Below, piece by piece: positions 1 to 64,000 of a DNA stretch of 64,000 bases. The notes beneath the pieces are model-generated. The model was not told the origin of the DNA, ran no database searches, and was given only the letters and a program-made list of their open reading frames with translations. Numbering within the stretch: position 1 is the first letter of the stretch; each line of letters opens with the position of its first letter. Origin of the DNA: Candidatus Omnitrophota bacterium (GTDB lineage Bacteria > Omnitrophota > Gorgyraeia > 2-01-FULL-45-10 > JAHFGN01); NCBI GenBank assembly GCA_023247415.1, contig JAHFGN010000001.1, positions 10,062 to 74,061 on the forward strand. The letters run 5' to 3'. The position numbers were made by a program, and so were the translations under genes.

Positions 1-2
1 TG

Positions 3-3000
3 GACGTCGTAAACGGCGTTCCTCTTTCTCCAATCGGCGCCGGCCGCGCAACCTCAAGCGAAACGCGGGATTCTACGACGGGAACGGAAAAGAAAGCCCC
101 AATCGCAACACATAAACGCGTTGAAAGGATCCGAGCGGCATTAAAGGAGTTCGGCGGCAGCGTGGGGTCCGCACAAGCAAAGGGCATTTTTAAAAAACAT
201 GGTCTATCGTGGGATGTGGAGAGAAAATTTGTTAAAGCGTTGCTCGCCGCGCAAGATAGATACAGGCCTCTTGGCGCGAGGCTCAAGCTGTCCGCACTGC
301 CATCAGAGCTCGCGGCAGGAGAGTGGCTTAAATCACTAAGCGGGCTTGAAACTAAGGATGCCCAATTGCGTAAAAAGGCTTCCAAAAAGTCGATTACGCC
401 ATCCAAGGAAGCGAAGGCGAAAGAGAAAGCGCTCGAAATCCTCGAGGCCCTAACCGTAAACAATGTCAACTCGATTATAGGCGAAATGCAAGAAGTGGAG
501 AAAATCGCAAATATAGGTCTGTCAGGGCTCCTATCCGAATATTTAGGTAAAGAGCTCAAACATATTTCCGAAAATGGACCATACGACCCGTATATAGATG
601 TCATGATACAGATTAAGGCCGGGTCATTCAATCCTTTTAACGAAAGAGATGTTGCGGCCCTGCTTGACCTTGTGAGGGGATTAGAATATTCAAAAGAATG
701 GCTCGATTCAACAACGAAAAAGGTAGCAGAGCTTAAGAAAGAGGTAAAAGATATTCGGAAAGCCCTGAAGGCGCCTGCGCTGTCAGTTGATGGCTATGTC
801 AGGCAAGAGGTAGAAAGGGACGATCTCAAAAAGAGAATTAACTTTTTGGAGACTTATCTGGAAACGCTTAAAAAAGGACCCGCATCCAAAGATGCCAGCC
901 GCGACAGCGCAAGCGGGGCGCGGGATTCTACGGCGGGGGGATTGGCCGAACAGCAGGAAGGAAATCGCGCGGACCTGGCGGCGCTGATAGGGGATTATTT
1001 TGAAGAAACGGGCACTACAGAATCAAGGTATATGGATGCGCTTATAGAAATAGCTTCTTCTATGTCTGGAAAACATCTAAATAATATCATTCGGTGCTTA
1101 GCAGACGAGAAACCGCGTGACTTAAATCAGCTTAGGCTGGAGAAAGTCTTGAGCAGCCCAACGCCTTTAGATAGCGCCATATTTAATACAGCTATCACTA
1201 TAATAAAACAAGCGATGTCTACGGCTGAGGATATCTCTGCTGAAATACGCAGACTCAGCAACGGAGATCAAGTTAGAATAAATAAATCGCAGGAATTAAG
1301 CAATAGAATTTTGAAATTGGCCTATGGAAGCAATCCGCAAAAGTTTATGTTATCAGAAGAATTTAAGGGTCTGGTAGACAAGCGCATTTCCGAGAAGAAG
1401 CAAGCGCACGGCAAAGAACGACTCGTGCATGAGCGCGGCACCACGAGCGGCACGGCGGATATATTGGATAAGGCCAAGGCGAATTTGAACGGCCCAAATA
1501 GCGGAATAGTGAATATATATCCGAATAGGGCTAAATTGGGCAAGGCCGAGGCGGAGGATGTCGCCTCTGAGCTGAGGCGGCTCATTAAGGAAAAAGGCAA
1601 AGCCGTTCTGGTCTTCGCCGCAGCGCCGTCGCAGAATGAATTTTTAGACGCGCTGGCGCAAGAGAAAGATATAGGCTGGTCCAAGGTGGTCGCGTTTCAT
1701 CTGGATGAGTATTTCGAACTTCAGCGCGGCCATAAGAATACATTCGAGGTATATCTCAATGACCGCCTCTTCAATAGACTGGCTGCAAAGCCCAAGGTCT
1801 ACTTTATAAAAGATTTGAGCGGCACGCCTGAAGAGATCTGCGCTAAATACGGTGAGCTCATTATGGAAGAAGGCGGGATAGATATAGCCTGCATCGGCGA
1901 AGGCGAGAACGCGCATATAGCGTTCAACGATCCAGGGGCGCTATTTTTTGATGACAAGTTGGTCAGGGTAGTTGCGATGGATGAGATGTGCAGACGCCAG
2001 CAATTCAGGGATTATGCGAACGACCCTGATCCTGAGAAACGTTATAAGACGCTGGAAGATGTGCCGCGCCGGGCCATCACATTGACCATTCCAGCAATCC
2101 TCTCTGCCGGCAGGATATTCTGCTCTGTGCCGGCAATCTCGAAGCAATATGCTGTTAGAAGCTCGATATTGGGGCCGGTTACTCACGCATATCCAGCCAG
2201 CCTATTGAAGAGGCATGAATATGTAAGGTACTATTTTGACAGGGACTCAAGCCTCCTGCTTGGCATGGATTTTGAGCAGGACAAGACCCTCAGCTTTACA
2301 ATCCCGCAGAAGACCAGGGTAGACCATAAGGTTATCGAGCGGTCTGTAAGGTTTGAAAATCTGCCCAGCGCGAAGAGAGTAGCAGTGATAGATTATGATG
2401 GTGAAGCCGCAGGCGGATGTTATGGTCTGATCAGGCGATTGCAATCGATGGGTAACGATGTTGTAATCTATGCGACAAATGGCCTCCCGGATCATATAAG
2501 AACTCTGCAGAACTCTCTTATATACTACAACCCGGAAGTCATCCTCTTTCCCGATAGAACGGACAAGCGGCCTGGGGTTAAGGCGATCGCCACTTTGGTA
2601 GATACTATAATGATAAGTAAGATTTGGGGAGGGAAGAAGGATCTGACACTTATCGAATATGAGACGAGCGGCGCGGCGCTTGGTAATAATCTGTTCCATA
2701 TACTCACAGAAGCCGCTTATACGATGAAGTCGTTTGCGATAAATGCCTATCAATCCCAGCTTAGAAGGCTGAGGTTTGACCTTGTTGCTGACGCGGCCAT
2801 GGCAGTCAATATGGCTAAATTGAGATCGCTGGGCGCAATTCCATATGACGCGGAGGGAGACTATGCGGAGGTCTTTGACCTCGTATATTTTAATAATGGG
2901 CAGCGCTCAAGACCCGACGGCGTAAAGGGATTGAGCAAATTAAATATGAAAAATGGCCATGCCGTCTCTTTATTGCCGCACTATGACGATGAGCTCTCCA

Positions 3001-6000
3001 TCGCCGGGTTAGTGAACGAATTTCTTAATAATGGATTTGACATCACGCCTCTGTATATGACGACAGGCCACCGCGCCGCTATTGTGGATAAGGATGGAAG
3101 GCCGGTTAGCGATAAAGAAGAAAGGGTTAGGATTAGAGAAGCTGAGGCGCTCGAGGCTAACAAGAGGCTCGGGATTAAGACATTGCCGCAATTCCTGCGA
3201 TTTGGTTTTTATGACAGACCACCAGATGCGGACGGAAATCGCGTGGTTAGCGATGAAGAGAAAAAAAGGGTATATGGATTGATCAAATCTGAGTACGCGG
3301 AATTCAAAAAAAGCGGCAAGAAAGAGTCCTTTGTAATATTCGCGCCTCAGGCCAACGATGCCCATCCTGACCATAGGGCGACGCACGATATCGGGACTCA
3401 GGCAGCGGAGAGGCTGTCGAAGGAAGAAAGCGCCAAGATAGCAGTAATATACTATAAAGGAGCGTGGGCTGAAAATTTCAATGCCTACAGCTATATGGAT
3501 GACAAGATTGTTGATGGGAAATTGGGCCAGCCGGTCATGCCAAGCAAAATGCGCGCAAGCCTATTTTCAGGGCTTTTAAACGCGCTCGTTGCGCCGGAAC
3601 TCGTTTCGCTAAAAGGCCACGGTTCAATGCCGCTTAAGCCGGAGCAGTTAGGCGGAGGTTCCGCGGAGAGGTTTAAAGTCACGTATGTAGAACCCAAAGG
3701 AAAAGTTGTTACGCCGAAGGAGGCGTTTATCTTCGTCGACCCCAGCCCGCGCGCGAACGCGAGCGGCACGGCGCCGAAAGGAAAAGAAGAATATTTCTCG
3801 GCAAGGTGTCTGAAGATGGGAGTCAACCCAGCGATTGCAAGCGAGCTCGTCGGATTTATTGAGCCGGAAGGACGTGTCATACTCTCTGATATGATCGCGG
3901 ATCTGAGAAGAAGACGTATAATAGCAGCTGACAGAGCGAATAACAATGACGGTGAGATTATAAAGACGGTGACAGGAAGCAGGACGTTCGGATTTGAAAC
4001 GGTTAAGGCCATCGTGTTCCTTTTGAATGAGAAAGGCCTTTTGACGCCGGTAATCCAAAAAGGCGATAAGAGAAAGTTGGAACTTATATCCACCCACTTT
4101 ATAATCAGCGACAGGCTGCGCAGGGACATGAAACCGCAAGAGAGATTTGACAGCGCGTATCGTATATTGCAGGTGCACAACCCTAAGCTGGCAGTAAAAT
4201 TGAATAGTCTGCGCGGTTTAATTGGCAAGTCCAGAGATTCGAAGATATTCGCGTCTTTGGACAGTTTAGGTCTAACACAGGATGAAAAGATGGTCCTGCT
4301 CCCGGCATTCAGCAATTTTTCCGGCGCGCGTAGCAGCGCGAACGGTGCGCTGATTGGAAGGGCGAGCCCCTATTTTATAGGTATGAGCATGGGCGGGACC
4401 AAGCTGACCGTGATGTTATATAGAATGATAGACGGAAAACCCGAGGCGCTTTACAGCAATAGCTTTATATGGAAGGACTTGCTGAAGCTGGATGACGAAA
4501 GGGATATAGCCGGTCCTAATAAAGATTTGGCAGACACCATCGTCTCAAGGATCGCTGAAATAGTGCGGGATATTCTCAAGACATATGAGCTGGGGATAAA
4601 TAATCTGAACAATATCGGCTGTACCTCGCCTGGGCCGCTCGATGCCGAAACAGGGGTTATCGGGACCGAGTGCAGGACATTCAATATGCCCTTCGATAAG
4701 TATCCGTTTGTGGCGCAGCTGAAAGAGGCGCTTGGGACAGAATTTGTCGATATAAGACATGATTCCCACGCGAGCCTCGAAGCGGAGACAGCATTTGGCG
4801 CGCTCTCTCGAGTCGCTAACGGCTATTACGTAATCCAGGGGACAGGCCTCGGCGGATCGCCGTCTGTGAATGAGAGATATTATACGGAGGTGCCGGAGCT
4901 GACAGAGCCCGGGCATCATATTGTAGGCGCGCCCGATCCATTAAGTCGAAATAAGAGGGGGTACCATTTCAGATTTATACAAAAATATGGCAAAGGCCAT
5001 CCTTATGAGGTGGTTGCAGAGCCGGATCCAAATAAGGAGTATCAGATTAAAGAAAAGGAGGCAGAAGAATTAATAGCATCCGGTAAATACCGAAAAGAAG
5101 ATTTCATCTGGACAATAGAGGGCGAAAAAGACTTCGAAGACATAGTTGCCGGCGTGGGCCTTATTCCCATGCTGAAAGATAAGAATAGGCTCGCTTCAAT
5201 GTTTGGCGGAAAAACAGCCGATTATTCAGGCATAAACGAGCCAAAAGACCTCTCGGAATTGGCTATAAATGGTTCTGAAAATGAAAAATATATAGCTCAG
5301 ATGATGATTATGTATATTGCAGAGCAGGTAGGCAGGGGTTTAGCGTCTCTCATAGCCGCTTCAAATAGGAAGGAATGGCAGCTGCGGAAGATTGTCATGG
5401 GCTCTACCATAGGTGAGAGATTGGGAATCGATTCCAAGGGCAAGATACTCTTGACGCGAGAAGGGAAGGACTTCTACTATTACCGGATCAATGAATGCGC
5501 GAAATTTGAACTTACCAGCGAATTTGGCTGGTCTGACGAGTCCGCGAATTTAATATCTATAGTGCGCTCGAACCTTACGCAGGCCGAGAGGGAGACAGCC
5601 GGATTCAACCGGCAGGAAGCGGAGACAGGCCGGGCAACTCCTAAAGAGCGAACTTCAACCTCAGGATTGAAACCGTCATATCAGGATGTCAAATCTATCG
5701 TTAAAAAAGGCAATAAGGAAGAAATAGCGGCTGTGTTGAAGCGCATCTTGACAGGTGGGGCATCCAGTGTAGACATTGAAGGCCTCTTTAAAGAGTTGAC
5801 GCCAGGCGAGGCCGGATTCCTCTTAAATATAATCATGACTACAACGGAGCTCACACCTCTAATCCCAGCGCGTATCCAACGGTCAGAGCGGATTCGAAAA
5901 GGGTTGGCAGCAATCAACGAAGTAGTTAAGAGTCCGGGGATGATAGCGCCTGCGCAGATAGCGGATTTAGTTAATCTATATCGAGATACCGGCGGCAAGA

Positions 6001-9000
6001 TACGCGTTTCAGGGGTTGAGGCCCAGCACCTCGTCCACTTCTATTCCACCTGTCCGACAGATGTGAAGAACGGACTGCTTAAAGACGCCCTCTTTAGAGA
6101 GTTATTCGCTATGGCCAACCTCGAATGGTTCTTCCTGAAATCCCCAAATCTGGACAGGCGCCATTACGAGGCTACAATAACTTTGGATGAGAATAATCCA
6201 TTAAAACCCGTAAAGGTAGAATACTGGCAGACGCAGGCGCAGGGGACGATGCAGGCGCCAGCGGCAAGATCAAAGGCTAATATCAACTATGGAAAAGGTG
6301 CTCATAACTACAAGGAGAATGGCGGAAAGACACCCTCACCTCAAGATATCAGCGAAAACGATCAGGTTAGCCGCCTTATAGCGTTCATAAATAACGCCGT
6401 GAGTACAGGAGAGGATCTGGGTCAGATATTGGATCACCCTGTCGCGACAGTGCGCGCTATGGGCCGAGGAGCATTTGGATACCACGAGGCTAAGACAGAG
6501 GCAGACAGTGCTGAAAAAATGGCAGATCAAGAATTATATGGATATCTTGCGAAGGTAGACAATCCCGCTGTGATAGGATCAGTACTCAAAAAAATAAGGA
6601 TGCCCATGATATCCGCGCAGAGAGACGTGTCTGAAGGCGGCTCCACATCGCCTGCGATGCGGGTTGCATACAGTAATGCTTATCTCGCCTTAGTCAAAAG
6701 GCGTGAAGAACTTCTTGGCAGACCTGGCTTGGAGTTAAATATAGCATGGAGCTTATATCTTTATAAGTTTAGCGTAAATAGTTACTGTAACAGATATACA
6801 GACGAGCAAAAGCAAGAGAGGATGAAAGAGGAAAAGGGACGCGCCGCAGTCAAGGATGATACGGTGGCAGTGTTCGGGGAGAATTATACACAAGAAGAGG
6901 CGCATAAACAAATAGATGCTGCAGAAGCGCTTGGATACCATGCTCTGATAATCTTTGATCCCAGGAATGGCCGCATAGTAGACTTCGGCCCAACTCAAAA
7001 AGAGATTATGCAGGTAAGTGGGTTGAAGATGCAGGCGCAAAGCGCTTTTTCTTCAACCGAGGAGCGAGACGAGATGATTGCCCTCATAGCCTTCTTAATA
7101 GACCCGACGAAACGCCTTGGTCTCGATAGCTACTCTTTGAAACCAGAATCGCCTGGCGCCATAGCTAATATAAGAGAATCCCTCAAAGCTCTTCTATCAA
7201 ATGACATAGATGCAGCGATTACAAGTTTAGGCAAGGGGATCGAGGCGTTGGAAGCGTGGATAAAGAATACTGCGGTTAACAAGCGGGGCAAAGAGGGAGA
7301 CGAGTTTATGCTTCCAATCGCAAAGCGTAGAAAACTGCAGCTTGAGAACTTCCTGCTGCTTAAGTCGACGCTTTCAACACACCCTGTGATCGGCATATTA
7401 AGCCGTGTCGCAGGTCTAAAAACCGAAGAGATTTTGAAATTTTGTATAAAGAGCGAAATCACATTAGATGATTTAAAACCAAACGGTATCCGGCTTGCCG
7501 CATTCTTAAAAGTGATCGCAGAGAACATGCACCATTTCTCCGGACTTAAAACGAGAGTTCGTTATTCACTCTGTCTTCCGCCAAACGGCAAAACCATATC
7601 CTTCTTAGAACTTCTATTCGGCGAATCGGATGAACGAAGCAGCTTAAAAGGGTTACGCGTTGAACGCGGAGATTCAGCTTGTAAGTATTTTATGGGTAGC
7701 GAGCCATTCCCAGGCAACGAGGCCAAATCCTTCTTGGGCGAAGAGCTGTATGAGGTGGGGGGGCTGGGCAACGCTATGGAAAGATTAAAGGCTATGCCGG
7801 ATGTCAATGACCCGTGGCTTTATATGAGAGCACCAGAAGAATGGAAGTCAGGCGACGTCGGCGCGCAGACTCATGCGGCAGGAATCAAAGGCCTCGATCG
7901 GCATGCAGCGCCGAATTTCGAAGAGGCGTTCGAGGCTCAGATTGAGGCGTTGAGCGGCTTATTGTCAGAATTTGATAGATCGGATTTTTTGCAAAGCCAT
8001 GATTGGGCAGTGCCAGCGGTAATCGCCATCCAAAGCGCATTATTGACCGCTGGATATAATACGAAAGAGCAGATCGATAGATTGGACGAATTACTACAGG
8101 ATGTATATAAGTTAAAGGGCCTACGATACAACTTATTATACAAATATATAATTATCGAGGCCCATGAAGCACTGTTAGGGGCAGGGCACAATCGCCAGGC
8201 ACAAATAGAGAAGTTTGAAAGCGTGCTGAAGGAAGTTACAGCTGACTACTCTGATACCATGATAGTGACCAGAATTCTAAGCGCGTTGATAAGGGGCCGT
8301 CACAATGTAGATGAGAACCACCGCAGGTTGATTGAGGTTGTGTCAGAAAAAGATAAGCCAGGCCCCAAATTTTTAGAGCTCATCTATGAAAGAATAACTA
8401 TGCGCGGCGCGCTGTTAGACGCTGGTTACAAACCAGAAGAGCAGATAAAGATTCTCCTCGAAGAGTTGTCGAAGGTCGACCAGCCAGCCTGGACGGATTT
8501 TAAAAGTGGAGAGATAATAAAAGCGAGAAATGCATTGTTGATGGCTGGTTATAAACCGGAAGAGCAGATCGCCAGATTGAGTGAGATATTGTCGCTGGTA
8601 AACGAGCCAAATCGGCGAAATGATTATATATTCGATATAATCGCCGTCCGCGGCGCTTTATTGCTCTATGCGGCCAAGGCGAAAGGCCGGCTTACCGAGC
8701 GCTTTAGTGCCAGCGGAGAGAACGGAGCGATTGCAGAAATTGCCGCGGTCGTGAAAGAGGCAGGTCTGGAAATTCCTACGCATCCGGGCGAGCGATATAC
8801 CCTGCTTCTGCCGTTTGAGTTTTTCGCCAACGGAGAGTTTGAGGCGCAAAAAGCTAATTATGGAGACAGGTTCAATATCAACAGGGCAAACGGCGCTGAT
8901 AACATCTTGGCGAAGGCAAGAGGCCTTGAGAATAGAACTATAGCCCTTGTGCCGAATGATATGCCCGAGGAAGGGCTCAAGAGGCTGGCAGATGCTGGTC

Positions 9001-9332
9001 TAAGATTTATAAGAACGGATATCGGGAAATTACAGGAGGCGAGAGCGGCCGGGGATAAAGATAGAAAGGCCTTCCAATTGAATACATATGTGATGATGCT
9101 CCTCGCAAGACATATCAAGGACGCCAATAGCGATTCGTCGATATACAAGGTATTGAGCTTTTATCTGAAGTCGCACTTCGAATTGGACAATATAGCGGTT
9201 GCCGATTATATTGAGGCCATAGTAAGCGGCGATATCGCGAGGTTGATCAAGGGTTACCTCTCATATAAACCTGCCGAACAATACCGCGTACCGGAATACG
9301 ACAAGGTCGCGGCAACATTGGTCGCGGCGTAA
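3..9332 (+). CDS. Giant multidomain protein, 5'-partial (frame open to window edge; at least 3100 aa). Domains: NagB/6-phosphogluconolactonase-fold, LmbE/PIG-L-type deacetylase, ROK-family sugar kinase, tandem 'LLxAGYKPEEQI' repeats, family C-terminal module.
   Basis: ORF 162..9332 has no in-frame stop back to nt 3. Motifs seen: 'VVAFHLDEYF...GEGENAHIAFNDPG' (NagB fold), 'LLPHYDDELS...DAHPDHRATHD' (LmbE/PIG-L), 'GMSMGGTKL...GTGLGGS' (ROK). The C-terminus 'TIALVPNDMPEE...' aligns with the C-module of the other giant paralogs. A hairpin terminator follows. Confidence 0.8.
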   Translation, partial: DVVNGVPLSPIGAGRATSSETRDSTTGTEKKAPIATHKRVERIRAALKEFGGSVGSAQAKGIFKKHGLSWDVERKFVKALLAAQDRYRPLGARLKLSALPSELAAGEWLKSLSGLETKDAQLRKKASKKSITPSKEAKAKEKALEILEALTVNNVNSIIGEMQEVEKIANIGLSGLLSEYLGKELKHISENGPYDPYIDVMIQIKAGSFNPFNERDVAALLDLVRGLEYSKEWLDSTTKKVAELKKEVKDIRKALKAPALSVDGYVRQEVERDDLKKRINFLETYLETLKKGPASKDASRDSASGARDSTAGGLAEQQEGNRADLAALIGDYFEETGTTESRYMDALIEIASSMSGKHLNNIIRCLADEKPRDLNQLRLEKVLSSPTPLDSAIFNTAITIIKQAMSTAEDISAEIRRLSNGDQVRINKSQELSNRILKLAYGSNPQKFMLSEEFKGLVDKRISEKKQAHGKERLVHERGTTSGTADILDKAKANLNGPNSGIVNIYPNRAKLGKAEAEDVASELRRLIKEKGKAVLVFAAAPSQNEFLDALAQEKDIGWSKVVAFHLDEYFELQRGHKNTFEVYLNDRLFNRLAAKPKVYFIKDLSGTPEEICAKYGELIMEEGGIDIACIGEGENAHIAFNDPGALFFDDKLVRVVAMDEMCRRQQFRDYANDPDPEKRYKTLEDVPRRAITLTIPAILSAGRIFCSVPAISKQYAVRSSILGPVTHAYPASLLKRHEYVRYYFDRDSSLLLGMDFEQDKTLSFTIPQKTRVDHKVIERSVRFENLPSAKRVAVIDYDGEAAGGCYGLIRRLQSMGNDVVIYATNGLPDHIRTLQNSLIYYNPEVILFPDRTDKRPGVKAIATLVDTIMISKIWGGKKDLTLIEYETSGAALGNNLFHILTEAAYTMKSFAINAYQSQLRRLRFDLVADAAMAVNMAKLRSLGAIPYDAEGDYAEVFDLVYFNNGQRSRPDGVKGLSKLNMKNGHAVSLLPHYDDELSIAGLVNEFLNNGFDITPLYMTTGHRAAIVDKDGRPVSDKEERVRIREAEALEANKRLGIKTLPQFLRFGFYDRPPDADGNRVVSDEEKKRVYGLIKSEYAEFKKSGKKESFVIFAPQANDAHPDHRATHDIGTQAAERLSKEESAKIAVIYYKGAWAENFNAYSYMDDKIVDGKLGQPVMPSKMRASLFSGLLNALVAPELVSLKGHGSMPLKPEQLGGGSAERFKVTYVEPKGKVVTPKEAFIFVDPSPRANASGTAPKGKEEYFSARCLKMGVNPAIASELVGFIEPEGRVILSDMIADLRRRRIIAADRANNNDGEIIKTVTGSRTFGFETVKAIVFLLNEKGLLTPVIQKGDKRKLELISTHFIISDRLRRDMKPQERFDSAYRILQVHNPKLAVKLNSLRGLIGKSRDSKIFASLDSLGLTQDEKMVLLPAFSNFSGARSSANGALIGRASPYFIGMSMGGTKLTVMLYRMIDGKPEALYSNSFIWKDLLKLDDERDIAGPNKDLADTIVSRIAEIVRDILKTYELGINNLNNIGCTSPGPLDAETGVIGTECRTFNMPFDKYPFVAQLKEALGTEFVDIRHDSHASLEAETAFGALSRVANGYYVIQGTGLGGSPSVNERYYTEVPELTEPGHHIVGAPDPLSRNKRGYHFRFIQKYGKGHPYEVVAEPDPNKEYQIKEKEAEELIASGKYRKEDFIWTIEGEKDFEDIVAGVGLIPMLKDKNRLASMFGGKTADYSGINEPKDLSELAINGSENEKYIAQMMIMYIAEQVGRGLASLIAASNRKEWQLRKIVMGSTIGERLGIDSKGKILLTREGKDFYYYRINECAKFELTSEFGWSDESANLISIVRSNLTQAERETAGFNRQEAETGRATPKERTSTSGLKPSYQDVKSIVKKGNKEEIAAVLKRILTGGASSVDIEGLFKELTPGEAGFLLNIIMTTTELTPLIPARIQRSERIRKGLAAINEVVKSPGMIAPAQIADLVNLYRDTGGKIRVSGVEAQHLVHFYSTCPTDVKNGLLKDALFRELFAMANLEWFFLKSPNLDRRHYEATITLDENNPLKPVKVEYWQTQAQGTMQAPAARSKANINYGKGAHNYKENGGKTPSPQDISENDQVSRLIAFINNAVSTGEDLGQILDHPVATVRAMGRGAFGYHEAKTEADSAEKMADQELYGYLAKVDNPAVIGSVLKKIRMPMISAQRDVSEGGSTSPAMRVAYSNAYLALVKRREELLGRPGLELNIAWSLYLYKFSVNSYCNRYTDEQKQERMKEEKGRAAVKDDTVAVFGENYTQEEAHKQIDAAEALGYHALIIFDPRNGRIVDFGPTQKEIMQVSGLKMQAQSAFSSTEERDEMIALIAFLIDPTKRLGLDSYSLKPESPGAIANIRESLKALLSNDIDAAITSLGKGIEALEAWIKNTAVNKRGKEGDEFMLPIAKRRKLQLENFLLLKSTLSTHPVIGILSRVAGLKTEEILKFCIKSEITLDDLKPNGIRLAAFLKVIAENMHHFSGLKTRVRYSLCLPPNGKTISFLELLFGESDERSSLKGLRVERGDSACKYFMGSEPFPGNEAKSFLGEELYEVGGLGNAMERLKAMPDVNDPWLYMRAPEEWKSGDVGAQTHAAGIKGLDRHAAPNFEEAFEAQIEALSGLLSEFDRSDFLQSHDWAVPAVIAIQSALLTAGYNTKEQIDRLDELLQDVYKLKGLRYNLLYKYIIIEAHEALLGAGHNRQAQIEKFESVLKEVTADYSDTMIVTRILSALIRGRHNVDENHRRLIEVVSEKDKPGPKFLELIYERITMRGALLDAGYKPEEQIKILLEELSKVDQPAWTDFKSGEIIKARNALLMAGYKPEEQIARLSEILSLVNEPNRRNDYIFDIIAVRGALLLYAAKAKGRLTERFSASGENGAIAEIAAVVKEAGLEIPTHPGERYTLLLPFEFFANGEFEAQKANYGDRFNINRANGADNILAKARGLENRTIALVPNDMPEEGLKRLADAGLRFIRTDIGKLQEARAAGDKDRKAFQLNTYVMMLLARHIKDANSDSSIYKVLSFYLKSHFELDNIAVADYIEAIVSGDIARLIKGYLSYKPAEQYRVPEYDKVAATLVAA

Positions 9333-9342
9333 TATATAAAAA

Positions 9343-9403
9343 GGGGATAGGCTACTTTTTCTGGCTATACAGTATCTGGAAAAAGTAGCCTATCCCCTTT
9401 TTC
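9343..9403 (+). terminator. Rho-independent terminator (19-bp perfect stem 'ggggataggctactttttc' / 'gaaaaagtagcctatcccc' plus T-tract), A-tract upstream suggests bidirectional action
   Basis: A perfect inverted repeat is followed by 'tttttcgc'. It lies directly after the first giant gene. Confidence 0.7.
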
Positions 9404-9468
9404 GCTTGACAATGGCGGGGTTATAGTGTAAACTTCTATTTCAGAAAGTCATAAATAATTATAATAAA

Positions 9469-10089
9469 ATGAAATACATTGAGTTGTATAAGAGGCTGGA
9501 GGATAGCAGGCTTTATATATTTTCGACTAAGGACTTATTCTGCCTTTTTCCGAAAGAAAAGGAAGGGACCCTGAAGCAGCAAATCCATTATTGGAAGAAG
9601 CGCAATTGGATCAGGGTTATGAAGAATGGACTTTATGAGATAATCTATCCGCAGGAGAGGAATATCCCGGATCTATTTTTGGCAAATAAACTATACAGCC
9701 CATCCTATGTTTCGTTAGAGACAGCGCTTTCTATTTACAATATAATCCCGGAAGTCGCTATGGGGGTCAGCTCTATTACCACTAAACCGACGAGGGAATT
9801 TAAAAATTACCATGGCCTTTTCAGATACAGAAGCGTGAGGACAAAGGCCTTTCTTGGATACAGGATTATAGAAGAAAATAGATTCAAAATTAAAATCGCG
9901 GATCCAGAGAAGGCGTTGGTAGATTACATCTATTTTAAACTCTACGACAGCGATAAAATCGATGTGGAAGAAGAACGCTTCGATCTGCCGGCGATTAGGA
10001 GGTTAAAAAAAGCGAGGCTCTATGATTACGCCTCATATTTTAACAAGTCAACGTATAGGACGGTGAGAAATATTTATGCTCACCTTTGA
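9469..10089 (+). CDS. AbiEi-like antitoxin / COG5340-type transcriptional regulator (type IV TA)
   Basis: About 200 aa, immediately upstream of and overlapping an AbiEii-type nucleotidyltransferase gene. The size and context are typical of AbiEi. Confidence 0.45.
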   Translation: MKYIELYKRLEDSRLYIFSTKDLFCLFPKEKEGTLKQQIHYWKKRNWIRVMKNGLYEIIYPQERNIPDLFLANKLYSPSYVSLETALSIYNIIPEVAMGVSSITTKPTREFKNYHGLFRYRSVRTKAFLGYRIIEENRFKIKIADPEKALVDYIYFKLYDSDKIDVEEERFDLPAIRRLKKARLYDYASYFNKSTYRTVRNIYAHL

Positions 10090-10861
10090 AGCATTGTTAG
10101 AACAAGCCAAAGCAAATCAGATGCCCATCGGCAAGATGCGCGGCATAATGAGAGAATATATCCAGACCCTCATGTTAAAATATCTTTATGCGAGCGTTTG
10201 GGCAGACAGATTCTATTTTCTGGGAGGGACATCTCTAAGGCTGGCCCATGGATTTAAAAGATTCTCCGAGGATTTGGATTTCAACATCGCCAAAGTTGAT
10301 CAACAGGAGTTTGAGAAAGTATCAGAATTCGTGAAAGAGGAATTAAAAAGGGAGAATATCTATTCTGAAGTTTCGTTTGAACATAGAGGAAAACTTTCAT
10401 CGACCACTTTCGTTTTCAAAAATGTTCTGGAATATTACAGAATAATAGATAAGAGGGGAAGCCTCGCGGTTAAATTCGAAGCGAATAGGCCCATCTTTAA
10501 ATTGGAGACAGAATCTGTTACTCTCAGCAGTTTCGGAGAGATTTTTCCAGTCACGATGATGTCCAGGGGCTCTCTATTTGCTGAAAAGATAGACGCCTTG
10601 AGGCATATTAAAAAAGGAAGGCATATCTACGATATTATCATTATGCTTTCTAAAAGATTTCCGATCAGTGAGGACGTATTGAAAGCCAACGGCATTACCG
10701 AAGAGCCCAAAAAAATTATCCTCGAAACCATCGGTGAATTCAGCGCCTCAGAGTTAGAAAGGCTGGCTATCGGGTTGAGGCCCTTTCTTTTTAATGAAGA
10801 GGAATTTAATCTTGTAGTTAACGCTAAAAGGATAGTTAAAGACCTGTTAGACAAATATTAG
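10076..10861 (+). CDS. AbiEii/AbiGii-family nucleotidyltransferase toxin (DUF1814)
   Basis: Motif 'FLGGTSLRLAHGFKRFSEDLDFN' matches the GGT(A/S)L...RxSxDxDF signature of AbiEii. There is a 14-nt overlap with the upstream partner gene. Confidence 0.6.
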   Translation: MLTFEALLEQAKANQMPIGKMRGIMREYIQTLMLKYLYASVWADRFYFLGGTSLRLAHGFKRFSEDLDFNIAKVDQQEFEKVSEFVKEELKRENIYSEVSFEHRGKLSSTTFVFKNVLEYYRIIDKRGSLAVKFEANRPIFKLETESVTLSSFGEIFPVTMMSRGSLFAEKIDALRHIKKGRHIYDIIIMLSKRFPISEDVLKANGITEEPKKIILETIGEFSASELERLAIGLRPFLFNEEEFNLVVNAKRIVKDLLDKY

Positions 10862-10863
10862 AC

Positions 10864-12237
10864 ATGCTGATCGATACGCACTGCCACCTCGACTTCGAGG
10901 ACTTCGATCCTGACAGAGGCGAGGTCATAGCCAGGGCCGAAAAGGCCGGCATAGGATATATAATCAATGTAGGCAGCTCTATTGAGGGAACCACAAGGTC
11001 TTTGGAGCTGGCCAAAGAATACGATATTATATATTCCTCCGTCGGTATCCATCCGCATGACGCCAAGACCGCAACAGACCAAGTAATCTCCTCTTTCGAA
11101 AAACTCGCCGATAATAAGAAGGTTGTTGCTGTCGGCGAGGTAGGGTTGGATTATTATAGAAACCTATCGCCGAAAAATGAGCAGATCAACACATTCAAAA
11201 AATTTATAGTCCTCGCCAAGAAGCTTGGCCTGCCTCTTATTGTACATTCAAGAGATGCCGGGAGCGAAACACTTGACATACTGAAATCTGAATCAGGCGG
11301 CGGTGCCAAAGGCGCCATGCACTGTTTCTCCGGAAATTATACGCTGCTGAAAAGATGCCTCGAGTTAGGATTGTTTATTTCCTTTACCTGCAACCTGACA
11401 TTCAAAAACGCGAAGCCGCTGCAGGCCCTCGCCAAAGAGGTTCCCGTGGAGCGGCTTCTCCTGGAGACTGACGCGCCGTTCCTGGCGCCGGAGGGATTTA
11501 GGGGGAAACGCAACGAACCCGCGCATATAACTTATCTCGTCGAGGAATTGGCGAGGCTCAAGTCGCTGTCAGCCGAAGACATCGGCCGCATCACAACACG
11601 CAATGCCGCAGCCTTGTTCGGCCTGCCGGTCGCGGATGAGGGCAAGGGCAAGGCGGCATATCCGATAAGGGACTCGCTCTACCTCAATATAACAAACAGG
11701 TGCACTGATAATTGCGAGTTCTGTGTGAGGAACTTCACGGATTTCGTCAAAGGTCACAATTTGAGGCTGGCCGGAGAGCCTGCTGTCGAAGACATTTTGA
11801 GAGAGCTAAAGGCAGCCGATAAATATAAAGAGGTCGTATTCTGCGGTTATGGAGAGCCGACTCTGCGGCTCGATGTGATCAAGGCGGTCGCTGGAGAGTT
11901 GAAGAAGAGGGCTATTCCGACGCGGCTTGTCACAAACGGCCACGGCGATCTCATAAACGGCCGTCCTATCGCAGGCGAGCTGAAAGGTCTCGTCGATAAG
12001 GTCTCGGTAAGCCTTCATGTTGATTCAAAGGAGAAGTATAATAAGATATGCCGCCCCAGCTTCGGACCGGATACTTACGATGCTGTCCTGAAATTCGCCA
12101 AGGATTGCGCGGCCAACGGCATCGCGACAGAAGCGACATGCCTCGATCTGCCGGAGACAGACATTGAAAAATGTCGAGCGATCGCCAGGGATATTGGCGC
12201 GACTTTCAGAGAACGGAAATATGGCGCAGCTGGGTGA
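10864..12237 (+). CDS. TatD-family hydrolase fused to a TatD-associated radical SAM domain
   Basis: N-terminus 'LIDTHCHLDFEDF...LLETDAPFLAP' is TatD. The C-terminal half carries 'CTDNCEFC' (CxxxCxxC) and 'GYGEPTL', which is a radical SAM core. Confidence 0.75.
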   Translation: MLIDTHCHLDFEDFDPDRGEVIARAEKAGIGYIINVGSSIEGTTRSLELAKEYDIIYSSVGIHPHDAKTATDQVISSFEKLADNKKVVAVGEVGLDYYRNLSPKNEQINTFKKFIVLAKKLGLPLIVHSRDAGSETLDILKSESGGGAKGAMHCFSGNYTLLKRCLELGLFISFTCNLTFKNAKPLQALAKEVPVERLLLETDAPFLAPEGFRGKRNEPAHITYLVEELARLKSLSAEDIGRITTRNAAALFGLPVADEGKGKAAYPIRDSLYLNITNRCTDNCEFCVRNFTDFVKGHNLRLAGEPAVEDILRELKAADKYKEVVFCGYGEPTLRLDVIKAVAGELKKRAIPTRLVTNGHGDLINGRPIAGELKGLVDKVSVSLHVDSKEKYNKICRPSFGPDTYDAVLKFAKDCAANGIATEATCLDLPETDIEKCRAIARDIGATFRERKYGAAG

Positions 12238-12242
12238 GATTG

Positions 12243-12343
12243 CCCCTCACCCTTTTTCCCTCTCCCCGAAAGGCGAGAGAGGGTAGCCGTAGGGCAGACT
12301 TAAGTCTGCCCTACGGTCATGGGGAGAGGGTAGGGTGAGGGGG
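12243..12343. repeat. Palindromic repeat family 'PAL' copy 1 (ccctcaccc...ctctcccc / ccgtagggcagacttaagtctgccctacgg / ggggagagggtagggtgaggg)
   Basis: It has a perfect 30-bp core palindrome flanked by inverted C-rich and G-rich arms. It lies downstream of the TatD-rSAM gene. Confidence 0.7.
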
Positions 12344-12360
12344 CAAGAGTGCGGGACTAA

Positions 12361-13443
12361 ATGGGTAAGCGATTAGAAAAAATCAGGGAGCTCGCGAAGA
12401 AAGACAGTATATACATACTGCTCCTTGCGTTCATAATAGTTTTCAACGTCCTCGCCGCGGTTTCGAGCATGCCGGCGGATAAGGCGAAGGCAAGAAAAGA
12501 CTCGCAGGCGCTTTTGGCGAAGCGCGAGGCGATCGATAAGACGGATGAGCTCATGCTGCGCCGTGAAGAAGTTGAAAAGGCGTTCGCGAAGAAGCCGCTT
12601 CTTTCTTTGGCGCTGAATCTAACAAGCCTGGCGTTCCTTCTCATTGTTGCTCTGGGATTTTTGTTAGACGGCGCGCTTCTTGCTTTTAGATTTAAAGGAA
12701 GGACATTCGACATAAGCACGTATAGGCACGGCCGCGTTGGATGGTCTATCGCGGACGTGGCGAGGGTGGCCATATTATTCTTATTCTTCGCGTATCTTAT
12801 GGTTATAATAGATGCCTTCCTTTATCGGATATTGCCCGTCTTAAAGAATGACAATTTCAGGATGATGTTCAACTCCTCGATATCAGATTGTATCGCCGCG
12901 ATGTTTGTGGTATACTTCGCTGTTTACAAAAATCGCGCGGGCTTGATTGAGCTTGGACTCACCTTAAAGAATCTCTTCCGGAATATATTTTATGGGATCG
13001 CCGGTTATATCGCGGCTGTGCCCGTTTTTTTAATCGCGGCATTTTTGGTCCTTATCGCGGTTAAGCTCGTTGGGTACGCGCCGCGGAAACAGCCGGTTGT
13101 CGAACTATTCATGAGGGAGGGGAATCCCGCGTTCCTGGTATTTTCGAGCCTGTTCACGTCGATATTCGGGCCCGTGATAGAGGAGTTGTTTTTCAGGGGA
13201 TTTATGTATAACGCGGTGAAGAAGCTGACGGGCATATTCTGGGCAACGATGCTGACAGCGGCGGTTTTCGCCGCGCTCCATACGAATGTAGTCGGATTCC
13301 TTCCGATAATGGTCCTCGGCGTATTATTGGCGCATATGTATGAGAAGACCGGCAGCTTAGTTTCATCCATAACGATTCACATCATCCATAACCTCGCGAT
13401 GGTATATGTCGTATTTTTGGTAAAAGGGATAAAGGCCATATGA
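12361..13443 (+). CDS. CPBP-family (CAAX/Abi) intramembrane metalloprotease
   Basis: It is a multi-TM hydrophobic protein with 'EELFFRGFM', 'FAALH' and 'HIIHN' (CPBP motifs 1-3). The annotated start lies at the edge of a palindromic repeat and the true start may be downstream. Confidence 0.65.
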   Translation: MGKRLEKIRELAKKDSIYILLLAFIIVFNVLAAVSSMPADKAKARKDSQALLAKREAIDKTDELMLRREEVEKAFAKKPLLSLALNLTSLAFLLIVALGFLLDGALLAFRFKGRTFDISTYRHGRVGWSIADVARVAILFLFFAYLMVIIDAFLYRILPVLKNDNFRMMFNSSISDCIAAMFVVYFAVYKNRAGLIELGLTLKNLFRNIFYGIAGYIAAVPVFLIAAFLVLIAVKLVGYAPRKQPVVELFMREGNPAFLVFSSLFTSIFGPVIEELFFRGFMYNAVKKLTGIFWATMLTAAVFAALHTNVVGFLPIMVLGVLLAHMYEKTGSLVSSITIHIIHNLAMVYVVFLVKGIKAI

Positions 13444-14552
13444 GCGCCAAGGTCGCGTTGGTCCGGTGCGAAGATTACGATAGCGCAAAGGTTGAGTCGT
13501 CTGTGAGGCGCGCGGTAGAGCTTTTAGGAGGGCTTGGCGGCCTCATCAAGCCGGGCTCCCGGGTTCTGTTGAAACCGAATCTCCTATCGGCCCGTCTGCC
13601 TGAGGAAGGTGTGGATACGCATCCCGAGGTAGTGAAGGCTGCCGCGCGGCTTGCGAAGGAAGCCGGCGGGCTTATCTGGGTCGGGGATTCGCCCGGAGGT
13701 TACGGGAAGAATATGGATGAGATATTCGAGAAGTCCGGCATGCGAAAAGCGGCCTCTGAAGAAGGCGTGGAACTTGTGAAGTTCAATTCCTCGCGGAGCG
13801 TGAACGGCCTGCCTGTGAGCCGCTATCTCCTGGACGCCGACGCGGTTATATCCATTCCAAAATTCAAGACCCACGGTATCACCACCATAACAGCGGGCGT
13901 AAAGAACATGTTCGGCGCGATCACGGGGATGTTCAAGGCCGGCTGCCATTCTAGAGCCCCGAAAGAAGGGGATTTTGTAAAGATCCTGGCTGAAGTCTAT
14001 TCCGTCGCGAAGCCCGGCCTCACGATTCTGGACGCGGTTGTTTCTATGGAGGGAGACGGCCCCGCGAGCGGGACTTTGAGGAATACGGGATTTATATTGG
14101 CGTCTCTTGACGCGGTCGCCCTTGACGCGGTCGCGGCAAAGATGATAGGATTGGATCCGCTGGCTGTAGCCTCGACAAGGAGCTGTTACGAACGCGGACT
14201 TGGCGAGGCGGACTTGGCGAAGATCGAAATCGTCGGAGACGATATTGGCTCCTTTTCGCTCTCTGACTTCAAACTCCCGCAGACCAAGGCCAAGGTGTTG
14301 AAGATAATTCCGAAGGCTGTCGCGAACAGCGTCGCCTCGCTTGTGAAATTTAGGCCCGTCATAGACGAAGAGGCGTGCAAGAGGTGCAACCTTTGCAAGC
14401 TCTCTTGTCCGGTTGACTGCATTACTATAGAGCGCGACAGGTGCGAGATCGATTACAAGAAGTGCATCAACTGCCTGTGCTGTCACGAGGTCTGTCCTTA
14501 TAGGGCGGTGTATATAAAGCGGAGTATGTTGGCGAAAGTAGTTTGGGGTTAA
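13440..14552 (+). CDS. DUF362-domain protein with C-terminal 2x[4Fe-4S] ferredoxin domain
   Basis: Two CxxCxxCxxxCP clusters near the C-terminus: 'CKRCNLCKLSCP' and 'CINCLCCHEVCP'. Confidence 0.6.
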   Translation: MSAKVALVRCEDYDSAKVESSVRRAVELLGGLGGLIKPGSRVLLKPNLLSARLPEEGVDTHPEVVKAAARLAKEAGGLIWVGDSPGGYGKNMDEIFEKSGMRKAASEEGVELVKFNSSRSVNGLPVSRYLLDADAVISIPKFKTHGITTITAGVKNMFGAITGMFKAGCHSRAPKEGDFVKILAEVYSVAKPGLTILDAVVSMEGDGPASGTLRNTGFILASLDAVALDAVAAKMIGLDPLAVASTRSCYERGLGEADLAKIEIVGDDIGSFSLSDFKLPQTKAKVLKIIPKAVANSVASLVKFRPVIDEEACKRCNLCKLSCPVDCITIERDRCEIDYKKCINCLCCHEVCPYRAVYIKRSMLAKVVWG

Positions 14553-14556
14553 CGTA

Positions 14557-14609
14557 TCCCCTCACCCTTTATCCCTCTCCCCTTTAGGGGAGAGGGTAGG
14601 GTGAGGGGG
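14557..14609. repeat. PAL-family copy 2 (arms only, no 30-bp core)
   Basis: 'cccctcaccctttatccctctcccctttaggggagagggtagggtgaggggg'. Confidence 0.65.
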
Positions 14610-14622
14610 AAGAGAGACGAAT

Positions 14623-15657
14623 ATGCCGGTTGAGACGATTAAGTGGGAAGATGGCAGGGTTAAATTGATAGATCAGACGCTCCTGCCGCATAGATTCAAG
14701 TATTTGGTCTGCCGCGATGTAAAGACGCTCTGGAATGCGATAAAGAAACTGCAGGTGCGCGGCGCGCCGGCAATCGGCATAGCCGGGGCGCTCGGCGTGG
14801 TCCTGGGCGTCAAAGATTCTAAGGCGAAGAATCGCGGGGAGTTTATTAGAAAGGTGCGGAAGGCCGCGAAGTATCTTGCCTCATCGCGCCCGACGGCCGT
14901 GAATCTATTCTGGGCGCTCGCGAGGATGGAGCGTGTTGCTGAGAATTGTCAGACTGAGGATGTAAATGTTATAAAGAAGGCCCTCCTGCGCGAGGCGCTT
15001 TTGATGATAGAAGAGGACAAGAAGATATGCCGCTCGATGGCGAAATTCGGCGCGGCGCTGGTTAAAAACGGCGACAGGATACTTACCCACTGCAATGCAG
15101 GAGGGCTTGCCACAGCGGATTACGGGACAGCGCTCGGGGTATTGTTTGAGGCGAAGGCTAAAGGAAAAAAGATCAGGGTATATGTCGACGAGACCCGTCC
15201 GCTCCTTCAAGGCGCGCGGCTTACGACATGGGAACTGATGAGAGAGGGTATCGATGCCACGCTTATTTGCGACAATATGGCAGCGAGCCTGATGGAAAAG
15301 GGCAGGATTGATAAGATATTCGTGGGCGCTGACAGGGTTGTGTCCAATGGGGACTTCGCGAACAAGATAGGGACTTATGGCCTGGCCGTCCTGGCCAGGT
15401 ACCACAAGGTTCCATTCTACGTTGTCGCGCCGATCTCGACATTCGATTTGTTTCTCGCGCGCGGCAGCCAGATACCGGTTGAAGAACGCGGGGCCAACGA
15501 AGTTAGGAAGGTTCTGGGAACGCCTATCGCGCCGAAAGACGTTAAGGTATATAATCCAGCTTTCGATGTGACGCCGGCTAATCTTGTTACGGCGTTTGTA
15601 ACTGAAGTAGGAATATTCCGCAAACCATATGACTTCAAAAATAAAAAATTTAGGTGA
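14623..15657 (+). CDS. mtnA: S-methyl-5-thioribose-1-phosphate isomerase / eIF-2B-family protein
   Basis: 'KWEDGRVKLIDQTLLPHRFKYL...GAPAIGIAGALG' is typical of the MtnA/e2B2 family. Confidence 0.7.
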   Translation: MPVETIKWEDGRVKLIDQTLLPHRFKYLVCRDVKTLWNAIKKLQVRGAPAIGIAGALGVVLGVKDSKAKNRGEFIRKVRKAAKYLASSRPTAVNLFWALARMERVAENCQTEDVNVIKKALLREALLMIEEDKKICRSMAKFGAALVKNGDRILTHCNAGGLATADYGTALGVLFEAKAKGKKIRVYVDETRPLLQGARLTTWELMREGIDATLICDNMAASLMEKGRIDKIFVGADRVVSNGDFANKIGTYGLAVLARYHKVPFYVVAPISTFDLFLARGSQIPVEERGANEVRKVLGTPIAPKDVKVYNPAFDVTPANLVTAFVTEVGIFRKPYDFKNKKFR

Positions 15658-16549
15658 GATAGGTTTAATCGAGCGCCTGACGAAAAGGATTAAACTCGAT
15701 AAGTCGGTCGTCCTGGGCGCTGGCGATGACGCCGCTGTAATCAGGTGGACGAGGGACAGGTATCTTCTATACACATGCGACATGATTATAGAGGATGTCC
15801 ATTTTAGATTAAAGGACGCAGCGCCGTTTCAGATAGGTCGGAAGGCGCTCGCTGTCAACATAAGCGATATCGCGGCCATGGGAGGCGTTCCAAGATACGC
15901 GGTTATCTCCATTGGGATAAATCCGGCCACGCCGGTTTCATTTGTAGATCGCCTGTATAGAGGTATAGAGGCGCTCGCGAAGCGTTTCAAGATAAATATC
16001 GTCGGCGGAGACACGAACTCTTCCCGAAAGCTGGTCATAGATATCTCGCTCCTTGGCGAGGTGGAGAAGGAAAATCTGGTTACCCGTTCCGGCGCGAAGA
16101 GAGGAGATCTCATCCTCATAACAGGGGCGATCGGAGGCTCTATAAAGGGGAGGCATTTAAATTTTATGCCGCGATTGGCAGAATCAAGAAGACTGGTAAA
16201 GAATTTTAAGATAAATTCAATGATCGATGTGTCTGATGGGTTGATCCTGGATCTGGGCCGGATCCTGAAGGCGTCCTCCTGCGGCGCTGTAATCTATGAA
16301 ATGGCTGTCCCTCTTTCGAAAGATGCCAGTTCCTTTGCCAGCGCGATAAAAAACGGCGAGGATTTCGAGCTCCTCTTCACGATGGGCCAGAAAGAGGCGG
16401 CGAGATTCTTCAAGACCGAACTGGCGCGATTCGGGACAGATGTAAGCATGATCGGAGAGGTGGTCGAAAAGCGAAACGGGATCAAGCTGGTAGATGGAAC
16501 CGGCCGGATACGAAATATCAAAGCGAAAGGCTACACGCACTTTGATTAA
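15629..16549 (+). CDS. thiL: Thiamine-monophosphate kinase
   Basis: 'LGEIGLIERL...GDDAAV...CDMIIEDVHF' is the AIR-synthase-related ThiL N-terminus. Confidence 0.75.
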   Translation: MTSKIKNLGEIGLIERLTKRIKLDKSVVLGAGDDAAVIRWTRDRYLLYTCDMIIEDVHFRLKDAAPFQIGRKALAVNISDIAAMGGVPRYAVISIGINPATPVSFVDRLYRGIEALAKRFKINIVGGDTNSSRKLVIDISLLGEVEKENLVTRSGAKRGDLILITGAIGGSIKGRHLNFMPRLAESRRLVKNFKINSMIDVSDGLILDLGRILKASSCGAVIYEMAVPLSKDASSFASAIKNGEDFELLFTMGQKEAARFFKTELARFGTDVSMIGEVVEKRNGIKLVDGTGRIRNIKAKGYTHFD

Positions 16550-16964
16550 GGCTATATCCAGGACTCGAGATGAGACGATCGCGCTTGGGGAGAAGTTGGC
16601 GCGGCGGATGAAAAAAGGGGTTGTCGTCGCGCTGATAGGCGACCTGGGCGCGGGCAAGACCGTGTTGGTTAAGGGCATCGCGAAAGGTTTAGGCGTAACC
16701 GACACAAGATATGTCAACAGCCCATCGTTTGTCATTGTCAAAGAACACAGGGGCAGGATCCCGCTCTATCATTTCGATATATACAGGCTTGAGGGGCCGG
16801 CATCGCTTGAGACTATCGGTTACGACGAATATTTTTACGGAAACGGCGTAACGATCATCGAATGGGCCGATAAGATTAAGGGGCTTCTGCCGAAACGCCA
16901 TATAGAGGTAAGGTTTTCCATCAGGGATGATGGGTCGAGGGAGATTAAAATAAAAGGCCTATGA
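16542..16964 (+). CDS. tsaE: tRNA t6A biosynthesis ATPase TsaE (YjeE)
   Basis: 'GDLGAGKTVLVKGIAKGLG...SPSFVIV...YHFDIYRL'. The likely TTG start overlaps the thiL stop; the ORF track opens further upstream at 16494. Confidence 0.7.
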   Translation: MIKAISRTRDETIALGEKLARRMKKGVVVALIGDLGAGKTVLVKGIAKGLGVTDTRYVNSPSFVIVKEHRGRIPLYHFDIYRLEGPASLETIGYDEYFYGNGVTIIEWADKIKGLLPKRHIEVRFSIRDDGSREIKIKGL

Positions 16965-17599
16965 TAATTTTAGCGATAGATACATCGACAAAATTTTTAA
17001 GTGTGGCGATCACCGATGGTGAAAAGGTCCTATCTTCATATCATCGCCAGGCCCACATGAACCATTCATCGCGGCTCGTGCCGACTATAGGCGCGTGTTT
17101 AAAAAAGGCGCGGTTAAAATTAAAAGACATAGACGGTTTCGCGATAAGCATCGGGCCGGGCTCGTTCACGGGCCTGCGGATCGGCGTAACGACCGTTAAA
17201 ACCTTAGCGTTTATCCTGAAGAAGCCTGTAGTCGCGGTCCCGACTCTCGACGCCATAGCCGAAGGCGCGAAAAGGTTCAAGGGCATAATATGCCCGATCC
17301 TCGACGCCAAGAAAAATAAAGTCTACGCGTGTTTTTATGAATCTGACGGGAAGAAGGTGAAGAGGAGCTCGAAGTATCTGTTGATCGAACCGGACAGACT
17401 TGCGAAAAAGATGAAAAAGTACGATAATATCTTGCGCTTGGGAGATGGGGTGGAGAAAGACTCGAATAATTGGCAGCCGCGGGCGGGTATTGTGGCGGCC
17501 CTTGCCCGCGAGAAGTTCAAGAGGAGGCGATTTTCCAATGTCTTCGATCTCGTCCCCATGTATCTCTATTCGCGGGAATGCGATATAAAAGGACGGTAG
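16961..17599 (+). CDS. tsaB: tRNA t6A biosynthesis protein TsaB (YeaZ)
   Basis: 'ILAIDTST...GPGSFTGLRIGV'. Confidence 0.75.
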   Translation: MIILAIDTSTKFLSVAITDGEKVLSSYHRQAHMNHSSRLVPTIGACLKKARLKLKDIDGFAISIGPGSFTGLRIGVTTVKTLAFILKKPVVAVPTLDAIAEGAKRFKGIICPILDAKKNKVYACFYESDGKKVKRSSKYLLIEPDRLAKKMKKYDNILRLGDGVEKDSNNWQPRAGIVAALAREKFKRRRFSNVFDLVPMYLYSRECDIKGR

Positions 17600-17600
17600 C

Positions 17601-18737
17601 ATGATCAGGCTGGGGCCCGGAAAAGTGAATTACAGGCCTACATGGGCCGAGGTTGACCTGAAGGCCATAAAGTTCAATCTGCGGCAGATCAGGCGGCTCA
17701 TCGGCAAAGGCATCGCTGTCATGCCTGTCGTGAAGGCGAACGCCTACGGGCACGGCATAGTCGAGGTATCGAGCGCGCTCCGAGATGAGGGTGTGGAATA
17801 TCTCGGCGTAGCGACGATAGACGAAGCGCTTCGCCTCAGGGAGCGGCATATCAATATTCCGATACTTATCCTGGGTTCGGTCCTTGAGGAAGAAGCCGAG
17901 ATTGCTATTAAGAATGACATAACCCTGACGCTGGCTGGCTGCGAACTCTTAAAAACGATTTCGAAGGTATGCGGCGACACAGCCAGGAGGGCAAAGGTCC
18001 ATATAAAAGTCGACACAGGCATGGGCAGGATCGGCATCTGGCACGAGGAGGCGCTCGACTTTATCAAAAAGGCGGTTTGCGAAAAGGATGTCATTATAGA
18101 CGGTATCTACACGCATTTCTCGAGCGCGGCGCGGGACGATTTCTTCACGCAGTACCAGATAGACTCTTTCAAGAATCTATTGGAACGGATAGAGAACAAC
18201 GGGATCGAGATCAAGTACAAACATGCAGCGAACAGCATCGCGACAATCGCCATAAAAGACGCGTATTTAAATCTGGTGCGGCCCGGGATCATCATATACG
18301 GCATGTACCCCAAGAAAGGTTTTGAAAAACTTATAAAGTTGAAACCAGCGCTCTCGCTAAAAACCAGGGTTACTTATCTGAAAGATACGCCGGAAGGCAG
18401 GTCCATAAGTTACGGGAGGACTTATATTACCCAGAAACATACCAGGATAGCTACTCTGCCGATCGGCTATGCCGACGGTTATGGCAGGATTCTATCGAAC
18501 AAGGCCGAGGTCCTTATAAGAGGCAAACGCGCCCCTGTCGTTGGAAAAGTCACCATGGACCAAACCATGGTAGACGTCGGAGAAATCCGCGGTGTCAAAG
18601 TCGGCGACGAAGTTGTCCTGATAGGTAAACAGGGTTTCGAGGAGATTCGCACAGAGAATCTCGCCCGCTTAGCCGGCTCAATAGCCTACGAAGTCGTCTG
18701 CTCCATCTCCAACCGCGTCCCCCGCATTTATAAATAG
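17601..18737 (+). CDS. alr: Alanine racemase
   Basis: PLP-site motif 'VVKANAYGHG' and overall length of about 378 aa. Confidence 0.85.
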   Translation: MIRLGPGKVNYRPTWAEVDLKAIKFNLRQIRRLIGKGIAVMPVVKANAYGHGIVEVSSALRDEGVEYLGVATIDEALRLRERHINIPILILGSVLEEEAEIAIKNDITLTLAGCELLKTISKVCGDTARRAKVHIKVDTGMGRIGIWHEEALDFIKKAVCEKDVIIDGIYTHFSSAARDDFFTQYQIDSFKNLLERIENNGIEIKYKHAANSIATIAIKDAYLNLVRPGIIIYGMYPKKGFEKLIKLKPALSLKTRVTYLKDTPEGRSISYGRTYITQKHTRIATLPIGYADGYGRILSNKAEVLIRGKRAPVVGKVTMDQTMVDVGEIRGVKVGDEVVLIGKQGFEEIRTENLARLAGSIAYEVVCSISNRVPRIYK

Positions 18738-18800
18738 GGACGGTTCTGGTTGTAATCTCAGACCTGTCCCTCGTCCAATCCCAGACCTGTCCCCAACCTA

Positions 18801-18862
18801 AAAAGACACTTTCCAGCTTGAGGGTAAGACACTTTCCCGATGCAATTGGAAAGCGTCTCTAA
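18801..18862 (+). repeat. Conserved ~60-bp intergenic element copy A (aaaagacactttccagcttgagg..agacactttcccgat..ttggaaagcgtctctaa)
   Basis: It is near-identical to the element at 57895-57955. It lies downstream of alr and upstream of the promoter of the 18954 giant gene. Confidence 0.6.
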
Positions 18863-18893
18863 GTTAAGGTTTAAAATAGTTGGATTTTGGCAC

Positions 18894-18947
18894 TTGACTA
18901 CGCAAATATATTGGGTATACTAATGTGGTTTAGGGTTAATAAAAAAC
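18894..18947 (+). promoter_or_regulatory. Sigma70-type promoter (TTGACT-16-TATACT) plus conserved leader 'aATGTGGTTTagGGTTAATAAAA' upstream of the 18954 giant gene
   Basis: -35 at 18894-18899 and -10 at 18916-18921. The leader motif is shared with the 22271 and 32114 promoters. Confidence 0.55.
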
Positions 18948-18953
18948 TTGAAG

Positions 18954-21900
18954 ATGCATATGAAAAAAATTATAATTATTTTAGCTATAGCAGCATTTTT
19001 ATCTTCCAATATAGCGTTGGCTGAGCCGGCCAATACCCTCGCCCCGTCACTGCGATTCCAGAGTTCATTTCCACATGAGCGGCCACAGACGCAAGGCGAC
19101 TCTGTACTCTCCGACGTAAAATTATTCACCGTCCTATTTGCAATAGGTAAACAACTCCTGATCGATAACAGGCCTATCCGCGCCATTCCGCGCGCAATAA
19201 GAAATAAATTCGTATTCGATCCGTCATTTCTCGCGGGCATAGAACCTGATGGTATACGGCGGGATGGCAGTACGATAATCGTACCTTATTCGAAGGGCAC
19301 GAAGGATTATGAAATAAGGATAAGGCCGAAAGAGCTGTTGAAGGGATCGAGCGCCGGATGGAAGATCTCCGACAGATTCGGGGTGCAGGCTGTGGAAATC
19401 AAGAAAGCAGCCGCTGATTCCAGTTTCAGGATGGCGGCCGGGGGCGGCGGCCCATCTGCGCACCAGGATGCTCGAACAGCGATGCTGGCTGATGGCGGCT
19501 GGTCGCCGCTTCTTGAGGAGCTTCGATCCAGCCTGCAGCAGGCAGCGCAAAATCAGGACCAATCCAGGCTTTTCATCTTCCTGGACGCCTGCAATGAGGC
19601 CCAGGCGAGCGACCGAAAAAATCCGATCGAAAACCGATATCCGATACTGCATGCGGTAACCCTGCTTTCGAAAGAGGAGAAGCGTCAACTGATTGATATA
19701 TTACTTCAGCAGAACAATCAGGAGAAGCGTTACCAGTCAGCCGTAACAGATTCTATCCTTTTGATGCTGGCCAAAAACATCCCTCAGGAATGGCTGAACA
19801 GATGGGCCGGTAACATGGAAGGCCGCACCATCTGGGATGTATCCAGCGAGGCCTGGAATGCCGGCGGCGGTCTGGGCCGTGTCATACAGTATCGCGTCCT
19901 CGCCATGCTGAACCTCCTAAAAGGGCACAATACGCGCATTCGCACCGTCGAGCCGCACTATCAGGAAAATAGAGACGGCACAAAACTGTCCTACGAATCC
20001 CTCCCCCTGCCAATCGAGAATAAACAGAAGATAGACGAATTTGAAGTAAAGTTTGGGATGAAGAAGGCAAAGGCGATCTGTTATCGCGGCATAGTCCATT
20101 ATAAAGCGGAGGATAACCAGACATATGAAGTCGAGGCGTATCGGATTGAAGACGAAGGCGGGTACTATACAAAGTGCATGTATAAATACGGCTCGGGAGG
20201 CCATAATGACCCTATAGTCACATGGGAAGACTTCTCCGCGTTCTTCTCCACGGCATCCTTAGAACTGATGAAGCGCGTCGAAGAAAAAGAGATGAGAGAA
20301 AGACAGGGCAGAAAGCCCCCTGTCATCCACTTCAACGATTCCCAGTTAGCGCCCGCAGTGGAATATTACCTGCAGGATTATTACAGGGAACCCTCCTTGA
20401 GAGACGCCCTGGTTGTATTTCAAACGCACACTATACCAAACCGGCAGGACTATATTTGGGAAAGGGGAGTGCAGGCTGTGAAAGATATGGGCATACACGG
20501 CGAGGCCTATGCTAAAATTTGGCTGCACTTCGGGCATCACAGGCCAAAACAGGGAGGCGGTTGGGAGGCCGTTGTAGATTGGGCTTCAGCAGGCATACGC
20601 GACGCCGGTTTAGCGTTAGGCGTAAGCAGACAGCAGTTGAGTGTTATCGGCCCGTTTGATGAATGGAAAGTGGAAGAACAGGGGAAGCCGTATGTTGATC
20701 TTATTGCGGCGACAAACGGAGATCTGCGCGAATTGACAGCGATAGAGTTCAGGCGGATTATGCGGCAGGTATGCGGCAATGATGTCGATGTGGAGGAGCC
20801 GACCGTAGAACAGGTTTTAAAGACCAAACAAGCGGCAAAAAAGGCATTGGGGAGCGAGCTGAAGAGGTTGAAAAATAACACGATGTTAACATTAAACCCT
20901 GACCAGTATGTTGTATCTTATTCAGGAAGGCTTGTCCCTGAGAAGGTCAGCAGAACGCGGGCATTTACAAATGAAAATATCGAAGCGCTCGTAAAAATGG
21001 GTGTTCAAGTAATCATATACGGCAATGTTCAAAATAGCGATCCGAGCCGCGCGATAGAGCGAGAGCTGTTAGGCCTGGAAAGAGATCTTAAGGAAAAGGG
21101 TTATCTCGGGAAATTTATCTTCATCCCAAGTTTCACTCCGGGGGATCAGAGGCTGCTTCTGGCCGCAACAGATATTCAGGCGCAGGTTTCGGATCCAAAT
21201 ACCGAAGCCGCTGGCGCCACAGAATCTGATATTGCCGCCTGCGCCGGGTTAGAGCTCGCGCCGCACTGGCGTGAGGGGATATTGCAGGCCCAGGGCATTC
21301 CAATAAATCTGGATGAGACAGGCGAAGGCAGCATACTCATACCTCGGGAAGACAAGCCGGAATCATACCTGGAAATTTTGACCGGGGTTTTAAGCAAGAA
21401 ACCGCCGGAGCTCGCGGAATACCAGGCGACATCGGTTCGCTTAAGCCGCGTCTTAGAGGCTGTGCTCACATCGGCCGAGAATCTCAGGCAATACGACGCA
21501 GCCTTATCCAGGAGGGATATGAGCAGAAAAACGGCCAGTGGAGTGAGCGGGGTGATGAAAGAAATCCACAGGATCAACCTCGATATAGGCGTCTATCATG
21601 AAGCAGGCAGGACCTTCTGGCACGTGATACCGATAGAGCTTGTCCCGTATCCTATAAGGAATAAGTTTATAGATATTGTTGCCAGGATGAACCGCGATTA
21701 TCCGGACGCGCCTGAAAAGATAAAGATAGTGACTGAACACCAGGACCTGTTTGACATAGCAGGGAGGCTCTCGGCAGATAATGACGTAGACGTTGCCCTA
21801 TCCCGGCGCGGCGATATAGACAAACTGCCGGATGGAGTAAAGGCGCTCGTCTTTGAAGGCGAATTGGGAAACTTCAGACAGCTGGAGGGGGTGCTCGCCT

Positions 21901-22124
21901 GTTTGAGAGCGTTGTCCATAAAGAATAGCGCGGAAAGATCAGATAAGTTGTCAAGGCTTTATAAACTTTTGACCGGCGAAGATCCGAAAAAAATACCGGA
22001 TATATCCGACCCGAAAACATTTGCCCGAAACTTTATATTCATCCTGCCGCCCATTGCAGTCGAGAATTACGAATACCTGCGAAAGTTAAACTCCAACCTT
22101 CTCCACCTCATCGAATCCGCATAG
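18954..22124 (+). CDS. Giant-family protein (about 1056 aa): signal peptide, TLAP N-domain, GT-B glucan phosphorylase/glycogen-synthase-like domain, family C-module
   Basis: 'MKKIIIILAIAAFLSSNIALAEPANTLAPS' (leader). 'VSSEAWNAGGGLGRV' and 'YSGRLVPEKV' are GT5/GT35-like. The C-terminus 'FIFILPPIAVENYEYLRK' matches the family C-module. A sigma70 promoter and shared leader lie upstream. Confidence 0.75.
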   Translation: MHMKKIIIILAIAAFLSSNIALAEPANTLAPSLRFQSSFPHERPQTQGDSVLSDVKLFTVLFAIGKQLLIDNRPIRAIPRAIRNKFVFDPSFLAGIEPDGIRRDGSTIIVPYSKGTKDYEIRIRPKELLKGSSAGWKISDRFGVQAVEIKKAAADSSFRMAAGGGGPSAHQDARTAMLADGGWSPLLEELRSSLQQAAQNQDQSRLFIFLDACNEAQASDRKNPIENRYPILHAVTLLSKEEKRQLIDILLQQNNQEKRYQSAVTDSILLMLAKNIPQEWLNRWAGNMEGRTIWDVSSEAWNAGGGLGRVIQYRVLAMLNLLKGHNTRIRTVEPHYQENRDGTKLSYESLPLPIENKQKIDEFEVKFGMKKAKAICYRGIVHYKAEDNQTYEVEAYRIEDEGGYYTKCMYKYGSGGHNDPIVTWEDFSAFFSTASLELMKRVEEKEMRERQGRKPPVIHFNDSQLAPAVEYYLQDYYREPSLRDALVVFQTHTIPNRQDYIWERGVQAVKDMGIHGEAYAKIWLHFGHHRPKQGGGWEAVVDWASAGIRDAGLALGVSRQQLSVIGPFDEWKVEEQGKPYVDLIAATNGDLRELTAIEFRRIMRQVCGNDVDVEEPTVEQVLKTKQAAKKALGSELKRLKNNTMLTLNPDQYVVSYSGRLVPEKVSRTRAFTNENIEALVKMGVQVIIYGNVQNSDPSRAIERELLGLERDLKEKGYLGKFIFIPSFTPGDQRLLLAATDIQAQVSDPNTEAAGATESDIAACAGLELAPHWREGILQAQGIPINLDETGEGSILIPREDKPESYLEILTGVLSKKPPELAEYQATSVRLSRVLEAVLTSAENLRQYDAALSRRDMSRKTASGVSGVMKEIHRINLDIGVYHEAGRTFWHVIPIELVPYPIRNKFIDIVARMNRDYPDAPEKIKIVTEHQDLFDIAGRLSADNDVDVALSRRGDIDKLPDGVKALVFEGELGNFRQLEGVLACLRALSIKNSAERSDKLSRLYKLLTGEDPKKIPDISDPKTFARNFIFILPPIAVENYEYLRKLNSNLLHLIESA

Positions 22125-22236
22125 CGCATTAGTAACAGATTAGCGTAGAGAAGTATCCCGACGATGTCGTAGGGGACATTTAAATGTCCCCTACGACGGA
22201 AGCACTTCTTTTGGCTAATCTATTACGCGCATTAGC
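22124..22236. repeat. Long imperfect palindrome with perfect 30-bp core 'tcgtaggggacatttaaatgtcccctacga' (PAL-core variant), probable terminator
   Basis: The core at 22167-22196 is related to the PAL core 'cgtagggcagacttaagtctgccctacg'. The outer arms 'gcgcattagtaacagattagc' and 'gctaatctattacgcgcattagc' are partly complementary. Confidence 0.55.
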
Positions 22237-22270
22237 AGAATTAAGATTTAAAAAAGTTATATGTTGGCTA

Positions 22271-22324
22271 TTGACAATGTCTAATTTATCATTATACTTA
22301 TGTGGTTTTAAGTTAATAAAATAG
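22271..22324 (+). promoter_or_regulatory. Sigma70-type promoter (TTGACA-16-TATACT) plus conserved leader 'tATGTGGTTTtaaGTTAATAAAA' upstream of the 22359 giant gene
   Basis: -35 at 22271-22276 and -10 at 22293-22298. Confidence 0.55.
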
Positions 22325-22358
22325 TTTAACAAAGACATATATAAAAAGGAGCCAAAAG

Positions 22359-25300
22359 ATGAGTAAGCGGGCAATAGCCAAAATCGTATCTCTGCTGTTA
22401 ATTCCTTCTTTTTTCGCCTCTGATATCGCCTTTGCGGCGAATATCAGGGACGCGCTTGCGCCATATTCCGGTCTAGAGCTTGCAAATGGTAAGGATGAGG
22501 AAAATCCTGTCCTTGCCGCAAGGCAAAATAAGGTACGGGCCCTGGTGAAAGCGAAGATGGCAGAGTCTCTGGCAAGGGCCATGTATGGAAGGTTGAAGAA
22601 ACATAACGATATATCTGCCGAAGTTATAAGACAGACAGTTGCCGCTGATGTAAAGAACTGGAGCGTTATGCGCCAAGCGGCGAGCGGCAGCAGCATAACC
22701 GTTAAGAGATTTAGGGGCGCAGATAAGGAAATAGATAAAGGCAATACCTTTGTCATCGCAACCGGCGGCGGAGACTGCGCAGGGCTCAATCCAGCGATAG
22801 CGGCATTCATTCGCGAGATGCAGAAAGAGGGAAAAAACGTCCTGGGTGTTAAGGAGGGCTACAAAGGAGTCGCATCGCCGGAATTCTTGAAGAAGTACGC
22901 CGTCTTATTGGAAAATGAGGATGCCGGCCATATCCAAGGCCTGGCCTCTACGGTCCTCGCATCCTCCAGAGAGAATCCTTACGAGATAGATGCCGCCGGC
23001 GAATTAAAAGATCCGAATAGGATCGAAAACTGCCGGAAAAACCTCGATGGGTTCGCTGGATTCGCGATAATAGGCGGTGAGGACAATATGGGTGTCGCAG
23101 GGCAATTCTCTACGGATGAGAAATTGCCCAAGCAGGTAGCGGCCATTCCAAAGAGCATCGACAATGACGTGGATACGCAGATGCTCGGTTTCCATACAGC
23201 TTGGACTGAAGCGAGGGATATATTCTACGCGCCGCGCCTTGAGGGCGCGATGGCGCAAGCCGAGAAAGAATTTGATGAGATTATAGAAAGATTTGTAAGC
23301 ACAGCGGTATCCGCCGATGCCCACAAAAAATATAATGTGACGCTTGCGCAGGGCGACCAGGCCAAAAAAGCCGGCGCCTGGCTGGCCAACTTCATACACA
23401 GCGCGAATCCTAACGCCGACCCCATATTTCAGAGACTGCCTGCGCCGCTTAAGATTCACCTTCTGCATTTAAGGGATTCCATCGTGGTCCTGACCCCAGA
23501 CGAACCCCGCAGCCTAAAGGATATAGTGGCAACCTCATATAATATTTATAAGAAGAAACGGACGGCGAACGTCTTATTAGTCGATGGATTTGTGTTTGGC
23601 AAGGATGAAGATGGCTATACGAAAGAGGCTATAGCTAAGGACCATCTCCTAAAGGCGTTGTACGAAGGACAAGAACCGCCGTATGCCCCTGATTTTATTG
23701 AACACAAGGCGCATCTTGTGAGAAGGGGCATGATATACCACCTCGCAAAACTGCCTCATGCTAATGTGAAGGGCGGTCAAGATGTGCGGTTTTCAATGGT
23801 TGGACGGATGGATGTCAGTAGATCCAAGTATTCTGTGACTGAGATCATGGGCCGTAAGGCAGGATGGCTTGCCCTATATGCGGGATCGAAATATCCAAAG
23901 GACTTTGAGGAGCTGCCGATTGAACTGCAAAAGGCCGTCGAAGAGAAGAGGGCCCATGTGCTTATATTGACGCCGGAAAAGCCCGCGACTCTAAAAGAAA
24001 TTGTTGATGAGGCTGGCCGGATATGGAAGGATACAGGCCGATGCGACATATTAGTGGCAGAAGGGCTCTCTTTTTCTAAAGACGATGAGTATCTCAAAAA
24101 ATTACTTGAAAATAACAAAGTCCTGAATGCCTATTATGATGAGCAGGTGGTCCACCCTGCCTATGACAGCCACGGCCACCCGAAGTTGGAAGGCATAGGC
24201 TGGTTTGTGAGGTGGGCTATATCGCATTTTCTTCATGAAGAGCTGGCGTATATCCCTGAATGGAAGATGAGTTATGAATTAAGGGGGCTTGCGCCGGATG
24301 AGTATGACACGCGTTTAGGCGAGGCATTTGGAAGAAAGGCCGCAGAGCTTCTCTTATCCGGCTCAAGCGGCAAAGCTGTAACACTGCCTGATGGACTGGA
24401 ACCAATATACGAAAACATACAGGTTCGGCCGATAGCGGATGCAGTGCGGCAGAAGAACATAACAACACAGGTTGAACGCGGACTCCTCACCGAGGAAGAG
24501 TTGAGGCGGCAGGGCGTTTTTCAAAATTTACGCCGGGCAGCCAGCGGCAGCGCCAACGTAGAACGTTTCAAACGTGAAAGAGAGATTATTAAAAATATAT
24601 TGAAGGCGCAAAATATCAGCTTGCCAGCCGGCATAAGCGCAGGCGAGGTCCTCTCCATGCTAGAATTCGCTGACGCGAAGGGCCACGTCGCGATCGTCGC
24701 GCTCGACCAGGGAACGCTTATACAATGGGTGGATCCGAAGGCCGATAAAAAAGATCCGTCACAGGAGTCTATAGATAAAGGCACTGTGGTCAGGTTGACG
24801 ATCATGTACTATTTGGCCAATGGGATGCGAGCTAAAAACAGACGCGTCGGTTTTCTGCTGGATAAGCCCGCTTTGCAGGCAATCTCTAACGAAGGATCTG
24901 AAGGGGCTCGCGCCGCTAAACTGATCGCCAGAGGCACTCTGCCTCCGGATTTCATGGATGTTATAAAGGATATGCCGCTTGTGGCGCAGATAGAAGAAGC
25001 AAGAGGAGAGCGCGGAGTGGCAAAAGGCGTTTACTACACTGCCAAAAAGCGGGATGGCAACTTTAGCGTAGAAGAGGCGGTCAAGCTTGGCAGTCGCCTG
25101 ATAAAATCGAATGTCTTCTTCTATTGCGGCGGCGAACTGACAGAGGAAGAAAAGGAGTTTAATAAAAAACAGTGGGAGTTTATAGGAGAAGTCGCGAAGG
25201 AATGCCGGGAATTTGGCATAGGATATGTCAGTGAGCTCTTATATCTGGTGCCGCCGGAGATGTTAACGAGGCATAATACAGACGAGAAGTCATACAGGGC

Positions 25301-28300
25301 TACGCCGGAATTTATGAATGCCCACAAAGCGGCTACAATTATAGCGGCTGAAAGGATGCTCAAGATACCAGGCCTTACGCTTGCCAAATCAGCCCACCCA
25401 TATCCCGGAGAGGCCGGTTGGAAAAGTGTGAGCCCTGCTGAAAGGAAAGAAGCCCTCAAGCAGGTCGCCAATGTTGCTGGCAATAGATGGCTCATCTTAA
25501 GCGCGGATGAGCCTTGGGAGACATTCCGTCTTAAAGTAGAAGAAGCGGCTATATATGGTCAGATGGCAGGCATACTTGTCGGCCGTTCTCCCATTAAGAA
25601 CATCACACAAAAGGTTACAATAGACGGCAAGAATATAGATATGCTTAAGCCGGATGACGCAGTCAAGGATATTCTACAAACCGAAGGCGTGGAGAAACTA
25701 TTGGAGCTTCTCGGCTATATCGATAACGCGCCGGCGAACGTATGGAGAGGCCTCGGCTTCGGCGATAATTTCCATCCGCAAGCGATAAAAGATCAACTCG
25801 ACTATGCCCGCTATTCAGGAAGCGGTTTCACGTATGTCTATACGCCGGAGGACTTAATCGGAGATCCTGATGTTGTGAAAGGGCCTGAACAGGGATATAG
25901 CTGGGCAGGATACGGCATCTCAGCCTTTTTTGGGCTGGCGAAAAGGTTAATAGCGGAGATATGGTACCACTCTGTGCAGAAAGACGGACTTTCCAAGGTT
26001 CCTGGCGCAACACACGACAAGCTTCGTGAAGATATCGAAGGCGAGAAATCCGTATTCGCCAAGATTATGGGAAAAGACGAAACCCAGCCGCAGGTGGTTC
26101 ATATAGGCTTTAATGAGAAGATAGGGCCGGGCGGCGAACAGAAGCAACTATTTGTAGATCTGTGCGTAAGAGAGCGCAGATTGGTGAAAAGGCTAAAGAG
26201 AGAGTTGGAGAAATATATACATACCGAAGCCGAATTCGTTCGGTATCAAAAGGCATACGCGGCGTGGGTCAGCAGGCAGAGCGCTATCGGAGTCAAGTGG
26301 ACAAACCCCGGACTGCCAGAGCTTCCTGAGTTTATGGCGGGATTCGACATGCCAATATTCGAGGCGATACAAAATGTCAGGGCAGAGATAGTGCGCTATT
26401 TTAATGAGATCGAATTAAAGCCCGGACAGTTTATCCGTTCCCCGGTTGGATTTATCCATTCCATAGTTGGCTCTTATCAGGGGCATCCCTTGAGCGGCAA
26501 AAAGGCAAAGAATGAGGCGTGGTATATCTTCTCAATCGGCAAAGACGCCGAAGGACATGACAGGCTGCTGTATTTCGAGCCGCAGCAAACATCGAATACA
26601 ACCTATAGTCCGCTCGATTTTCCTACTCCTATAGTCTGGAAGAATGGAGGGGCGGAGATGAGAAAAGATATAGGCGCGGGGATAGATAAGGATATAGATG
26701 AATTGCTGCAAGACGGAGATAGCACGCCGGCGAATGATGAAGACGCGGTCAAAGTAATCGCCGAGAGGGCATTCTACTATAGGCCGGCAAACCCGGATGA
26801 GTTCGTAGTAAATAGCTTCGAAAATGTCACGAGCGGCGGGTTATACGCGTATCCGAAAAACGCGCGGGCAGAGTCTTTGATAGAAGGGAAAAACGCGTAT
26901 CCGAATTGGCCGGAAGACCTATTTACGCTTCACAGAATTATCTTAGTAGGCGACAGCAAGAAAAAAGAGTATGCCTTAATAACAGTCAGGCCGCCGCCAG
27001 AAGCGTATAGGTTCGACGAATTCTTCGTCATAAAAGGCAAGGTGAAGGCCAGGATAGGCGGGCAATGGTATCCGCAAGTTCTCGCTCCAGGGGCTTCTAT
27101 CTTAGTGACTGATCCGCGCAGCCAAATCGAGATACGGGCCGAAGGCGAGGCCGAGGTCCTAAGGCTGTATCATACAAAGCAAGGGCCATCACCGCGTTTG
27201 GCAAAAGCAGGCGAGGCTGTGGGGACTTCGAAAGCAGCGGAGTGGGTGAAACTTATTAAAGATCCAAATTCTTCTGAAGGCATCCGTCGTAAAGCAGCCG
27301 ATGATTTGGGCCTAATCGAATCTGTCCCGGAAGAGGCTGTCACAAGCCTTATTGAAATGTTAGACAGCGAAGACAAAGGAGTTCTAAAATATGTGGTTAT
27401 GGCATTAGGAAACATCAGGGTAAAGCGCGTTGTCCAAGGGCTTGTAGATATGCTTTCTCAAGAGGATTTTGACATGGAGGTGCGAATAGAACTTATTATC
27501 GCGCTGGGAAAAATCGGCGAACGTATGAGTGATGATTCGCAAATAAGAGCGGCCCTGGAAAATATTCTGAAGAATTTAAGCCAGATAGACCTTAACCATG
27601 CCGCCCGGTACACTCTGACTAATATGGACGCCGCTAAAAAGATGGCCGAACTCCTTAAAGATCGTACCAGCGCAAATGGAACTGATCTTCAACAGGAGAC
27701 GGCTGAAGAAGACGTAGAGACTAAAGTTGCCGGATGGAACAAAATTGATGCAGACTCCTTGCTGGGGACTCTCGCCGCCATCAGGGTAAGAAATGGGCAA
27801 TTGCGAAAGGGCCCTATCCTCATAGCCTATGACACCGGATTAGAGGAATTCCCCACCGGCCATGTAGCTCAGGCAGCGGATGCCAAGATAAATGAATATC
27901 TGGATGGAGGGCTCGTCAGTGTTCGCGGCACAGGGGAGAAGCTGCTTGAGGCCATTAAAGAGGTTGTCGCGGCTAAAGGTTTGAATCCAAAAGATGTGGT
28001 AGTCATAGCCGGAGACAATACCGCGGAGGCAGCGCGTAAATTTGGGACTGTCATCCATGTCAAAAATACAGATGGCCAGTTCCTGCCCATAATAGAATTC
28101 TACAACCTCGCGTTGAAGATACTATACGGCCTCGGCGAAGATGAGATCCTGGAATCCCTCAAGCGTATAGGCGGGGCGGAGTCATTCACAACAGAAGATG
28201 TGCGAAAGCTGTTTAGCGCGGGAATCATCAGGATACTGCCGAAGACGTTCCCGATAAGACATGCGGATGCTGTCGAGGCGTACAGAGCTACTCGCCGCGC

Positions 28301-28316
28301 GTTAGAATCGTTGTAA
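22359..28316 (+). CDS. Giant-family protein (1985 aa): signal peptide, TLAP N-domain, phosphofructokinase-like domain, DeoC/LacD/DhnA-type class I aldolase-like domain, HEAT-like repeats, family C-module
   Basis: 'ATGGGDCAGLNPAIAAF', 'IIGGEDNMG' and 'EIMGRKAGWLALYAG' are PFK GGD/MGR motifs. 'VAIVALDQG' is LacD/DhnA-like. The C-terminus is 'IIRILPKTFPIRHADAVEAYRATRRALESL'. An AAGGAG RBS sits 8 nt upstream. Confidence 0.8.
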   Translation: MSKRAIAKIVSLLLIPSFFASDIAFAANIRDALAPYSGLELANGKDEENPVLAARQNKVRALVKAKMAESLARAMYGRLKKHNDISAEVIRQTVAADVKNWSVMRQAASGSSITVKRFRGADKEIDKGNTFVIATGGGDCAGLNPAIAAFIREMQKEGKNVLGVKEGYKGVASPEFLKKYAVLLENEDAGHIQGLASTVLASSRENPYEIDAAGELKDPNRIENCRKNLDGFAGFAIIGGEDNMGVAGQFSTDEKLPKQVAAIPKSIDNDVDTQMLGFHTAWTEARDIFYAPRLEGAMAQAEKEFDEIIERFVSTAVSADAHKKYNVTLAQGDQAKKAGAWLANFIHSANPNADPIFQRLPAPLKIHLLHLRDSIVVLTPDEPRSLKDIVATSYNIYKKKRTANVLLVDGFVFGKDEDGYTKEAIAKDHLLKALYEGQEPPYAPDFIEHKAHLVRRGMIYHLAKLPHANVKGGQDVRFSMVGRMDVSRSKYSVTEIMGRKAGWLALYAGSKYPKDFEELPIELQKAVEEKRAHVLILTPEKPATLKEIVDEAGRIWKDTGRCDILVAEGLSFSKDDEYLKKLLENNKVLNAYYDEQVVHPAYDSHGHPKLEGIGWFVRWAISHFLHEELAYIPEWKMSYELRGLAPDEYDTRLGEAFGRKAAELLLSGSSGKAVTLPDGLEPIYENIQVRPIADAVRQKNITTQVERGLLTEEELRRQGVFQNLRRAASGSANVERFKREREIIKNILKAQNISLPAGISAGEVLSMLEFADAKGHVAIVALDQGTLIQWVDPKADKKDPSQESIDKGTVVRLTIMYYLANGMRAKNRRVGFLLDKPALQAISNEGSEGARAAKLIARGTLPPDFMDVIKDMPLVAQIEEARGERGVAKGVYYTAKKRDGNFSVEEAVKLGSRLIKSNVFFYCGGELTEEEKEFNKKQWEFIGEVAKECREFGIGYVSELLYLVPPEMLTRHNTDEKSYRATPEFMNAHKAATIIAAERMLKIPGLTLAKSAHPYPGEAGWKSVSPAERKEALKQVANVAGNRWLILSADEPWETFRLKVEEAAIYGQMAGILVGRSPIKNITQKVTIDGKNIDMLKPDDAVKDILQTEGVEKLLELLGYIDNAPANVWRGLGFGDNFHPQAIKDQLDYARYSGSGFTYVYTPEDLIGDPDVVKGPEQGYSWAGYGISAFFGLAKRLIAEIWYHSVQKDGLSKVPGATHDKLREDIEGEKSVFAKIMGKDETQPQVVHIGFNEKIGPGGEQKQLFVDLCVRERRLVKRLKRELEKYIHTEAEFVRYQKAYAAWVSRQSAIGVKWTNPGLPELPEFMAGFDMPIFEAIQNVRAEIVRYFNEIELKPGQFIRSPVGFIHSIVGSYQGHPLSGKKAKNEAWYIFSIGKDAEGHDRLLYFEPQQTSNTTYSPLDFPTPIVWKNGGAEMRKDIGAGIDKDIDELLQDGDSTPANDEDAVKVIAERAFYYRPANPDEFVVNSFENVTSGGLYAYPKNARAESLIEGKNAYPNWPEDLFTLHRIILVGDSKKKEYALITVRPPPEAYRFDEFFVIKGKVKARIGGQWYPQVLAPGASILVTDPRSQIEIRAEGEAEVLRLYHTKQGPSPRLAKAGEAVGTSKAAEWVKLIKDPNSSEGIRRKAADDLGLIESVPEEAVTSLIEMLDSEDKGVLKYVVMALGNIRVKRVVQGLVDMLSQEDFDMEVRIELIIALGKIGERMSDDSQIRAALENILKNLSQIDLNHAARYTLTNMDAAKKMAELLKDRTSANGTDLQQETAEEDVETKVAGWNKIDADSLLGTLAAIRVRNGQLRKGPILIAYDTGLEEFPTGHVAQAADAKINEYLDGGLVSVRGTGEKLLEAIKEVVAAKGLNPKDVVVIAGDNTAEAARKFGTVIHVKNTDGQFLPIIEFYNLALKILYGLGEDEILESLKRIGGAESFTTEDVRKLFSAGIIRILPKTFPIRHADAVEAYRATRRALESL

Positions 28317-28328
28317 AAATGCCTAAAA

Positions 28329-31300
28329 ATGTCGAGAAATTTTAACAAATTTTGTGCTGCAGGGTGCCAACTTGTGGGACGTCCCCTTTTGGTCCTCGTA
28401 TTTCTCCTCAATGATCTGGGATTTGCCAGCGGCCACGATGCGCTGGCGCCTCACTATATCTCCGGGCTCCGCGAAGACGACGATAATGGCGCCGCGGTTC
28501 TTGACGCCCGCGCCAGCAGGGTCAAACAGGAGATGAGGGCGGCCGCATCGGGCGCGCTTGCCGAAAAGATACGCGCCAAATTACATGAGAAAAACATACC
28601 CGTAACCAGCGAAGAACTCGAGGAGATAGTCAGCGACAACGTCCGATCCGGCGGCCTGCGCCAGGCAGGGAGCGGTGAGTATACGCCGTCGCCGCAGGAA
28701 CTCGGGCTCATGGACAGCCTCGGCTTTGAGTTGGCTGATAAACAGGGCAGGGTCCGGTATAAGCGCGATTATAAACCGCCGGAGCTGGGTGTCGATCTCT
28801 GGTATATGACGCATGGCGCAACGGACGGAAATAAAGCGGCACTGCTTCAAGGGAGCCGTTCAGACGGAGAGCAAAGGTTTTATCTGAATGAGGAGGGGCA
28901 TAAACAGGCGAAAGAGGGCGCGGAGAAACTGTGGAATATTTTAGGCGTTCGCCTTATGACTGGCGAGAAGATCGTATTTTTGACAAGTCCGATAAGCCGC
29001 GCCCGCCAGACAGCAGATCATTTCATAAAGTTTGTCGAGATCAAAAGCGAGGGTAAGTTAAATATTGAATTAGTCCCTCTGGAAATACTTAAAGAGGTTG
29101 ACCATGGATTCTGGGATGGCAAGAAGAGAGAAGAGTTGCCGGAAGATGAGAAAATCCTGGCAGGGCAGAATTATGCAAGAAATGTCTTTGTAAAATCTCA
29201 AATTCTTCCGGGAGAAAACTTCCTCGAATTCATAAAACGTGTCCGCACCGCCGTCGAATTCATCAACCGCGAGTATAAAGGTAAGACGGTCATTATATTC
29301 GGACACGGTTTCTATTCAGCCGCAATCAAGATTGTCCTCAAGACCCAAGAGGTGGACCAAATAATCGCTGAAAAAGGATATATCGACTGGTCAAAACCTC
29401 TCCAACCCCATACTCACGAACGCTGCCAGCCGATCCATTTCGCTGCGACAGCAGGCGAGCGCAAGGCGACGAGCGGGGATGAGATTGAGCAATTTAAGCC
29501 AGTGGAATTGAGCCCGCAAAATATAGAGCGAGAAACGCCGCGGCAATTGGATGGCCTGCCAGCCAATACAGCGATGCTTCTTCGGGTCATACCGAAAACG
29601 CCCCAGGAAGCCCAGGAATGTAAAGATCTTGTCGAGCTCAATATCGGGCTAAGGCCCCTTATGACTTATGAAGGACTGTTAAAAATATACACTCAAGAGG
29701 CTCTCGCGCATAGGATCTCGAAGGGCGAAGGATCTCTGACAATATTGCTTCCCTTTAGACTTAAGGTCCCGGGCCTCAAAGGTCTCTCAGAGTTGAAGGC
29801 GGTATTAGGCATTGAAAAAACATGGGGAATGCTTCCAGATGAATTTCAATCGGACTTCAATCTTTTAGGAACAAGGAGAGATACAGTCGAAGTGCGAAGA
29901 AGATTGTTGACAGAGGCATTTAAACTACTTTCTGCCGGGGAGTTGCGCCTCGAAAATATAGCGGGATTTCCTATCGGCCTTCCAGAGAAAGCGGATAAAG
30001 AGTACTTCGCGAACGAGATGAAACTGGACCCGAATAGACTCTTCTCAGAGACTGAAGCGAATGAGATTTCAAGTCGGCTCGCAGCCGCAAAGGCCGAGCA
30101 GGAAGCTGAGAAATTACAAGAAAAACTGCAAAAAGAGCGAGATAGGGATGCCGCCCTGGCCGCTGCCAGGCTCGATCCAATTATTCAAAAGGCGAAGGCG
30201 GATCTAAACAGCATGCTCGATGAACTGGCCTCCTCTTCAGTCCCTCCGGCGCCGGATGAAGTGGAGGCCTTAAGAGGCGACATCGCTAAATTATCGGATG
30301 CCGAGCCGCTAGATAGAGGCAATTTTCAGCAGGCGGGCGCGAGCCTGAAAGGGCGCCCAGATGGTTTGCGTCGGAGGATCAAGAAGCTGGAAGAAAAATA
30401 TAGAGAAGAGCGAGAGATAACAGATTTGCTCTTGCGAATAATCTATTTAATAGACGCGAAAGATTGGCCAAAATTTTTGGCGCAGGATGTGCCGAACGCG
30501 TTCAGCTCTAATATTCTTGGGGAATATCCAAAGCTGAGCGATCGAACAGTCGAGCGCTTAAACCAGATAGTTCACTCTATCCATCAGGCGCTGCATTCTC
30601 AACACTTCGATGACCCAATAATTTATTCTACCTTAAGGACCATCCAGGCCATGATTGTGAACGCCTTAGCAGCCGCTGGAAGGATATCAGAGTCAGCGGC
30701 GCAAGTTTTCTGCGAAGACAACCTCTCAACTCAAGGCGATGTGTGGGTTCGCCAGAGAAATATTTGGTCAGAACGGCTTAAGCGAAGATTGGAAAGGGGT
30801 GGATTAGTCAAGGGCGGCCTTCCGCCTCCTCCTCCGCAGTCTATACTAAAGGCTATGGGGGCTAGAGGCAAGACGGGTGAGATAGCGTCCCGCTGCCTTG
30901 GGGTGTTTGACCTTCTCATTCTCTCAAGCAGGAGAGAGCAGTTCTCTGAGCCTGCGGCCCGGGATATCACTTTAGGGCCATTCACAGCTCTTTACTGCTC
31001 TATGCTCCGTATTGAAAAGGCTGACAATGGCGCGATTGCCGGTGTCTCCGACTATTTAAAATCGTTGTATCTACGCGTTGGCGAGGTGCCGGCAGATATA
31101 AAAAAGGGCGTCCTCTTAGGCAAGGCGGCCTATCTTGTTAATCTCGGGATGGTCGAGGTTTCGCTCGCCAGCATGGCGTCAGACCATTTCGGCGCTAAAG
31201 ACTTTGCGGCTGAATTTATGGATGTCGCCAGAGGGATATCCAAGTGGTTACCCAAAAAATACCCAGAATACAAGCCTTGGTATCCGCCGCTTCTGGCCGC

Positions 31301-32033
31301 GTATCTGAATGAGCCTGGCAGGCCCGCGCCTGAGGCGCAGGCTGGCGGCCAGACCGCGCCAACAACATCTGACCGAAAATCTACGAGCGGGATAAGGCAG
31401 GGCCTCGCCGCCGGTCCGGCAGTTCGCGCTGCAATGAGCGGAAGGGAAAAGAAAGAGGCGCGGGGGGCTAACATTCCCCAATCCCTAAGCGGCAAGATGG
31501 CTTTGCGCAAGACTCTCTTGACTTTGGTCTCTAAAGAATTGCAAAAAGGGCCTGTCGTGATAGCCACTGACACTGAACTTGTGCCAATTGAGATTGCCCA
31601 GATGGCTGAGAAGGTGACGAAGAGGTACTTAGGCGGCAGCGTGATGCATATAAGAGGCGCTGGTGAGAAGCTTCTTGAAGCTATCAGGGCCAAAGGCCTA
31701 AACCCGAAAGATGTTGTGATAATAGCCGGAGACAACACTGCGGGAGAGGCCCGAAAATTAGGGACTGTCATCCATGTCAAAAATCCGGAAGGAGAGTTCT
31801 TACCTATATTAATAGAGCTCTATGACCTCGCCCTGAAGATACTATATGGCCTGGGCGAGGAGAAGATATTGGAGTCTCTTAAGGGTATCAGCGCGGATAG
31901 ATGTGATGAGGCGGATGTGAAGAGGCTGCTCATTGAAGGCATAATCAGGATTCTGCCGAAGACAATTAAGATATCTGGCGCGGAGAAGCTAGAGGCGTAC
32001 AGCGCGACTCAAGCCGCCCTCCAATCGCTGTAA
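28329..32033 (+). CDS. Giant-family protein (about 1234 aa): TLAP N-domain, histidine-phosphatase (phosphoglycerate-mutase-like) domain, coiled coil, family C-module
   Basis: 'LWYMTHGATDGN' and 'VIIFGHGFYSAA' are branch-1 histidine-phosphatase motifs with a THG core. The C-module is about 70% identical to that of the preceding gene. The annotated 5' end is encoded by a REP element, so the true start is uncertain; an in-frame TTG lies before 'VLVFLLNDLGFASG'. Confidence 0.75.
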   Translation: MSRNFNKFCAAGCQLVGRPLLVLVFLLNDLGFASGHDALAPHYISGLREDDDNGAAVLDARASRVKQEMRAAASGALAEKIRAKLHEKNIPVTSEELEEIVSDNVRSGGLRQAGSGEYTPSPQELGLMDSLGFELADKQGRVRYKRDYKPPELGVDLWYMTHGATDGNKAALLQGSRSDGEQRFYLNEEGHKQAKEGAEKLWNILGVRLMTGEKIVFLTSPISRARQTADHFIKFVEIKSEGKLNIELVPLEILKEVDHGFWDGKKREELPEDEKILAGQNYARNVFVKSQILPGENFLEFIKRVRTAVEFINREYKGKTVIIFGHGFYSAAIKIVLKTQEVDQIIAEKGYIDWSKPLQPHTHERCQPIHFAATAGERKATSGDEIEQFKPVELSPQNIERETPRQLDGLPANTAMLLRVIPKTPQEAQECKDLVELNIGLRPLMTYEGLLKIYTQEALAHRISKGEGSLTILLPFRLKVPGLKGLSELKAVLGIEKTWGMLPDEFQSDFNLLGTRRDTVEVRRRLLTEAFKLLSAGELRLENIAGFPIGLPEKADKEYFANEMKLDPNRLFSETEANEISSRLAAAKAEQEAEKLQEKLQKERDRDAALAAARLDPIIQKAKADLNSMLDELASSSVPPAPDEVEALRGDIAKLSDAEPLDRGNFQQAGASLKGRPDGLRRRIKKLEEKYREEREITDLLLRIIYLIDAKDWPKFLAQDVPNAFSSNILGEYPKLSDRTVERLNQIVHSIHQALHSQHFDDPIIYSTLRTIQAMIVNALAAAGRISESAAQVFCEDNLSTQGDVWVRQRNIWSERLKRRLERGGLVKGGLPPPPPQSILKAMGARGKTGEIASRCLGVFDLLILSSRREQFSEPAARDITLGPFTALYCSMLRIEKADNGAIAGVSDYLKSLYLRVGEVPADIKKGVLLGKAAYLVNLGMVEVSLASMASDHFGAKDFAAEFMDVARGISKWLPKKYPEYKPWYPPLLAAYLNEPGRPAPEAQAGGQTAPTTSDRKSTSGIRQGLAAGPAVRAAMSGREKKEARGANIPQSLSGKMALRKTLLTLVSKELQKGPVVIATDTELVPIEIAQMAEKVTKRYLGGSVMHIRGAGEKLLEAIRAKGLNPKDVVIIAGDNTAGEARKLGTVIHVKNPEGEFLPILIELYDLALKILYGLGEEKILESLKGISADRCDEADVKRLLIEGIIRILPKTIKISGAEKLEAYSATQAALQSL
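28353..28390 (+). repeat. REP element copy (tgtgctgcagggtgccaacttgtgggacgtcccctttt)
   Basis: It is the same roughly 38-bp sequence as the two REPs flanking the RAYT gene. It contains the palindromes ctgcag and ggggacgtcccc. Confidence 0.75.
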
Positions 32034-32035
32034 AT

Positions 32036-32090
32036 TTTGTGCGGCAGGCACCCTGCCGCAGAGAGCAGGGTGCCTGCACACGGTTAAGAT
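32036..32090. repeat. Degenerate REP-like palindrome (possible REP pair/terminator)
   Basis: 'ttttgtgcggcaggcaccctgccgcagagagcagggtgcctgcacac' shares 'ttttgtgc.gcaggg.gcc' with the REP and folds as a long hairpin. Confidence 0.45.
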
Positions 32091-32113
32091 TGCAAAAATT
32101 TTGTTTTCGACCC

Positions 32114-32167
32114 TTGACAAGTGAAAGAATATCAGTATACTTATGTGGCTTTAAAATTAAAAAAATG
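32114..32167 (+). promoter_or_regulatory. Sigma70-type promoter (TTGACA-16-TATACT) plus conserved leader 'tATGTGGcTTtaaaaTTAAAAAAA' upstream of the 32216 giant gene
   Basis: -35 at 32114-32119 and -10 at 32136-32141. An AAGGAG RBS lies at about 32203-32208. Confidence 0.55.
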
Positions 32168-32215
32168 TTTACAAAGAATATGAGGAAGAAAAACAGCAAA
32201 CATAAGGAGAAGACC

Positions 32216-35200
32216 ATGGTCTCAGGCCGTAGATTATTTTTGAAGGTCATAGCATTAGCATTGGTTCCTACATTTATATCTTCCAGCATCACATTCGCCC
32301 AACCGATTCCGGATAACCGAAGCACGCTCGCTCCGGCATCGAGGACCGACGCCGTTGATGACAGCAACAGGGGTAGGGGGGATGTCCTCACCAATACCGT
32401 CGCGAAAAACTTCACTGATCAATGGTTTGAGGCATACGGCAGTAAGATTGCCAGAAAACTGTTCCTGGCATTGAGCCGGCCCGCAACGCCAGAAGTCGCC
32501 GAGGCTGTAGTCAAACACAATACTATAGGTATGGATGGCAAGACACAGCTTAGGTTCATCAACGCCGTAAAAGCGCGCATTGCGCCAACAACAACAGGCC
32601 TGCGCATGGCAGGGAGCGGAACCAGCCGCACTGCAACAAACGGCGAGACTGTCACGCCTCCGGGGAATATAAAACTGCTTGTTGCTCGAAATAAAGAGGC
32701 GATGGCGCGAGAGATGGCGGAGAGGATCGTGGTTAAAGTTCGTGAGGCAAACAGGGCGGGCCAACGGATGACGCTTGGTCTTGCAACAGGCGGCACGATG
32801 GAGCGCGTATATGAGCTCGTAGTTGAGATAACGAAAAACGAGAGACTCGACTGGTCTGGGGTCGTCACATTTAACCTCGATGAATATAAAGGTCTTTTGT
32901 CTACCCATAAACAGAGCTACAGGGCTTTCATGGATAAGCATCTATTCACCCCCCTCGTTCAATTTGGACTTAAGATTGAGGATACACATGTCTTTGACGG
33001 CACAGCGAGTGTTCCAGATGATGAGCTTCGTAAATTCCTTGGCATGATAAAACGACATGGCGGCGTAGACCTGCAGATCTTAGGCATCGGAAGCGACGGC
33101 CACTATGCATTCCACGAACCAGCAGTGGTAGTGGATGATGCCATGGCGAGCGCTATTTATAACGGTGAGCTCTCTCCAGAACAGACCGAAAAGGTTGGCG
33201 GATTCAACGAATTCATCATAACAGGTAAAGATCTTGCAGCGAAAAGCAATGCGATACAACGTGTAATACATGCCAAGTCAGTTTGGCTGACAGCGCTGGA
33301 GAGTAATGAAAGTATTCTCGCCAAAGTTAAAGAAGCGTGGACAAAGGAGAAAAGAGAGGTAAATGAAGCGGATATAAGAGGACAGCTGCGGCAGTTAGGC
33401 AAAAAACTGCTTCTTGGACAAACTCTTCATTTCTACATCGACGGATTGGATAAGGAAGCAAAGAAAAATCTTCTTTCTCACATAAGCTCGGACGAATTGT
33501 ACCGTATGTCATACGTGGGGAGAGTCGAATTGCATGATGCAAAAGAGTTCTTTGACAGCAAAGCAAAGGTCGTTGACCTTGCCCTCTCCACTATAATAGA
33601 CAATTCGCGGTACTTCCCGAGCCTGCTCGATGTGCCGACCCAGGCCTATACGCTGACAGGCGTTGTAAGAGAGGCAAAAGAGATATTGCTGGCCGCAAGC
33701 GGAGAAAACAAGGCCGAGGCAATAGCCGGCGCGCTCGGCAAGACCATATCACAGGAGGTCACATCGAGCATCCTGCAGACCCACCCAAATACGACCTTTA
33801 TCATCGCTGAAGACGCGCTCACCAAGGTGCCGTCCGAGGTAGTGACGAAAGCCGATAAAAATCGTGTCTTCGCCTCAGCCGCCCGCTCCGCGCTGAGCGG
33901 ATATACGCGAGAGGACGCGAAGCGAGAGGTGCCGGTAGCATTTGCCGAGCATCGCGCTTTTTGTATTGGGGAGCCGATAGTTGAGAATGAGTTGGGGATG
34001 TATATCCCGAGCTTTAATAAATGGACAGAATCTGATGTGAAGGCGTTTGAAGAGACGCTCAAAGATCTGCCCAATCTTGAAGGTATAGGTATAGACGGCG
34101 ATGGGAAGGCTGCTCTTACTATCAAGAAGGAGAAGTTTATATCCGACAGCCAGGTCCTGACCGGATTGATCAAATTTTTGTTTGACTGGGCCCAAAAGAG
34201 GGAAGAACGGGAAAAGAGCGAAGCGGTTTCGAATAACGAGGTGCTCGCGGCGTTTAAAGATCTGGTAAATTCGATCGCGCTTATAAGGACGAGCATCGGC
34301 TCGATGGCAAAGCCCGAGATAGAAGAAGATTCCGCCGCCAAACGATATGTCCTCGTCCTGGACGATACGCAGGCGCCTGCTACTGTGGACCAGCTCAAGA
34401 AAGAGGCCCGCCTGACAGCCATGTTCACAGGCATTGAGCCTCCTATACATTATGAATACGGCAGGGGTACTCCATGGGTAGGATTTACAGGATCGCATGC
34501 GGGCGCGGCGTCAATCTACACCAGCGTCGCGAGAACGAAGCAGTATGTTAAATTGATCGAGGAAGCGGTAAGGGACGGCCACAGCCAATATGCAGAATTG
34601 TTAAAGATGGCCTTTATCCAGTCGCTTAGCGGCAATATGGAAGCGAAAAACAAGATAGTTGAAACTATCATCGTCGCGGAACATGAAAATGATAATAAAA
34701 AAGCGCTTGAGAAGATAAAGGCGGAGGATAAGGACCGCTTCACCGAGACATTCGTATCCGTGGACCTGTCCAGGGCGCTTGGCCAACTCGCGCAGATACC
34801 GGAAGCGATCGCCAAGTCAGCCGAAAATTATCTCCTCACAGCGATTGACAAAGGCGAGATAAATGATTTTGTCGTAAAGAGATTTGGAGAGCTCCTGATA
34901 TTCGACGTGACGCATAACAATCCTATATACGACATCCACCTTCGGGCTCAAGAGATTATAGCCGCATCCATCAGAGAGGCGTTTGCTGAAGTGATAAGGC
35001 TTGGCTATTACAAGATTGAGCAAGAAAAGATAGATTTCACCAAGGCCAGCCTTCAGGAATTGGCGAAGGCGCTTGACTGGAATACGGATGAAATAAGATA
35101 TACGAAAGGACAGAGTAATAAACGAAAGTCCCAGCCCACCATGCGCCAGTTCATATTCGGCGCTGACGAGCGCGCGTTCAACAGTATCCTGTTCAACCTC

Positions 35201-38104
35201 TATGGTTCACCGAATATTACGACTATGCAGGCTATTGAAGGAAGCGCGGGCATCTATTTCAAGAATCAGAAGGTGGCTGACCTGCGCCGGGATTCATTTA
35301 CGCGGCTTGTAAGAGGAGAGGCGCTTGACACTACAGGAAGGAACGAGATCGCCCAGCATCTTCCGCGAGAGCTGTTTAAATTGGTAAACCTCAATAAAGG
35401 TCCGGACCCTGATTTTGGATCGGATTCAGGGTATGCGACCAAGGCCATCTACTCCGGTAAAGAGTCGCGTTTCCCGCAAGATGAGCCGATGGTAGTCGTC
35501 ATGAATCTGGGCAAGGTGCAGGTCGCTGTATACCAATCGCAGGCCGGCGCTGAGGCTGTGGGCGGAATCCTCGGGGTGGGCGTTAAAGAACAGAGCGTTG
35601 ATGGTCTGGGAGGCGACCGGCAGGACTTGCGTCCCGTTACATGGGAAGAGGCCGCTTCTCAAACGTTGGATTCGCTAAAGGGGCGAAAGATCGCGCCCAC
35701 CACATTCACCGCGAGCCAGATGAACCGCGGAAGATTCGGCGAGGTGATCGATCCTGTTAAGGAGAGCCCGGAGTTTCGCGTAAGAAATCTCGCCAGGAAG
35801 GTGAAGGGCGAAATAGATTTTGAGGAAGTTTACAGGGCGCACTGGCCGATCCAGCCGGGCACCAATGCCGTCACAGCGGAGGATATATCGGCAAAGGCGT
35901 GGAATGAACTGAAGGAACAGGGCAGCGCCGAAGAAGATGTTGTTTCAATCATTTACGGCAAGCTCAAGAAAGAAAAGCGCGTCAAGATGATAAGGCGCTG
36001 GAAAGACGCCAGCGAGAACCGCGAGGAATTCACCATGAGCGTGTTCAAGGCCGATATAGGCAGTTCCCTTGGCCATACGATCCCGCCAAAGCTCCTCATG
36101 ACCCTGATAAGGGCGTATCTGGAATACGCGAAGGCCAAGGGCTGGATACAGGATTACCTTGTTCAAAAAGAGCTTCCCATGTTCAGGGTTGGAGACGATA
36201 TAGAGATAGTCATATCGCACAAGAAAGGCATTGAGGACAGCGATATACACAGGCTCGCGGTCCGCGCCTTCTACTTCGCGCTCTACTTCGCCGATGCCGC
36301 GAAACGCGACGAATATTACGGGTTTGGGCAGGACCTGCCGCTCGATGTCGACTACTTCCTGGCCTTTGCCAAGATCTATACGGGCGAGGATCAGCAGAAT
36401 ACGGAAAGTTTCGTAGTAGATAAAAGCATAACATCTTTAATGGAAGACTATGTCAAACCCAGAGTGGAAGCATTGTCGCGGGAAGACAGGTATACTATCA
36501 CACAAGCTGAAATCAGCGCCGTATATAACCATTTCAATAACGCATATATGGAATTAAAAACAGACGTATATCAGTCCAAGAAAGAGACTAAGATCGCGGC
36601 TGGGGCAACCGGCAACGTCAGCGGTTCCGGTATAGGTTTCGCTGAGCTAAGCCGCGCTAAGCTCGCGCCGGGCAGGTCCTACACATTCTTCGCGTTCGAC
36701 AAGGCCAGCCCAGGCGCATTCTCCTTACCTTATTATGAGGCTGCCTTGGTCGCTTTGAGGGCCGGAGATTATGATAACCTCAGCTTTGAGGTGGAAGTTG
36801 TGAAGCCGCTTGATAAGCATGAAATTGGGCAGAAGATTATGCTCATAGATGTCGCGGAACAGCCGGAGCTTCTAAAAAATGTCCTTTCTTCAGTGAACGA
36901 CTTCCAGATAAAGGCTGTATGGACAAAGGACCGGGATGGTTCATTCAGGATGGTAGCCGCGAATTCCACGGAACGGCTATATCAGTCTGAGAAGGCTCAT
37001 GGCGCGTATCTTGGCAAGGACGACCCAGCCGCCATGATGGAACAGGCATTCGCGAACCGCGTCATCGAATGGATGGCCGCGAATCCTTATATAATTCAGG
37101 GTGACGAGCGTGGATCTCATATGGCGTTTGTCCTGCTCACATCAGCAACACAGTCCTCCCCCGGCACATTCAGCATACCTGTGGCTGTGGCTGTCTCCTT
37201 TACGCTGGGGCTGAACGGGGAGCTTAGAGATATAATAGACGTATTCGGAGCCCCCAAGTTTGAATTGCCCATGGCTAAAGCTGTGGCGGCCAATGAGCTT
37301 TATATCGAAAGGCATGGTAATAACGCGAATCGCGGCGAGATAGGGCTAATCGAAGAGTCATATCCCGGCCGCAGGCTGCACAGGAAGATACTCAAAGACG
37401 CTAACCCCGCTCTTTCTATAGGCGAGATCATGGCCGAACGCGGCCGTCAGGCAGCGAGCGGCGGGGCCAACGAAGCCGTCGCCGGCGGCTGGCTGTATGA
37501 TAAGGTTACTGTTCCTGATGCTGAAAATTTAGGTGATACCCTGCGCGTTATCAAGGCCTCCAGCGTGTTGAATAAGGAAACGGACAATCGCGTGCTGATC
37601 CTGGCCCTGCCCAATGAGGTGGTGCCAAGCGATATGGCGGTGAAGTTTGGACAATTGGCGGATCGCTATCTTGGAACAGGCGCGGTCCAGATTATCCGCG
37701 CGAACCAGGATTCGCTCTACGGAAAAGCCGTCTCAATAGCGGGACAGGTAAAGCAAGCCGGGAAAGAGGCCATAGTCGTATCTATGGTAAGCGCCGGAGC
37801 CGGCGAAAGCGTTGTCAATGACCTGGCGAGGTTAGGCAAGGTCATGAAGATAGCGGATGGAAGCTTTGTCTCTCCGGGCTTCGTGGACCTGGCCCTTCGA
37901 ATAGCGTATGGCACGCAGGGAGAGGTCCTCGCTTGCCTGAACAGGATAGCGACTCATGAGAAGGGGTTGGCGTTCAGCGAAGAGGATATCGCGCGTGTCT
38001 TCAAGGGCCTTGTGATCATACTGCCGAGAGCAGGTTCAGTTGACCTCAAGACAGCCCGGGAAGCCTACACCGCGGCGAAAAAGTACATCGATACATCGCT
38101 GTAA
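32216..38104 (+). CDS. Giant-family protein (about 1962 aa): signal peptide, TLAP N-domain, glucosamine-6-phosphate deaminase (NagB)-like domain, family C-module
   Basis: ATG 32216 is preceded by AAGGAG. The leader is 'MVSGRRLFLKVIALALVPTFISSSITFAQP...STLAPASR'. 'LGLATGGT...VVTFNLDEYKGL...ILGIGSDGHYAFHEP' matches NagB catalytic motifs. The ORF-track start at 32039 lies in a palindromic repeat upstream of the promoter. Confidence 0.75.
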   Translation: MVSGRRLFLKVIALALVPTFISSSITFAQPIPDNRSTLAPASRTDAVDDSNRGRGDVLTNTVAKNFTDQWFEAYGSKIARKLFLALSRPATPEVAEAVVKHNTIGMDGKTQLRFINAVKARIAPTTTGLRMAGSGTSRTATNGETVTPPGNIKLLVARNKEAMAREMAERIVVKVREANRAGQRMTLGLATGGTMERVYELVVEITKNERLDWSGVVTFNLDEYKGLLSTHKQSYRAFMDKHLFTPLVQFGLKIEDTHVFDGTASVPDDELRKFLGMIKRHGGVDLQILGIGSDGHYAFHEPAVVVDDAMASAIYNGELSPEQTEKVGGFNEFIITGKDLAAKSNAIQRVIHAKSVWLTALESNESILAKVKEAWTKEKREVNEADIRGQLRQLGKKLLLGQTLHFYIDGLDKEAKKNLLSHISSDELYRMSYVGRVELHDAKEFFDSKAKVVDLALSTIIDNSRYFPSLLDVPTQAYTLTGVVREAKEILLAASGENKAEAIAGALGKTISQEVTSSILQTHPNTTFIIAEDALTKVPSEVVTKADKNRVFASAARSALSGYTREDAKREVPVAFAEHRAFCIGEPIVENELGMYIPSFNKWTESDVKAFEETLKDLPNLEGIGIDGDGKAALTIKKEKFISDSQVLTGLIKFLFDWAQKREEREKSEAVSNNEVLAAFKDLVNSIALIRTSIGSMAKPEIEEDSAAKRYVLVLDDTQAPATVDQLKKEARLTAMFTGIEPPIHYEYGRGTPWVGFTGSHAGAASIYTSVARTKQYVKLIEEAVRDGHSQYAELLKMAFIQSLSGNMEAKNKIVETIIVAEHENDNKKALEKIKAEDKDRFTETFVSVDLSRALGQLAQIPEAIAKSAENYLLTAIDKGEINDFVVKRFGELLIFDVTHNNPIYDIHLRAQEIIAASIREAFAEVIRLGYYKIEQEKIDFTKASLQELAKALDWNTDEIRYTKGQSNKRKSQPTMRQFIFGADERAFNSILFNLYGSPNITTMQAIEGSAGIYFKNQKVADLRRDSFTRLVRGEALDTTGRNEIAQHLPRELFKLVNLNKGPDPDFGSDSGYATKAIYSGKESRFPQDEPMVVVMNLGKVQVAVYQSQAGAEAVGGILGVGVKEQSVDGLGGDRQDLRPVTWEEAASQTLDSLKGRKIAPTTFTASQMNRGRFGEVIDPVKESPEFRVRNLARKVKGEIDFEEVYRAHWPIQPGTNAVTAEDISAKAWNELKEQGSAEEDVVSIIYGKLKKEKRVKMIRRWKDASENREEFTMSVFKADIGSSLGHTIPPKLLMTLIRAYLEYAKAKGWIQDYLVQKELPMFRVGDDIEIVISHKKGIEDSDIHRLAVRAFYFALYFADAAKRDEYYGFGQDLPLDVDYFLAFAKIYTGEDQQNTESFVVDKSITSLMEDYVKPRVEALSREDRYTITQAEISAVYNHFNNAYMELKTDVYQSKKETKIAAGATGNVSGSGIGFAELSRAKLAPGRSYTFFAFDKASPGAFSLPYYEAALVALRAGDYDNLSFEVEVVKPLDKHEIGQKIMLIDVAEQPELLKNVLSSVNDFQIKAVWTKDRDGSFRMVAANSTERLYQSEKAHGAYLGKDDPAAMMEQAFANRVIEWMAANPYIIQGDERGSHMAFVLLTSATQSSPGTFSIPVAVAVSFTLGLNGELRDIIDVFGAPKFELPMAKAVAANELYIERHGNNANRGEIGLIEESYPGRRLHRKILKDANPALSIGEIMAERGRQAASGGANEAVAGGWLYDKVTVPDAENLGDTLRVIKASSVLNKETDNRVLILALPNEVVPSDMAVKFGQLADRYLGTGAVQIIRANQDSLYGKAVSIAGQVKQAGKEAIVVSMVSAGAGESVVNDLARLGKVMKIADGSFVSPGFVDLALRIAYGTQGEVLACLNRIATHEKGLAFSEEDIARVFKGLVIILPRAGSVDLKTAREAYTAAKKYIDTSL

Positions 38105-38159
38105 CGCAAGAGCGAAAAGCGTAGAGCGAAAAGCGTAAAGTTAAAACTTAAAGTTCAAA

Positions 38160-40931
38160 ATGAAAATACAACATCCAAAACATATGCAAAAGACGATATC
38201 GATATTGTTGATACTGACATTCCTTCCCTATAATCTAGCATTTGCGCTCGCGCCGTCTTATGTCTCCAGGCCTTTCGGCAAAGAGGACCCGCGGAGCGCC
38301 AAGCAGGCCGAGATATTAGCGACGGCAAAGAAGGCTCTGGCAGTCAAGATGGAGCGGCGTTTGTACGAGCTGCAGAAAAAGACCGCGCCTCAAGATTATC
38401 TGCCCGCGGGACTTCGTCTGGCCGCAAGCGGCGGCTCGAATGGCGGGAATGTCGCAGGGCCGTTTACGCTGAAGGAAGCGAAAGAAGCAATCAATGTCAT
38501 AAATGTTGTTAAGAGTAGGACTGCAGCCGCGCCCCGCGGCTCGAAGGCAGGCGGCGCTCCAGGTTCTGCTAAGGCTGGCGTTTCGCCTGAAGAGGCATTG
38601 AAGGCGATGGCAGATGAGTATCTGGACCGATTTAGGCAATATATGTTAACTCTCCACCCCGTCACTCGTAACATACTTATAAAAAAGAGAACGGCGATGA
38701 TAAGACAGGCCTTGAAATGCGCAAACGATGATCCAAGGGATGCGCTTACACTACTGCAAAATAGTTTGAGCGAATGTGAAATGTGGGAAAAGCTGCGAGA
38801 GGTTTCGCTGATGCAAACAGAAAGAAAAGAAGTAGAGGCCTCTATCCGGGAGATGGCAGCGCAGAATGAGGCAGCTGGAGACCAGACCGCAGTTACAATC
38901 CTCGGCGAAGACGGCAAGGCCATAACTGGTCAGAACAGGCAGGCCCAGGCCGGCCGCGACGCGAGGGGCGGCGGAACGCCTGAAGCGGCGACTGGGTCTA
39001 ATATCGTGCTCCTACAATACCCGTCCAAGCCGACACTGGATGCATATTTTGATGCCCGTTCTGGAGGCGATGGAGAAACATTGAAAAAGGCGAGGGACAA
39101 GGCGGCAAAACAGGCAGTTGCCGCAACATCTAAATTGGATCCAACAGGCAGGCAAGCTCTGTCATTAGTATTGAATCTTATGGAGCAGAGAGGGTGGGAC
39201 GTCAATCAGGACCGCCGTGAATTCGAAGCGCTAAGCAGTAGAATTGACTATTGGACCAATAAGTTTTCGCCTAAGTCTCAACAAGCAAAAAAGATTGTCC
39301 CCGCTAATAGAAGAGAGCTGATAAAAGCAGCCAAAGATAGCGGGTTTCCTGATAATATCAGGCAGGATTTTGAGCGCAAGCAGCGTGGTATACAGCTTCT
39401 ACAGGTGAGGCAATTGAGGGATGGTGAGGTCGTGTTGATATATTCTACCGGATATCCAGTGATGGAGAATATGGCAAGTGGTAGTTTCACGACTATTTGC
39501 TACACACTGCTTCATTCAGATGGAAAATATCATATGCTTCCGGTCAGCTATCACAATACCAGCAAAGGGCTGGAGGCATCCATAGACTTAGATGATGTGG
39601 TGGAGGGTATTAAATATCGCGATCTCATAATAAGGAGCAGGTTGTTGGCCGGCACAGAAGAGCCGTTATTATGGAAAGCGCTTGGGAGTGCGGCCGATAT
39701 AGTTGATATGGCTGTCAGACAAAATGTTCAATTAGGTGAATCGCCATCCCCTGAAATAGTCCGCGGCTCAAAGGCCGGCATTGCCGCGCTGCCTGCCGCG
39801 CCGGTCGTCTCGCCGGCAGGGAGATTCGCGGATGGATACAAGACCTGGGGGGAGGTGCCGGGGATAAATGTATTTACCTTCTATCCGCGGGAAGGGGAGA
39901 GAGTTTATGTCATGTTCTTGAGCGACGCTGAAAGGAATGACCCTACTCTCCCCTCGCATGGCAGAGCGGATTTCAGTAACGGCCAGTTCGCGGCATATGT
40001 GATGCAAAAAGACATCGTGCATTCGGCTCAAAGAGTACCGATGCCTGAGGTTTGCAATAAAGTTATCGCGTTCCTAAAAAATGCGACAACAGGAAGCAAA
40101 GACTTATATGCGCGCAGGACAGTAGAACATGAATATGTAATAGGTTCAACGAAAATTGGGGAGATCGCGGCCATCTTCGCTGAAAAAGGAAAGATAACCG
40201 TAACCTTCGGCGATAGACAGGAGGAATTCTCCGACACTGCCGCCGCAGCCCAGGTTCGCGAGGCCAATAGCGGAATCGCGGAGCGCAATATCGCTGTGGA
40301 TTGGAGAAGCTATCACGAAGCCCGGGCGGCTGAATTCAGATCCGGGCTTATTCGCACGTTGACTGAACATCCTGATAAAGAATTTGTCCTGGCTGTTGAT
40401 ACTGACATCGGAGGCGCGCATAAGGCTCAAATCATGCCGATATGGAATGCGTTCGATGATATCAGAAAGCTCGCCTACAAAGACGGCAAGCCGCTATTTC
40501 CGAATCTGTCAATAATAAGGGGGGCCGGCCTCACCCTCGCGTCGAAGATAGCTAGAGCCAGAAACGAGAAGAGTGTTGACTTAGGCAGTATCTTCGTCGT
40601 CGCCAAAAAGGCCAATGTTGACAATAGGGCCTTTGAGCCGCTTACAGGGGCGTGGATAGCCGCGATAGACGATTCAGCGGCCGGCGAAGGCGTCTACATG
40701 CCTGTATTTGAGGCCGCGACAATCACGATGATGGCCGCGCTGAATGTCGATTCGGCCGCCATCAAGACGTTCTGCGACTCTATAACCGACAAGCCGATAG
40801 ACCCTAAAGCCATAGACGAATTTAAACGCGGCAGGATCCTGTATCTGATGCCGAGGGCAGCGAGATTCGACACAGAAAAAGCCCTCCGCGACGTCTACGA
40901 ACTCGCGAGGATTACGTATACAGCGGCGTAA
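38160..40931 (+). CDS. Giant-family protein (923 aa) with family leader and C-module but no recognisable enzyme domain
   Basis: The leader is 'MQKTISILLILTFLPYNLAFALAPSYVSRP'. The C-terminus 'RILYLMPRAARFDTEKALRDVYELARITYTAA' matches the family C-module signature. Confidence 0.65.
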   Translation: MKIQHPKHMQKTISILLILTFLPYNLAFALAPSYVSRPFGKEDPRSAKQAEILATAKKALAVKMERRLYELQKKTAPQDYLPAGLRLAASGGSNGGNVAGPFTLKEAKEAINVINVVKSRTAAAPRGSKAGGAPGSAKAGVSPEEALKAMADEYLDRFRQYMLTLHPVTRNILIKKRTAMIRQALKCANDDPRDALTLLQNSLSECEMWEKLREVSLMQTERKEVEASIREMAAQNEAAGDQTAVTILGEDGKAITGQNRQAQAGRDARGGGTPEAATGSNIVLLQYPSKPTLDAYFDARSGGDGETLKKARDKAAKQAVAATSKLDPTGRQALSLVLNLMEQRGWDVNQDRREFEALSSRIDYWTNKFSPKSQQAKKIVPANRRELIKAAKDSGFPDNIRQDFERKQRGIQLLQVRQLRDGEVVLIYSTGYPVMENMASGSFTTICYTLLHSDGKYHMLPVSYHNTSKGLEASIDLDDVVEGIKYRDLIIRSRLLAGTEEPLLWKALGSAADIVDMAVRQNVQLGESPSPEIVRGSKAGIAALPAAPVVSPAGRFADGYKTWGEVPGINVFTFYPREGERVYVMFLSDAERNDPTLPSHGRADFSNGQFAAYVMQKDIVHSAQRVPMPEVCNKVIAFLKNATTGSKDLYARRTVEHEYVIGSTKIGEIAAIFAEKGKITVTFGDRQEEFSDTAAAAQVREANSGIAERNIAVDWRSYHEARAAEFRSGLIRTLTEHPDKEFVLAVDTDIGGAHKAQIMPIWNAFDDIRKLAYKDGKPLFPNLSIIRGAGLTLASKIARARNEKSVDLGSIFVVAKKANVDNRAFEPLTGAWIAAIDDSAAGEGVYMPVFEAATITMMAALNVDSAAIKTFCDSITDKPIDPKAIDEFKRGRILYLMPRAARFDTEKALRDVYELARITYTAA

Positions 40932-40947
40932 AAAAAGTTTAAAAATA

Positions 40948-41022
40948 TCCCCTCACCCTACCCTCTCCCCATGACCGTAGGGCAGACTTAAGTCTGCCCT
41001 ACGGCTCCCTGGGAGAGGGTAG
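40948..41022. repeat. PAL-family copy 3
   Basis: 'cccctcaccctaccctctccccatgaccgtagggcagacttaagtctgccctacggctccctgggagagggtag'. Confidence 0.7.
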
Positions 41023-41037
41023 AAGAAGGATGGAATC

Positions 41038-44000
41038 ATGCGTTCGCATTTCACGCTCAAAATCATCTCGCTCGTATTAATCCCCACTTTCCTCTTCTCA
41101 AACCTGACATTCGCGCAAGGCCCGGACCAGGAGAATAAAAATACCCGGACATTAGCGCCCCATTCCATATTCAAGCTTCGCGACAGCGGCAAGAATGGAA
41201 ACGCGAATCTCGACGAACGCGCGGAGCGTGTCTGGGCCGATATGCGGAAGACAACTGCCAGAAGCCTCGCCGGAAAAATGGCAAGACGCCTCGCCGAGAT
41301 GCGGGAGCGCGGGATCAGCGTCACAGCCCAGGCCGGCCAGGAGATATTAGCCAACCAGATTAATGTTTTGTCCAGAAGGAACGGCGTATTGCCGGACGCA
41401 AAACTGATCAGGGCGGTAGGGGAGCGCCTCGCTGCGAGCGGAACCGAAACAGCAGAGAGGGCTGGATTTATCGCGCAGCGCGTGGCTGTCGTAGGGGATT
41501 CCGAGCGGACGCGCCTTGTGATCCCGGAATTGGTGAAGAACGGGATAGTTGTCGCGGCGTGGGCCGCAGATACGCCGCCGTCTAAGAGGTTGAATTTTAT
41601 GGCGAGGAGCGCGACACACGATGTATACGGCCCAAAATATATCACCATCATCGGCGATATGGCAAGGGAGAATATCGTCTTGAAGATAGGCCAGCAAAGC
41701 ACGCATATACGTCCGCTTGTCTTTAGACCGGGCAGGGGGACTAAATCTTCCAATAAGTTGATAGAAGTCCTGGCTGGCATGCAGGTGGATACAGTAGTTT
41801 TAGACAGCCCGGGATTAGTTGACGAGGAAGAACTTGTTAAGAGGGGAATCCACGTTGTAGTGATGGACAAAGAGGCGGAGCCGGACAGCAAGGTTGTGCC
41901 AATCGCCGCTATCGCGAATCAGGCGGCGTTTCATATTGGTCAAGCCTTCCGGGAATTGGCCCAGAAGCAGAAGAAAGTCGCCGAGGTTCAATTTGCCCAA
42001 TTAAAGGTGATAGAGCCCAATGGCTCATCTTTCCCGGCCACCCACAGCAATCGAAGCGCGGCTGAACCCAATGTGACGCAGACCAAAGATTATCAGAAAG
42101 AGCTGCGTGAAGGATTGGGCATCTCTGGCGAAGACGGCGCCCGCGTTCTGGAGACTATCCGATTTGGCTACCCCATCCCCGAGGGGCTCATCATAAACGC
42201 CACAATAGCGATGAATCGCGATGTCGATGCCAACGAAGTGCGGGCCCATCTCATCGATTTGGCTAAACGCGACGGCTTTTTTAAAATTCTGGAGGATGAT
42301 CCCCTGACCAATACGAGGCGTGTGGTGGCTGATTCAGGCGTCCAGCTTTACAGCGAGCCGCTTGTTCAGACGACTGACGACGGACGAAGCCTGATCCAGG
42401 TGAGCTTTATCGCGGATCCTCTTACCACACAGGTCGAGCAATTAGTTCAGATACTGCAGGGCAAAAACCGCCCGCGTATTTCAGACGCTATTATACAATA
42501 CGAGGAGATACGCGCGGAGATAGAGACGCCGCCTCAAGAAGCTCAACTCGCGGATGCCCTCAAGACAGACCTGGCTAATAATGAGGTAGCGAAACTCGCG
42601 GAGAGGTTCAAAAGAAGATGGGGTGTCACAGAGACCAAGAGGCTGCTTCGCAAAAAGGAGATTGAACCGGAAGATGCTGCCTTCATCCTCTTTGGCAGGA
42701 AAAAGGAGGATTTTACCTCATTCGAATTTTTAGAAGACGCCGCTCATAACCGCATCGGGCTTATGGCCATTTCAGGGAGCGGAGATATCTGGGCCACAAC
42801 GCTCCTTACCCCTGTTGAGCCCGAACAGGTCGCGCCTCTGCAGAAGAATTATTATGACGCCCTCCGTCAGCATGCCATGCGGAAAATATATAGCCGGGTG
42901 CGCGATGTCTATCATCCGGCAGAACGGCTGTCCTGCGTATGGCAGATCGAGTCAGAAAATAGATTCATTCTACGAGAGGTTCTGCAGGTTCAGCCAGATG
43001 GCGCGGATAAGGTCTTATCGCGTCCAATGACGGCATTTAACCCGTTTGCGGCCGACGAGTTAGGCGTCTTCGTGAATGGCGCAGGCGGCCGCATTGGAAG
43101 CGAGGTAGCGCGCATCATAGCCGGAGATGAGATAGATCCGAAGGAAGGCCTTGCGCCGCGGCTCTCCGGGAAACTTGTCCTCATAGGCCTTGGGGTATCT
43201 GATTTTGAAGAAGAGAATGGAAGAGTGTGGGGCGGTGAAGGGTTTGTCAGGCTTATACGACAGGGGGAAGACCTTTCGAGCGGGCCTTTTAGCGGCAAGG
43301 TCAGGCATGGCCATGAAGATGGCAGGGGAGAGGATTGGGTTGAACTGACAGATAAGAGAGGAAAGACAGTCAGGGTCCCTGTATTCAGCGATCTGATATT
43401 CAGAAACCCTGAGAATTATCCGCTCGTCTCATTCCTGTTCGCAGGCGTGCCCATAGCGGCTCTAGATGGGACAGGACTGAAGGAACTTACTGAGCGTTCA
43501 GGTTTAAGCAAGTATTTGTGGGCAGGGGCTGACCGCGTAACACTTCCAAACCCGGGGGCCTCCCAAGAGGACCATTGGAAGACCCATACCTTTATATACG
43601 GCGTCAATGACAAGGAATTTCATGCGACGAAGAAGATGACCTCAACAGCCTCCTGCACTACAGCCGCGGCAGCGACTCTGGCCAAGAAGATCCTGCGCGT
43701 GGCAGCCTGCGTCCTTGCCGGCGCGGAGCTTCCAGACCACCTGAAGGATGAATATATGAATCAGGCAGCAGGCATACTGCTGACAGGCCATCCATACACA
43801 CGCGATGAAGTGCTTGGCGATGAGGGCAATTACGATATGAGTGCGAAGAATCAATCTAGACAGGTCGCAAAAGGCGCCGCATACGGCGGTCCCACTGGCG
43901 CGGCGAAGACAGCGTCTCTGGTGCTTCCGGAGGTGAAGGCAACGGGCGAGGCGATTCGGGGGCCATGGCTTACCGGCTCTGTGTTAAGCTATGTGATGGA

Positions 44001-47000
44001 TGTGCCGGGCCATTTGAAATTAGAAGATTTGCTGCGTCTCCTTAAAGAAGACGAAGCCGTAAAAAGCGGCAGGGGACGCGCCCCTGCGTTCAAGCTCGCC
44101 AAAGGCGTGTCGAGCTCCGCCCATATCCGGCGCGCATCTGGAGAACTTGCCGCCTACAGCGCTGTGCTCGATGAGACCCATATACAGATTGTTCATACAA
44201 AAGACAACTTCGGCAGGCCCAGGTCAATAATATCCACCCTGGCATGGTATGAGAATGAGTGGGGATTTTCTGTTGGGGTCGCGCGGTTCCTCGATGATGT
44301 GGTGCGGCCAGGCTCAGCGCTTGAGGCGCAGCCGGATTTGAGGCTCGATAGATTTCCAGAAAGACTCTCCGCTATTCCAGAGGAGGAGAACGCAAGGGAA
44401 GAGGGCGCGCTCTATTCTGACCGCGTCTATTTGGACCAGATGAGCGAAGTAGAGTTAGAGAGGATTTTTAAAGACAAAACCGTGTTTGTGAAGGCGGATT
44501 ACAATATAGTGCAGCCTGTATCTAAGGATAAAGGCGGCGGCAAATTTGAAGATGAGGCAGAGATAATAGAAGACTTCCGGATTCTCGCGACCCTTTCTGA
44601 TATACAGCGCCTGCGCAAGGCAGGGGCTAAGATAGTCTTGGCTTCGCATAACGGCAGGTTCAGAGACATCGTGAAGAATAGGGCAGGATACACGCTTGAG
44701 CCTGTCGCAAAGCGCCTCTCCGAGCTCTTGGGTATAGAGGTGAAGTTCTCTCCCGAGACTGTAGGCCAGAATGCCATGGACAAGGTTGATTCGCTAAAGG
44801 AGGGGGATGTCCTCCTGCTTGAAAATCTAAGGAATAACCCTGCGGAAGAGGACGGCAGCCCAGGATACGCGGAGGAGATTGCTGAGACGGTGAGGCCGGA
44901 TGCCTACGTGTTCCTCGCCTTCGGAGCAGCCCATCGCGGAAAACACGCCTCCATAAGCCCGCTGATAGATTATCTTCGAGCGAAGCGTCCCGGCATACCT
45001 GTAATCGGAGGAGGGATTATCCGCAAAGAGCTGGAAGGGCTAAAGAAGTTTCTTACCCACAACAAAGAGGAGGAGACATCTGTCGCGATTCTTGGCGGCG
45101 CGAAGATAGAGGATAAGATAGAGGTGATGCGGAAGCTGATATCGAACAGGATGATTGACAAGATCGCTGTTGTCGGCGCGATGTCGTTCTATTTTTACCT
45201 CGCCAAAGGATACAGCGTCGGCAACTCATTCTTAGATGACAATATTCAGGATGCGGTGAGGTCGACTCAGCTGGCATTCGAGATCATGCTCCTGGCAGAA
45301 GAGAACGGTGTGGAGATTGTGCTGCCTAAAGGTTACCGGGGCCTCTTGCATCGTTCCATCGACAAGACAAAACCCGTTCATATAAAAGACGGCGAGCTAA
45401 AGAGGTTTCCGATGGGAAAAGAGGGCCTGCCCCCAGAGTTCTATGCCTACAGCGTGGATCAGGATACGGTTGATGAAATTGTCAAGATGTGCAAACAGGC
45501 GATGTGGATTATTGTCAATGGGACAGCAGGGGTGGTGGAGATCGATGCCTTTCGATATGAGAACGATCTCATCCTGCATGCTGTGCATAATGAGGTGGAT
45601 TTGTTACCTGGGACAAGAGCGGTGATATTGGGAGGGGACGGTGTCGCGGCATTTAGTAGATGGGCGGAGAATAGATGGGGAGAAGAATATCTCGCTAAAG
45701 TCCAGGATACGGGATACACGCTCTCGACAGGCGGCGGCGCCAGCCTGGAGTTCTTATCGCGTCTGGTCTTGAGCGGTCTTGAGCCCTTGGATTTTAAGGT
45801 CCGGAAGCGAGGCGCGAGGGGGAAGACAGGAAAGATCGGCCTTTATGGAAATCTCAAGCGGCGTATCCACACTCAAGAAGGCCTTCGAAACCATCTCAAG
45901 GATATCGTCGCAAGCGCCAGGGCAGTCGAAGGGGTAGACAATATCGAGGTCGTCATATTCGTCCCCTCTGACCTTGCCAATGATAAAGAGCTGGTCGAAA
46001 TCGTAAAGGGCTCGCCTGTTAAACTCGGTGTTCAGAATATAAGGCTTGAAAGCGAAGAAGACAGTCCTGAACTGACTGCTGAAGAGGCGAAGGCCCTCGG
46101 CTTTACGCATGTCATGATAGGCCATTCAGATATGAGAAGCGGCTCGCTCACGTTGGACCGCAGGCCGCAGACGAATCAGGATGTCAATGCGCGGTTGCGC
46201 GCAACCCTCAAAGCCGGGCTCATCCCGCTGTTTCTGTTTGGGGAGACCCTCGATGCGCGTTTGAGGGAGATCGCGGATTCAAACCAGAGATGGAAGTTCA
46301 TCGATAAGCAGCTGCGCGAAGGGATGGAAGGCGTGGCAGGAGAAGAGGCCGGCAATATCCTATTTGGTTTAGAGCCTGTTTGGGCCATAGGAAAACAGGC
46401 TGCCAGCCCATTTTACGCCAATGTCCAGCTTAGGCATGCGCGTAGGGTTCTGGCAGACATCTTTGGGGAAGGGACAGCCAGGCAGCTTGCCCTGGGCTAT
46501 GGCGGCGGCACAAATGAACGGAATATAATCTCCTACATCTCCGGCGAGAGTGATCTGGTGGTCCCTGGCCGGCCTTCTGCTGATGCCAGGTCTTTTTCAG
46601 AGATGATTACGCAGACAGTAAGATTTTCCAAGGAGCATTGCGCGGGCCGTTCGTCCACGAACGGCAGCAGACCAGCGCGCGACTCGACAAACGGGCTGTC
46701 TGCTGAAGCGATAAAGGAGCAATCGACCGTGCCTGATACCGAGGCATTGAAAAAGCTTCTCGTGTCGCTTGGGTTGTATGCGAAGGAGACTGAACGCGGC
46801 GCTGTCATAGTCGCGTTTGATACCGGCATCTTCCCTGTCAATGTCTCATCTGTGCTGAAGGCCGGTAAAGACGGCATAAACCGCTATCTTGAAGGCAAGG
46901 TTATTGATATACGGGCCCAAGGCCCTGATCTTCTCACTAAGATACAAGATGAGATAGGCCGGCTGAAAGGCGCTGGCATACCATTGGCCGGAGTGGTTGC

Positions 47001-47352
47001 AATAGCCGGCGACGCTACGGTTGAGGCTATGCGCAGCCAGCCGTTAGAACTGGAGGCAGGCAAAGTAGCAGTTATAAATGTCCAGAAGCCTGAGAATAGA
47101 TACATACCGGTAATAGGCCTATACGACCTCGCGTTGAGGATAGTATATAATCCTGATGATAAGCCTGCCATTCTCGAGTGCCTGAAGCAAATAGCCTTAA
47201 ATCCGGATAACAAGCCGTTTGGGTTGGATGATGTTGAGGAGTTGTTAAAGAGCCGCATCATCAGGATACTGCCGAAGATAATACCGATGGATATGGACTT
47301 AACAATCCGCGAGGCCTACAGAGCCGCGCAGGCCGCCCTCACCGCGCTGTAA
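41038..47352 (+). CDS. Giant-family protein (2104 aa): signal peptide, TLAP N-domain, contiguous GAPDH-like, phosphoglycerate kinase and triosephosphate isomerase domains, family C-module
   Basis: 'VFVNGAGGRIGSEVARI', 'STASCTT' and 'WYENEWGFSVGVARFLDDV' are GAPDH motifs. 'LASHNGRF', 'AILGGAKIEDKIEVM' and 'TGGGASLEFL' are PGK motifs. 'GNLK', 'VMIGHSDMR', 'FLFGETL', 'EPVWAIGKQ' and 'LGYGGGT' are TIM motifs. The C-terminus is 'RIIRILPKIIPMDMDLTIREAYRAAQAALTAL'. Confidence 0.85.
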   Translation: MRSHFTLKIISLVLIPTFLFSNLTFAQGPDQENKNTRTLAPHSIFKLRDSGKNGNANLDERAERVWADMRKTTARSLAGKMARRLAEMRERGISVTAQAGQEILANQINVLSRRNGVLPDAKLIRAVGERLAASGTETAERAGFIAQRVAVVGDSERTRLVIPELVKNGIVVAAWAADTPPSKRLNFMARSATHDVYGPKYITIIGDMARENIVLKIGQQSTHIRPLVFRPGRGTKSSNKLIEVLAGMQVDTVVLDSPGLVDEEELVKRGIHVVVMDKEAEPDSKVVPIAAIANQAAFHIGQAFRELAQKQKKVAEVQFAQLKVIEPNGSSFPATHSNRSAAEPNVTQTKDYQKELREGLGISGEDGARVLETIRFGYPIPEGLIINATIAMNRDVDANEVRAHLIDLAKRDGFFKILEDDPLTNTRRVVADSGVQLYSEPLVQTTDDGRSLIQVSFIADPLTTQVEQLVQILQGKNRPRISDAIIQYEEIRAEIETPPQEAQLADALKTDLANNEVAKLAERFKRRWGVTETKRLLRKKEIEPEDAAFILFGRKKEDFTSFEFLEDAAHNRIGLMAISGSGDIWATTLLTPVEPEQVAPLQKNYYDALRQHAMRKIYSRVRDVYHPAERLSCVWQIESENRFILREVLQVQPDGADKVLSRPMTAFNPFAADELGVFVNGAGGRIGSEVARIIAGDEIDPKEGLAPRLSGKLVLIGLGVSDFEEENGRVWGGEGFVRLIRQGEDLSSGPFSGKVRHGHEDGRGEDWVELTDKRGKTVRVPVFSDLIFRNPENYPLVSFLFAGVPIAALDGTGLKELTERSGLSKYLWAGADRVTLPNPGASQEDHWKTHTFIYGVNDKEFHATKKMTSTASCTTAAAATLAKKILRVAACVLAGAELPDHLKDEYMNQAAGILLTGHPYTRDEVLGDEGNYDMSAKNQSRQVAKGAAYGGPTGAAKTASLVLPEVKATGEAIRGPWLTGSVLSYVMDVPGHLKLEDLLRLLKEDEAVKSGRGRAPAFKLAKGVSSSAHIRRASGELAAYSAVLDETHIQIVHTKDNFGRPRSIISTLAWYENEWGFSVGVARFLDDVVRPGSALEAQPDLRLDRFPERLSAIPEEENAREEGALYSDRVYLDQMSEVELERIFKDKTVFVKADYNIVQPVSKDKGGGKFEDEAEIIEDFRILATLSDIQRLRKAGAKIVLASHNGRFRDIVKNRAGYTLEPVAKRLSELLGIEVKFSPETVGQNAMDKVDSLKEGDVLLLENLRNNPAEEDGSPGYAEEIAETVRPDAYVFLAFGAAHRGKHASISPLIDYLRAKRPGIPVIGGGIIRKELEGLKKFLTHNKEEETSVAILGGAKIEDKIEVMRKLISNRMIDKIAVVGAMSFYFYLAKGYSVGNSFLDDNIQDAVRSTQLAFEIMLLAEENGVEIVLPKGYRGLLHRSIDKTKPVHIKDGELKRFPMGKEGLPPEFYAYSVDQDTVDEIVKMCKQAMWIIVNGTAGVVEIDAFRYENDLILHAVHNEVDLLPGTRAVILGGDGVAAFSRWAENRWGEEYLAKVQDTGYTLSTGGGASLEFLSRLVLSGLEPLDFKVRKRGARGKTGKIGLYGNLKRRIHTQEGLRNHLKDIVASARAVEGVDNIEVVIFVPSDLANDKELVEIVKGSPVKLGVQNIRLESEEDSPELTAEEAKALGFTHVMIGHSDMRSGSLTLDRRPQTNQDVNARLRATLKAGLIPLFLFGETLDARLREIADSNQRWKFIDKQLREGMEGVAGEEAGNILFGLEPVWAIGKQAASPFYANVQLRHARRVLADIFGEGTARQLALGYGGGTNERNIISYISGESDLVVPGRPSADARSFSEMITQTVRFSKEHCAGRSSTNGSRPARDSTNGLSAEAIKEQSTVPDTEALKKLLVSLGLYAKETERGAVIVAFDTGIFPVNVSSVLKAGKDGINRYLEGKVIDIRAQGPDLLTKIQDEIGRLKGAGIPLAGVVAIAGDATVEAMRSQPLELEAGKVAVINVQKPENRYIPVIGLYDLALRIVYNPDDKPAILECLKQIALNPDNKPFGLDDVEELLKSRIIRILPKIIPMDMDLTIREAYRAAQAALTAL

Positions 47353-47389
47353 AAAGGGGACGTCCCACTACAAGGCACCCTGCAGCACA
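47352..47389 (-). repeat. REP element copy (reverse orientation), 3' flank of RAYT
   Basis: 'aaaaggggacgtcccactacaaggcaccctgcagcaca' is the reverse complement of the REP consensus. Confidence 0.75.
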
Positions 47390-47393
47390 AATC

Positions 47394-48002
47394 TCAATAA
47401 AATTTTGACAGTTTTTTTAGCTCTTTATCCAATATTCTGTCATAGGGCCTATCCGCTAAAACGTACTCTTTGTATAACTTGCGTCGGGCCATAGGCGTTG
47501 AAGCTAAGTCTAGATATGCAGGACTTGGCGTGATAACGCTGTTTGGCGTCCCAAATGCGTAAAACCTATAGCTGCTCCAAGGATAATCGGCAGGATCGCG
47601 GACTATGCCAGCCCTAACCGGGTTCCTTTCTACGTATCTTCCGCATTCCAAAAGGTACGCGTCGTCCTCTATCAGTAAACTTTTATACCTGCCCTGCCAG
47701 AGATATCCGGAATAAATATACTTTTTCCTATAATAGTGAGCGTAAGATTGGTTTATTCCCTGCATTGCCTTAGGGAATTCCGCGGCCACGATGATCTTTA
47801 TAATCATGTGGACGTGTGTTTTCATAAGGGCATAGTGATGAAGCAGCCAACCGAGCTTATTTTGATATTTCCTTATAAGCCTCTCGTAACAGCTGAAATC
47901 ATCAGCATCTTTAAATACTTCTATCCCGTTATTGCCCTTAGTAATGATATGACAAACAGCGCTATCATAGATTCCCCTTTGAAATCTAGACATACACACC
48001 AC
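47394..48002 (-). CDS. REP-associated tyrosine transposase (RAYT; IS200/IS605-like Y1 HUH transposase)
   Basis: It carries the HUH motif 'THVHMII' and the 'YLWQGRY...YVERNPVRAGIV' Tyr/Gln motif. It is 202 aa and is flanked on both sides by inverted copies of the same REP. Confidence 0.8.
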   Translation of the reverse strand: MVCMSRFQRGIYDSAVCHIITKGNNGIEVFKDADDFSCYERLIRKYQNKLGWLLHHYALMKTHVHMIIKIIVAAEFPKAMQGINQSYAHYYRKKYIYSGYLWQGRYKSLLIEDDAYLLECGRYVERNPVRAGIVRDPADYPWSSYRFYAFGTPNSVITPSPAYLDLASTPMARRKLYKEYVLADRPYDRILDKELKKLSKFY

Positions 48003-48063
48003 CTCCCTCTACTATATAAGACGAAAAAAATAGCGAAATTATTGCAAATATTTTTAAATTTTT

Positions 48064-48102
48064 TGTGCTGCAGGGTGCCAACTTGTGGGACGTCCCCTTT
48101 TT
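48064..48102 (+). repeat. REP element copy, 5' flank of RAYT
   Basis: 'tgtgctgcagggtgccaacttgtgggacgtccccttttt'. Confidence 0.75.
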
Positions 48103-48104
48103 AT

Positions 48105-48134
48105 TTGACAAGATTGGACAGGATTTGTTATACT
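48105..48134 (+). promoter_or_regulatory. Candidate sigma70 promoter (TTGACA-18-TATACT) for the ilv-leu operon
   Basis: It sits between the RAYT-flanking REP and the ilvD RBS. Confidence 0.4.
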
Positions 48135-48184
48135 TAATGTTCTGATTATACCATTAAGGTAGAGTCCCTATCATGGGAGGTACT

Positions 48185-49840
48185 ATGCGGAGCGATAAGA
48201 TTAAGAAGGGTGTTGAGAGGGCAGGGGCGAGGTCGCTTTTATACGCGACAGGCCTGTCTAGAGAGGATATGGCGAAGCCTTTCATAGGGATTGCCACGTC
48301 CAGGACAGACCTTATCCCGGGCCATATAGGGATGGAACGGCTGGAGAGGTTCATTGAGCGGGGGGTTGCGGCAGGCGGGGGTGTGCCGCTATTCTTTGGA
48401 ATTCCGGGGATATGCGACGGAATCGCCATGGGCCACACAGGGATGAAATATTCTCTGGCATCGCGCGAGCTGATCGCGGACATGATAGAAACTATAATGA
48501 AGGCCCATTCGTTAGACGGTTTTGTCGCGCTCACGAACTGCGATAAGATTACGCCGGGCATGTTGATGGCGATCGCGCGGCTGAATGTCCCGTCCATCGT
48601 TGTCACGGCAGGGCCGATGTTCTCCGGGAATTTGAAGGGCAGACGCCTGTCGCTGGTTAAAGATACGTTCGAGGCTGTAGGCCGTTTCAAGGCAGGAGAT
48701 ATTTCGCAGGAGGAATTGAATAATCTGGAGATGTGCGCATGCCCTGGCGCAGGCGCATGTCAAGGCTTATATACCGCAAACACGATGGCCTGCGTCACTG
48801 AGGCTATGGGTATGAGCCTGCCCGGATGCGCGACAGCGCTCGCGCTGCAGGCAAAGAAGGACAGGATTGCCTACGCCTCCGGGGAGAAGATTGTCAACTT
48901 AGTTAAGCGTAATGTCCTGCCGCGGACGATTATGCGGCGCGAGGCGTTCGAGAACGCCATCAAGATCGATATGGCGCTCGGAGGCTCGACTAATGCGGTT
49001 ATGCATCTGATCGCGATCGCGAAAGAGGCCGGGATAGACCTGCCGCTAAATCTATTCGATGAGATATCGCGGCAAACACCGCACATAGCCAATATACTGC
49101 CTGGCGGCGAGCATTTCATGGAGGATCTCGAGTGGGCCGGCGGAATCCCGGCTGTCATGAAGAGGATGAGGAATTCGCTCTATGACATTATGACTTCGAG
49201 CGGGAAACTTATAAGCCAGATAGCGAACGACGCCCAGATCTTGAATGAGGATGTGATCAGGGATTCGAAGAACGCCTATCATGCGGAAGGCGGCATAGCC
49301 ATATTGGGAGGTAATCTTGCGCCTGACGGCGCGGTTGTGAAGCAGACAGCGGTCTCGAAAGAGGCGCTGAAATTTAAAGGCAAGGCGCGGGTCTTCGATT
49401 CAGAGGAAACTGCCATGCTGGCTATTATGGCTGGAAAGATAAAGAAGGGTCACGTTGTCGTCATCCGATATGAGGGACCGAAAGGCGGGCCTGGCATGAG
49501 AGAGATGCTGTCTCCAACATCCGCGATCGTGGGAATGGGCCTTGCCGATGACGTCGCGCTTATTACGGACGGAAGGTTCTCCGGCGGGACTCAAGGGCCG
49601 TGCATCGGGCATATCTCGCCTGAGGCGGCTTGCGGAGGGCCGATCGCGATTGTGCAGGATGACGATGAGATAACCATAGATATCCCGGAGAGGAAGCTCA
49701 ACGTGAAGTTGAGCGAGGATGAGATTGCCGGGCGGCTTTCGAGCTGGAAGGCGCCTGATGCGAACATAAAGGAAGGTTATCTGGCGCGTTACGCGAAGAT
49801 GGTATCATCCGCTTCGGAAGGAGCAGTATTGAAAGAATAA
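48185..49840 (+). CDS. ilvD: Dihydroxy-acid dehydratase
   Basis: '[17 protein letters not shown]' and '[19 protein letters not shown]'. The GGGAGG RBS favours ATG 48185; the ORF track starts at 48173. Confidence 0.9.
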
Positions 49841-49847
49841 CCTGAAC

Positions 49848-49893
49848 GGGACACCCTACAGCATCAGTGTAAACGCAGGCTGTAGAGTGTCCC
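49848..49893. repeat. Hairpin repeat 'gggacaccctacagc...gctgtagagtgtccc' (ilvD-ilvB intergenic)
   Basis: It has a 15-bp stem with one mismatch and no T-tract. Confidence 0.6.
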
Positions 49894-49894
49894 G

Positions 49895-51583
49895 ATGCTC
49901 GATATGAAAATGACCGGCGCGCAGATATTGATTGAGGCATTGAAGAAGGAGGATGTCGAGGTGATGTTCGGCTACCCCGGCGGGGTAGTCCTGCCCATCT
50001 TCGACAGGCTCTACGATGCGCCTATTAAGTTCATCCTGACGAGGCATGAACAGGGCGCCGCTCACGCCGCTGACGGTTACGCGAGGGCGACCGGAAAGGT
50101 CGGGGTCTGCCTCGCGACATCCGGGCCAGGCGCGACGAATCTCGTTACAGGGATCGCGAACGCCTACATGGATTCGATCCCAATGGTCGCTGTAACAGGC
50201 CAGGTCAAGACGCGGCTCATCGGCAATGACGCGTTTCAGGAGGCGGATATAACAGGCATAACGAGGCCGATCACGAAGCACAACTATCTGGTGAAGGACG
50301 TCAAAGATCTGGCTGTGACCATAAAAGAGGCGTTTCATATCGCGCGGACCGGCAGGCCAGGGCCTGTCCTGATAGACTTTCCCGTGGATATCCAGCAGGC
50401 AGAGACCGAGTTTCATTATCCGGAGAAGGTTGAGATAAAAGGATATAAACCGACTTACGCCGGCCACCCCGGCCAGATAAAGAGGGCGGCAAAGGCGATC
50501 TCTTCTGCCAAGAGGCCGATACTATACACCGGCGGGGGCGTGATAACATCCAACGCGTCTGGCGAGCTCAGAGAATTCGCGATAAAGAATAAAATCCCCG
50601 TCACTACCACGCTGTTGGGACTCGGCGCGTTTTCGTCCGACAATCCGCTGCATCTTGGAATGCCGGGCATGCACGGGACGGCGTACGCGAACCACGCCAT
50701 AATGGAATCGGATCTGATCATCGCCGTCGGCGCCAGATTCGATGACCGCGTCACCGGCAAGGTTGAGGCATTCGCCCCGCATGCCGATATAATTCATATC
50801 GACATCGACCCGGCGAGCGTCTCGAAGACTGTTGAGGTGGATATTCCGATAGTCGGCGACGCGAAGCATATATTGAAAGGGCTTTTGAAATATACGAAAA
50901 AACCGGACACAGACGCCTGGCTCGCGAAGATAGACGAGATGAAGAAGAAATATCCGCTCAAATATGAGAATAGCGACGGCAAGCTAAGGCCGCAGTATGT
51001 CGTTGAGGAAATCTCGAATATCACGAAGGGCGAGGCCATCATCTGCACAGAGGTCGGCCAGAATCAGATGTGGGCGGCGATGTTCTACAAATTCACAAAG
51101 CCGCGCACGATGATCTCAAGCGGCGGGCTCGGGACCATGGGTTTCGGCTTTCCGGCTGCGATAGGCGCGCAGATGGGAAGACCCGATGCGGTTGTTTTCG
51201 ATATTGCCGGAGACGGCTCCATCCAGATGAATATACAGGAACTCGCGACAGCGGTCTATAATAAACTGCCGGTCAAGGTCGCTATCTTAAACAACTGCTA
51301 CCTCGGAATGGTGAGGCAGTGGCAGGAGCTATTTTATAAAAAGAGATATTCGTATACGTGCCTTGAGGATGGCCAGCCGGATTTTGTGAAGCTCGCGGAA
51401 AGCTACGGCGCGGTTGGGATGAGGGTTGTCAGACCCGAGGACGCGCGGCCCGCTATCGAGCGGTCGCTTGAGATTACAGACAGGCCGACATTCATAGATT
51501 TTCGAGTTGAGAAGGAGGAGAACGTTTTTCCGATGGTTCCGGCAGGCGAAGCGATCAACCGGATGATTGGGGGCATGGCGTAA
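49895..51583 (+). CDS. ilvB: Acetolactate synthase large subunit (biosynthetic type)
   Basis: TPP-enzyme N-terminus '[23 protein letters not shown]' and '[16 protein letters not shown]'. Confidence 0.9.
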
Positions 51584-52100
51584 CGTGAAGCATACCATAT
51601 CAGTTCTAGTTGAGAATAAATTCGGGGTGCTCGCGAGGATCGCGGGGCTGTTCAGCGCGCGGGGGTTCAATATCGAATCGCTCGCTGTCGGCGAGACAGA
51701 GGACGCGGCTGTCTCCCGGATGACTATAGTTACCGACGGTGACGAGAGGACGCTCGATCAGATCAAGAAGCAGTTGAATAAGCTGATAGACGTCATAAAG
51801 GTGAGCGACTTCACGGATAAGAAATATCTGGAGAAGGAGCTCATGCTCATCAAGGTGGCTGTGAACGCCAAGACTAAAAAAGAGGTAACAGAGGCTGTGG
51901 ATTCATGCGGCGCGGAGGTTGTTAACACCGGCGAGAAGTCGCTTGCCATAGAGATGACAGGCGATGCCGGGAAGATAATCTCGCTCCTTGAGCTGTTGAG
52001 GCCTTTCGGCATACTTGAGGTTGTGCGCACAGGCAGGATCGCGATGGGTATCGATGATAAAGAGATGAAGACGCCGGGAAAGCCGGAGGTAAATGAATAG
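51567..52100 (+). CDS. ilvN: Acetolactate synthase small (regulatory) subunit
   Basis: ACT domain '[32 protein letters not shown]'. It overlaps the ilvB end; an alternative GTG start lies at about 51585. Confidence 0.8.
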
Positions 52101-52109
52101 GAGGAGGCA

Positions 52110-53096
52110 ATGGCGAAGATTTATTATGACAAAGACGCGGATTTGAATGTTTTGAAAGGCAGGAAGATAGCGATTATCGGATACGGGATCCAGGGCAGGG
52201 CGCAGGCCCTGAATCTGAAGGATTCAGGAGTGGATGTGATCGTAAGCGAATTGGCCGGCACGCCGAACTATGAGCAGGCGAAGAAGGACGGCTTCAATCC
52301 GGTCTCCGCAAGCGAAGCGGCCCTGGGAGCGGACATAATTCAGATATTGACGCAGGACCATGTCCAGGCAAAGGTCTATAAAGAGTCCGTCAAATCCAAT
52401 CTGAAGAAGGACAAGGCGATCGCCTTCTCCCACGGATTCAATATACATTTCAAGCAGATAAAGCCGCCGAAGAAGGTCGACGTCTTTATGGTAGCGCCGA
52501 AAGGCCCGGGGGCCCTGGTCCGCGCAATGTATGAAAAAGGAGGCGGCGTCCCGTGTCTCGTTGCCGTCTATCAAAACGCAAGCGGCGGCGCGCTGAAAGT
52601 CGCGCTGGCTTACGCGAAAGGGATCGGCGGGACAAGGGCCGGCGTCATAGAGACGACCTTCAAAGAAGAGACGGAGACCGACCTGTTCGGAGAGCAGGCT
52701 GTCCTTTGCGGAGGGGTGACAGAGCTCGTCAAGGCAGGATTCGATACGCTCGTCAGCGCGGGTTATCAGCCTGAGATAGCGTATTTTGAAGTCCTGCATG
52801 AGTTGAAGCTGATCACAGACCTGATCCAGAAATTCGGGATAAACGGGATGAGGTGCAGGGTCTCCAATACAGCCTGTTACGGCGATGTAACAAGGGGAAA
52901 AAAGATTATCAGCGAAAAGACCAGAAAGGTCATGCGGAAGATGCTAAAAGAGATCCAATCCGGAAAATTTGCCAGGGAGTGGATCAGGGAGAATGAGGCC
53001 GGCCGTCCGAATTTCAATTCCATATTGAAGAAGGAGTGCGAGCATCCTATCGAGAAGGTGGGGGAGAATCTGCGCGGCATGATGCCGTGGCTGTAA
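52110..53096 (+). CDS. ilvC: Ketol-acid reductoisomerase
   Basis: '[25 protein letters not shown]'. Confidence 0.9.
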
Positions 53097-53104
53097 CAAG
53101 CATC

Positions 53105-53153
53105 GGGACACCCTACCATGATTAGCAATTGGTCTAAAGACGTAGAGTGTCCC
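53105..53153. repeat. Hairpin repeat 'gggacaccctac...gtagagtgtccc' (ilvC-leuA intergenic)
   Basis: It has the same stem sequence as the 49848 copy. Confidence 0.6.
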
Positions 53154-53170
53154 GCTCACGGGTTGCACTT

Positions 53171-54676
53171 ATGAATAAAATAATTATATTCGACACTACA
53201 CTGCGCGATGGGGAGCAGTCGCCGGGGGCGAGCCTCAATAAGATGGAGAAACTCGAGATAGCGAAGCAGCTCGCTGTCCTCGGCGTAGACGTCATTGAGG
53301 CGGGGTTTCCGATAGCCAGCGCGGGAGACTTTCAGGCCGTTAAGAAAACGGCTGAAGAGGTTAAAGGGCCCATCATATGCGGGCTTGCCAGGGCGCTGAA
53401 AAAGGATATCGACGCCGCGTGCATGGCCGTTAAATATTCCAGGCGGCCGCGCATACATGTATTCCTGGCGACCTCGAAGATACATATGAAATATAAGCTG
53501 AAGAAAGCCGAAGACGAAATACTAAGGACAGCGGTGTGGGCCGTGAAATACGCGAGGGATAAGGTTGGCGATGTGGAATTTTCGCCTGAGGATGCTTCGA
53601 GGACTGAGAAAGATTTCCTGTATAGGGTGGTAGAATCTGTCATAGATGCCGGCGCCAGAACGGTGAATATCCCCGATACTGTCGGCTACGCCGCGCCATT
53701 CGAATTCGGAGAGTTGATAAAAGGGATAAAAGAGTCTGTCCCGAATATCGATAAAGCGGTAATAAGCGTACACTGCCATAATGACCTGGGCCTGGCGGTC
53801 TCAAATTCGCTCGCGGCTGTTTTGAACGGCGCGGGCCAGATTGAATGCACCATGAACGGTCTCGGCGAGCGGGCAGGCAACGCCTCTTTAGAAGAGGTGG
53901 TTATGGCCATCAAGACGCGGCGCGACATATTCTCCGGGATGTCCACTTCTATCAACGCGAAAGAGCTCTACAGGACAAGCCGGCTTGTCTCGAAATTGAC
54001 CGGCATGCCGGTCCAGCCGAATAAGGCGATTGTGGGAATAAACGCCTTTTCGCACGAGTCAGGCATACACCAGGACGGCGTCTTAAAGAAGCGCGTCACC
54101 TACGAAATCATAGACCCGTCCGATGTGGGTTTCGGCGATACCAGGATTGTTCTGGGAAAACACTCCGGAAGGCACGCGTTCAGGGAGCGGCTTAAAAAAC
54201 TTGGATTTGAGTTGAATGACCGCGAGCTGGAGAAGGCCTTTCGGCAGTTCAAGTCCCTGGCAGACAAGAAGAAGGCGATATTCGACGAAGACATCGAGGC
54301 GATAGCCGAAGACCAGATAAGGGCGGTCCCTGAAGTCTATCATCTTCAGCGTTTCTATGTGGCCTCCGGCAGTCAGGTCAAACCGCAGGCGGAAGTCGCG
54401 CTGGGGTTCAGGAAGAAAATTTTGAACGCCTCTTCTGGCGGCGATGGGCCGGTTGACGCGTGTTATAAGGCAATAGACAAGATAACCGGGATGAAAGGCA
54501 GGCTCGTGGATTATCAGCTCCACTCCATAACAGGCGGCAAGGACGCGCTTGGCGAGGTGACAGTCAAGGTTGAATCGGGTGGGAAGGTTGTCAGCGGCCG
54601 CGGTTCTTCTACCGATATAATAGAGGCGAGCGTCAAGGCGTACCTCAACGCCATGAATAAGCTCGCGAAGAGGTAA
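53171..54676 (+). CDS. leuA: 2-isopropylmalate synthase
   Basis: 'IIFDTTLRDGEQSPGASL' and 'HCHNDLGLAV'. The ATG at 53171 is preferred over the ORF-track start at 53147. Confidence 0.9.
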   Translation: MNKIIIFDTTLRDGEQSPGASLNKMEKLEIAKQLAVLGVDVIEAGFPIASAGDFQAVKKTAEEVKGPIICGLARALKKDIDAACMAVKYSRRPRIHVFLATSKIHMKYKLKKAEDEILRTAVWAVKYARDKVGDVEFSPEDASRTEKDFLYRVVESVIDAGARTVNIPDTVGYAAPFEFGELIKGIKESVPNIDKAVISVHCHNDLGLAVSNSLAAVLNGAGQIECTMNGLGERAGNASLEEVVMAIKTRRDIFSGMSTSINAKELYRTSRLVSKLTGMPVQPNKAIVGINAFSHESGIHQDGVLKKRVTYEIIDPSDVGFGDTRIVLGKHSGRHAFRERLKKLGFELNDRELEKAFRQFKSLADKKKAIFDEDIEAIAEDQIRAVPEVYHLQRFYVASGSQVKPQAEVALGFRKKILNASSGGDGPVDACYKAIDKITGMKGRLVDYQLHSITGGKDALGEVTVKVESGGKVVSGRGSSTDIIEASVKAYLNAMNKLAKR

Positions 54677-54691
54677 AATTGGGAAAATGGG

Positions 54692-54751
54692 GACAGGCTA
54701 CTTTTTCCATATACCATAATATCCAGAAAAAGTAGCCTGTTTCTATTTTTT
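54692..54751 (+). terminator. Rho-independent terminator after leuA sharing stem 'aggctactttttc' with the 9343 terminator
   Basis: 'gacaggctactttttc...gaaaaagtagcctgt' is followed by 'ttctatttttt'. Confidence 0.65.
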
Positions 54752-54754
54752 ATT

Positions 54755-55597
54755 ATGAAAAAGATATACGGCATAATCGGCCATCCTATTGGCCACACCC
54801 TGTCGCCCGCGATGCACAATGCGGCGTTCGCGCATCTTAAGATAAACGCCGAATACAGGATATTCGATGTTGAGCCGAAAGGCCTGGTAGAATTTTTGTC
54901 TACGCTGGCGGCAGGGGGCATCTCCGGCATAAACGTTACAATACCTCATAAGATCGAGGCGTGGCGTTACATCGAGAAGAACGGCTCTCTTGACAAAGAG
55001 GCGGCGAAGCTTGGCGCGGTCAACACAATCAACGTAGAGGGCGGCCGGCTCAAAGGTTATAATACCGACGGCGCGGGATTCTACCGGTCGCTGGTAACAG
55101 ACCTGAAGCTTGAGCCCGAAGGAAAGACCGTCTTTGTCTTGGGCGCGGGCGGGGCCGCCACGGCGATTGTGATGTATCTTGGCGTGGGACCTGGGAGGAT
55201 ATTTGTTATGGACGAAGATGTCTCGAAGGCCGGGGAGTTGGCAGACCGTTACAAGAAATATTTTAACAGCGATAAGCTGCGCGTATGCGAAAAAAAGACT
55301 TCGGCGGCCGTCTTGAACGAGTCAGACTTATTCATAAACGCCACTCCTATTGGCATGAAAGACGGTGATCCTTCTCCTGTGGATGTCAAGGCGCTGCGGC
55401 CCGGATTGTATGTGTATGATTTAGTCTACAACAGATCTAAGACAGCGCTTGTGAAGGAGGCGAACGCCAAAAAACTTCACGCTGTGACGGGCATGGGTAT
55501 GTTGCTGTGTCAGGGCGCTATCGCTTTTGAGATATGGACGGGTGGGAAGGCGCCAATTCAAGTTATGAAGAAAGCGCTTCTGGACAATTTACGATGA
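54755..55597 (+). CDS. aroE: Shikimate dehydrogenase
   Basis: 'IYGIIGHPIGHTLSPAMHNAAF'. Confidence 0.85.
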   Translation: MKKIYGIIGHPIGHTLSPAMHNAAFAHLKINAEYRIFDVEPKGLVEFLSTLAAGGISGINVTIPHKIEAWRYIEKNGSLDKEAAKLGAVNTINVEGGRLKGYNTDGAGFYRSLVTDLKLEPEGKTVFVLGAGGAATAIVMYLGVGPGRIFVMDEDVSKAGELADRYKKYFNSDKLRVCEKKTSAAVLNESDLFINATPIGMKDGDPSPVDVKALRPGLYVYDLVYNRSKTALVKEANAKKLHAVTGMGMLLCQGAIAFEIWTGGKAPIQVMKKALLDNLR

Positions 55598-56343
55598 CAA
55601 AATTCATAGTATTTATTGCAGGCTCCATCGTAGGAAGTTTCCTGAATGTATGCATCCATCGGCTGCCAAGGGGCGAATCCATAATAAGGCCGTCGTCGCG
55701 CTGTCCTGGTTGCGGCAAGGCCATACCCTGGTATGACAATATACCTATTTTTAGTTTTTTGCTGCTCGGCGCCAGGTGCAGGTTCTGCAAGACGAGAATC
55801 CGCATCAGGTATTTTATAGTTGAGGTCCTGACAGCGGCTCTTTTTCTGATTTTGTATCTGTATTTTGGACTTTCAGCGAAGTTTTTTGCTAATCTCGTCT
55901 TTGCGTCGCTCTTAATAATCGCGACGTTTGCGGACTTTGAACATCAGGAGATACCCGATCAGGTCTCTATCGGCGGGATTTGCGCCGGCGTTATGTCAAG
56001 CCTTTTCACAGGCCTGACATTTTTAGGTTCATTGATCGGGGCGCTCACCGGAGGAGCCATCATATATCTGGCCGGAGTTTTAGGCAAGGCGGCCTTCAAG
56101 AAAGAGGCGATGGGCGGCGGCGATGTGAAGCTCATGGCGATGATAGGCGCGTTTTTAGGATGGAAGCTCGTCATCTTGACATTTTTCATCGCCCCTTTCT
56201 TCGGCGCGATAGTCGGGATAACATTGAAGATCAGGACAGGCCAAGAGGTGATTCCGTACGGTCCGTATCTTTCGCTTGGCGCGTTAATAGCGCTCTTCTT
56301 CGGAGACGCGGTATTGCGATTGTTATTTTCAGGATTGTTATAA
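55594..56343 (+). CDS. pilD: Prepilin (type IV pilin leader) peptidase, A24 family
   Basis: Zn-finger 'CPGCGKAIPWYDNIPIFSFLLLGARCRFCKTRI' and 'GGGDVKLMAMIGAFLGW'. The ATG overlaps the aroE stop (ATGA). Confidence 0.8.
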   Translation: MTKFIVFIAGSIVGSFLNVCIHRLPRGESIIRPSSRCPGCGKAIPWYDNIPIFSFLLLGARCRFCKTRIRIRYFIVEVLTAALFLILYLYFGLSAKFFANLVFASLLIIATFADFEHQEIPDQVSIGGICAGVMSSLFTGLTFLGSLIGALTGGAIIYLAGVLGKAAFKKEAMGGGDVKLMAMIGAFLGWKLVILTFFIAPFFGAIVGITLKIRTGQEVIPYGPYLSLGALIALFFGDAVLRLLFSGLL

Positions 56344-56358
56344 ACATGGGAGGCTGCA

Positions 56359-57405
56359 ATGCTGAGATATATGACAGGCGGTGAATCGCATGGAAAGTGT
56401 CTGGTCGCCATACTGGATGGCATGCCCGCTGGTTTGAAATTGGAGAAGCGGGCTATAGATAAGGAGTTGGCCAGGCGCAAGATAGGTTTTGGAAGAGGCA
56501 GGAGGATGGCGATAGAGAAGGACTCTGTCGAGATTCTCTCAGGCGCCAGGCATTCCTATACTATTGGGAGCCCGATAACACTGTTGATAAAGAATGTAGA
56601 CTGTTCTGGCGACAGGCTCGGCGTCATTCTGGAACCGAGACCGGCCCATGCGGATCTATCAGGCGCCCTGAAGTACGACCATCACGACATCAGGAATGTG
56701 CTTGAGCGCGCGAGCGCCCGCGACACAGCCTCAAGGGTTGCTGTCGGCGCAATCGCGAAGACCCTGCTCGGGGAATTTGGGATTGGAGTAACAAGCCGCG
56801 TTATTATGATCGGCGGCATCAAGGCGAAGGCGCTTATGGAGCGCGAGATAGCGGATGCCGCCAGGTCAGGCGACACGCTCGGAGGAATATTCGAGGTTGT
56901 CGCAAAAGGCGTTCCCGCGGGACTTGGAAGCTACTCCCAGTGGGACAGGCGGCTGGACGGCATTCTGGCGAAGGCCGTTATGTCCATTCAGGCTGTTAAG
57001 GGTGTGAGCTTTGGGATCGGGTTTCTCTATGCCTCCAAGAGAGGATCAGCTGTCCATGATGAGATATTCTACGACAGAAAGAAAGGTTTCTACAGAAAGA
57101 CGAATTCAGCCGGAGGCATAGAAGGCGGCATGTCAAATGGCGAAGAAATTGTAATACGCGCTGTGATGAAGCCTATCGCGACGCTTAAGAAGCCGCTTGC
57201 GAGCGTCAACATAAATACCAAAAAGGCCGTGAAGGCGGCTGTTGAGCGGTCCGATACTTGCGCTGTCCCGGCCTGCGGCATTGTGGCTGAAGGCGTGGTC
57301 GCGCTTGAGCTGGCCAGCGCGTTTCTTGAGAAATTCGGCGGCGATTCTATCCGCGAGGTCAGGCGAAATTACGACGGATATATAAAGCAGGTCAAGGCTT
57401 TCTAA
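56359..57405 (+). CDS. aroC: Chorismate synthase
   Basis: 'MLRYMTGGESHGKCLVAILDGMPAGL'. Confidence 0.9.
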   Translation: MLRYMTGGESHGKCLVAILDGMPAGLKLEKRAIDKELARRKIGFGRGRRMAIEKDSVEILSGARHSYTIGSPITLLIKNVDCSGDRLGVILEPRPAHADLSGALKYDHHDIRNVLERASARDTASRVAVGAIAKTLLGEFGIGVTSRVIMIGGIKAKALMEREIADAARSGDTLGGIFEVVAKGVPAGLGSYSQWDRRLDGILAKAVMSIQAVKGVSFGIGFLYASKRGSAVHDEIFYDRKKGFYRKTNSAGGIEGGMSNGEEIVIRAVMKPIATLKKPLASVNINTKKAVKAAVERSDTCAVPACGIVAEGVVALELASAFLEKFGGDSIREVRRNYDGYIKQVKAF

Positions 57406-57915
57406 ATGAAAAACATCGTCCTCGTCGGATTTATGGGGACAGGCAAGACGGCTGTCGCGAAGGCGCTTTCGAAGGCCCTCAAGTTTAAATATGTCTCTAC
57501 CGATGAGCTTATTGAAGCGCGGGAGGGCATGCCGATAAGCGACATATTCGCGAAGAAAGGCGAGCCGTATTTTAGGGATATTGAAACGCAGGTTGCGAAA
57601 GAAGCCTCTGCCATGTCCGACGTTGTCATCGATGCAGGCGGCGGGATAGTTATAAGAGACGAGAATGTCGCGGCGCTTAAGAAAAACGGGATACTCGTCT
57701 GTCTTACGGCGAGCCCGGACAGTATATTGGCGAGGACAAGGCGGCTGAAGACCAGGCCTCTCCTGAATGTGAAAGATCCAAAGGCGAAAATAGAGGAACT
57801 GCTGAAGGCGCGCGCATCGTTTTACGCAAAAGCGGATTATCAGATTGACACAAGCAAACTGTCAGTTTCTGACGTTGCGGCTGAGATTATTAGGAAAAGA
57901 CACTGTCCAGCTTGA
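57406..57915 (+). CDS. aroK: Shikimate kinase
   Basis: P-loop 'LVGFMGTGKTAVAKAL'. The last few codons are encoded by a repeated 60-bp intergenic element. Confidence 0.85.
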   Translation: MKNIVLVGFMGTGKTAVAKALSKALKFKYVSTDELIEAREGMPISDIFAKKGEPYFRDIETQVAKEASAMSDVVIDAGGGIVIRDENVAALKKNGILVCLTASPDSILARTRRLKTRPLLNVKDPKAKIEELLKARASFYAKADYQIDTSKLSVSDVAAEIIRKRHCPA

Positions 57916-57955
57916 GGTGGAGACACTGTCCCGATTGGATTGGAAAGCGTCTCTA
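57895..57955 (+). repeat. Conserved ~60-bp intergenic element copy B
   Basis: 'aaaagacactgtccagcttgaggtggagacactgtcccgattggattggaaagcgtctctaa' lies between aroK and dprA. Confidence 0.6.
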
Positions 57956-57959
57956 ATAC

Positions 57960-58877
57960 ATGATGATTCGAAAAGTTACTGTAAATGACAGAGAATACCC
58001 GGAGAATTTGAAGAATATATACGATCCGCCGAAGGCCTTATATGTGAACGGCGCGCTGGAGGCTGATGATAAGATGGCAGTGGCGCTTGTGGGCTCGAGG
58101 CGGGCATCGATATACGGGTTGGAGGCATGCGAGGACCTGGCGTATGAGCTTGCCTGCCGAGGCGTAACTGTAGTGAGCGGAATGGCGAGGGGCATAGATT
58201 CAGCCGCGCACAGAGGGGCGCTTAAGGCCAACGGCAGGACCATTGCTGTGATGGGCAGCGGGCATAATGAGATATACCCGCCTGAAAATAAAAGATTATA
58301 CGAAGATATCGCAAAGGCCGGCGCTGTTGTGACTGAATTCGAGGATGACGCGCCGCCGCTTCCTGCCAATTTTCCCCGGCGCAACCGCATAATAAGCGGG
58401 CTGGCTTTGGGTGTTGTCGTAGTTGAGGCGGCAAAAAATTCCGGGGCGCTCATAACGGCGAATTTCGCTCTTGAACAGGGCAGGGAGGTATTCGCCGTCC
58501 CCGGGAAGATATCGTCGCATACGAGCGCCGGGGCGAACGAACTTATAAAAGACGGCGCGAGGCTGGTTCAGTCTGTTGACGACATACTCGAGGAGCTGCA
58601 TATGGCTGAAATCAGGCCAGTATCAGGCGAGAATAAAGAAAAGTTGGACGATTCAATCGCGAAGAAGACGAGAGCCTATATCTATAATTCGCTCACCGAA
58701 AAAGAGAGGAAGGTCTACAAGGCGATGTCGGATGATTCGATCACGATAGATGAAGTTTTAGAAAAGACCAGCCTATCGCCTCAAGAGGCCAGGGACGTTT
58801 TGTTAAAACTGGAACTTAAGAAGTTGATCAGGCGTCTACCAGGGGAAAACTACGTTTTGAAAGGAGATTTGAGTTAA
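57960..58877 (+). CDS. dprA: DNA-processing protein DprA (Smf)
   Basis: 'ALVGSRRASIYGLEACEDLAYELACRGVTVVSGMARGIDSAAHRGAL'. Confidence 0.85.
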   Translation: MMIRKVTVNDREYPENLKNIYDPPKALYVNGALEADDKMAVALVGSRRASIYGLEACEDLAYELACRGVTVVSGMARGIDSAAHRGALKANGRTIAVMGSGHNEIYPPENKRLYEDIAKAGAVVTEFEDDAPPLPANFPRRNRIISGLALGVVVVEAAKNSGALITANFALEQGREVFAVPGKISSHTSAGANELIKDGARLVQSVDDILEELHMAEIRPVSGENKEKLDDSIAKKTRAYIYNSLTEKERKVYKAMSDDSITIDEVLEKTSLSPQEARDVLLKLELKKLIRRLPGENYVLKGDLS

Positions 58878-60883
58878 TGGCGAAGAATCTGGTTATAGTT
58901 GAGTCGCCGGCAAAGGCGAAGACGATAAATAAATTTCTCGGGAAGAACTATGAGGTGGTATCGAGCATGGGCCATATCATAGACCTGCCGAAAAATAGGA
59001 TGGGCATAGATGTTGAACATAATTTTAAAGCCGAATATATAGTTATAACCGACAGAAAGAAATATCTCGATGTCCTGAAGAAGGCCTCCAAAGACAAGGC
59101 CGCCATATATCTAGCCCCTGACCCGGACAGGGAGGGAGAGGCGATAGCATGGCACATCAGAGATGCCCTGAAGGACAAGAAGAAGAAATTTTTCAGGGTG
59201 ACATTCGACGAGATAACCCAGGCCGCTGTCCTCGAGGCGTTCAAGCACCCACGCGACATAGATATGAAATTAGTCAACGCCCAGCAGGCAAGGCGCATCT
59301 TAGACAGAATAGTGGGATACAGCTTAAGCCCGCTCCTCTGGAGGAAGGTCAGTCGGGGCTTGAGCGCAGGCAGGGTCCAGTCTGTGGCCGTGCGGCTTGT
59401 GGTAGACCGGGAACGCGAAATACAAAAATTCATCCCGAAAGAGTATTGGGAGGTAATCGCTGACCTGAAACGTCCCCCAGATTCCGCCATCGACAGCTTC
59501 AAGGCCAAGCTTGATAAGTTCGAGGATAAGAAGGCGGAGATAAATACCAAAGAAGAAGTCGACACGATTGTAGAGGAGCTGAAGCGGCAGGACTTCATAG
59601 TAAGTGATATCAAGGAGTTTAAGAAGAAGAAAAACCCGTTTCCGCCGTTTACCACAAGCAAGATGCAGCAGGAGGCGTTCAACAGGCTGCGTTTTCCCGT
59701 CAATAAGACGATGCATGTCGCGCAGACGCTCTACGAAGGGGTTGAACTCGGTAAAGAAGGCGCAGTCGGCCTTATTACCTATATGCGGACAGACTCTGTC
59801 AGGATATCAAAGGACGCCCAGACCGCGGCGAGGACATATATATTGGATAGATACGGCAAAAAATATTACCCCGAAACCCCGAATTTCTATAAATCGAAAA
59901 AGGGGGCTCAGGACGCCCATGAGGCGATCAGGCCGGCCCTGCCGCTCAGGCCGCCTGAAAAGGTCAAGTCCTTCCTGACGCCGGACCAGCTAAAACTCTA
60001 CGAACTCATATGGAACAGGTTCCTCTCCAGCCAGATGGCGCAGGCCCTCTACGCGGTTACAAGCGTGGACATAAAGGCCGGCCGGTTTATCTTCAAGACC
60101 TCGGACACAAAGGTAATCTTTGACGGCTTCATGGCGGTCTATGGGGAAGTGGAACTCGAGGAGGGCGAAAAATCAAAAAACAAAATGCCCGTGTTGAAGG
60201 TTGGCGAGAAACTGAATCTCTTAAGCCTTATCCCGAGCCAGCACTTCACAAAACCGCCTCCGAGATACTCTGACGCGTCGCTGGTAAAGGCATTGGAAGA
60301 GAAAGGGATAGGCCGGCCTTCTACATACGCGCCCATCATACACACGATAATCGCCAGAGATTATTGCATGAGAGAGTCCGGGTATCTGAAACCCACAGAG
60401 CTTGGATTCATAGTGACAGACCTCCTGGTGAAGCATTTCGATAAGGTCATAGACGAAAAGTTCACAGCGAAGATGGAAGATGAGCTCGACGGTATAGAGG
60501 AGGGCGAGATAGATTACCTGGTTGCCTTAAAGAGCTTCTACAGCCCGTTCATGCATCTCGTGGAAAAGGCGAAGACCGAGATGAAGAATGTGAAGCGCGA
60601 GGCCGTGGCGACAAATGAATCCTGCGAGTCCTGCGGCAAGCCTATGGTGATAAAGTGGGGCAGACGCGGAAAATTTTTGAGCTGTTCGGATTACCCAAGA
60701 TGCAAAAACGCCAAATCCATAACGACCGGAGTGAAGTGCCCGAATCCAGGATGCGCAGGCGAGCTCATCGCGCGCAGGTCCAGACGCGGTTCGTTCTACG
60801 GTTGTTCCAAATACCCGAACTGCACGTATATAACGAAGAAACTGCCGGAGGATACAACCCCTCACCCTACCCTCTCCCCATGA
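58877..60883 (+). CDS. topA: DNA topoisomerase I with C-terminal zinc ribbons
   Basis: 'MAKNLVIVESPAKAKTINKFLG' (Toprim) and C-terminal 'CESCGKPMVIKW...CSDYPRCKN'. The final 8 codons and the stop lie inside a palindromic repeat. Confidence 0.9.
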   Translation: MAKNLVIVESPAKAKTINKFLGKNYEVVSSMGHIIDLPKNRMGIDVEHNFKAEYIVITDRKKYLDVLKKASKDKAAIYLAPDPDREGEAIAWHIRDALKDKKKKFFRVTFDEITQAAVLEAFKHPRDIDMKLVNAQQARRILDRIVGYSLSPLLWRKVSRGLSAGRVQSVAVRLVVDREREIQKFIPKEYWEVIADLKRPPDSAIDSFKAKLDKFEDKKAEINTKEEVDTIVEELKRQDFIVSDIKEFKKKKNPFPPFTTSKMQQEAFNRLRFPVNKTMHVAQTLYEGVELGKEGAVGLITYMRTDSVRISKDAQTAARTYILDRYGKKYYPETPNFYKSKKGAQDAHEAIRPALPLRPPEKVKSFLTPDQLKLYELIWNRFLSSQMAQALYAVTSVDIKAGRFIFKTSDTKVIFDGFMAVYGEVELEEGEKSKNKMPVLKVGEKLNLLSLIPSQHFTKPPPRYSDASLVKALEEKGIGRPSTYAPIIHTIIARDYCMRESGYLKPTELGFIVTDLLVKHFDKVIDEKFTAKMEDELDGIEEGEIDYLVALKSFYSPFMHLVEKAKTEMKNVKREAVATNESCESCGKPMVIKWGRRGKFLSCSDYPRCKNAKSITTGVKCPNPGCAGELIARRSRRGSFYGCSKYPNCTYITKKLPEDTTPHPTLSP

Positions 60884-60944
60884 CCGTAGGGCAGACTTAA
60901 GTCTGCCCTACGGCTCCCCAAAGGGGAGAGGGAAGGGTGAGGGG
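60857..60944. repeat. PAL-family copy 4 (encodes topA C-terminus, abuts xerC start)
   Basis: 'cccctcaccctaccctctccccatgaccgtagggcagacttaagtctgccctacggctccccaaaggggagagggaagggtgagggg'. Confidence 0.7.
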
Positions 60945-60951
60945 AATAGCT

Positions 60952-61815
60952 ATGCAGCGCTACATTGATAAATTCATAAACTATCTGAAGATCGAGAAGA
61001 ACGCCGCGGACCATACTATTACCAGCTATTCGCGCGATCTGCGGGACTTCCGCTCTTTTTTAGGCGAAGGAGACATAGCCAAGGTTGACCATCTGGCCAT
61101 AAGAAGGTTTCTCGCCCAGGCCCGTTCAAGAAATTTATCCAAGCGCACAATGGCCAGACAACTCTCCGCGTTAAGGACTTTCTTCAGGTTTCTTACAAGA
61201 GAAGGCTATCTGAAGGCCAATCCCATAGCGGCTGTCTCGACGCCGAAGCTCGATAAATACCTGCCGGTATTTCTGGATGTCAATAAAATCCTTAGGCTTC
61301 TCGGCTCGCCCGCGGCTGACAGCGAGGAAGGCTTAAGGGACAGGGCGATATTGGAGACATTGTATTCCACCGGGATAAGGGTGAGCGAGCTTGTGGGGTT
61401 GGATTACGGCAGTGTGGATTTTATAAGCGGCGTTGTGAAGGTGCGCGGCAAGGGTAGAAAGGAGAGGATGGTGCCCATAGGCGACTCCGCCATCTCCGCT
61501 ATACGACAATATCTCGACGCCAGAATAAAAAAAGACGAGGACGCGGTCTTCCTGAACAGATTCGGCTCGAGGCTTACCGACAGAGGCATAAGGCGCCTGC
61601 TGGACAAATATATCAAAAAATGCAGTATAGACCAGAAGGTATCGCCGCATTCTCTAAGGCACTCCTTCGCGACCCATCTATTGGATCGGGGGGCGGATTT
61701 GAGGAGCGTCCAGGAACTCCTCGGCCACGTCAACCTTTCCACGACCCAGATCTACACGCACGTCACCGCGGACCGGCTTAAATCGGTTTACGACAAGGCG
61801 CATCCACGGGCGTAA
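60952..61815 (+). CDS. xerC: Tyrosine site-specific recombinase, XerC/XerD type
   Basis: 'HSLRHSFATHLLDRGADLRSVQELLGHVNLSTTQIYTHV'. The ORF-track start at 60937 lies inside the repeat, so ATG 60952 is preferred. Confidence 0.8.
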   Translation: MQRYIDKFINYLKIEKNAADHTITSYSRDLRDFRSFLGEGDIAKVDHLAIRRFLAQARSRNLSKRTMARQLSALRTFFRFLTREGYLKANPIAAVSTPKLDKYLPVFLDVNKILRLLGSPAADSEEGLRDRAILETLYSTGIRVSELVGLDYGSVDFISGVVKVRGKGRKERMVPIGDSAISAIRQYLDARIKKDEDAVFLNRFGSRLTDRGIRRLLDKYIKKCSIDQKVSPHSLRHSFATHLLDRGADLRSVQELLGHVNLSTTQIYTHVTADRLKSVYDKAHPRA

Positions 61816-61821
61816 CTCAAA

Positions 61822-63096
61822 ATGAAAATTTTTTACAACATAATATTTTCCATCTACGCGATCTTTTACCTTCCGGCGCTTCTATTCAGAGGGCGGCTCC
61901 ATAGATATTTTTTAGAGCGCTTCGGGATATTCTCATGCGAAAGGCTTGAGGGCTTCAGCGTATATCAAAGGACTATATGGGTCCACGCGGTCAGTGTCGG
62001 CGAGGTTTCCGCCGCGAAGCCGGTTATCGATGGATTCAGGAAGGAATTTCATTCCTATAACATGGTAATCTCCACGACAACAAGGGCGGGCCATCACCTC
62101 GCCAAGTACCTGTTTTCCAATATCGCGACCATCATCTATTCGCCGCTCGACTTTAGTTTGATAACAAGCCGGGTTGCGCGCCTCGTCAAGCCCAACATAT
62201 TCTGCATGATGGAGACAGAGCTCTGGCCAAACCTCATATTATCTCTTTCGAAAGCGAATGCGCCCATTATCCTTTTAAACGGCAGGATTTCCGACAGGTC
62301 TCTTGGGGCCTACATGGCCGCATCGCCCTTCATGAGGCCGATATTGGCGCGGATAAGCGCGTTCTGCATGCAGTCTGAAACCGACGCCAGGAGGATCGAG
62401 GCGATTGGCGCGAACCCCGGGAAGATTACAGTGACAGGGAATCTGAAGTTTGATATCCCGATGAACAAAGTCGACGTGGACAGGAAGGATTTGGGGATAG
62501 GGCCGGACGAAGACCTGATAATAGCCGGAAGCACGCATCACGGCGAGGAGGCCGCGATATTGAAGGTATATAAGGCCTTATCGCGTAAGCGTAAAAACCT
62601 GCGGCTGTTGATAGCGCCCAGGCATGTCGAGCGCGCAAGGTCAGCGGAGATAGCGGCCCATAAATACGGCTTCAAGACCATGAGGGTCTCCCGGCTCGCG
62701 AGGATGCCAGCCGGAGCGGAAGGCAATGCGGTCCTGATTCTGGACACTGTAGGCCGGTTGAAGGACATATACGCCGCCGCGGCCATTGTATTTGTAGGAG
62801 GCAGTCTTATCAAAAAAGGCGGCCACAACCTCGTCGAGCCAGCCATGCACGCGAGGCCCATAGTATTCGGACCTCATATGTTCAACTTCAGGGACATGTC
62901 CGAGGCGTTTCTAAAAAATAACGCGGCGGCGCAGGTAAAGAACCCCCAGGAGCTGTTAGAGGTCTTTGAAAGACTTTTGACGAACCTAAAGGAGCGCGAG
63001 GCTCTCGGTAATAACGCGAAGAGGCTCATCGAGGCGAATTCCGGCGCGACAAAAAAGACCTTAGCCGTGATTCGCAATATAGCAGCTCAAAAATAA
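61822..63096 (+). CDS. waaA: 3-deoxy-D-manno-octulosonic-acid (Kdo) transferase
   Basis: GT30 family, about 424 aa, with N-terminal membrane anchor 'IFYNIIFSIYAIFYLPALLFRGRL'. It sits immediately upstream of lpxK. Confidence 0.75.
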   Translation: MKIFYNIIFSIYAIFYLPALLFRGRLHRYFLERFGIFSCERLEGFSVYQRTIWVHAVSVGEVSAAKPVIDGFRKEFHSYNMVISTTTRAGHHLAKYLFSNIATIIYSPLDFSLITSRVARLVKPNIFCMMETELWPNLILSLSKANAPIILLNGRISDRSLGAYMAASPFMRPILARISAFCMQSETDARRIEAIGANPGKITVTGNLKFDIPMNKVDVDRKDLGIGPDEDLIIAGSTHHGEEAAILKVYKALSRKRKNLRLLIAPRHVERARSAEIAAHKYGFKTMRVSRLARMPAGAEGNAVLILDTVGRLKDIYAAAAIVFVGGSLIKKGGHNLVEPAMHARPIVFGPHMFNFRDMSEAFLKNNAAAQVKNPQELLEVFERLLTNLKEREALGNNAKRLIEANSGATKKTLAVIRNIAAQK

Positions 63097-63142
63097 AAAT
63101 CGATAAAATCGATAAAAAAACCATGAAAATTTTCATAGAATC

Positions 63143-63180
63143 TGTGCTGCAGGGTGCCCTCTTGTGGGACGTCCCCTTTT
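63143..63180 (+). repeat. REP element copy between waaA and lpxK
   Basis: 'tgtgctgcagggtgccctcttgtgggacgtcccctttt'. Confidence 0.7.
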
Positions 63181-63222
63181 ACCCTTTTACTTTTACACAT
63201 GCGGGAATATATACATTCGATA

Positions 63223-64000
63223 ATGCTGGATAAAAACAGGTCTTTGATCGCGAAGGCGGCCGCGGCCGTTTTATGGCTTGCGTCGATTATCTATGCGTTT
63301 ATCATATTTAAGCAAAAGGCGCTGTACCGCTCGAACATATTCAAAACGCACAGTGTTGGCGCGAAGGTGATAAGCGTCGGAAACCTCACATTGGGCGGAA
63401 CCGGCAAGACGCCGTTTACTATCATGCTGGCGAAGCTCCTGAAGAACGCGATGAACAGAAATCCGGCTGTATTGATCCGGGGCTATGGCCTTGACGAACA
63501 GGCGATGCTGCTGGACGCGCTTCGGCCGGACAACATACCTCTATTCGTGGGCAGGAACAGGTTGAAAAGCGCGCATATGGCAATAGCCTCTAAAAAAGCG
63601 GATACGATCCTTTTGGATGACGGATTCCAGCGATGGAGCCTGTCAAGAGATCTGGACATAGTCCTCATAGATACGAGAAATCCGTTCGGCGGCAATCAAC
63701 TCTTTCCCCGCGGGATATTGAGAGAGCCTGTCTCCAGCATAGAGAGGGCCGATGTGGTGGTCCTGACCAAGACAGATAAGAGCCTGGTCGATAGGGCTGA
63801 AGTTATGAGCCGGATAAGGGCGTTTAAAGAGGATATCGTCTTCGTTGAGGCCGAACACAGGCCGTCCGGCCTATGGGAGATCAGGACCGGAATACACCTC
63901 AATCTGGAGATGCTGAAAGGCCGCGGCGTCCATCTCGCCTCGAGTATCGGCGATCCTGACTACTTCGAAGAGACTGTGAAGGGTTTGGGGGCCAGGGTGC
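63223..64000 (+). CDS. lpxK: Tetraacyldisaccharide 4'-kinase, 3'-partial (runs off window)
   Basis: Translation gives 'MLDKNRSLIAKAAAAVLWLAS...VISVGNLTLGGTGKTPFTIMLAKLL', which includes the LpxK P-loop. An alternative in-frame ATG lies at 63199. Confidence 0.75.
   Translation, partial: MLDKNRSLIAKAAAAVLWLASIIYAFIIFKQKALYRSNIFKTHSVGAKVISVGNLTLGGTGKTPFTIMLAKLLKNAMNRNPAVLIRGYGLDEQAMLLDALRPDNIPLFVGRNRLKSAHMAIASKKADTILLDDGFQRWSLSRDLDIVLIDTRNPFGGNQLFPRGILREPVSSIERADVVVLTKTDKSLVDRAEVMSRIRAFKEDIVFVEAEHRPSGLWEIRTGIHLNLEMLKGRGVHLASSIGDPDYFEETVKGLGARV

Follow-up and report, generated by a model that had tools for sequence, protein, structure and literature searches.

A NagB-like/LmbE block and a ROK/hexokinase-like module in a modular protein of an Omnitrophota bacterium: a plausible amino-sugar function

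Results

Two unrelated modules in one long protein

We analysed a stretch of 64,000 nucleotides (the window) from an uncultured Candidatus Omnitrophota bacterium, of which positions 1480-5000 had been read from sequence alone as a fused triad for the utilization of N-acetylglucosamine (GlcNAc). Our profile and homologue comparisons indicate that this interval belongs to a modular 'beads-on-a-string' protein, termed G3784 (P0001), and that it holds two unrelated modules: a NagB-like/LmbE block and a ROK/hexokinase-like module. The two recur independently of each other, so the triad does not stand as one unit. The conversion of GlcNAc to fructose-6-phosphate by G3784 is nevertheless plausible. 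The features of this gene are as follows.

1..9332, + strand: 3' 9.3 kb of the G3784 gene, coding for the 3,784-aa protein P0001
1434..1451, + strand: linker R-G-T-T-S-G, about 20 aa before the NagB-like module (motif census)
1524..2213, + strand: NagB-like (Glucosamine_iso) domain, 'AAAPSQ / FNDP' subfamily (PF01182)
2373..2954, + strand: degenerate LmbE-like domain (profile comparison, homologue conservation)
2970..3404, + strand: intact LmbE/PIG-L zinc deacetylase domain (PF02585), with a conserved extension to about nt 3764
4329..4346, + strand: linker R-S-S-A-N-G, ending 6 aa before the ROK-like module
4365..5615, + strand: ROK/hexokinase-like module, 415 aa (bounds from alignment to 13 homologues)
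5649..5666, + strand: linker R-T-S-T-S-G, starting 12 aa past the end of the ROK-like module
5667..8699, + strand: region of about 1,000 aa without detectable family (no Pfam, no PDB sequence match)
8037-8600, + strand: four helical repeats '[AG]LLxAG[YH]xxxEQI', 40-45 aa (regular expression)
8700..9329, + strand: family-specific C-terminal cap domain, about 210 aa, with the linker motif R-F-S-A-S-G at its start

Within G3784, the window begins near residue 676, and the ORF listed from nt 162 (residue 729; hereafter ORF1) represents the C-terminal 3,056 aa of the protein. No in-frame stop is found upstream of ORF1 within the window, so the ORF extends past the window edge. Outside the window, the upstream part carries the signal peptide, an N-terminal cap, and a 2-Hacid_dh domain that resembles phosphoglycerate dehydrogenase (PF00389/PF02826, with further matches to TIGR01327 and PGDH structures). 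The layout evident from these comparisons comprises a cleavable Sec-type signal peptide, the N-terminal cap, enzyme modules predicted to fold independently, with short R-x-S-T-x-G linkers, rich in Ser, Thr, and Gly, and helical spacers between them, and a C-terminal alpha/beta cap.

When ORF1 (window 162-9329) was scanned against Pfam-A with hmmscan, exactly three families exceeded their gathering scores: PF01182 (Glucosamine_iso; aa 455-684, 44.0 bits vs. 27, E 3e-11), PF02585 (PIG-L; aa 937-1081, 47.1 bits vs. 28.2, E 4e-12), and PF00480 (ROK; aa 1431-1588, 33.5 bits vs. 22.9). These are the families named in the sequence-only reading, and the peptides it quoted are present in ORF1. Its description of ORF1 as a three-domain protein needs revision, however, since the ORF is incomplete, the ROK unit really measures 415 aa, and the interval holds four domains, the fourth being a degenerate LmbE-like domain between the NagB-like and PIG-L domains. 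About 330 aa between the PIG-L domain and the ROK-like module are without family assignment.

The unusual length of G3784 was the only reason to consider that an assembly chimera or a gene-calling fusion of separate genes had produced it, and no point in favor of such an artefact was found. No stop codon interrupts the reading frame over 11.3 kb (48% GC), composition and skew are uniform, the identical 3,784-aa protein was recovered from three contigs (NCBI, ENA, and Logan), and multi-module homologues are present in other samples. The chance of an artefact is therefore negligible.

The NagB-LmbE block

The NagB-like domain is matched by Bacillus subtilis NagB (2bkv) at E 2e-28. In this alignment, as in 128 subfamily homologues, the equivalents of catalytic Asp72 (HLDEY, nt 1698-1712), His143 (GENAHIAFNDPG, nt 1902-1937), and Lys208 (AISKQ, nt 2133-2147) are kept, so the catalytic Asp/His pair that the earlier reading had singled out for checking is in place together with the lysine. 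The sequence AAAPSQ stands where NagB has its TGGTP phosphate loop, and Asp replaces Glu148. By its AAAPSQ loop and FNDP motif, the domain belongs to a distinct subfamily, the stand-alone members of which carry the annotation GlcN-6-P deaminase. The NCBIfam equivalog model for NagB scores far short of its cutoff (102 vs. 237).

The degenerate LmbE-like domain has 'VAVIDYDGE' for HPDDE and 'FPDRTDKRP' for the HPDH box, while 'AYQSQ' is kept. It is conserved in P0002, P0012, P0004, P0015, P0020, and P0050. Pfam gave no match in this region; hhalign against the intact LmbE profile gave a probability of 94.4% (E 9e-8), and BshB1 (6p2t) matched weakly (E 0.009). The second copy has a complete HxDD...H metal/base set (H940, D942, D943, H1068, D1070, and H1071, window numbering; PHYDD at nt 2976-2990, AHPDH at nt 3360-3374), and these six residues are invariant in seven homologues. 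The zinc-binding residues predicted for this domain are thus intact, with a gap of 128 aa between ligands 2 and 3, which falls inside the published range of 97-148 aa (PMC4101496). The best PDB matches of its profile are diacetylchitobiose deacetylases (8bgn, 3wl4, and 3we7; E 3e-12). The deacetylase is not NagA; an amidohydrolase domain is absent from the Pfam-A scan of ORF1.

Homologue comparisons indicate that the three domains form a pre-existing fused block, which is already catalogued as NF002557/PRK02122, 'glucosamine-6-phosphate deaminase-like protein'. This NagB-LmbE fusion family (profile of about 650 aa) is the best NCBIfam model for P0001 and aligns with its NagB-like and LmbE regions in the same order, a NagB-like region followed by one or more LmbE-like regions. 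P0001 differs from the family in its score (127 bits vs. a cutoff of 384), in having the block inside a 3,784-aa secreted-type protein, and in lacking the metal ligands of the first LmbE-like copy. The block occurs by itself in P0002 (855 aa; 46% identity over 750 aa) and P0012 (743 aa, leaderless), and as a unit also in P0004 and P0015; P0012 and P0002 have the same three-part arrangement with AAAPSQ, IDY, and PHxDD...HPDH. In the literature searched, we found no biochemistry of the NF002557/PRK02122 family and no measured activity for the AAAPSQ subfamily or the ROK-like module. Among 1.84 billion representative proteins, only P0001 combines the LmbE block with the ROK-like module. Because this pairing is unique, evolution lends no support to the fusion as one unit of a pathway.

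The ROK/hexokinase-like module

The ROK match covers only the N-terminal half of the profile (positions ~18-160 of 294) and rises to 39.3 bits (E 7e-10) if the segment is scanned alone. The module contains SPYFIGMSMGGTK, with Ser at the position of the ASKHA phosphate-1 Asp, followed by 'RHDSHA' (catalytic-base Asp), 'GTGLGGS', 'EPGHHIVG', an insert of about 100 aa, and the C-terminal end '...RETAGFNR'. The module has no Cys zinc motif. Glucokinase 3vov aligns with the module, and the Foldseek matches of a low-confidence AF2 model are all ASKHA sugar kinases; the NCBIfam model for ROK-glucokinase is far from its cutoff (19 vs. 260).

At least 13 homologous modules are found in long proteins (43-60% identity), and the module is a separate unit specific to this lineage. 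Its partners elsewhere, in long proteins of other Omnitrophota, are, by their domain assignments, enzymes making glucose or galactose rather than GlcNAc enzymes: amylomaltase GH77 and a NagB-like domain without LmbE (P0100), galactokinase (GHMP kinase) and mutarotase of the Leloir pathway (P0011 and P0013), UDP-glucose epimerase (P0008), and class I aldolase (P0134). In the nearest relative, MAG CAYHAE01, it is a stand-alone protein without signal peptide (P0006/P0159) that adjoins PEPCK. Because of these partners and this neighborhood, the module is likelier to be a general hexokinase than a GlcNAc kinase.

The same associations can be taken further, to a general entry of hexoses, in which the ROK-like module would be the divergent glucokinase of this lineage and the NagB-like fold would work as an isomerase of hexose-6-phosphate or as an enzyme of the lactonase type. 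Here the part played by the LmbE domains would be accessory or unrelated, and upper-glycolysis steps that are absent from most Omnitrophota in KO-based surveys would be supplied. The altered phosphate loop and Glu148 of the NagB-like domain agree with this, as does a second NagB-like domain beside a class V FBPase in the neighboring protein G2021. We know of no NagB-fold enzyme with demonstrated phosphoglucose isomerase (PGI) activity, which counts against it. Moreover, the NagB-like domain of G3784 keeps the deaminase Asp/His pair, its stand-alone relatives are annotated as deaminases, and in many lineages it lies in a block tightly fused to an intact GlcNAc-type deacetylase. The scarcity of hexokinase (25/176) and PGI (67/176) in complete Omnitrophota genomes, as reported in a preprint (10.64898/2026.06.07.730766), again favors hexose entry. 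On balance, we regard it as unlikely, but as an alternative to be taken seriously.

Sister proteins and the question of export

G3784 is accompanied by six further long proteins, and these seven neighbors jointly carry most of glycolysis.

18948..22124, + strand: G1058, signal peptide, starch/glycogen-synthase GT5 domain, C-terminal cap
22359..28316, + strand: G1985, signal peptide, PFK with large insert, HEAT repeats, C-terminal cap
28329..32033, + strand: G1234, signal peptide, His_Phos_1 (dPGM-type) domain, C-terminal cap
32039..38104, + strand: G2021, second Glucosamine_iso-like domain, class V FBPase (FBPase_3), C-terminal cap; true start likely at nt 32216, where the leader begins
38160..40931, + strand: G923, signal peptide and C-terminal cap, no Pfam domain
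41038..47352, + strand: G2104, signal peptide, GAPDH-PGK-TIM fused in that order, C-terminal cap

The PFK domain that had been noticed in the paralog at 22359 is real and has a PPi-PFK-like signature (GGEDN / PKSIDND); the paralogy lies in the common leader and C-terminal domain. Leader, N-terminal cap (family-specific, with an LAxxS..DD motif), and C-terminal cap are common to the long window proteins and to proteins of other Omnitrophota. Canonical catalytic motifs are found in GAPDH (ASCTT, Cys), PGK (STGGGASLEFL), TIM (K/H/E), and PFK (TIDND-type). The embedded domains are unusually divergent, since they reach only 0.1-0.6 Pfam bits per profile position compared to 1.0-1.4 for housekeeping enzymes of the same window, and their function may have changed.

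Each of the seven long proteins carries a textbook SPase-I signal but lacks any further hydrophobic segment. Export is thus predicted by sequence, while the chemistry needs ATP or PPi and NAD; if the proteins are exported, the kinase, GAPDH, and PGK would be without cofactors. A signal peptide is hard to reconcile with ATP-dependent sugar-phosphate chemistry. In another reading, the proteins would be exported scaffolds for carbohydrate binding or adhesion, in which enzyme-derived domains mainly recognise sugars or sugar phosphates or serve as surface antigens. Such a secreted protein would contact prey or host cells, and only cofactor-independent hydrolytic modules (LmbE) would be catalytic. 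Besides the signal peptides, the strong divergence of every embedded domain, the Ser for the Mg-binding Asp of the ROK-like module, and the already degenerate LmbE copy are in line with a scaffold, as are published views that see long Omnitrophota proteins as surface-located and active on prey walls. But catalytic residues are kept in the GAPDH, PGK, TIM, PFK, LmbE, and NagB-like domains, and the domain set corresponds to a single pathway and not to sugar binders sampled at random. Furthermore, a close relative has a leaderless, evidently cytoplasmic protein with the same SMGGTK ROK-like module, so the Ser in this motif is no sign of decay. We therefore consider a scaffold function improbable.

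A tentative amino-sugar pathway

The reading that we prefer, although its probability as a whole falls somewhat short of even, is an amino-sugar pathway that feeds the glycolytic modules of the sister proteins. The intact LmbE domain, whose nearest relatives of known structure act on GlcNAc and chitobiose, would N-deacetylate a GlcNAc-type sugar. The NagB-like domain beside it would deaminate or isomerise the resulting amino-sugar phosphate to fructose-6-phosphate, and the ROK-like module could serve as a general kinase for glucose or glucosamine rather than a dedicated GlcNAc kinase. The products would then enter the PFK, FBPase-V, TIM-GAPDH-PGK, and PGM-like modules of the six sister proteins, 10-38 kb downstream. 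The originally proposed set of activities from GlcNAc to fructose-6-phosphate is borne out by the families and by the LmbE and NagB residues, but not by the Ser-for-Asp exchange and the missing Cys zinc site of the ROK-like module, the lack of NagA, the altered NagB loop and Glu148, and the signal peptide. The low NagB and ROK-glucokinase scores, the divergence of the domains, and the unique pairing are further points against the amino-sugar pathway.

Linker motifs between the modules

The linkers share the motif class R-x-[AST][AST][SNT]-G, which occurs 26 times in the seven long proteins compared to 1.1 +/- 1.0 in shuffled sequences (24-fold) and is absent from the 23 other window proteins. 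These motifs could be processing sites, at which a polyprotein precursor is cut into enzymes after translation or export. This would be compatible with every function proposed above for G3784. The motifs lie about 6-20 aa from module edges, the edges near them correspond to the termini of stand-alone homologues, and a gene for an Rce1-like CPBP protease is located between G3784 and the other six genes. Cleavage of giant Omnitrophota proteins after translation has also been proposed by West-Roberts et al. (10.1101/2023.11.21.568195). On the other hand, homologous long proteins from other Omnitrophota show no excess of the motif (3 observed vs. 2.4 expected), Ser/Thr/Gly-rich stretches are ordinary flexible linkers, and no protease is tied to the motif, leaving the sites putative. 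Processing of this kind is a doubtful prospect.

Relation to known systems

The archaeal chitin pathway of Thermococcus/Pyrococcus runs from diacetylchitobiose deacetylase (Dac, LmbE family) via a glucosamine kinase to a GlcN-6-P deaminase. Its logic, with an LmbE protein instead of NagA followed by phosphorylation and deamination, would fit the three G3784 domains, and the intact LmbE domain has HxDD and HPDH residues identical to those of Dac. The archaeal deaminase is of the SIS type (GlmD) and the kinase is ADP-dependent, whereas the G3784 counterparts are NagB-fold and ROK-like and are fused in a signal-peptide protein. No glucosaminidase was found. With the bacterial NagK (ROK)/NagA/NagB pathway, G3784 shares the ROK-family fold and a NagB-fold with catalytic Asp and His; it differs from this pathway by the absent NagA amidohydrolase domain and the short NagB equivalog score, and from NagK by the missing DxGxT Asp and Cys4-type zinc motif and by fusion partners that are not GlcNAc enzymes. 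Thermotoga maritima has a PGK-TIM fusion protein. G2104 likewise carries PGK and TIM on one polypeptide in operon order, but adds GAPDH, and about 900 of the 2,104 aa of this signal-peptide protein are without assignment.

Long Omnitrophota proteins with sugar-metabolism domains, including ROK and GT5, are described in two preprints as 'Archaeovorins' (10.1101/2023.11.21.568195) and a 'multi-enzyme metabolic cluster' (10.64898/2026.06.07.730766). Strings of sugar enzymes in this phylum are thus of a kind already noted there. The long window proteins share with both classes the phylum, the tiling of GT5, ROK, TIM, FBPase, and PGM-type domains with HEAT repeats, and the conflict between a predicted extracytoplasmic place and cytoplasmic chemistry. 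The giants described there have at least 10,000-30,000 aa, and most of them contain numerous TM helices, whereas the seven long window proteins have 923-3,784 aa and a signal peptide only, divide one pathway among themselves, and have common caps and a lineage-specific linker motif. No mention of the NagB-LmbE block, the cap domains, or the linker motif was found in the accessible parts of either preprint. An Omnitrophota origin is supported by TopA of the window, which is 79-80% identical to that of two MAGs and 55-65% identical to that of named Omnitrophota, and by the protein P0003, annotated as Ca. Omnitrophota.

Domain content of G3784

The first long ORF of the window (162..9332), which like all genes of the window lies on the + strand, has no in-frame stop upstream of it within the window and encodes the C-terminal 3,056 residues of G3784 (P0001), a protein of 3,784 amino acids; window residue n is P0001 residue n + 728. 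The protein is identical on the NCBI, ENA (194,841-bp) and Logan contigs, and an assembly or gene-calling artefact as its origin was therefore rejected. Outside the window, the protein starts with a signal peptide and further contains a 2-Hacid_dh domain resembling D-3-phosphoglycerate dehydrogenase. Altogether, five Pfam families were found in P0001. The sequence-only reading had placed a NagB-fold, an LmbE-type deacetylase and a ROK kinase domain in succession at nt 1480-5000. This observation was confirmed, since the Pfam scan gave exactly the three named families there, all above their gathering scores:

Pfam matches within ORF 162..9332
aa 455-684, + strand: Glucosamine_iso (PF01182), 44.0 bits, gathering score 27; profile positions 2-218 of 225
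aa 937-1081, + strand: PIG-L (PF02585), 47.1 bits, gathering score 28.2; profile positions 3-128 of 129
aa 1431-1588, + strand: ROK (PF00480), 33.5 bits, gathering score 22.9; 39.3 bits when the segment was scanned alone

The ROK match was confined to profile positions 18-160 of 294, corresponding to the N-terminal half of the module. Pfam at E ≤ 10 gave no credible match on any unassigned stretch of P0001, and a PDB sequence search with its 1,028-aa C-terminal half gave no match. Four helical repeats, each 40-45 aa long ('[AG]LLxAG[YH]xxxEQIxxL'), were noticed at nt 8037-8600; they are confined to G3784 and matched no Pfam repeat family.

The NagB-like domain and the LmbE domains

The NagB-like domain aligned with B. 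subtilis NagB (2bkv) at E 2e-28. The residues tested were those that we take to be the catalytic Asp72 and His143 and the phosphate-binding Lys208 of NagB (E. coli numbering). The motifs HLDEY, GENAHIAFN and AISKQ align with the NagB motifs of 2bkv: the catalytic Asp and His, for which the sequence-only reading had proposed a check, are present, and the Lys is kept as well. Within the subfamily, represented by 128 of the best 150 matches, these positions are conserved in 124, 125 and 119 of 128 members, respectively. Two other features are non-canonical. The phosphate loop TGGTP of NagB is replaced by FAAAPSQ in P0001 and by (F)AA(A/G)PSQ in the subfamily (SQ in 123/128), and the position of Glu148 is occupied by Asp (FNDP instead of FNEP) in P0001 and in 106 of the 128 members. 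P0001 scored 102.3 bits with the NagB equivalog TIGR00502, below the cutoff of 236.9. The top NCBIfam model was NF002557/PRK02122 ('glucosamine-6-phosphate deaminase-like protein'), a 653-position profile that matched in two stretches; P0001 reached 127 bits, against a whole-protein cutoff of 384. We take this model to describe a NagB-LmbE fusion family, which the model output does not itself state. The order of the domains in G3784, NagB-like followed by LmbE-like, is the same as in this model and was supported by block-wise alignment with the foreign homologues P0002 and P0012.

We searched 1.84 billion representative proteins exhaustively by HMMER with a 1,200-aa segment (window aa 440-1639). 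The block of NagB-like and LmbE domains occurs as a unit in P0002, an 855-aa protein that has a signal peptide of its own and shares 46% identity over 750 aa, and in the leaderless P0012 (743 aa). In two further homologues, P0004 and P0015, the LmbE part is N-terminal to the NagB-like part. Alignment of the homologues also demonstrated that the interval between the NagB-like and PIG-L Pfam domains is a conserved domain. This middle domain (nt 2373-2954) matched no Pfam family, and direct BLASTP against the PIG-L domain gave nothing, the kinship being visible with profiles only: hhalign against the LmbE profile resulted in a probability of 94.4% (E 9e-8), and BshB1 (6p2t) was matched at E 0.009. 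These profile comparisons support a second LmbE-like domain, whose metal ligands are lost in G3784 (IDYDGE, DRTDKRP).

The LmbE domain proper retains its metal and base residues, the second check proposed by the sequence-only reading. P-H-Y-D-D and A-H-P-D-H are invariant in 7/7 homologues and align to the same residues of the deacetylase Dac (8bgn). Ligands 2 and 3 are 128 aa apart, inside the range of 97-148 residues published for the LmbE-like superfamily with its H-x-D-D plus H metal/base motif (PMC4101496). The solved structures closest to the LmbE profile are those of archaeal diacetylchitobiose deacetylases (8bgn, 3wl4 and 3we7, E 3e-12); TT1542, BshB and MshB come next. In contrast to the canonical NagK/NagA/NagB pathway, the NagA amidohydrolase family was not found in P0001 or its sister proteins by Pfam and NCBIfam. 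The literature searched contained neither a characterised NagB-LmbE fusion nor any biochemistry of the AAAPSQ NagB-like subfamily.

The ROK-like module

ROK sugar kinases have the Asp of the ASKHA phosphate-1 motif DxGxT and a Cys-rich zinc motif. Alignment with 13 homologues (43-60% identity) delimited the ROK-like module of G3784 as a unit of 415 aa, 'SPYFIGMSMGGTK ... RETAGF(D/N)R'. The catalytic-base Asp is present (RHDSHA vs ENDANA of glucokinase 3vov), as are GTGLGGS and E-P-G-H. As in the NagB-like domain, two features are non-canonical: the Mg-binding Asp of DxGxT is a Ser (GMSMGGTK) in 14/14 modules, and in place of the Cys zinc motif there is an insert of ∼100 aa that is rich in His (GHH...HPYE). 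The module contains no CxC motif and does not match a PROSITE-type ROK signature; the score with the ROK glucokinase model TIGR00744 (18.8 bits) is below its cutoff of 260. An AF2 model based on a four-sequence alignment was poor (mean pLDDT only 56.6). The top 50 Foldseek matches of this poor model were almost all ROK, hexokinase or glucokinase chains (E 3e-7 to 3e-5, TM 0.3-0.47).

To judge from the homologues, the ROK-like module is a mobile unit. The domain contents of foreign homologues, which are long Omnitrophota proteins stringing together different pathway sets, are as follows:

Domain content of foreign long proteins
P0100: NagB-like, GH77 amylomaltase, ROK-like
P0011, P0013: mutarotase, galactokinase-type GHMP kinase, ROK-like
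P0008: ROK-like, UDP-glucose-epimerase-type (sugar-nucleotide epimerase) domain
P0134: class I FBP aldolase, ROK-like
P0015: LmbE, NagB-like, ribulose-P epimerase, transketolase, PfkB

The module also exists as a stand-alone, leaderless gene, starting MQAQNRSAPYFIGMSMGGTK (L082:9965-11224, contig CAYHAE010000002.1 of MAG GCA_964354545.1). This gene is located directly downstream of a GTP-type PEPCK in CAYHAE01, the nearest relative by TopA: the TopA of the window shares 79-80% identity with two MAGs (CAZPYQ01, CAYHAE01), 55-65% with many Candidatus Omnitrophota MAGs and at most 52% with Firmicutes. Another ROK-like homologue, MDD5496149.1, is annotated as Ca. Omnitrophota. Among the 1.84 billion representative proteins, no protein besides P0001 combined the LmbE block with the ROK-like module.

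The sequence-only reading had interpreted the three domains as a triad converting an N-acetyl-hexosamine to fructose-6-phosphate. This interpretation is partly supported. The domains and most of their catalytic residues withstand the refutation test set by that reading; two NagB and two ROK features, described above, are non-canonical, the three domains do not form a conserved unit, and the claim had left out the problem of the compartment. The associations of the ROK-like module favour a hexose kinase of general type over one specific for GlcNAc. Of 176 complete Omnitrophota genomes, KO searches recovered hexokinase from only 25, according to a 2026 preprint (10.64898/2026.06.07.730766). Our candidate for this enzyme, which pathway surveys miss in most genomes of the phylum, is the divergent ROK-like module.

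Six sister proteins with common leaders and caps

Six further long ORFs are located at 18948-47352, with short gaps between them:

Sister proteins of G3784, named by length in aa
G1058, ORF start 18948, + strand: GT5 starch-synthase
G1985, 22359-28316, + strand: PFK; HEAT repeats at aa 1629-1716
G1234, ORF start 28329, + strand: His_Phos_1 (dPGM-type)
G2021, 32039-38104, + strand: second Glucosamine_iso; class V FBPase (FBPase_3)
G923, ORF start 38160, + strand: no recognisable domain
G2104, 41038-47352, + strand: GAPDH-PGK-TIM, fused in operon order

The Glucosamine_iso-like domain of G2021 matches the N-terminal half of the profile only. FBPase_3, the family of its class V FBPase, comprises bifunctional FBP aldolase/phosphatases from archaea and deep-branching bacteria. 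The GTG listed as the start of this gene is probably wrong, since its leader starts only at nt 32216, with an ATG. By eye, the catalytic motifs of G2104 are intact (GAPDH: ASCTT, WYENEWGFS; PGK: ASHNGR, STGGGASLEFL; TIM: Lys, His, Glu); the N-terminal NAD domain of its GAPDH was not detected by Pfam. The PFK of G1985 (aa 130-520) has the motifs GGEDN, TGGGD, PKSIDND and MGRKAGWLAL and an insert of ∼190 aa. We take these motifs to resemble those of PPi-dependent PFKs.

All seven proteins start with a textbook signal peptide of the Sec type, as identified by eye and by regular expression: two or three Lys/Arg residues, then a hydrophobic core (LVSLILIPTFL, for instance) and, around residue 23-33, a predicted SPase-I cleavage motif, (A/T/G)(F/L)A (for example MTTKLLNK-LVSLILIPTFLSS-DLAFA/Q). 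These leaders (ORFs at 18948, 22359, 28329, 32216, 38160 and 41038; L001:1405-1560 for G3784, outside the window) are near-identical and follow the pattern K-[IL]-[IV]-S-L-x-L-I-P-[ST]-F-L-x-S-[DN]-[LI]-[AT]-F-A. None of the seven proteins has a second hydrophobic segment. Lipoprotein and Tat signals were rejected, since neither a lipobox Cys nor an RR is present. The seven proteins also have in common an N-terminal cap domain of ∼150 aa, with an 'LA(P/A)xS..(DD)' motif 5-15 residues after the leader. The same leader and motif are found in the foreign long proteins P0008, P0011, P0013, P0059, P0100 and P0134, which suggests an N-terminal cap or sorting signal specific to this family. A C-terminal domain of ∼210 aa is likewise common to all seven proteins and occurs in 9 foreign proteins (local hmmsearch/phmmer).

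The domains embedded between these caps score 0.1-0.6 Pfam bits per profile position and are far more divergent than the products of the housekeeping genes in the window (IlvD, IlvC, LeuA, TatD, AroC, MtnA, Alr and TopA; 10864-18737 and 48173-63096), which score 1.0-1.4. This strong divergence suggests accessory, fast-evolving copies and not the sole glycolytic enzymes of the cell.

A linker motif at module boundaries

The motif R-x-[AST][AST][SNT]-G occurs 26 times in the seven proteins, compared to 1.1 ± 1.0 in shuffles, and is absent from 23 other proteins of the window. It appears in variants such as GLRRAASG, ARDSTAGG and RSSANG (patterns GLRxAASG and ARDSTxG) and is placed at module boundaries, for example at nt 1434-1451, 4329-4346, 5649-5666 and 8700-8717. 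In G3784, one copy lies ∼20 aa before the NagB-like module, one ends 6 aa before and another starts 12 aa after the ROK-like module, and one opens the C-terminal cap. Foreign Omnitrophota homologues showed no enrichment (3 observed vs 2.4 expected); a family-wide feature was therefore rejected, and the motif is specific to the present genome. It may serve as a flexible linker or be a site of modification or processing. Near the long-protein genes there is a single protease-like gene, which lies between G3784 and the other six and encodes an Rce1-like (CPBP/CAAX) intramembrane protease (12361-13443); any link between this protease and the motif is pure speculation.

Proposed function and compartment

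From the modular architecture, the identities of the modules and the retained catalytic residues, all of which are directly evident, we infer the following functions. The intact LmbE domain would remove the acetyl group from a GlcNAc-type sugar, and the fused NagB-like domain would convert the amino-sugar phosphate to fructose-6-phosphate. The ROK-like module would phosphorylate hexoses (glucose or glucosamine), and the products could then feed into the sister proteins with their modules for PFK, FBPase-V, TIM-GAPDH-PGK and PGM. The fusion of deacetylase and deaminase argues for consecutive action, from GlcNAc-6-P via GlcN-6-P to fructose-6-phosphate. The affinity of the LmbE domain to Dac enzymes argues instead for unphosphorylated GlcNAc or chitobiose as the substrate.

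The predicted export of these proteins is in conflict with their chemistry, since kinase, GAPDH and PGK reactions need ATP or PPi and NAD. The presence of a KDO transferase gene indicates a diderm cell. Omnitrophota are widespread, ultra-small and partly predatory bacteria. One reading is that the seven proteins are exported and together make up an almost complete enzyme set from sugar to 3-phosphoglycerate (hexose and amino-sugar entry, PPi-type PFK, FBP aldolase/phosphatase, TIM, GAPDH, PGK, PGM and GT5), with the divergent ROK-like and NagB-like modules as dedicated entry enzymes. The site of action would be a periplasm or coat of enlarged volume, or else a prey or host cell to which the set is delivered; in either case, this ultra-small predator or epibiont would run or hijack glycolysis outside its cytoplasm. 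We regard this as a rather improbable scenario.

Relation to known long proteins of Omnitrophota

The same conflict between export and chemistry was met, and left open, for the 'Archaeovorins' in the preprint by West-Roberts et al. (10.1101/2023.11.21.568195). This preprint and a later catalogue (10.64898/2026.06.07.730766) both note domains of glycolysis and sugar metabolism in proteins 10,000-150,000 aa long, whose topology is ambiguous due to many predicted membrane helices, and ROK, GT5, TIM, FBPase and PGM-type domains are known from long Omnitrophota proteins. Among proteins of at least 10 kaa, the catalogue distinguishes a 'multi-enzyme metabolic cluster' class and assigns 9% to a signal-peptide-only class (10.64898/2026.06.07.730766). 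G3784 resembles these multi-enzyme proteins and Archaeovorins in its Omnitrophota origin and in several metabolic Pfam domains tiled on one polypeptide. In contrast to the Archaeovorins and catalogued proteins (at least 10,000 aa or tens of thousands, with multiple transmembrane helices), it has only 3,784 aa and a lone N-terminal hydrophobic segment.

Several features of the locus appear to be new compared to the accessible portions of both preprints: the proteins are small and carry a signal peptide only, they share cap domains, and one pathway is divided among their seven adjacent genes. The same applies to the linker motif confined to this genome, to the degenerate second LmbE domain and to the delimitation of the ROK-like module of 415 aa, which has a stand-alone counterpart. 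The pairing of NagB and LmbE is already catalogued in NCBIfam, and conservation does not extend to the link with the kinase; the claim of a GlcNAc pathway is therefore of modest value. The locus represents a small and clean version of the long-protein phenomenon, with seven proteins of 0.9-3.8 kaa, one signal peptide each, common N- and C-terminal caps, recognisable module boundaries and largely intact catalytic motifs. This format makes enzyme activity and membrane side directly testable with single modules of 250-450 aa.

Other genes in and around the window

Rfam and tRNA scans of the window gave no matches. In one ORF (10864-12237, + strand), a radical-SAM domain is joined to a complete TatD-type hydrolase (294 bits), an unusual pairing. 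Toxin-antitoxin-like pairs flank the gene for G3784 on both sides: downstream (9469-10861, + strand), an AbiEii nucleotidyltransferase toxin is paired with a protein of 206 aa without known family, and upstream (L001:541-1110), a MazE/PrlF-like antitoxin is paired with a protein of 93 aa.

Follow-up and report, generated by a model that had tools for sequence, protein, structure and literature searches.

The occurrence of enzymes of cytoplasmic type behind secretion-type leaders raises the question of whether such proteins are catalytically active and on which side of the membrane they would work. The question is posed by a locus of Candidatus Omnitrophota, within a stretch of 64,000 nucleotides (the window), where seven neighbouring paralogous genes (G1 to G7), all on the + strand, encode proteins of 923-3784 aa. 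Each consists of a secretion-type leader and a diverged sugar-phosphate enzyme cargo, with the exception of G6, whose cargo has no detectable domain. Domains were assigned by Pfam and NCBIfam profile searches, with E-values far beyond chance, and comprise two GlcN6P deaminases (NagB), an LmbE-type deacetylase, a ROK kinase, a PFK, a weak class-I-aldolase-like barrel, a GAPDH-PGK-TIM series, a histidine phosphatase, an FBP aldolase/phosphatase (FBPA/P), a PGDH-like dehydrogenase and a GT5 half domain. Five of the seven paralogs carry a clear C-terminal alpha/beta module of ~190 aa, which is weaker in G1 and G2. The features are as follows.

L005 1318-1370: fourth copy of the promoter-like sequence and 5' element, preceding G1
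1..9332, + strand: G1, 3' 9.3 kb of the gene (full protein 3784 aa)
1524-2213, + strand: G1 NagB-like domain (Glucosamine_iso, E 3e-11)
2970-3404, + strand: G1 PIG-L/LmbE deacetylase (E 4e-12)
4452-4925, + strand: G1 ROK kinase (E 4e-8)
18894..18944, + strand: promoter-like TTGACT-N16-TATACT and shared 5' element AATGTGGTTTAGGGTTAATAAAA, preceding G2
18960..22124, + strand: G2, 1054 aa; leader MKKIIIILAIAAFLSSNIALA, LAP next
19839-20444, + strand: G2 GT5 (starch-synthase-like) N-terminal half (Glyco_transf_5, E 6e-8)
22271..22321, + strand: same promoter-like sequence and 5' element, TTGACA-N16-TATACT-TATGTGGTTTTAAGTTAATAAAA, preceding G3
22359..28316, + strand: G3, 1985 aa; leader 22359-22436
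22752-23219 and 23823-24407, + strand: G3 PFK (E 6e-31), split by a ~200-aa insert
25059-25757, + strand: G3 class-I-aldolase-like barrel, weak, tagatose-bisphosphate-aldolase-like (NCBIfam 1.5e-9)
27243-27692, + strand: G3 HEAT repeats (Pfam)
27690-28313, + strand: G3 C-terminal module
28329..32033, + strand: G4, 1234 aa; leader ...LLVLVFLLNDLGFA; C-terminal module present
28806-29327, + strand: G4 histidine-phosphatase domain (His_Phos_1, E 4e-19)
32114..32165, + strand: same promoter-like sequence and 5' element, preceding G5
32216..38104, + strand: G5, 1962 aa; leader MVSGRRLFLKVIALALVPTFISSSITFA
32672-33826, + strand: G5 NagB (TIGR00502, E 2e-50), split by an insert; D/D-H/E residues intact
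36029-37321, + strand: G5 bifunctional FBP aldolase/phosphatase (FBPase_3, E 4e-46); Schiff-base Lys/Tyr/Asp intact
38160..40931, + strand: G6, 923 aa; leader MKIQHPKHMQKTISILLILTFLPYNLAFA, LAP immediately after
41038..47352, + strand: G7, 2104 aa; leader 41038-41115; about 640 aa unannotated
43063-44307, + strand: G7 GAPDH (TIGR01534, E 8e-24)
44467-45792, + strand: G7 PGK (E 7e-69)
45847-46626, + strand: G7 TIM (E 1.5e-21)
46714-47349, + strand: G7 C-terminal module

Four transcription units thus share a consensus promoter-like sequence and 5' element. G1 (L005 1405-12759) begins ~2,022 nt before the window, and the mechanical ORF start at 162 was rejected, as was that of G5 at 32039 in favour of the ATG at 32216 behind an AAGGAG site; the start of G4 is uncertain, the public gene call beginning 20 codons later. 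The upstream part of G1 holds the leader MTTKLLNKLVSLILIPTFLSSDLAFA and the PGDH-like 2-hydroxyacid dehydrogenase, and the window adds, besides the three listed domains, about 1,100 aa lacking annotation and a C-terminal module that matches weakly. G2 ends in a divergent tail, and its GT5 half domain has no PDB relative found by sequence. G5 also ends in the C-terminal module; in G6, whose module is of an 'AWIAAIDDS' subtype, neither domain nor homologue was detectable over about 650 aa. An orthologue of G7 in another metagenome has 53% identity and an identical architecture. Recognisable domains are missing for about two thirds of the residues of the seven paralogs, and no further enzyme domains emerged when about 6,600 residues lacking annotation were rescanned with Pfam at relaxed thresholds.

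The core observation of a preliminary description of this DNA, namely giant paralogs with sugar-metabolism domains behind secretion-type leaders, is borne out by the profile matches and the seven leaders, and several of its details require revision. Neither the C-terminal module common to the paralogs nor the HEAT repeats figured in its domain list, and the FBP aldolase/phosphatase and the dehydrogenase of G1 were likewise overlooked; the enolase and pyruvate kinase that it suspected might lie upstream in G1 give way to a leader and a dehydrogenase; its 'glucan phosphorylase-like' domain is the N-terminal half of a GT5 (starch/glycogen synthase) domain, as indicated by the Glyco_transf_5 match; and its 'PGAM-like' domain in G4 has as nearest solved relatives the phosphatases PhoE and PspA, rather than mutases.

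The C-terminal module defines a rare family, an exhaustive HMMER search of 1.84 billion proteins having returned 297 clusters, in all of which it sits at the extreme C-terminus. Among family members of at least 600 aa, 85 of 107 have a leader of the same kind, and the cargo of 77 long members again consists throughout of cytoplasm-type enzymes: PGM/PMM, GPI/PGI, UDPGP, PFK, PGK, TIM, GAPDH, three FBPase types, ROK, GT1/GT5, inositol monophosphatase and others. Two members bear the label Candidatus Omnitrophota, and one is annotated 'glucose-6-phosphate isomerase family protein'. The locus is best explained as seven paralogous members of a rare Omnitrophota-associated family, whose plan runs from a conserved Sec-type leader through a short 'L-A-P' motif and amphipathic helix to a variable cargo of sugar-phosphate enzymes of cytoplasmic type, separated by long unannotated stretches, and finally to the ~190-aa module.

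Catalytic motifs are kept in the PGK (R/H-R/R/GGAK..DK/E/GGD/STGGGASLE), GAPDH (NGxGRIG, SCTT Cys, His, WYENEWG) and TIM (N-x-K, His, EPVWAIG) of G7, in the FBPA/P of G5 (KAD, H, DD, Q, DK, Y..KDD), in the G5 NagB and G1 PIG-L domains (HxDD, HPDH) and in the PFK of G3 (PKSIDND and MGR). Key residues are changed in the GT5 domain (the KxGGL Lys is replaced), the ROK kinase (its zinc-Cys motif is absent), the G4 phosphatase (THG where RHG is expected) and the G1 NagB (D to N), and every enzyme domain misses its NCBIfam equivalog cut-off by a wide margin (PGK/TIM 336 vs 883, GAPDH 84 vs 367). The earlier suggestion of degenerate enzymes therefore holds only for GT5, the ROK zinc motif and the RHG to THG change, and fails for PGK, GAPDH, TIM, FBPA/P, G5 NagB and PIG-L, whose residues are intact. 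Judged by residue conservation, these intact sets, including a nucleophilic GAPDH Cys in Cys-poor proteins, would be hard to explain otherwise than by selection for catalysis. The proposed consecutive steps from GlcNAc to 3-phosphoglycerate prove even tighter than had been claimed, with deacetylase, kinase and deaminase together in G1 and GAPDH-PGK-TIM in G7. The roughly 84 kb covered, out of a contig of 194,841 bp, contained no stand-alone glycolytic genes.

All seven leaders consist of a basic n-region, a hydrophobic core of 12-15 residues and a small-x-small end (AFA/ALA/TFA/GFA), and are followed by the conserved "LAP" motif and an early mature region that is neutral or acidic. The position of the positive charge N-terminal of the core, with a neutral or acidic downstream flank, predicts an N-in/C-out orientation in which the bulk of the protein lies outside, and no second TM-like or hydrophobic segment was found beyond the leader in the seven proteins. 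Cysteine makes up 0.39% of the giants, as against 1.21% of 23 neighbouring proteins (Fisher p = 2e-11), and 0.41% family-wide. Taken together, the leader features, the lack of other hydrophobic segments and the threefold Cys depletion favour real export. The preliminary description had considered periplasmic or extracellular catalysis implausible, a view weakened by leaders that lack no sequence feature of a cleavable Sec signal, by Cys depletion relative to cytoplasmic neighbours and by the recurrence of the leader, enzyme and tail architecture across the whole family. Against export, however, stand ATP, NAD+ and the family-wide SAM and NAD(P), which are not expected beyond the cytoplasm; nothing points to a route by which exported enzymes would be supplied with cofactors, and the window has no linked secretion system or partner gene. 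The leader is also conserved far beyond ordinary signal peptides, so that another role, as an anchor or targeting peptide, is possible.

We tentatively prefer, with a probability of roughly 45%, the reading in which the leaders are real export signals and the proteins are active multi-enzyme assemblies working outside the cytoplasm. The leader would thread them across the inner membrane, to act in the periplasm, at the cell surface or facing prey; the enzymes would convert amino-sugar, glucan and hexose-phosphate substrates to 3-phosphoglycerate, and in reverse via the FBP aldolase/phosphatase and GT5 domain, and export, retention or assembly would fall to the shared N- and C-terminal modules.

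It is doubtful, although it is the strongest of the rivals, that the N-terminus is instead an uncleaved anchor or targeting helix, tethering a cytoplasm-facing metabolon that provides all or part of the cell's hexose and amino-sugar entry and glycolysis. Such an arrangement would suit the cofactor-dependent cytoplasmic cargo, the mostly intact catalytic residues and a leader unusually conserved among otherwise unalignable paralogs, and a cytoplasm-facing reading is weighed for TM-only giants in a 2026 preprint (bioRxiv 10.64898/2026.06.07.730766). The same preprint reports that, by KO calling, hexokinase (25/176) and GPI (67/176) are absent from most complete Omnitrophota genomes, which would fit upper steps hidden in diverged fusions, as does the family member annotated as a glucose-6-phosphate isomerase family protein. 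However, GAPDH, PGK and enolase are given there for 176/176 complete genomes at strict KO thresholds, below which the diverged domains would probably fall, so that the canonical genes of lower glycolysis are probably present alongside them; the predicted orientation, the Cys depletion and a short core with an AxA end, cleaved-signal-like rather than anchor-like, argue in the same direction.

Less probable still is export into a space that holds ATP and NAD, either the cytoplasm or lysate of prey or a glycosome-like internal membrane-bounded compartment. Export-type leaders and Cys depletion would be expected of such proteins, the steps from sugar kinase to PGK would be ATP-neutral, two kinases spending what PGK returns, and one predatory epibiont, Ca. 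Velamenicoccus archaeovorus, belongs to the Omnitrophota, its giant enzyme-bearing proteins having been proposed to act on prey; yet neither a delivery apparatus nor a pore-forming domain nor a compartment marker turned up at the locus or nearby, and it is not obvious that the NAD balance closes, the additional dehydrogenase being PGDH-like. Least probable of all are catalytically inert, 'moonlighting' surface or scaffold proteins, exported and structural, with enzyme folds recruited as sugar-binding, phosphosugar-binding or adhesive modules, which would accommodate the low scores, the inserts in PFK and NagB, the residue changes in GT5, ROK and G4, the HEAT repeats and the unrecognisable two thirds, but not the six full catalytic sets or a domain set that spells out successive steps of a pathway and is no random sample.

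Among known systems, the archaeal chitin/GlcNAc pathway of Thermococcus employs the LmbE-family deacetylase Dac, a glucosamine kinase and a GlcN6P deaminase. By its domains, G1 alone is a module of this kind, predicted to lead from GlcNAc through GlcN and GlcN6P to F6P with deacetylation before phosphorylation; it differs in that its kinase is ROK-type and not ADP-dependent, and in that the three enzymes, with predicted substrates, are fused in a single leader-bearing polypeptide. The kinetoplastid glycosome offers a functional analogy only, in the common targeting feature of enzymes from sugar kinase to PGK and their ATP neutrality; its PTS1/PTS2 signals are not homologous, the enzymes here are fused into megaproteins, and a compartment is part of the analogy alone. 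G7 resembles the Thermotoga-type bifunctional PGK-TIM fusion (NF010569), residues 1144-1857 matching positions 11-641 of 645 (E = 4e-100) in the same domain order, and both halves have Thermotoga maritima enzymes (1vpe, 1b9b) as their best solved relatives; in contrast, the unit scores 336 bits against the 883-bit cut-off and lies within a 2104-aa protein that also comprises a leader, 640 residues without annotation, a GAPDH domain ahead of the unit and the C-terminal module.

The closest parallel lies in the 'Archaeovorins' (West-Roberts et al. 2023, 10.1101/2023.11.21.568195) and the 'multi-enzyme metabolic cluster' long proteins (10.64898/2026.06.07.730766), for which the accessible parts of the two preprints describe signal peptides, HEAT repeats and starch-synthase (GT5-like), ROK, PGM/PMM, TIM, GPI, FBPase and aldolase domains, and explicitly discuss the same localisation paradox; members of the present family likewise bear the Candidatus Omnitrophota label. 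Sugar-metabolism domains in signal-peptide-bearing Omnitrophota giants are thus already known, and the present locus is a smaller, modular version: its proteins measure 0.9-3.8 kaa rather than at least 10 and up to 147 kaa, have a single N-terminal hydrophobic segment rather than dozens of TM helices, have no C39/S8 peptidase or SecA-like domains that could be found, and form a tandem paralog array with a common leader and C-terminal module, unmentioned in those parts of the preprints. To the domains listed there for Omnitrophota giant proteins, the locus adds GAPDH, PGK, PFK, NagB and LmbE.

The locus comprises seven paralogous large genes, G1 to G7, whose products of 923 to 3784 residues each combine a conserved secretion-type N-terminus (the leader), a cargo region and a C-terminal module. 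They are embedded in an ordinary diderm-bacterial chromosome, in which ilv, leu and aro genes, topA, xerC, kdtA and tsaBE are present, LPS genes adjoin the window on its downstream side, and the GC content is 0.48-0.54 throughout. G2 to G7 are contiguous, and nine housekeeping genes separate them from G1:

1-9332, + strand: G1, with its start about 2.0 kb upstream of the window; the complete protein has 3784 aa (contig sequence L005, 1405-12759)
18960-22124, + strand: G2, large ORF
22359-28316, + strand: G3, large ORF
28329-32033, + strand: G4, large ORF
32216-38104, + strand: G5, large ORF
38160-40931, + strand: G6, large ORF, no recognisable cargo
41038-47352, + strand: G7, large ORF

The mechanical ORF start of G5, a GTG at 32039, creates an extension that contains a hairpin (about 32041-32075) and a promoter; the true start is the ATG at 32216, which lies behind AAGGAG. 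The codon usage of the giant genes correlates with that of their neighbours (r = 0.89), so the genes are native and horizontal transfer was rejected, as was an assembly chimera, since the same genes are present on independent Logan contigs. GC3 is lower in the giant genes, at 0.52-0.59 vs 0.58-0.69 in the 23 other ORFs of the window. Neither Rfam nor tRNA models gave a match in the window. Mobile or defence genes flank the giant-gene blocks (9469-10861 and 47394-48002, - strand): immediately 3' of G1 there is a toxin gene of the AbiEii type, preceded by a small partner ORF, and an IS200/IS605-type Y1 transposase gene directly follows G7. Between G1 and G2 lies a gene for an Rce1-like (CPBP/CAAX-type) intramembrane protease (12361-13443), and in one ORF at 10864-12237 a complete TatD-type hydrolase domain is joined to a radical-SAM domain, an unusual pairing.

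Four giant-gene transcription units (G1, G2, G3-G4 and the unit that begins with G5) are preceded by a common near-consensus promoter, TTGAC(A/T)-N16-TATACT, and directly thereafter by a 5' element, (T/A)ATGTGG(C/T)TTTA(R)(R)(T/A)TTAA..., the whole taking the form TTGACA-N16-TATACT-TATGTGGYTTTA. The copies are as follows:

18894-18944: promoter and 5' element
22271-22321: promoter and 5' element
32114-32165: promoter and 5' element
1318-1370 of L005: promoter and 5' element

The window has no further copies of the motif, and the number expected by chance is 0. This common arrangement points to co-regulation of the giant-gene units; expression from so near-consensus a promoter is probably strong, and the motif could represent a regulatory site that the units share, or a 5'UTR. 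GC-rich hairpins 3' of G2, G4 and G6 (22168-22195, about 32041-32075 and about 40985-41010; e.g. GTAGGGGACATTTAAATGTCCCCTAC) suggest that the transcription units are G2, G3-G4, G5-G6 and G7.

The preliminary description had read the giant proteins as near-consecutive steps from GlcNAc or glucan to 3-phosphoglycerate. Pfam and NCBIfam, with matches at E-values far beyond chance, bear out most of the domains on which that reading was built: NagB-like, PIG-L/LmbE and ROK domains in G1; in G3 a PFK split by an insert of about 200 residues and a weakly matching class-I-aldolase-like barrel, to which HEAT repeats are added; a second NagB in G5; and GAPDH, PGK and TIM, in that order, in G7. G5 also carries a previously overlooked bifunctional FBP aldolase/phosphatase (FBPA/P; FBPase_3, E = 4e-46). 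Two labels did not hold. The supposed glucan phosphorylase of G2 is instead the N-terminal half of a GT5 starch/glycogen-synthase fold, with only profile positions 5-171 of 239 matched, an incomplete GT-B fold and a score of 36 bits against the GlgA cut-off of 328; a PDB sequence search with G2 gave no match, and glucan phosphorylase (GT35) has no Pfam, NCBIfam or PDB match in any of the seven proteins. The domain of G4 labelled PGAM is a histidine-phosphatase domain, closest to phosphatases (PhoE, PspA and CobC-type) and not to mutases: its best NCBIfam matches are ribazole and phosphoserine phosphatases, its best PDB matches the phosphatases PhoE and PspA, and a cofactor-dependent phosphoglycerate mutase was rejected both by this similarity and by a THG motif in place of RHG. 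The part of G1 upstream of the window, suggested as a possible site of enolase and pyruvate kinase, carries a PGDH-like 2-hydroxyacid dehydrogenase instead. About two thirds of the giant-protein residues have no assigned domain, and relaxed Pfam scans of some 6,600 unannotated residues revealed no enolase, pyruvate kinase or other enzyme. The aldolase-like region of G3 gave a marginal DUF2090 match only in a PDB sequence search, and AlphaFold, run on the G6 sequence alone, gave a model of too low confidence for use (pLDDT 38).

All of the enzyme domains score far below the curated NCBIfam equivalog cut-offs for whole proteins, which indicates that they are strongly diverged and carry inserts: 336 vs 883 for PGK/TIM, 84 vs 367 for GAPDH, 116 vs 431 for PFK, 172 (G5) and 102 (G1) vs 237 for NagB, and 153 vs 520 for FBPA/P. 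The preliminary description had raised the possibility of degenerate enzymes. Active sites were read from residue-level alignments to solved structures, the roles of the catalytic residues following established enzymology. In G7, the sites of PGK, GAPDH (NGxGRIG, the SCTT cysteine, histidine and WYENEWG) and TIM (N-x-K, His and EPVWAIG) are intact; so are those of FBPA/P (Schiff-base Lys, Tyr and all Asp/His/Gln ligands) and NagB in G5, and that of the G1 deacetylase (HxDD and HPDH). The PFK of G3 (22752-24407) is partly retained, keeping PKSIDND and MGR, with GGED as a variant motif. A lysine preceding a TIDND-type motif, as in PKSIDND, is a signature of PPi-dependent phosphofructokinases, and with such a dependence the pathway would need less ATP. 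Degeneracy thus does not describe the pathway core, and applies only at its edges: the GT5 motif of G2 reads NAGGGL, with the Lys of KxGGL replaced; the ROK domain of G1 has EPGH, the catalytic Asp and GTGLGG, lacks the CxCGxxGCxE zinc motif, and scores 19 bits vs 260 for the glucokinase subfamily; G4 has its THG; and the NagB of G1 carries D141N and E148D.

The observation is real, and with the labels corrected the pathway-like reading is sound. Judged by domain content, G1 alone could take GlcNAc through GlcN and GlcN6P to F6P, G3 could lead from F6P through FBP to the trioses, and G7 from triose phosphate to 3-phosphoglycerate, while FBPA/P and GT5 point the reverse way, in a gluconeogenic or glucan-forming direction.

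In a BLAST comparison of the seven paralogs, similarity is confined to two regions, the first 100 or so and the last 200 or so residues. The N-termini are strikingly alike (G1, KLVSLILIPTFLSSDLAFA; G7, KIISLVLIPTFLFSNLTFA; G3, KIVSLLLIPSFFASDIAFA), each having a basic n-region, a hydrophobic core of 12-15 residues that has a Pro at its centre, an end of the AxA type and a flank without net positive charge (neutral or acidic), as in MRSHFTLK-IISLVLIPTFLF-SNLTFA|QGPDQE of G7. Next come an 'L-A-P' motif, which in G1 reads L-A-A, and an amphipathic helix. All seven leaders have the sequence features of a cleavable Sec (SPase I) signal, namely a basic n-region, a hydrophobic core (7-15 residues being allowed), small residues at -3/-1 and a non-basic early mature region, and no TM-like segment is found in any of the seven beyond the N-terminal hydrophobic one. 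A Tat signal (S/T-R-R-x-F-L-K before the hydrophobic core) was rejected, as the RR motif appears in G5 only (SGRRLFLK), the other six proteins and most family members having single K/R residues or KK instead. A lipoprotein signal was rejected for want of a Cys at +1, and targeting to a BMC or encapsulin because the leader is uniformly of the hydrophobic signal type, not an amphipathic peptide, and no shell genes are present. Exported bacterial proteins are known to be low in cysteine; cysteine makes up 0.39% of the seven giants vs 1.21% of 23 neighbouring proteins (odds ratio 0.32, p = 2e-11), with 2 Cys in the 1962 residues of G5, and averages 0.41% in 150 family members from other metagenomes.

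The reading best supported by leader, composition and active-site residues, to which we assign a tentative probability of about 0.45, is that of a Sec-exported, catalytically competent multi-enzyme family that would work outside the cytoplasm. Should the leaders be genuine export signals and the enzymes active, central sugar metabolism would operate beyond the bacterial cytoplasm, either as a compartmentalised pathway or as metabolic effectors against prey, and the metabolic reconstruction of Omnitrophota and other ultrasmall epibionts would change. A tethered metabolon that faces the cytoplasm is appreciably less probable. More doubtful still is machinery aimed at prey or at a glycosome-like compartment, and similarly doubtful is a specific form in which the seven proteins would make up an extracytoplasmic glycolytic unit: ATP-neutral from sugar kinase to PGK, it would be carried by the common leader from the producer's cytoplasm into a glycosome-like internal compartment or into the cytoplasm or lysate of prey, and kept together by the common C-terminal module. 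An Omnitrophota-type bacterium would then run the conversion of GlcNAc or hexose to 3-phosphoglycerate outside its own cytosol. A role as inert binding modules is improbable.

The C-terminal module, an alpha/beta tail domain of about 190 residues, aligns clearly in G3 to G7 and weakly in G1 and G2, and ends in ...I-x-I-L-P-K...A-x-E-A-Y-x-A-A-x-x-A-L-x-S-L. Known sorting or assembly domains, recognised by a characteristic C-terminal fold or motif together with their cognate machinery in the vicinity, were rejected: the module does not correspond to a T9SS CTD, PEP-CTERM, LPXTG, dockerin, encapsulin cargo peptide or BMC encapsulation peptide. Word-indexed homologue searches are nearly blind to the family that shares it (3, 1 and 3 matches), and the exhaustive HMMER profile search against 1.84 billion representatives succeeded, giving 297 proteins, 186 of them below 1e-10, of up to 3815 aa and with the module always at the extreme C-terminus. 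A metagenome scan with an alignment (A5) gave 4 loci, and a scan of genome contigs with G7 found no close relative, only two unrelated GAPDH-like loci. Two module-sharing proteins, MDP3790568.1 and MFA5143646.1, carry the NCBI label Candidatus Omnitrophota bacterium.

The same kind of leader is present in 85 of the 107 members of at least 600 aa (mean n-region charge +2.7), and Pfam scans of 77 long members again revealed cytoplasm-type enzymes as cargo. PGM/PMM is the commonest (17 of the 38 longest members), accompanied by GPI/PGI, UDPGP, PFK, PGK, TIM, GAPDH and three kinds of FBPase, as well as ROK, PfkB, GT1/GT5, inositol monophosphatase, mannitol dehydrogenase, methyltransferases, glutamate dehydrogenase and HEAT/TPR repeats. 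An orthologue of G7 in another metagenome (53% identity) has the same leader, GAPDH-PGK-TIM order and tail; upstream of it on that contig (L007, 528-2429) is a gene for a 633-aa protein with the family tail (...IRIILPHAEPVSLKIEEYYRLTIMQLRESA) and no N-terminal leader. Many of the longest members (P0074, P0030, P0055, P0075, P0044 and others; alignment A2) have a conserved domain of about 520 residues between leader and cargo, of the pattern ...IVIPRDFGLVKSKF.G...IHIQDAHCNYEAQ...VLVTGGFHSEG..., which has no Pfam match. This domain ends in ...GMLAP, so that in either layout the cargo starts at 'LAP', and the motif might be a processing site.

Giant proteins of Omnitrophota provide the closest comparison. 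West-Roberts et al. 2023 (10.1101/2023.11.21.568195) describe 'Archaeovorins' whose predicted extracellular regions contain HEAT, GT5, TIM, GPI, FBPase, PGM and aldolase domains, and raise the same paradox of localisation. A 2026 preprint (10.64898/2026.06.07.730766) catalogues 916 Omnitrophota proteins of at least 10 kaa, 94% of them with a signal peptide or TM helices, gives a 'sugar metabolism' Pfam module of PF08323, GT1, PGM and ROK, and lists both extracellular-effector and cytoplasm-facing readings. According to the same preprint, 176 of 176 complete genomes have GAPDH, PGK and enolase that satisfy strict KO thresholds, while hexokinase and GPI are mostly absent; from these counts, canonical lower glycolysis probably coexists with proteins of the G1-G7 kind, and the upper steps may sit only in such proteins. 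Were they to face the cytoplasm, these proteins could account for the 'missing' upper-glycolysis genes, which surveys based on KO calls do not find in most Omnitrophota genomes. Either way the locus is experimentally tractable, as each unit has a defined leader and tail and a size of 1-4 kaa, vs 10-147 kaa for the giants in which the puzzle was first noted.

If the seven proteins do form an extracytoplasmic glycolytic unit, giant Omnitrophota proteins might be fused concatenations of leader-cargo-tail units; for the longer family members such concatenation was rejected, no internal copies being seen in 155 family sequences (no internal leaders and only one marginal internal module). Like the Archaeovorins and long proteins, G1 to G7 and their family place HEAT repeats, GT5/GT1 and sugar-phosphate enzyme domains behind a signal-peptide-type leader. 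Unlike them, they are 923-3784 aa long, vs at least 10,000 aa in the 2026 catalogue and at least 30,000 aa for 'giant' proteins in 2023; they have an N-terminal hydrophobic segment only, where giants have numerous TM helices; and the C39/S8 peptidase or SecA-like domains of the giants have no Pfam match in them. The locus is the same phenomenon on a smaller and modular scale, its units of 1-4 kaa standing in tandem and each having a single leader and a single tail. Because the proteins differ from the giants in length, in TM helices and in peptidase or SecA-like domains, the locus is placed as a variant of the Omnitrophota giants and not a member of their class.

Follow-up and report, generated by a model that had tools for sequence, protein, structure and literature searches.

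Giant genes and their probable transcription units

The window, a stretch of 64,000 nucleotides on a contig of a Candidatus Omnitrophota bacterium, carries on its forward strand a single family of giant genes whose products each combine a membrane helix at the N terminus with internal domains of glycolytic or sugar enzymes and a common C-terminal domain. Three promoter copies (P1, P2, and P3, all on the forward strand) each have a strong hairpin directly 5′ and a giant gene 3′. The hairpin 5′ of P1 (18801..18862; -20.6 kcal/mol, z = -3.7) belongs to a repeat, D10, with a second copy at 57895-57956, and probably ends the preceding alr transcription unit. Giant gene 1 (18960..22124; 1054 aa) combines, by Pfam, gene call, and alignment, the membrane helix, a starch-synthase-like domain, and the family C-terminal domain; ATG 18960, which matches the automatic gene call on the source contig, is a more likely start than position 18954, as proposed in an earlier note on this DNA. 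A strong hairpin followed by a T run (22147..22211; -36.6 kcal/mol, z = -7.1) has the appearance of a terminator separating gene 1 from P2. Giant gene 2 (22359..28316; 1985 aa), with an AAGGAG ribosome-binding site at 22346, encodes phosphofructokinase and HEAT repeats, and giant gene 3 (28329..32033; about 1214-1234 aa) a phosphoglycerate-mutase-type domain (both by Pfam and gene call); gene 3, whose first codons fall inside a D1 repeat copy, lacks a promoter cassette of its own and probably shares a transcript with gene 2. The third hairpin (32039..32081; -33.6 kcal/mol, z = -6.0) lies directly 5′ of P3, and giant gene 4 (32216..38104; 1962 aa), with AAGGAG at 32204, has by Pfam a 6-phosphogluconolactonase/NagB-like domain and FBPase_3. 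Pfam finds no domain in giant gene 5 (923 aa) and GAPDH, PGK, and TIM domains in giant gene 6 (2104 aa); the two genes together span 38160..47352. Neither has a cassette, and both are therefore probably read from P3, less certainly so for gene 6 because a hairpin of -56 kcal/mol lies at 40932-41030. The window is also rich in intergenic repeats, among them D1 (4 copies around a Y1 transposase), the D3/D9 palindromes, and D10.

Three copies of a sigma-70-type promoter

The core promoters consist of TTGACT (P1, 18894..18921) or TTGACA (P2, 22271..22298; P3, 32114..32141), a 16-nt spacer, and TATACT. All three were located by pattern match and fit 10-11 of the 12 consensus positions (11 in P2), with a near-TTGACA and a near-TATAAT hexamer spaced within the 16-18 bp of sigma-70 promoters and a start codon 40-100 nt downstream of each. 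The three related strings that the earlier note quoted are present in the sequence as it gave them, and the full motif, TTGACN-16-TATACT-N-ATGTGG-Y-TT, has exactly 3 matches in the window (18894, 22271, and 32114, none expected by chance), all before giant genes. Likewise, TATACTNATGTGGNTTNNNNTTAANAAAA with up to 3 mismatches matches the window at 18916, 22293, and 32136 only (0.00 expected, 100 shuffles), and TTGAC-N17-TATACTNATGT at 18894, 22271, and 32114 only (0.07 expected). Two details of that description need amending: ATGTGG does follow TATACT, but not immediately, one variable base (A or T) standing between them; and the third copy fits the proposed TTAATAAAA only with a 1-nt shift or 2 mismatches.

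The 10 nt that follow the -10 box form a start-site block in each copy: AATGTGGTTT in P1 (18922..18931, predicted start G 18927/18928), TATGTGGTTT in P2 (22299..22308, predicted start G 22304/22305), and TATGTGGCTT in P3 (32142..32151, predicted start G 32147/32148), the starts being predicted from distance to the -10 box. Conservation among P1-P3 is block-wise rather than uniform: three-way identity is 10% further upstream, 72% in an 18-nt block 5′ of the -35 box, 83% in the -35 box, 19% in the spacer, 100% in the -10 box, and 80% in the start-site block. Conserved blocks on either side of a divergent spacer point to selection rather than to recent copying. The three genes are paralogues with common N- and C-terminal modules, and the ATGTGG block is common to them within this genome only, as might be expected if the similarity were a remnant of duplication or gene conversion with no function beyond the core promoter; we regard such a remnant as very improbable, given the diverged spacer, N-terminal protein modules that are just 31-37% identical, and flanking blocks that are conserved in 7 other contigs, of different organisms (see below).

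The form of the start-site block in this organism is W-ATGTGG-Y-TT. ATGTGGYTT does not follow the -10 box in the family promoters of relatives and is specific to the organism of the window; a short version, ATGT, also lies 3′ of the -10 box at unrelated promoters, namely those of ilvD in the window (TTGACA 48105-48110, an 18-nt spacer, TATACT 48129-48134, then TAATGT), of a MazE-like gene in locus L013, and of a small gene in locus L004. Because the longer stretch is organism-specific and the shorter one is found at unrelated promoters, ATGTGG is probably the discriminator and start-site region. The earlier note was right about the ilvD hexamers at 48105-48134, next to which only TAATGT remains of the downstream motif, and one of its proposals, a transcription-start-region motif, is the best reading of ATGTGG, though of a stretch that relatives lack. 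Its broader claim, that conservation extends beyond the promoter hexamers and is linked to the gene family, holds for 12 promoters on 8 contigs, but ATGTGGYTT is not the part that is conserved.

An upstream block conserved across organisms

The part that the earlier note missed is a 21-bp block, GTTAAG-N3-TAAAAWAGTTAG, beginning 31 bp 5′ of the -35 box in P1-P3 and conserved across organisms together with an A-rich leader block. The upstream blocks are GTTAAGGTTTAAAATAGTTGG (P1, 18863..18883), ATTAAGATTTAAAAAAGTTAT (P2, 22240..22260), and GTTAAGATTGCAAAAATTTTG (P3, 32083..32103). Scored with a position weight matrix built from sites of other organisms only, P1, P3, and P2 are the top three matches in 128 kb (25.6, 21.3, and 21.2 bits; next 17.1).

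The same architecture occurs in 12 family promoters on 8 contigs: the 3 in the window and 9 on 7 contigs of other organisms (two each in L004 and L012, one each in L010, L011, L013, L015, and L018). All have the upstream block in fixed register to a core promoter of TTGACA (TTGACT in P1) and TATAMT, separated by 16-17 bp, and after it an A-rich leader block that resembles the 3′ half of the upstream block; the proteins encoded behind the 9 promoters outside the window have only a distant C-terminal domain in common. In L012 and L013 an ORF6N and HAMP gene pair lies 3′ of the giant gene. The block starts 31 nt from the -35 box in 9/12 promoters, 30 nt in 2/12, and 21 nt in 1/12 (L004a), the last being 10 bp, or one helical turn, closer. 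All 12 sites have TTAA at positions 2-5 and A at both 12 and 14, and 11/12 have G1. Among the sites compared, the upstream block is the most deeply conserved part of the cassette, and its conservation is, at the level of sequence, more base-specific than an A/T-tract element would need. It is asymmetric, with no dyad and no clean tandem half-sites; TTAAG and TTAG recur 16 bp apart inside it, with a further copy of the entire block about 65-68 bp downstream.

How closely the block is tied to the family is indicated by leave-one-locus-out scans covering both strands of 219 kb: the best 10 matches (at least 19.3 bits) are all family promoters, and one 18.6-bit match lies within coding DNA at 15633. 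The block is absent at other promoters of the same loci, specifically those of abiE (9406), ilvD (48105), the MazE-like gene in L013, and lytB in L018, and, in L004, at two small genes and a tRNA promoter region. The same motif is thus found at the same position before functionally related genes across genomes, as in a regulon, and is absent from about 8 other promoters, none of them obviously strong; the 219 kb contain no rRNA or ribosomal-protein promoter. Two family genes, at L014 9379 and L011 9926, apparently have upstream regions of their own but lack the cassette. Pattern matches on viral contigs were rejected as instances of the element because their unconstrained positions score negatively (mean about -5, vs about +3 in family sites).

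The abundance of intergenic repeats in this window could suggest that the cassette, too, is mobile or REP-like and carries a promoter by chance; we give this idea very little credence. The cassette is not palindromic, occurs in the DNA scanned before family genes only, in one orientation and in fixed register to the -35 and -10 boxes, and is found at equivalent positions in other organisms; D1, D3, and D10 of the same window do behave as REP or MITE elements, and the cassette does not.

The A-rich leader block

A second conserved block lies at about +5 to +23 from the predicted start: TTAGGGTTAATAAAAAACTT in P1 (18930..18949; 3 edits from the 13-mer ATAAAATAGTTAG), TTTAAGTTAATAAAATAGTT in P2 (22307..22326; 4 edits from the upstream-block consensus and 2 edits from its 3′ half, p = 0.008), and TTTAAAATTAAAAAAATGTT in P3 (32150..32169; 3 edits from the upstream-block consensus, with 0.1 such matches expected in the window). 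Similarity between P2 and P3 persists to about 22341 in P2 coordinates. Judged by its resemblance, the leader block repeats the upstream block in degenerate form. Specifically, i) it matches the upstream-block 3′ half better than do natural AT-rich windows (Fisher p = 4e-7) or shuffled sequences (2e-4 to 5e-4); and ii) in L010, L011, L012, and L015 it is the second- or third-best match to the upstream-block matrix. The leader block ends 25-32 nt after the -10 box in 8/12 promoters, and the two copies are spaced about 65-68 bp apart (75-76 bp in L010). About half of the promoters match weakly (4/13 edits in window P3, L004a, L004b, and L011a), and in L004a, L004b, L010, and L011a the best leader 13-mer match is weak or lies elsewhere. 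Leader block and start codon are separated by distances between about 11 and 150 nt.

Given the predicted start, the leader block would be transcribed, and two accounts place its function in RNA. According to the first, the A-rich unstructured 5′-terminal 20-25 nt are a binding site for a protein like S1, Hfq, or CsrA or determine how stable or how well translated the mRNA is, the leader then being unrelated to the upstream DNA block and compatible with either reading of that block. The block does keep its place with respect to the 5′ end and not to the start codon, is unstructured, and is made of A-rich triplets; we nevertheless consider this account improbable, since likeness to a block that is not transcribed is explained more simply at the DNA level, and a spacing to the ribosome-binding site that ranges from about 11 to 150 nt fits a translation enhancer poorly. 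The second account, a structured cis-regulatory leader such as a riboswitch or attenuator, draws on conservation that reaches into the transcribed region and is the hardest of all to credit: the leaders (73-82% A+T) fold no better than shuffles (z = +1.45, -1.18, and 0.01), RNAalifold predicts 0 pairs, and Rfam gives no match at gathering thresholds or at E up to 5. On the same evidence, the 5′-UTR RNA element suggested in the earlier note finds no support as a structured RNA.

A proposed dedicated regulator or a possible generic strong-promoter module

Our preferred interpretation, held with somewhat less than even confidence, is that P1-P3 are paralogous copies of a conserved sigma-70-type cassette in which a dedicated regulator acts at the upstream block and at the weaker downstream copy. 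A putative sequence-specific DNA-binding regulator would recognize the upstream block and, from a fixed position on one face of the helix, would aid binding of RNA polymerase to the near-consensus core promoter; the same factor, bound to the weaker downstream copy, might limit or tune output; and ATGTGG would serve as discriminator and start site only. Transcription in the window would then be co-ordinated over three units: gene 1; genes 2 and 3; and genes 4, 5, and probably 6. The blocks, the constancy of their spacing, their conservation in several organisms, and their link to the family are observed; the start sites, protein binding, direction of regulation, and operon structure in this scheme are all predictions. 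Pfam scans of all window genes found no regulator gene there, and none came to light elsewhere. Also counting against this interpretation are the asymmetry of the upstream block, the small number of other promoters compared, the weak leader matches, the 18.6-bit match in coding DNA, and the two family genes that lack the cassette.

The principal alternative is a generic strong-promoter module, in which the upstream block and the T-rich 10-11 bp stretch between it and TTGACA are the UP element of this lineage, contacted by alpha-CTD and marking highly expressed genes generally; the leader would be an A-rich unstructured 5′ end favouring promoter escape or translation, and the apparent family specificity would reflect the few other strong promoters in the sampled loci. 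Numbered from the predicted start, the upstream block extends from about -65 to -45, its A tract covering about -55 to -49, and the T-rich stretch follows at about -44 to -38; both fall within the A/T-rich -60 to -38 region typical of UP elements and coincide with the distal and proximal alpha-CTD subsites known from E. coli rrnB P1, so that an UP-type element accounts for the position just as well as a regulator site does; the block that lies 10 bp closer in L004a puts its A tract on the proximal subsite. Core hexamers near consensus, as strong promoters would have, the usual abundance of glycolytic enzymes, and the lack of a regulator gene in the window fit as well. We nonetheless think a generic module rather unlikely: GTTAA (about -65 to -61) varies little or not at all over 8 contigs, lies outside the classical UP region, and is conserved with more base specificity than minor-groove reading by alpha-CTD needs; the second copy downstream of the start is left unexplained; and the block is absent at 7-8 other promoters, including a tRNA promoter in L004. 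Weighing the two, we slightly favour the dedicated regulator.

The cassette is best read as a family-associated sigma-70 promoter flanked by two putative protein-binding sites. It shows conservation between organisms and, over the roughly 219 kb scanned, stands before the giant-protein family only; its occurrence before a rare family in at least 8 uncultured bacteria points to a shared control system. Accounts of giant proteins with embedded glycolytic domains in uncultured bacteria have until now stayed at the protein level, and the literature searched yielded nothing on their expression. Co-ordinated amounts of the giant proteins, as the shared cassette suggests, would fit a membrane-attached sugar-processing assembly whose members work together. 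It is possible, though we say so with greater reserve than for our preferred interpretation, that one dedicated regulator, acting at directly repeated 21-bp sites around the core promoter, controls a whole pathway of giant enzymes in a deep-branching uncultured lineage; if so, the motif would be a genomic marker of the giant-protein regulon in any genome of the clade. Practical handles include a searchable 21-bp motif in fixed register, with which the full gene set could be defined in complete genomes; predicted start sites for comparison with metatranscriptomes; and a bait sequence for the binding protein. Should the block prove generic, this would be the first description of the UP-type element of the lineage, useful for annotation but less surprising.

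Comparison with known systems

UP elements are A/T-rich segments of strong sigma-70 promoters of the E. coli rrnB P1 type, classically located from -59 to -38. The cassette resembles them in having an A/T-tract-rich segment directly 5′ of a near-consensus -35 box, with tracts near -52 and -41, roughly a helical turn from each other, and a variant displaced by 10 bp, but differs in its invariant GTTAA beyond the classical region, in its restriction, among the sampled loci, to one gene family, and in its second copy 3′ of the start.

Class I activator sites and dual operators are familiar at sugar promoters, as exemplified by CRP at -61.5 and by the operator pairs of GalR and NagC, and the CggR operator lies downstream of the B. 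subtilis gapA promoter. Like these, the cassette has a conserved site at a fixed, helix-phase-dependent distance 5′ of the -35 box and a second related site just 3′ of the start, at genes of glycolysis and sugar metabolism; unlike these, its motif matches none of their sequences, is asymmetric rather than palindromic, and occurs in copies about 65-68 bp apart (75-76 bp in L010).

At the protein level, the closest comparison is with the giant Archaeovorin proteins of Omnitrophota, which contain TIM, GPI, FBPase, PGM, and aldolase domains (West-Roberts et al., bioRxiv 10.1101/2023.11.21.568195); promoters are mentioned nowhere in that paper. Both groups are very long, membrane-associated proteins of uncultured bacteria with embedded glycolytic enzyme domains, but Archaeovorins exceed 30 kaa, compared with 0.9-3.8 kaa for the family described here, which is defined by its common C-terminal domain and single N-terminal helix.

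Results

The strings that the earlier note had quoted from ahead of three giant genes were all found where it had placed them. The long motif matches the window with at most 3 mismatches only at 18916, 22293, and 32136 (0 expected from shuffles), and the only matches of TTGAC-N17-TATACTNATGT are at 18894, 22271, and 32114 (0.07 expected), the promoters we call P1, P2, and P3. An ungapped three-way comparison reveals that their similarity is arranged in blocks and is not uniform: three-way identity is 10% further upstream, 72% in an 18-nt block, 33% in the 12 nt that separate it from the -35 hexamer, 83% in the -35 hexamer itself, 19% in the 16-nt spacer, 100% in the -10 hexamer, and 80% in the 10 nt after the -10, with an A-rich stretch following. 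The claim that this is more than a promoter stands insofar as a larger conserved unit is real, but only the downstream half of that unit had been seen; the upstream block (18863-18883, 22240-22260, and 32083-32103) had been overlooked. Two observations contradict neutral retention of the sequence after gene duplication: the spacer has diverged, and other organisms conserve the blocks. The ilvD promoter, previously credited with a weak version of the downstream motif, does lie at 48105-48134, with an 18-nt spacer, and has only TAATGT after its -10. A scan of genome and metagenome contig collections with the composite motif TTGAC-N17-TATACTNATGTGGNTT returned nothing except two unrelated chance matches in each (a Bacteroidales contig, an Ardenticatenaceae contig, a sigma-factor gene coding region, and a 1.2-kb fragment), so the species-specific composite motif is absent there.

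The giant genes of the window form one family, in which a hydrophobic N-terminal helix and, behind it, a conserved LAP motif precede a large middle part containing sugar-metabolism enzyme domains and a common C-terminal domain of about 200 aa. By Pfam, gene 18960 is starch-synthase-like; 22359 has phosphofructokinase and HEAT repeats; 28329 is of histidine-phosphatase/PGAM type; 32216 has 6PGL/NagB-like and FBPase_3 domains; 38160 has none; 41038 has GAPDH, PGK, and TIM; and gene 162 has NagB-like, PIG-L, and ROK domains. The family was opened up by an exhaustive profile search and not by word-indexed protein searches: the C-terminal domain profile matched 228 proteins among 1.84 billion, always at the extreme C-terminus and in proteins of up to 3815 aa, whereas a word-indexed search that used the PFK giant at full length yielded, besides the query, just one distant relative and one eukaryotic transcript, and word-indexed searches with the C-terminal alignment or a 150-aa C-terminal fragment gave no match, missing even the query's own protein. 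The relatives carry PFK, CofD, PGM, GPI, ROK, GatZ, transaldolase, or FBPase_glpX domains, and the family thus consists of sugar-metabolism enzymes built into long proteins.

The stretches ahead of genes 28329, 38160, and 41038 are short and contain no promoter, and we infer three transcription units: 18960 alone; 22359 with 28329; and 32216 with 38160 and perhaps 41038, whose membership is uncertain because it is preceded by a hairpin, a copy of a nested palindromic repeat with a fold of -56 kcal/mol. The window lies on a metagenome contig of 194,841 bp (ENA ERZ27297570), where the automatic call for gene 32216 (1996 aa) takes the -35 box of P3 (TTG 32114) as its start; ATG 32216, with AAGGAG upstream at 32204, is the more plausible start of this fourth giant gene.

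DNA around ten relatives was retrieved, and nine more promoters in these contigs of other organisms share the same layout (L004 9874 and 16339, L010 2903, L011 358, L012 2316 and 9903, L013 9903, L015 581, and L018 96). Measured to the -35, the upstream block GTTAAG-N3-TAAAAWAGTTAG begins at a distance of 31 nt in 9 of the 12 promoters, of 30 nt in L011 and L018, and of 21 nt in the first L004 cassette; it is followed by a TTGACA-like hexamer, a 16-17 nt spacer, and TATAMT. Positions T2, T3, A4, A5, A12, and A14 of the block are invariant in all 12 sites, and G1, A13, and A16 are present in 11. A pattern built from the window alone matches L004 once at no more than 1 mismatch (0.01 expected), exactly ahead of the -35 of the giant PFK gene. 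The cassette has a near-consensus sigma-70-type core, and an upstream block whose conservation is base-specific and whose distance is fixed, once moved by one helical turn. Family genes without a cassette are mostly internal to operons, with the exceptions of L014 9379 and L011 9926, and no promoter was found in L016 and L017, which are closer relatives.

Cross-validation ties the upstream block to the family within the loci scanned: i) with a position weight matrix from which all window sites were excluded, the top three matches in the whole window, both strands included, are P1, P3, and P2 (25.6, 21.3, and 21.2 bits), and the next best has 17.1 bits; ii) in leave-one-locus-out scans of the DNA available (219,034 bases, both strands), the ten best matches (at least 19.3 bits) are all family promoters, and the two indel variants score 12-13 bits; iii) the best non-family match, CTTCAAAAATAAAAAATTTAG at 15633-15653 (+) with 18.6 bits, lies in the overlap of two coding genes with no -35/-10 behind it and is probably due to chance; and iv) the block is absent from the other recognisable promoters of these loci (abiE at 9406, ilvD at 48105, the L013 MazE-like gene, L018 lytB, and two small genes and a tRNA in L004). 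Searching viral contigs for the block together with TTGAC yielded 9 matches, some at real-looking promoters; we rejected these as chance matches, since their scores at pattern-free positions are negative (about -5 on average versus about +3 for family sites). The cassette is conserved across organisms and, within the 219,034 bases, restricted to one gene family. A mobile repeat carrying the promoter is contradicted by the asymmetry of the cassette, its fixed register, and its context.

Downstream of the -10, the cassette promoters carry ATAAAAAGTTAG-like sequences (ATAAAATAGTTTA in P2; ATAAAAAAGTTAG and ATAAAAAGTTAG in L012; ATAAAAAGGTAG in L010 and L015; ACAAAGTTAG in L018). The best match to this leader block ends 25-32 nt after the -10 in 8 of 12 promoters; in both L004 cassettes, L010, and the L011 cassette the best 13-mer match is weak or located elsewhere. 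The leader block lies anywhere between about 11 and about 150 nt ahead of the start codon. It is similar to the 3′ half of the upstream block, and is the second- or third-best match of the upstream-block matrix in L010, L011, L012, and L015; it takes 3 edits to turn the P3 copy into the upstream consensus and 4 for the P2 copy, with 0.1 and 2.45 matches, respectively, expected at these distances in the window. This likeness has a combined p of 5e-4 and 2e-4 in two tests against composition-preserving shuffles and 4e-7 against 1,149 natural AT-rich windows of the same loci. About half of the promoters show a weak match. Spacing between the two copies is mostly 65-68 bp; in L010 it is 75-76 bp. 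The leader block is related to the upstream block and fixed relative to the promoter. By eye no -35/-10 follows it, and a second promoter behind it was rejected.

None of the relatives' cassettes has the ATGTGG-Y-TT block. A shorter version, ATGT, occurs 1-4 nt after the -10 in both L012 cassettes and in L015, and also at unrelated promoters: ilvD (48129-48140), the L013 MazE-like gene (5406-5420), and L004 7243-7317 (at about 7280-7295). Its recurrence at this distance in several unrelated promoters suggests a lineage-wide start-site preference in this organism group. We therefore read ATGTGG as the discriminator and start-site region of this organism's promoters, sharpened in the three paralogues; the stretch that the earlier note took as distinctive is nearer to a generic promoter-proximal signature, an outcome it had named as counting against it. 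Two other readings were rejected: a mini-ORF ATG-TGG-TTT-TAA (MWF*), because an ATG placed 1 nt past the -10 would fall outside the transcript made from this promoter; and a sigma-dependent pause element, because TAnnnT at +5 to +11, present in all three copies, easily arises by chance in DNA of about 80% A+T. Sigma-54 or IHF sites match only partially by eye.

A structured 5′-UTR RNA element, as had also been proposed, is unsupported: the P1-P3 leaders fold no better than shuffles (z = +1.45, -1.18, and 0.01), RNAalifold predicts 0 pairs, and Rfam gives no match to the leaders at gathering thresholds or at E up to 5. That the leader acts as an unstructured, A-rich signal at the 5′ end of the RNA is possible but unlikely.

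Several hairpins and repeats lie between the genes of the window. Very stable hairpins directly 5′ of P1, P2, and P3 have energies of -20.6, -36.6, and -33.6 kcal/mol (z -3.7 to -7.1). A 62-nt hairpin-forming repeat has two copies, 87% identical, 3′ of the alr and shikimate kinase genes (18801-18862 and 57895-57956). Nested palindromic repeats made up of CCCCTCACCCT...GGGGAGAGGG around CCGTAGGGCAGACTTAAGTCTGCCCTACGG occur at 12243-12340, 14558-14610, 22167-22196, 40949-41020, and 60858-60940. An IS200-like Y1 transposase gene (47394-48002, minus strand) is flanked by inverted copies (47353-47393 and 48026-48101) of a repeat, TTTGTGCTGCAGGGTGCC..GGGACGTCCCCTTTT, some 40-76 nt long, with two more copies upstream of other genes (28315-28390 and 63105-63180); the arrangement resembles a REP-associated transposase with its REP elements, and L018 has a similar sequence ending in ACGTCCCCTT. 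The copy at 28315-28390 separates the stop codon of gene 22359 from the body of gene 28329; read in frame, it contributes about the first 20 codons to the longest ORF, and has apparently taken the place of any upstream region that gene 28329 once had. The automatic call for this gene starts at TTG 28389. Elsewhere in the window, an AbiEi/AbiEii-type toxin-antitoxin pair (9469-10861) has its own TTGACA-17-TAAACT promoter at 9406-9434, and the gene behind the pair (10864-12237) encodes a TatD-type DNase domain fused to a radical-SAM domain.

Discussion

We conclude that the cassette is real, non-random, and both larger and more widely conserved than first described: a promoter with conserved flanking putative protein-binding sites, defining a putative regulon. 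We tentatively suggest that a sequence-specific DNA-binding protein activates the family promoters through the upstream block and tunes their output through the downstream copy, where the same putative protein would bind; activation and tuning together would then co-ordinate expression of the family. The main rival, that the upstream block is a lineage-specific UP-type element read by the alpha-CTD of RNA polymerase, fits the A/T tracts near -52 and -41 as well as the 10-bp shift, but leaves the invariant GTTAA near -63 and the downstream copy unexplained; we consider it somewhat less likely, in a comparison that covers loci with no rRNA or ribosomal-protein promoters. As to the dedicated regulator, none was found among the genes of the window, which encodes no transcription factor, co-occurring or otherwise, of the kind the earlier note proposed to look for. 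An ORF6N-domain gene and then a HAMP-domain gene lie 3′ of the PGM-type giant in both L012 (19100-19710 and 20502-21122) and L013 (21190-21602 and 21575-22177), with upstream sequence that is similar by eye; these genes are possible regulator candidates.

The cassette is of interest mainly because the protein family behind it is unusual and little understood, and because the motif makes co-regulation of that family directly testable. Like the window family, the 'Archaeovorin' giant proteins of Omnitrophota contain glycolytic domains; promoters or regulons are mentioned neither in the 'Archaeovorin' preprint nor in a 2026 preprint on Omnitrophota genomes. The core of the cassette is a sigma-70-type promoter of the ordinary kind, and its upstream block may act in the manner of an UP element or of a class I activator site. 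In having paired sites that bracket a sugar-metabolism promoter, the cassette is reminiscent of the operator pairs of GalR and NagC and of the CggR operator that lies downstream of gapA; its sequences are unrelated to those of GalR, NagC, or CggR.
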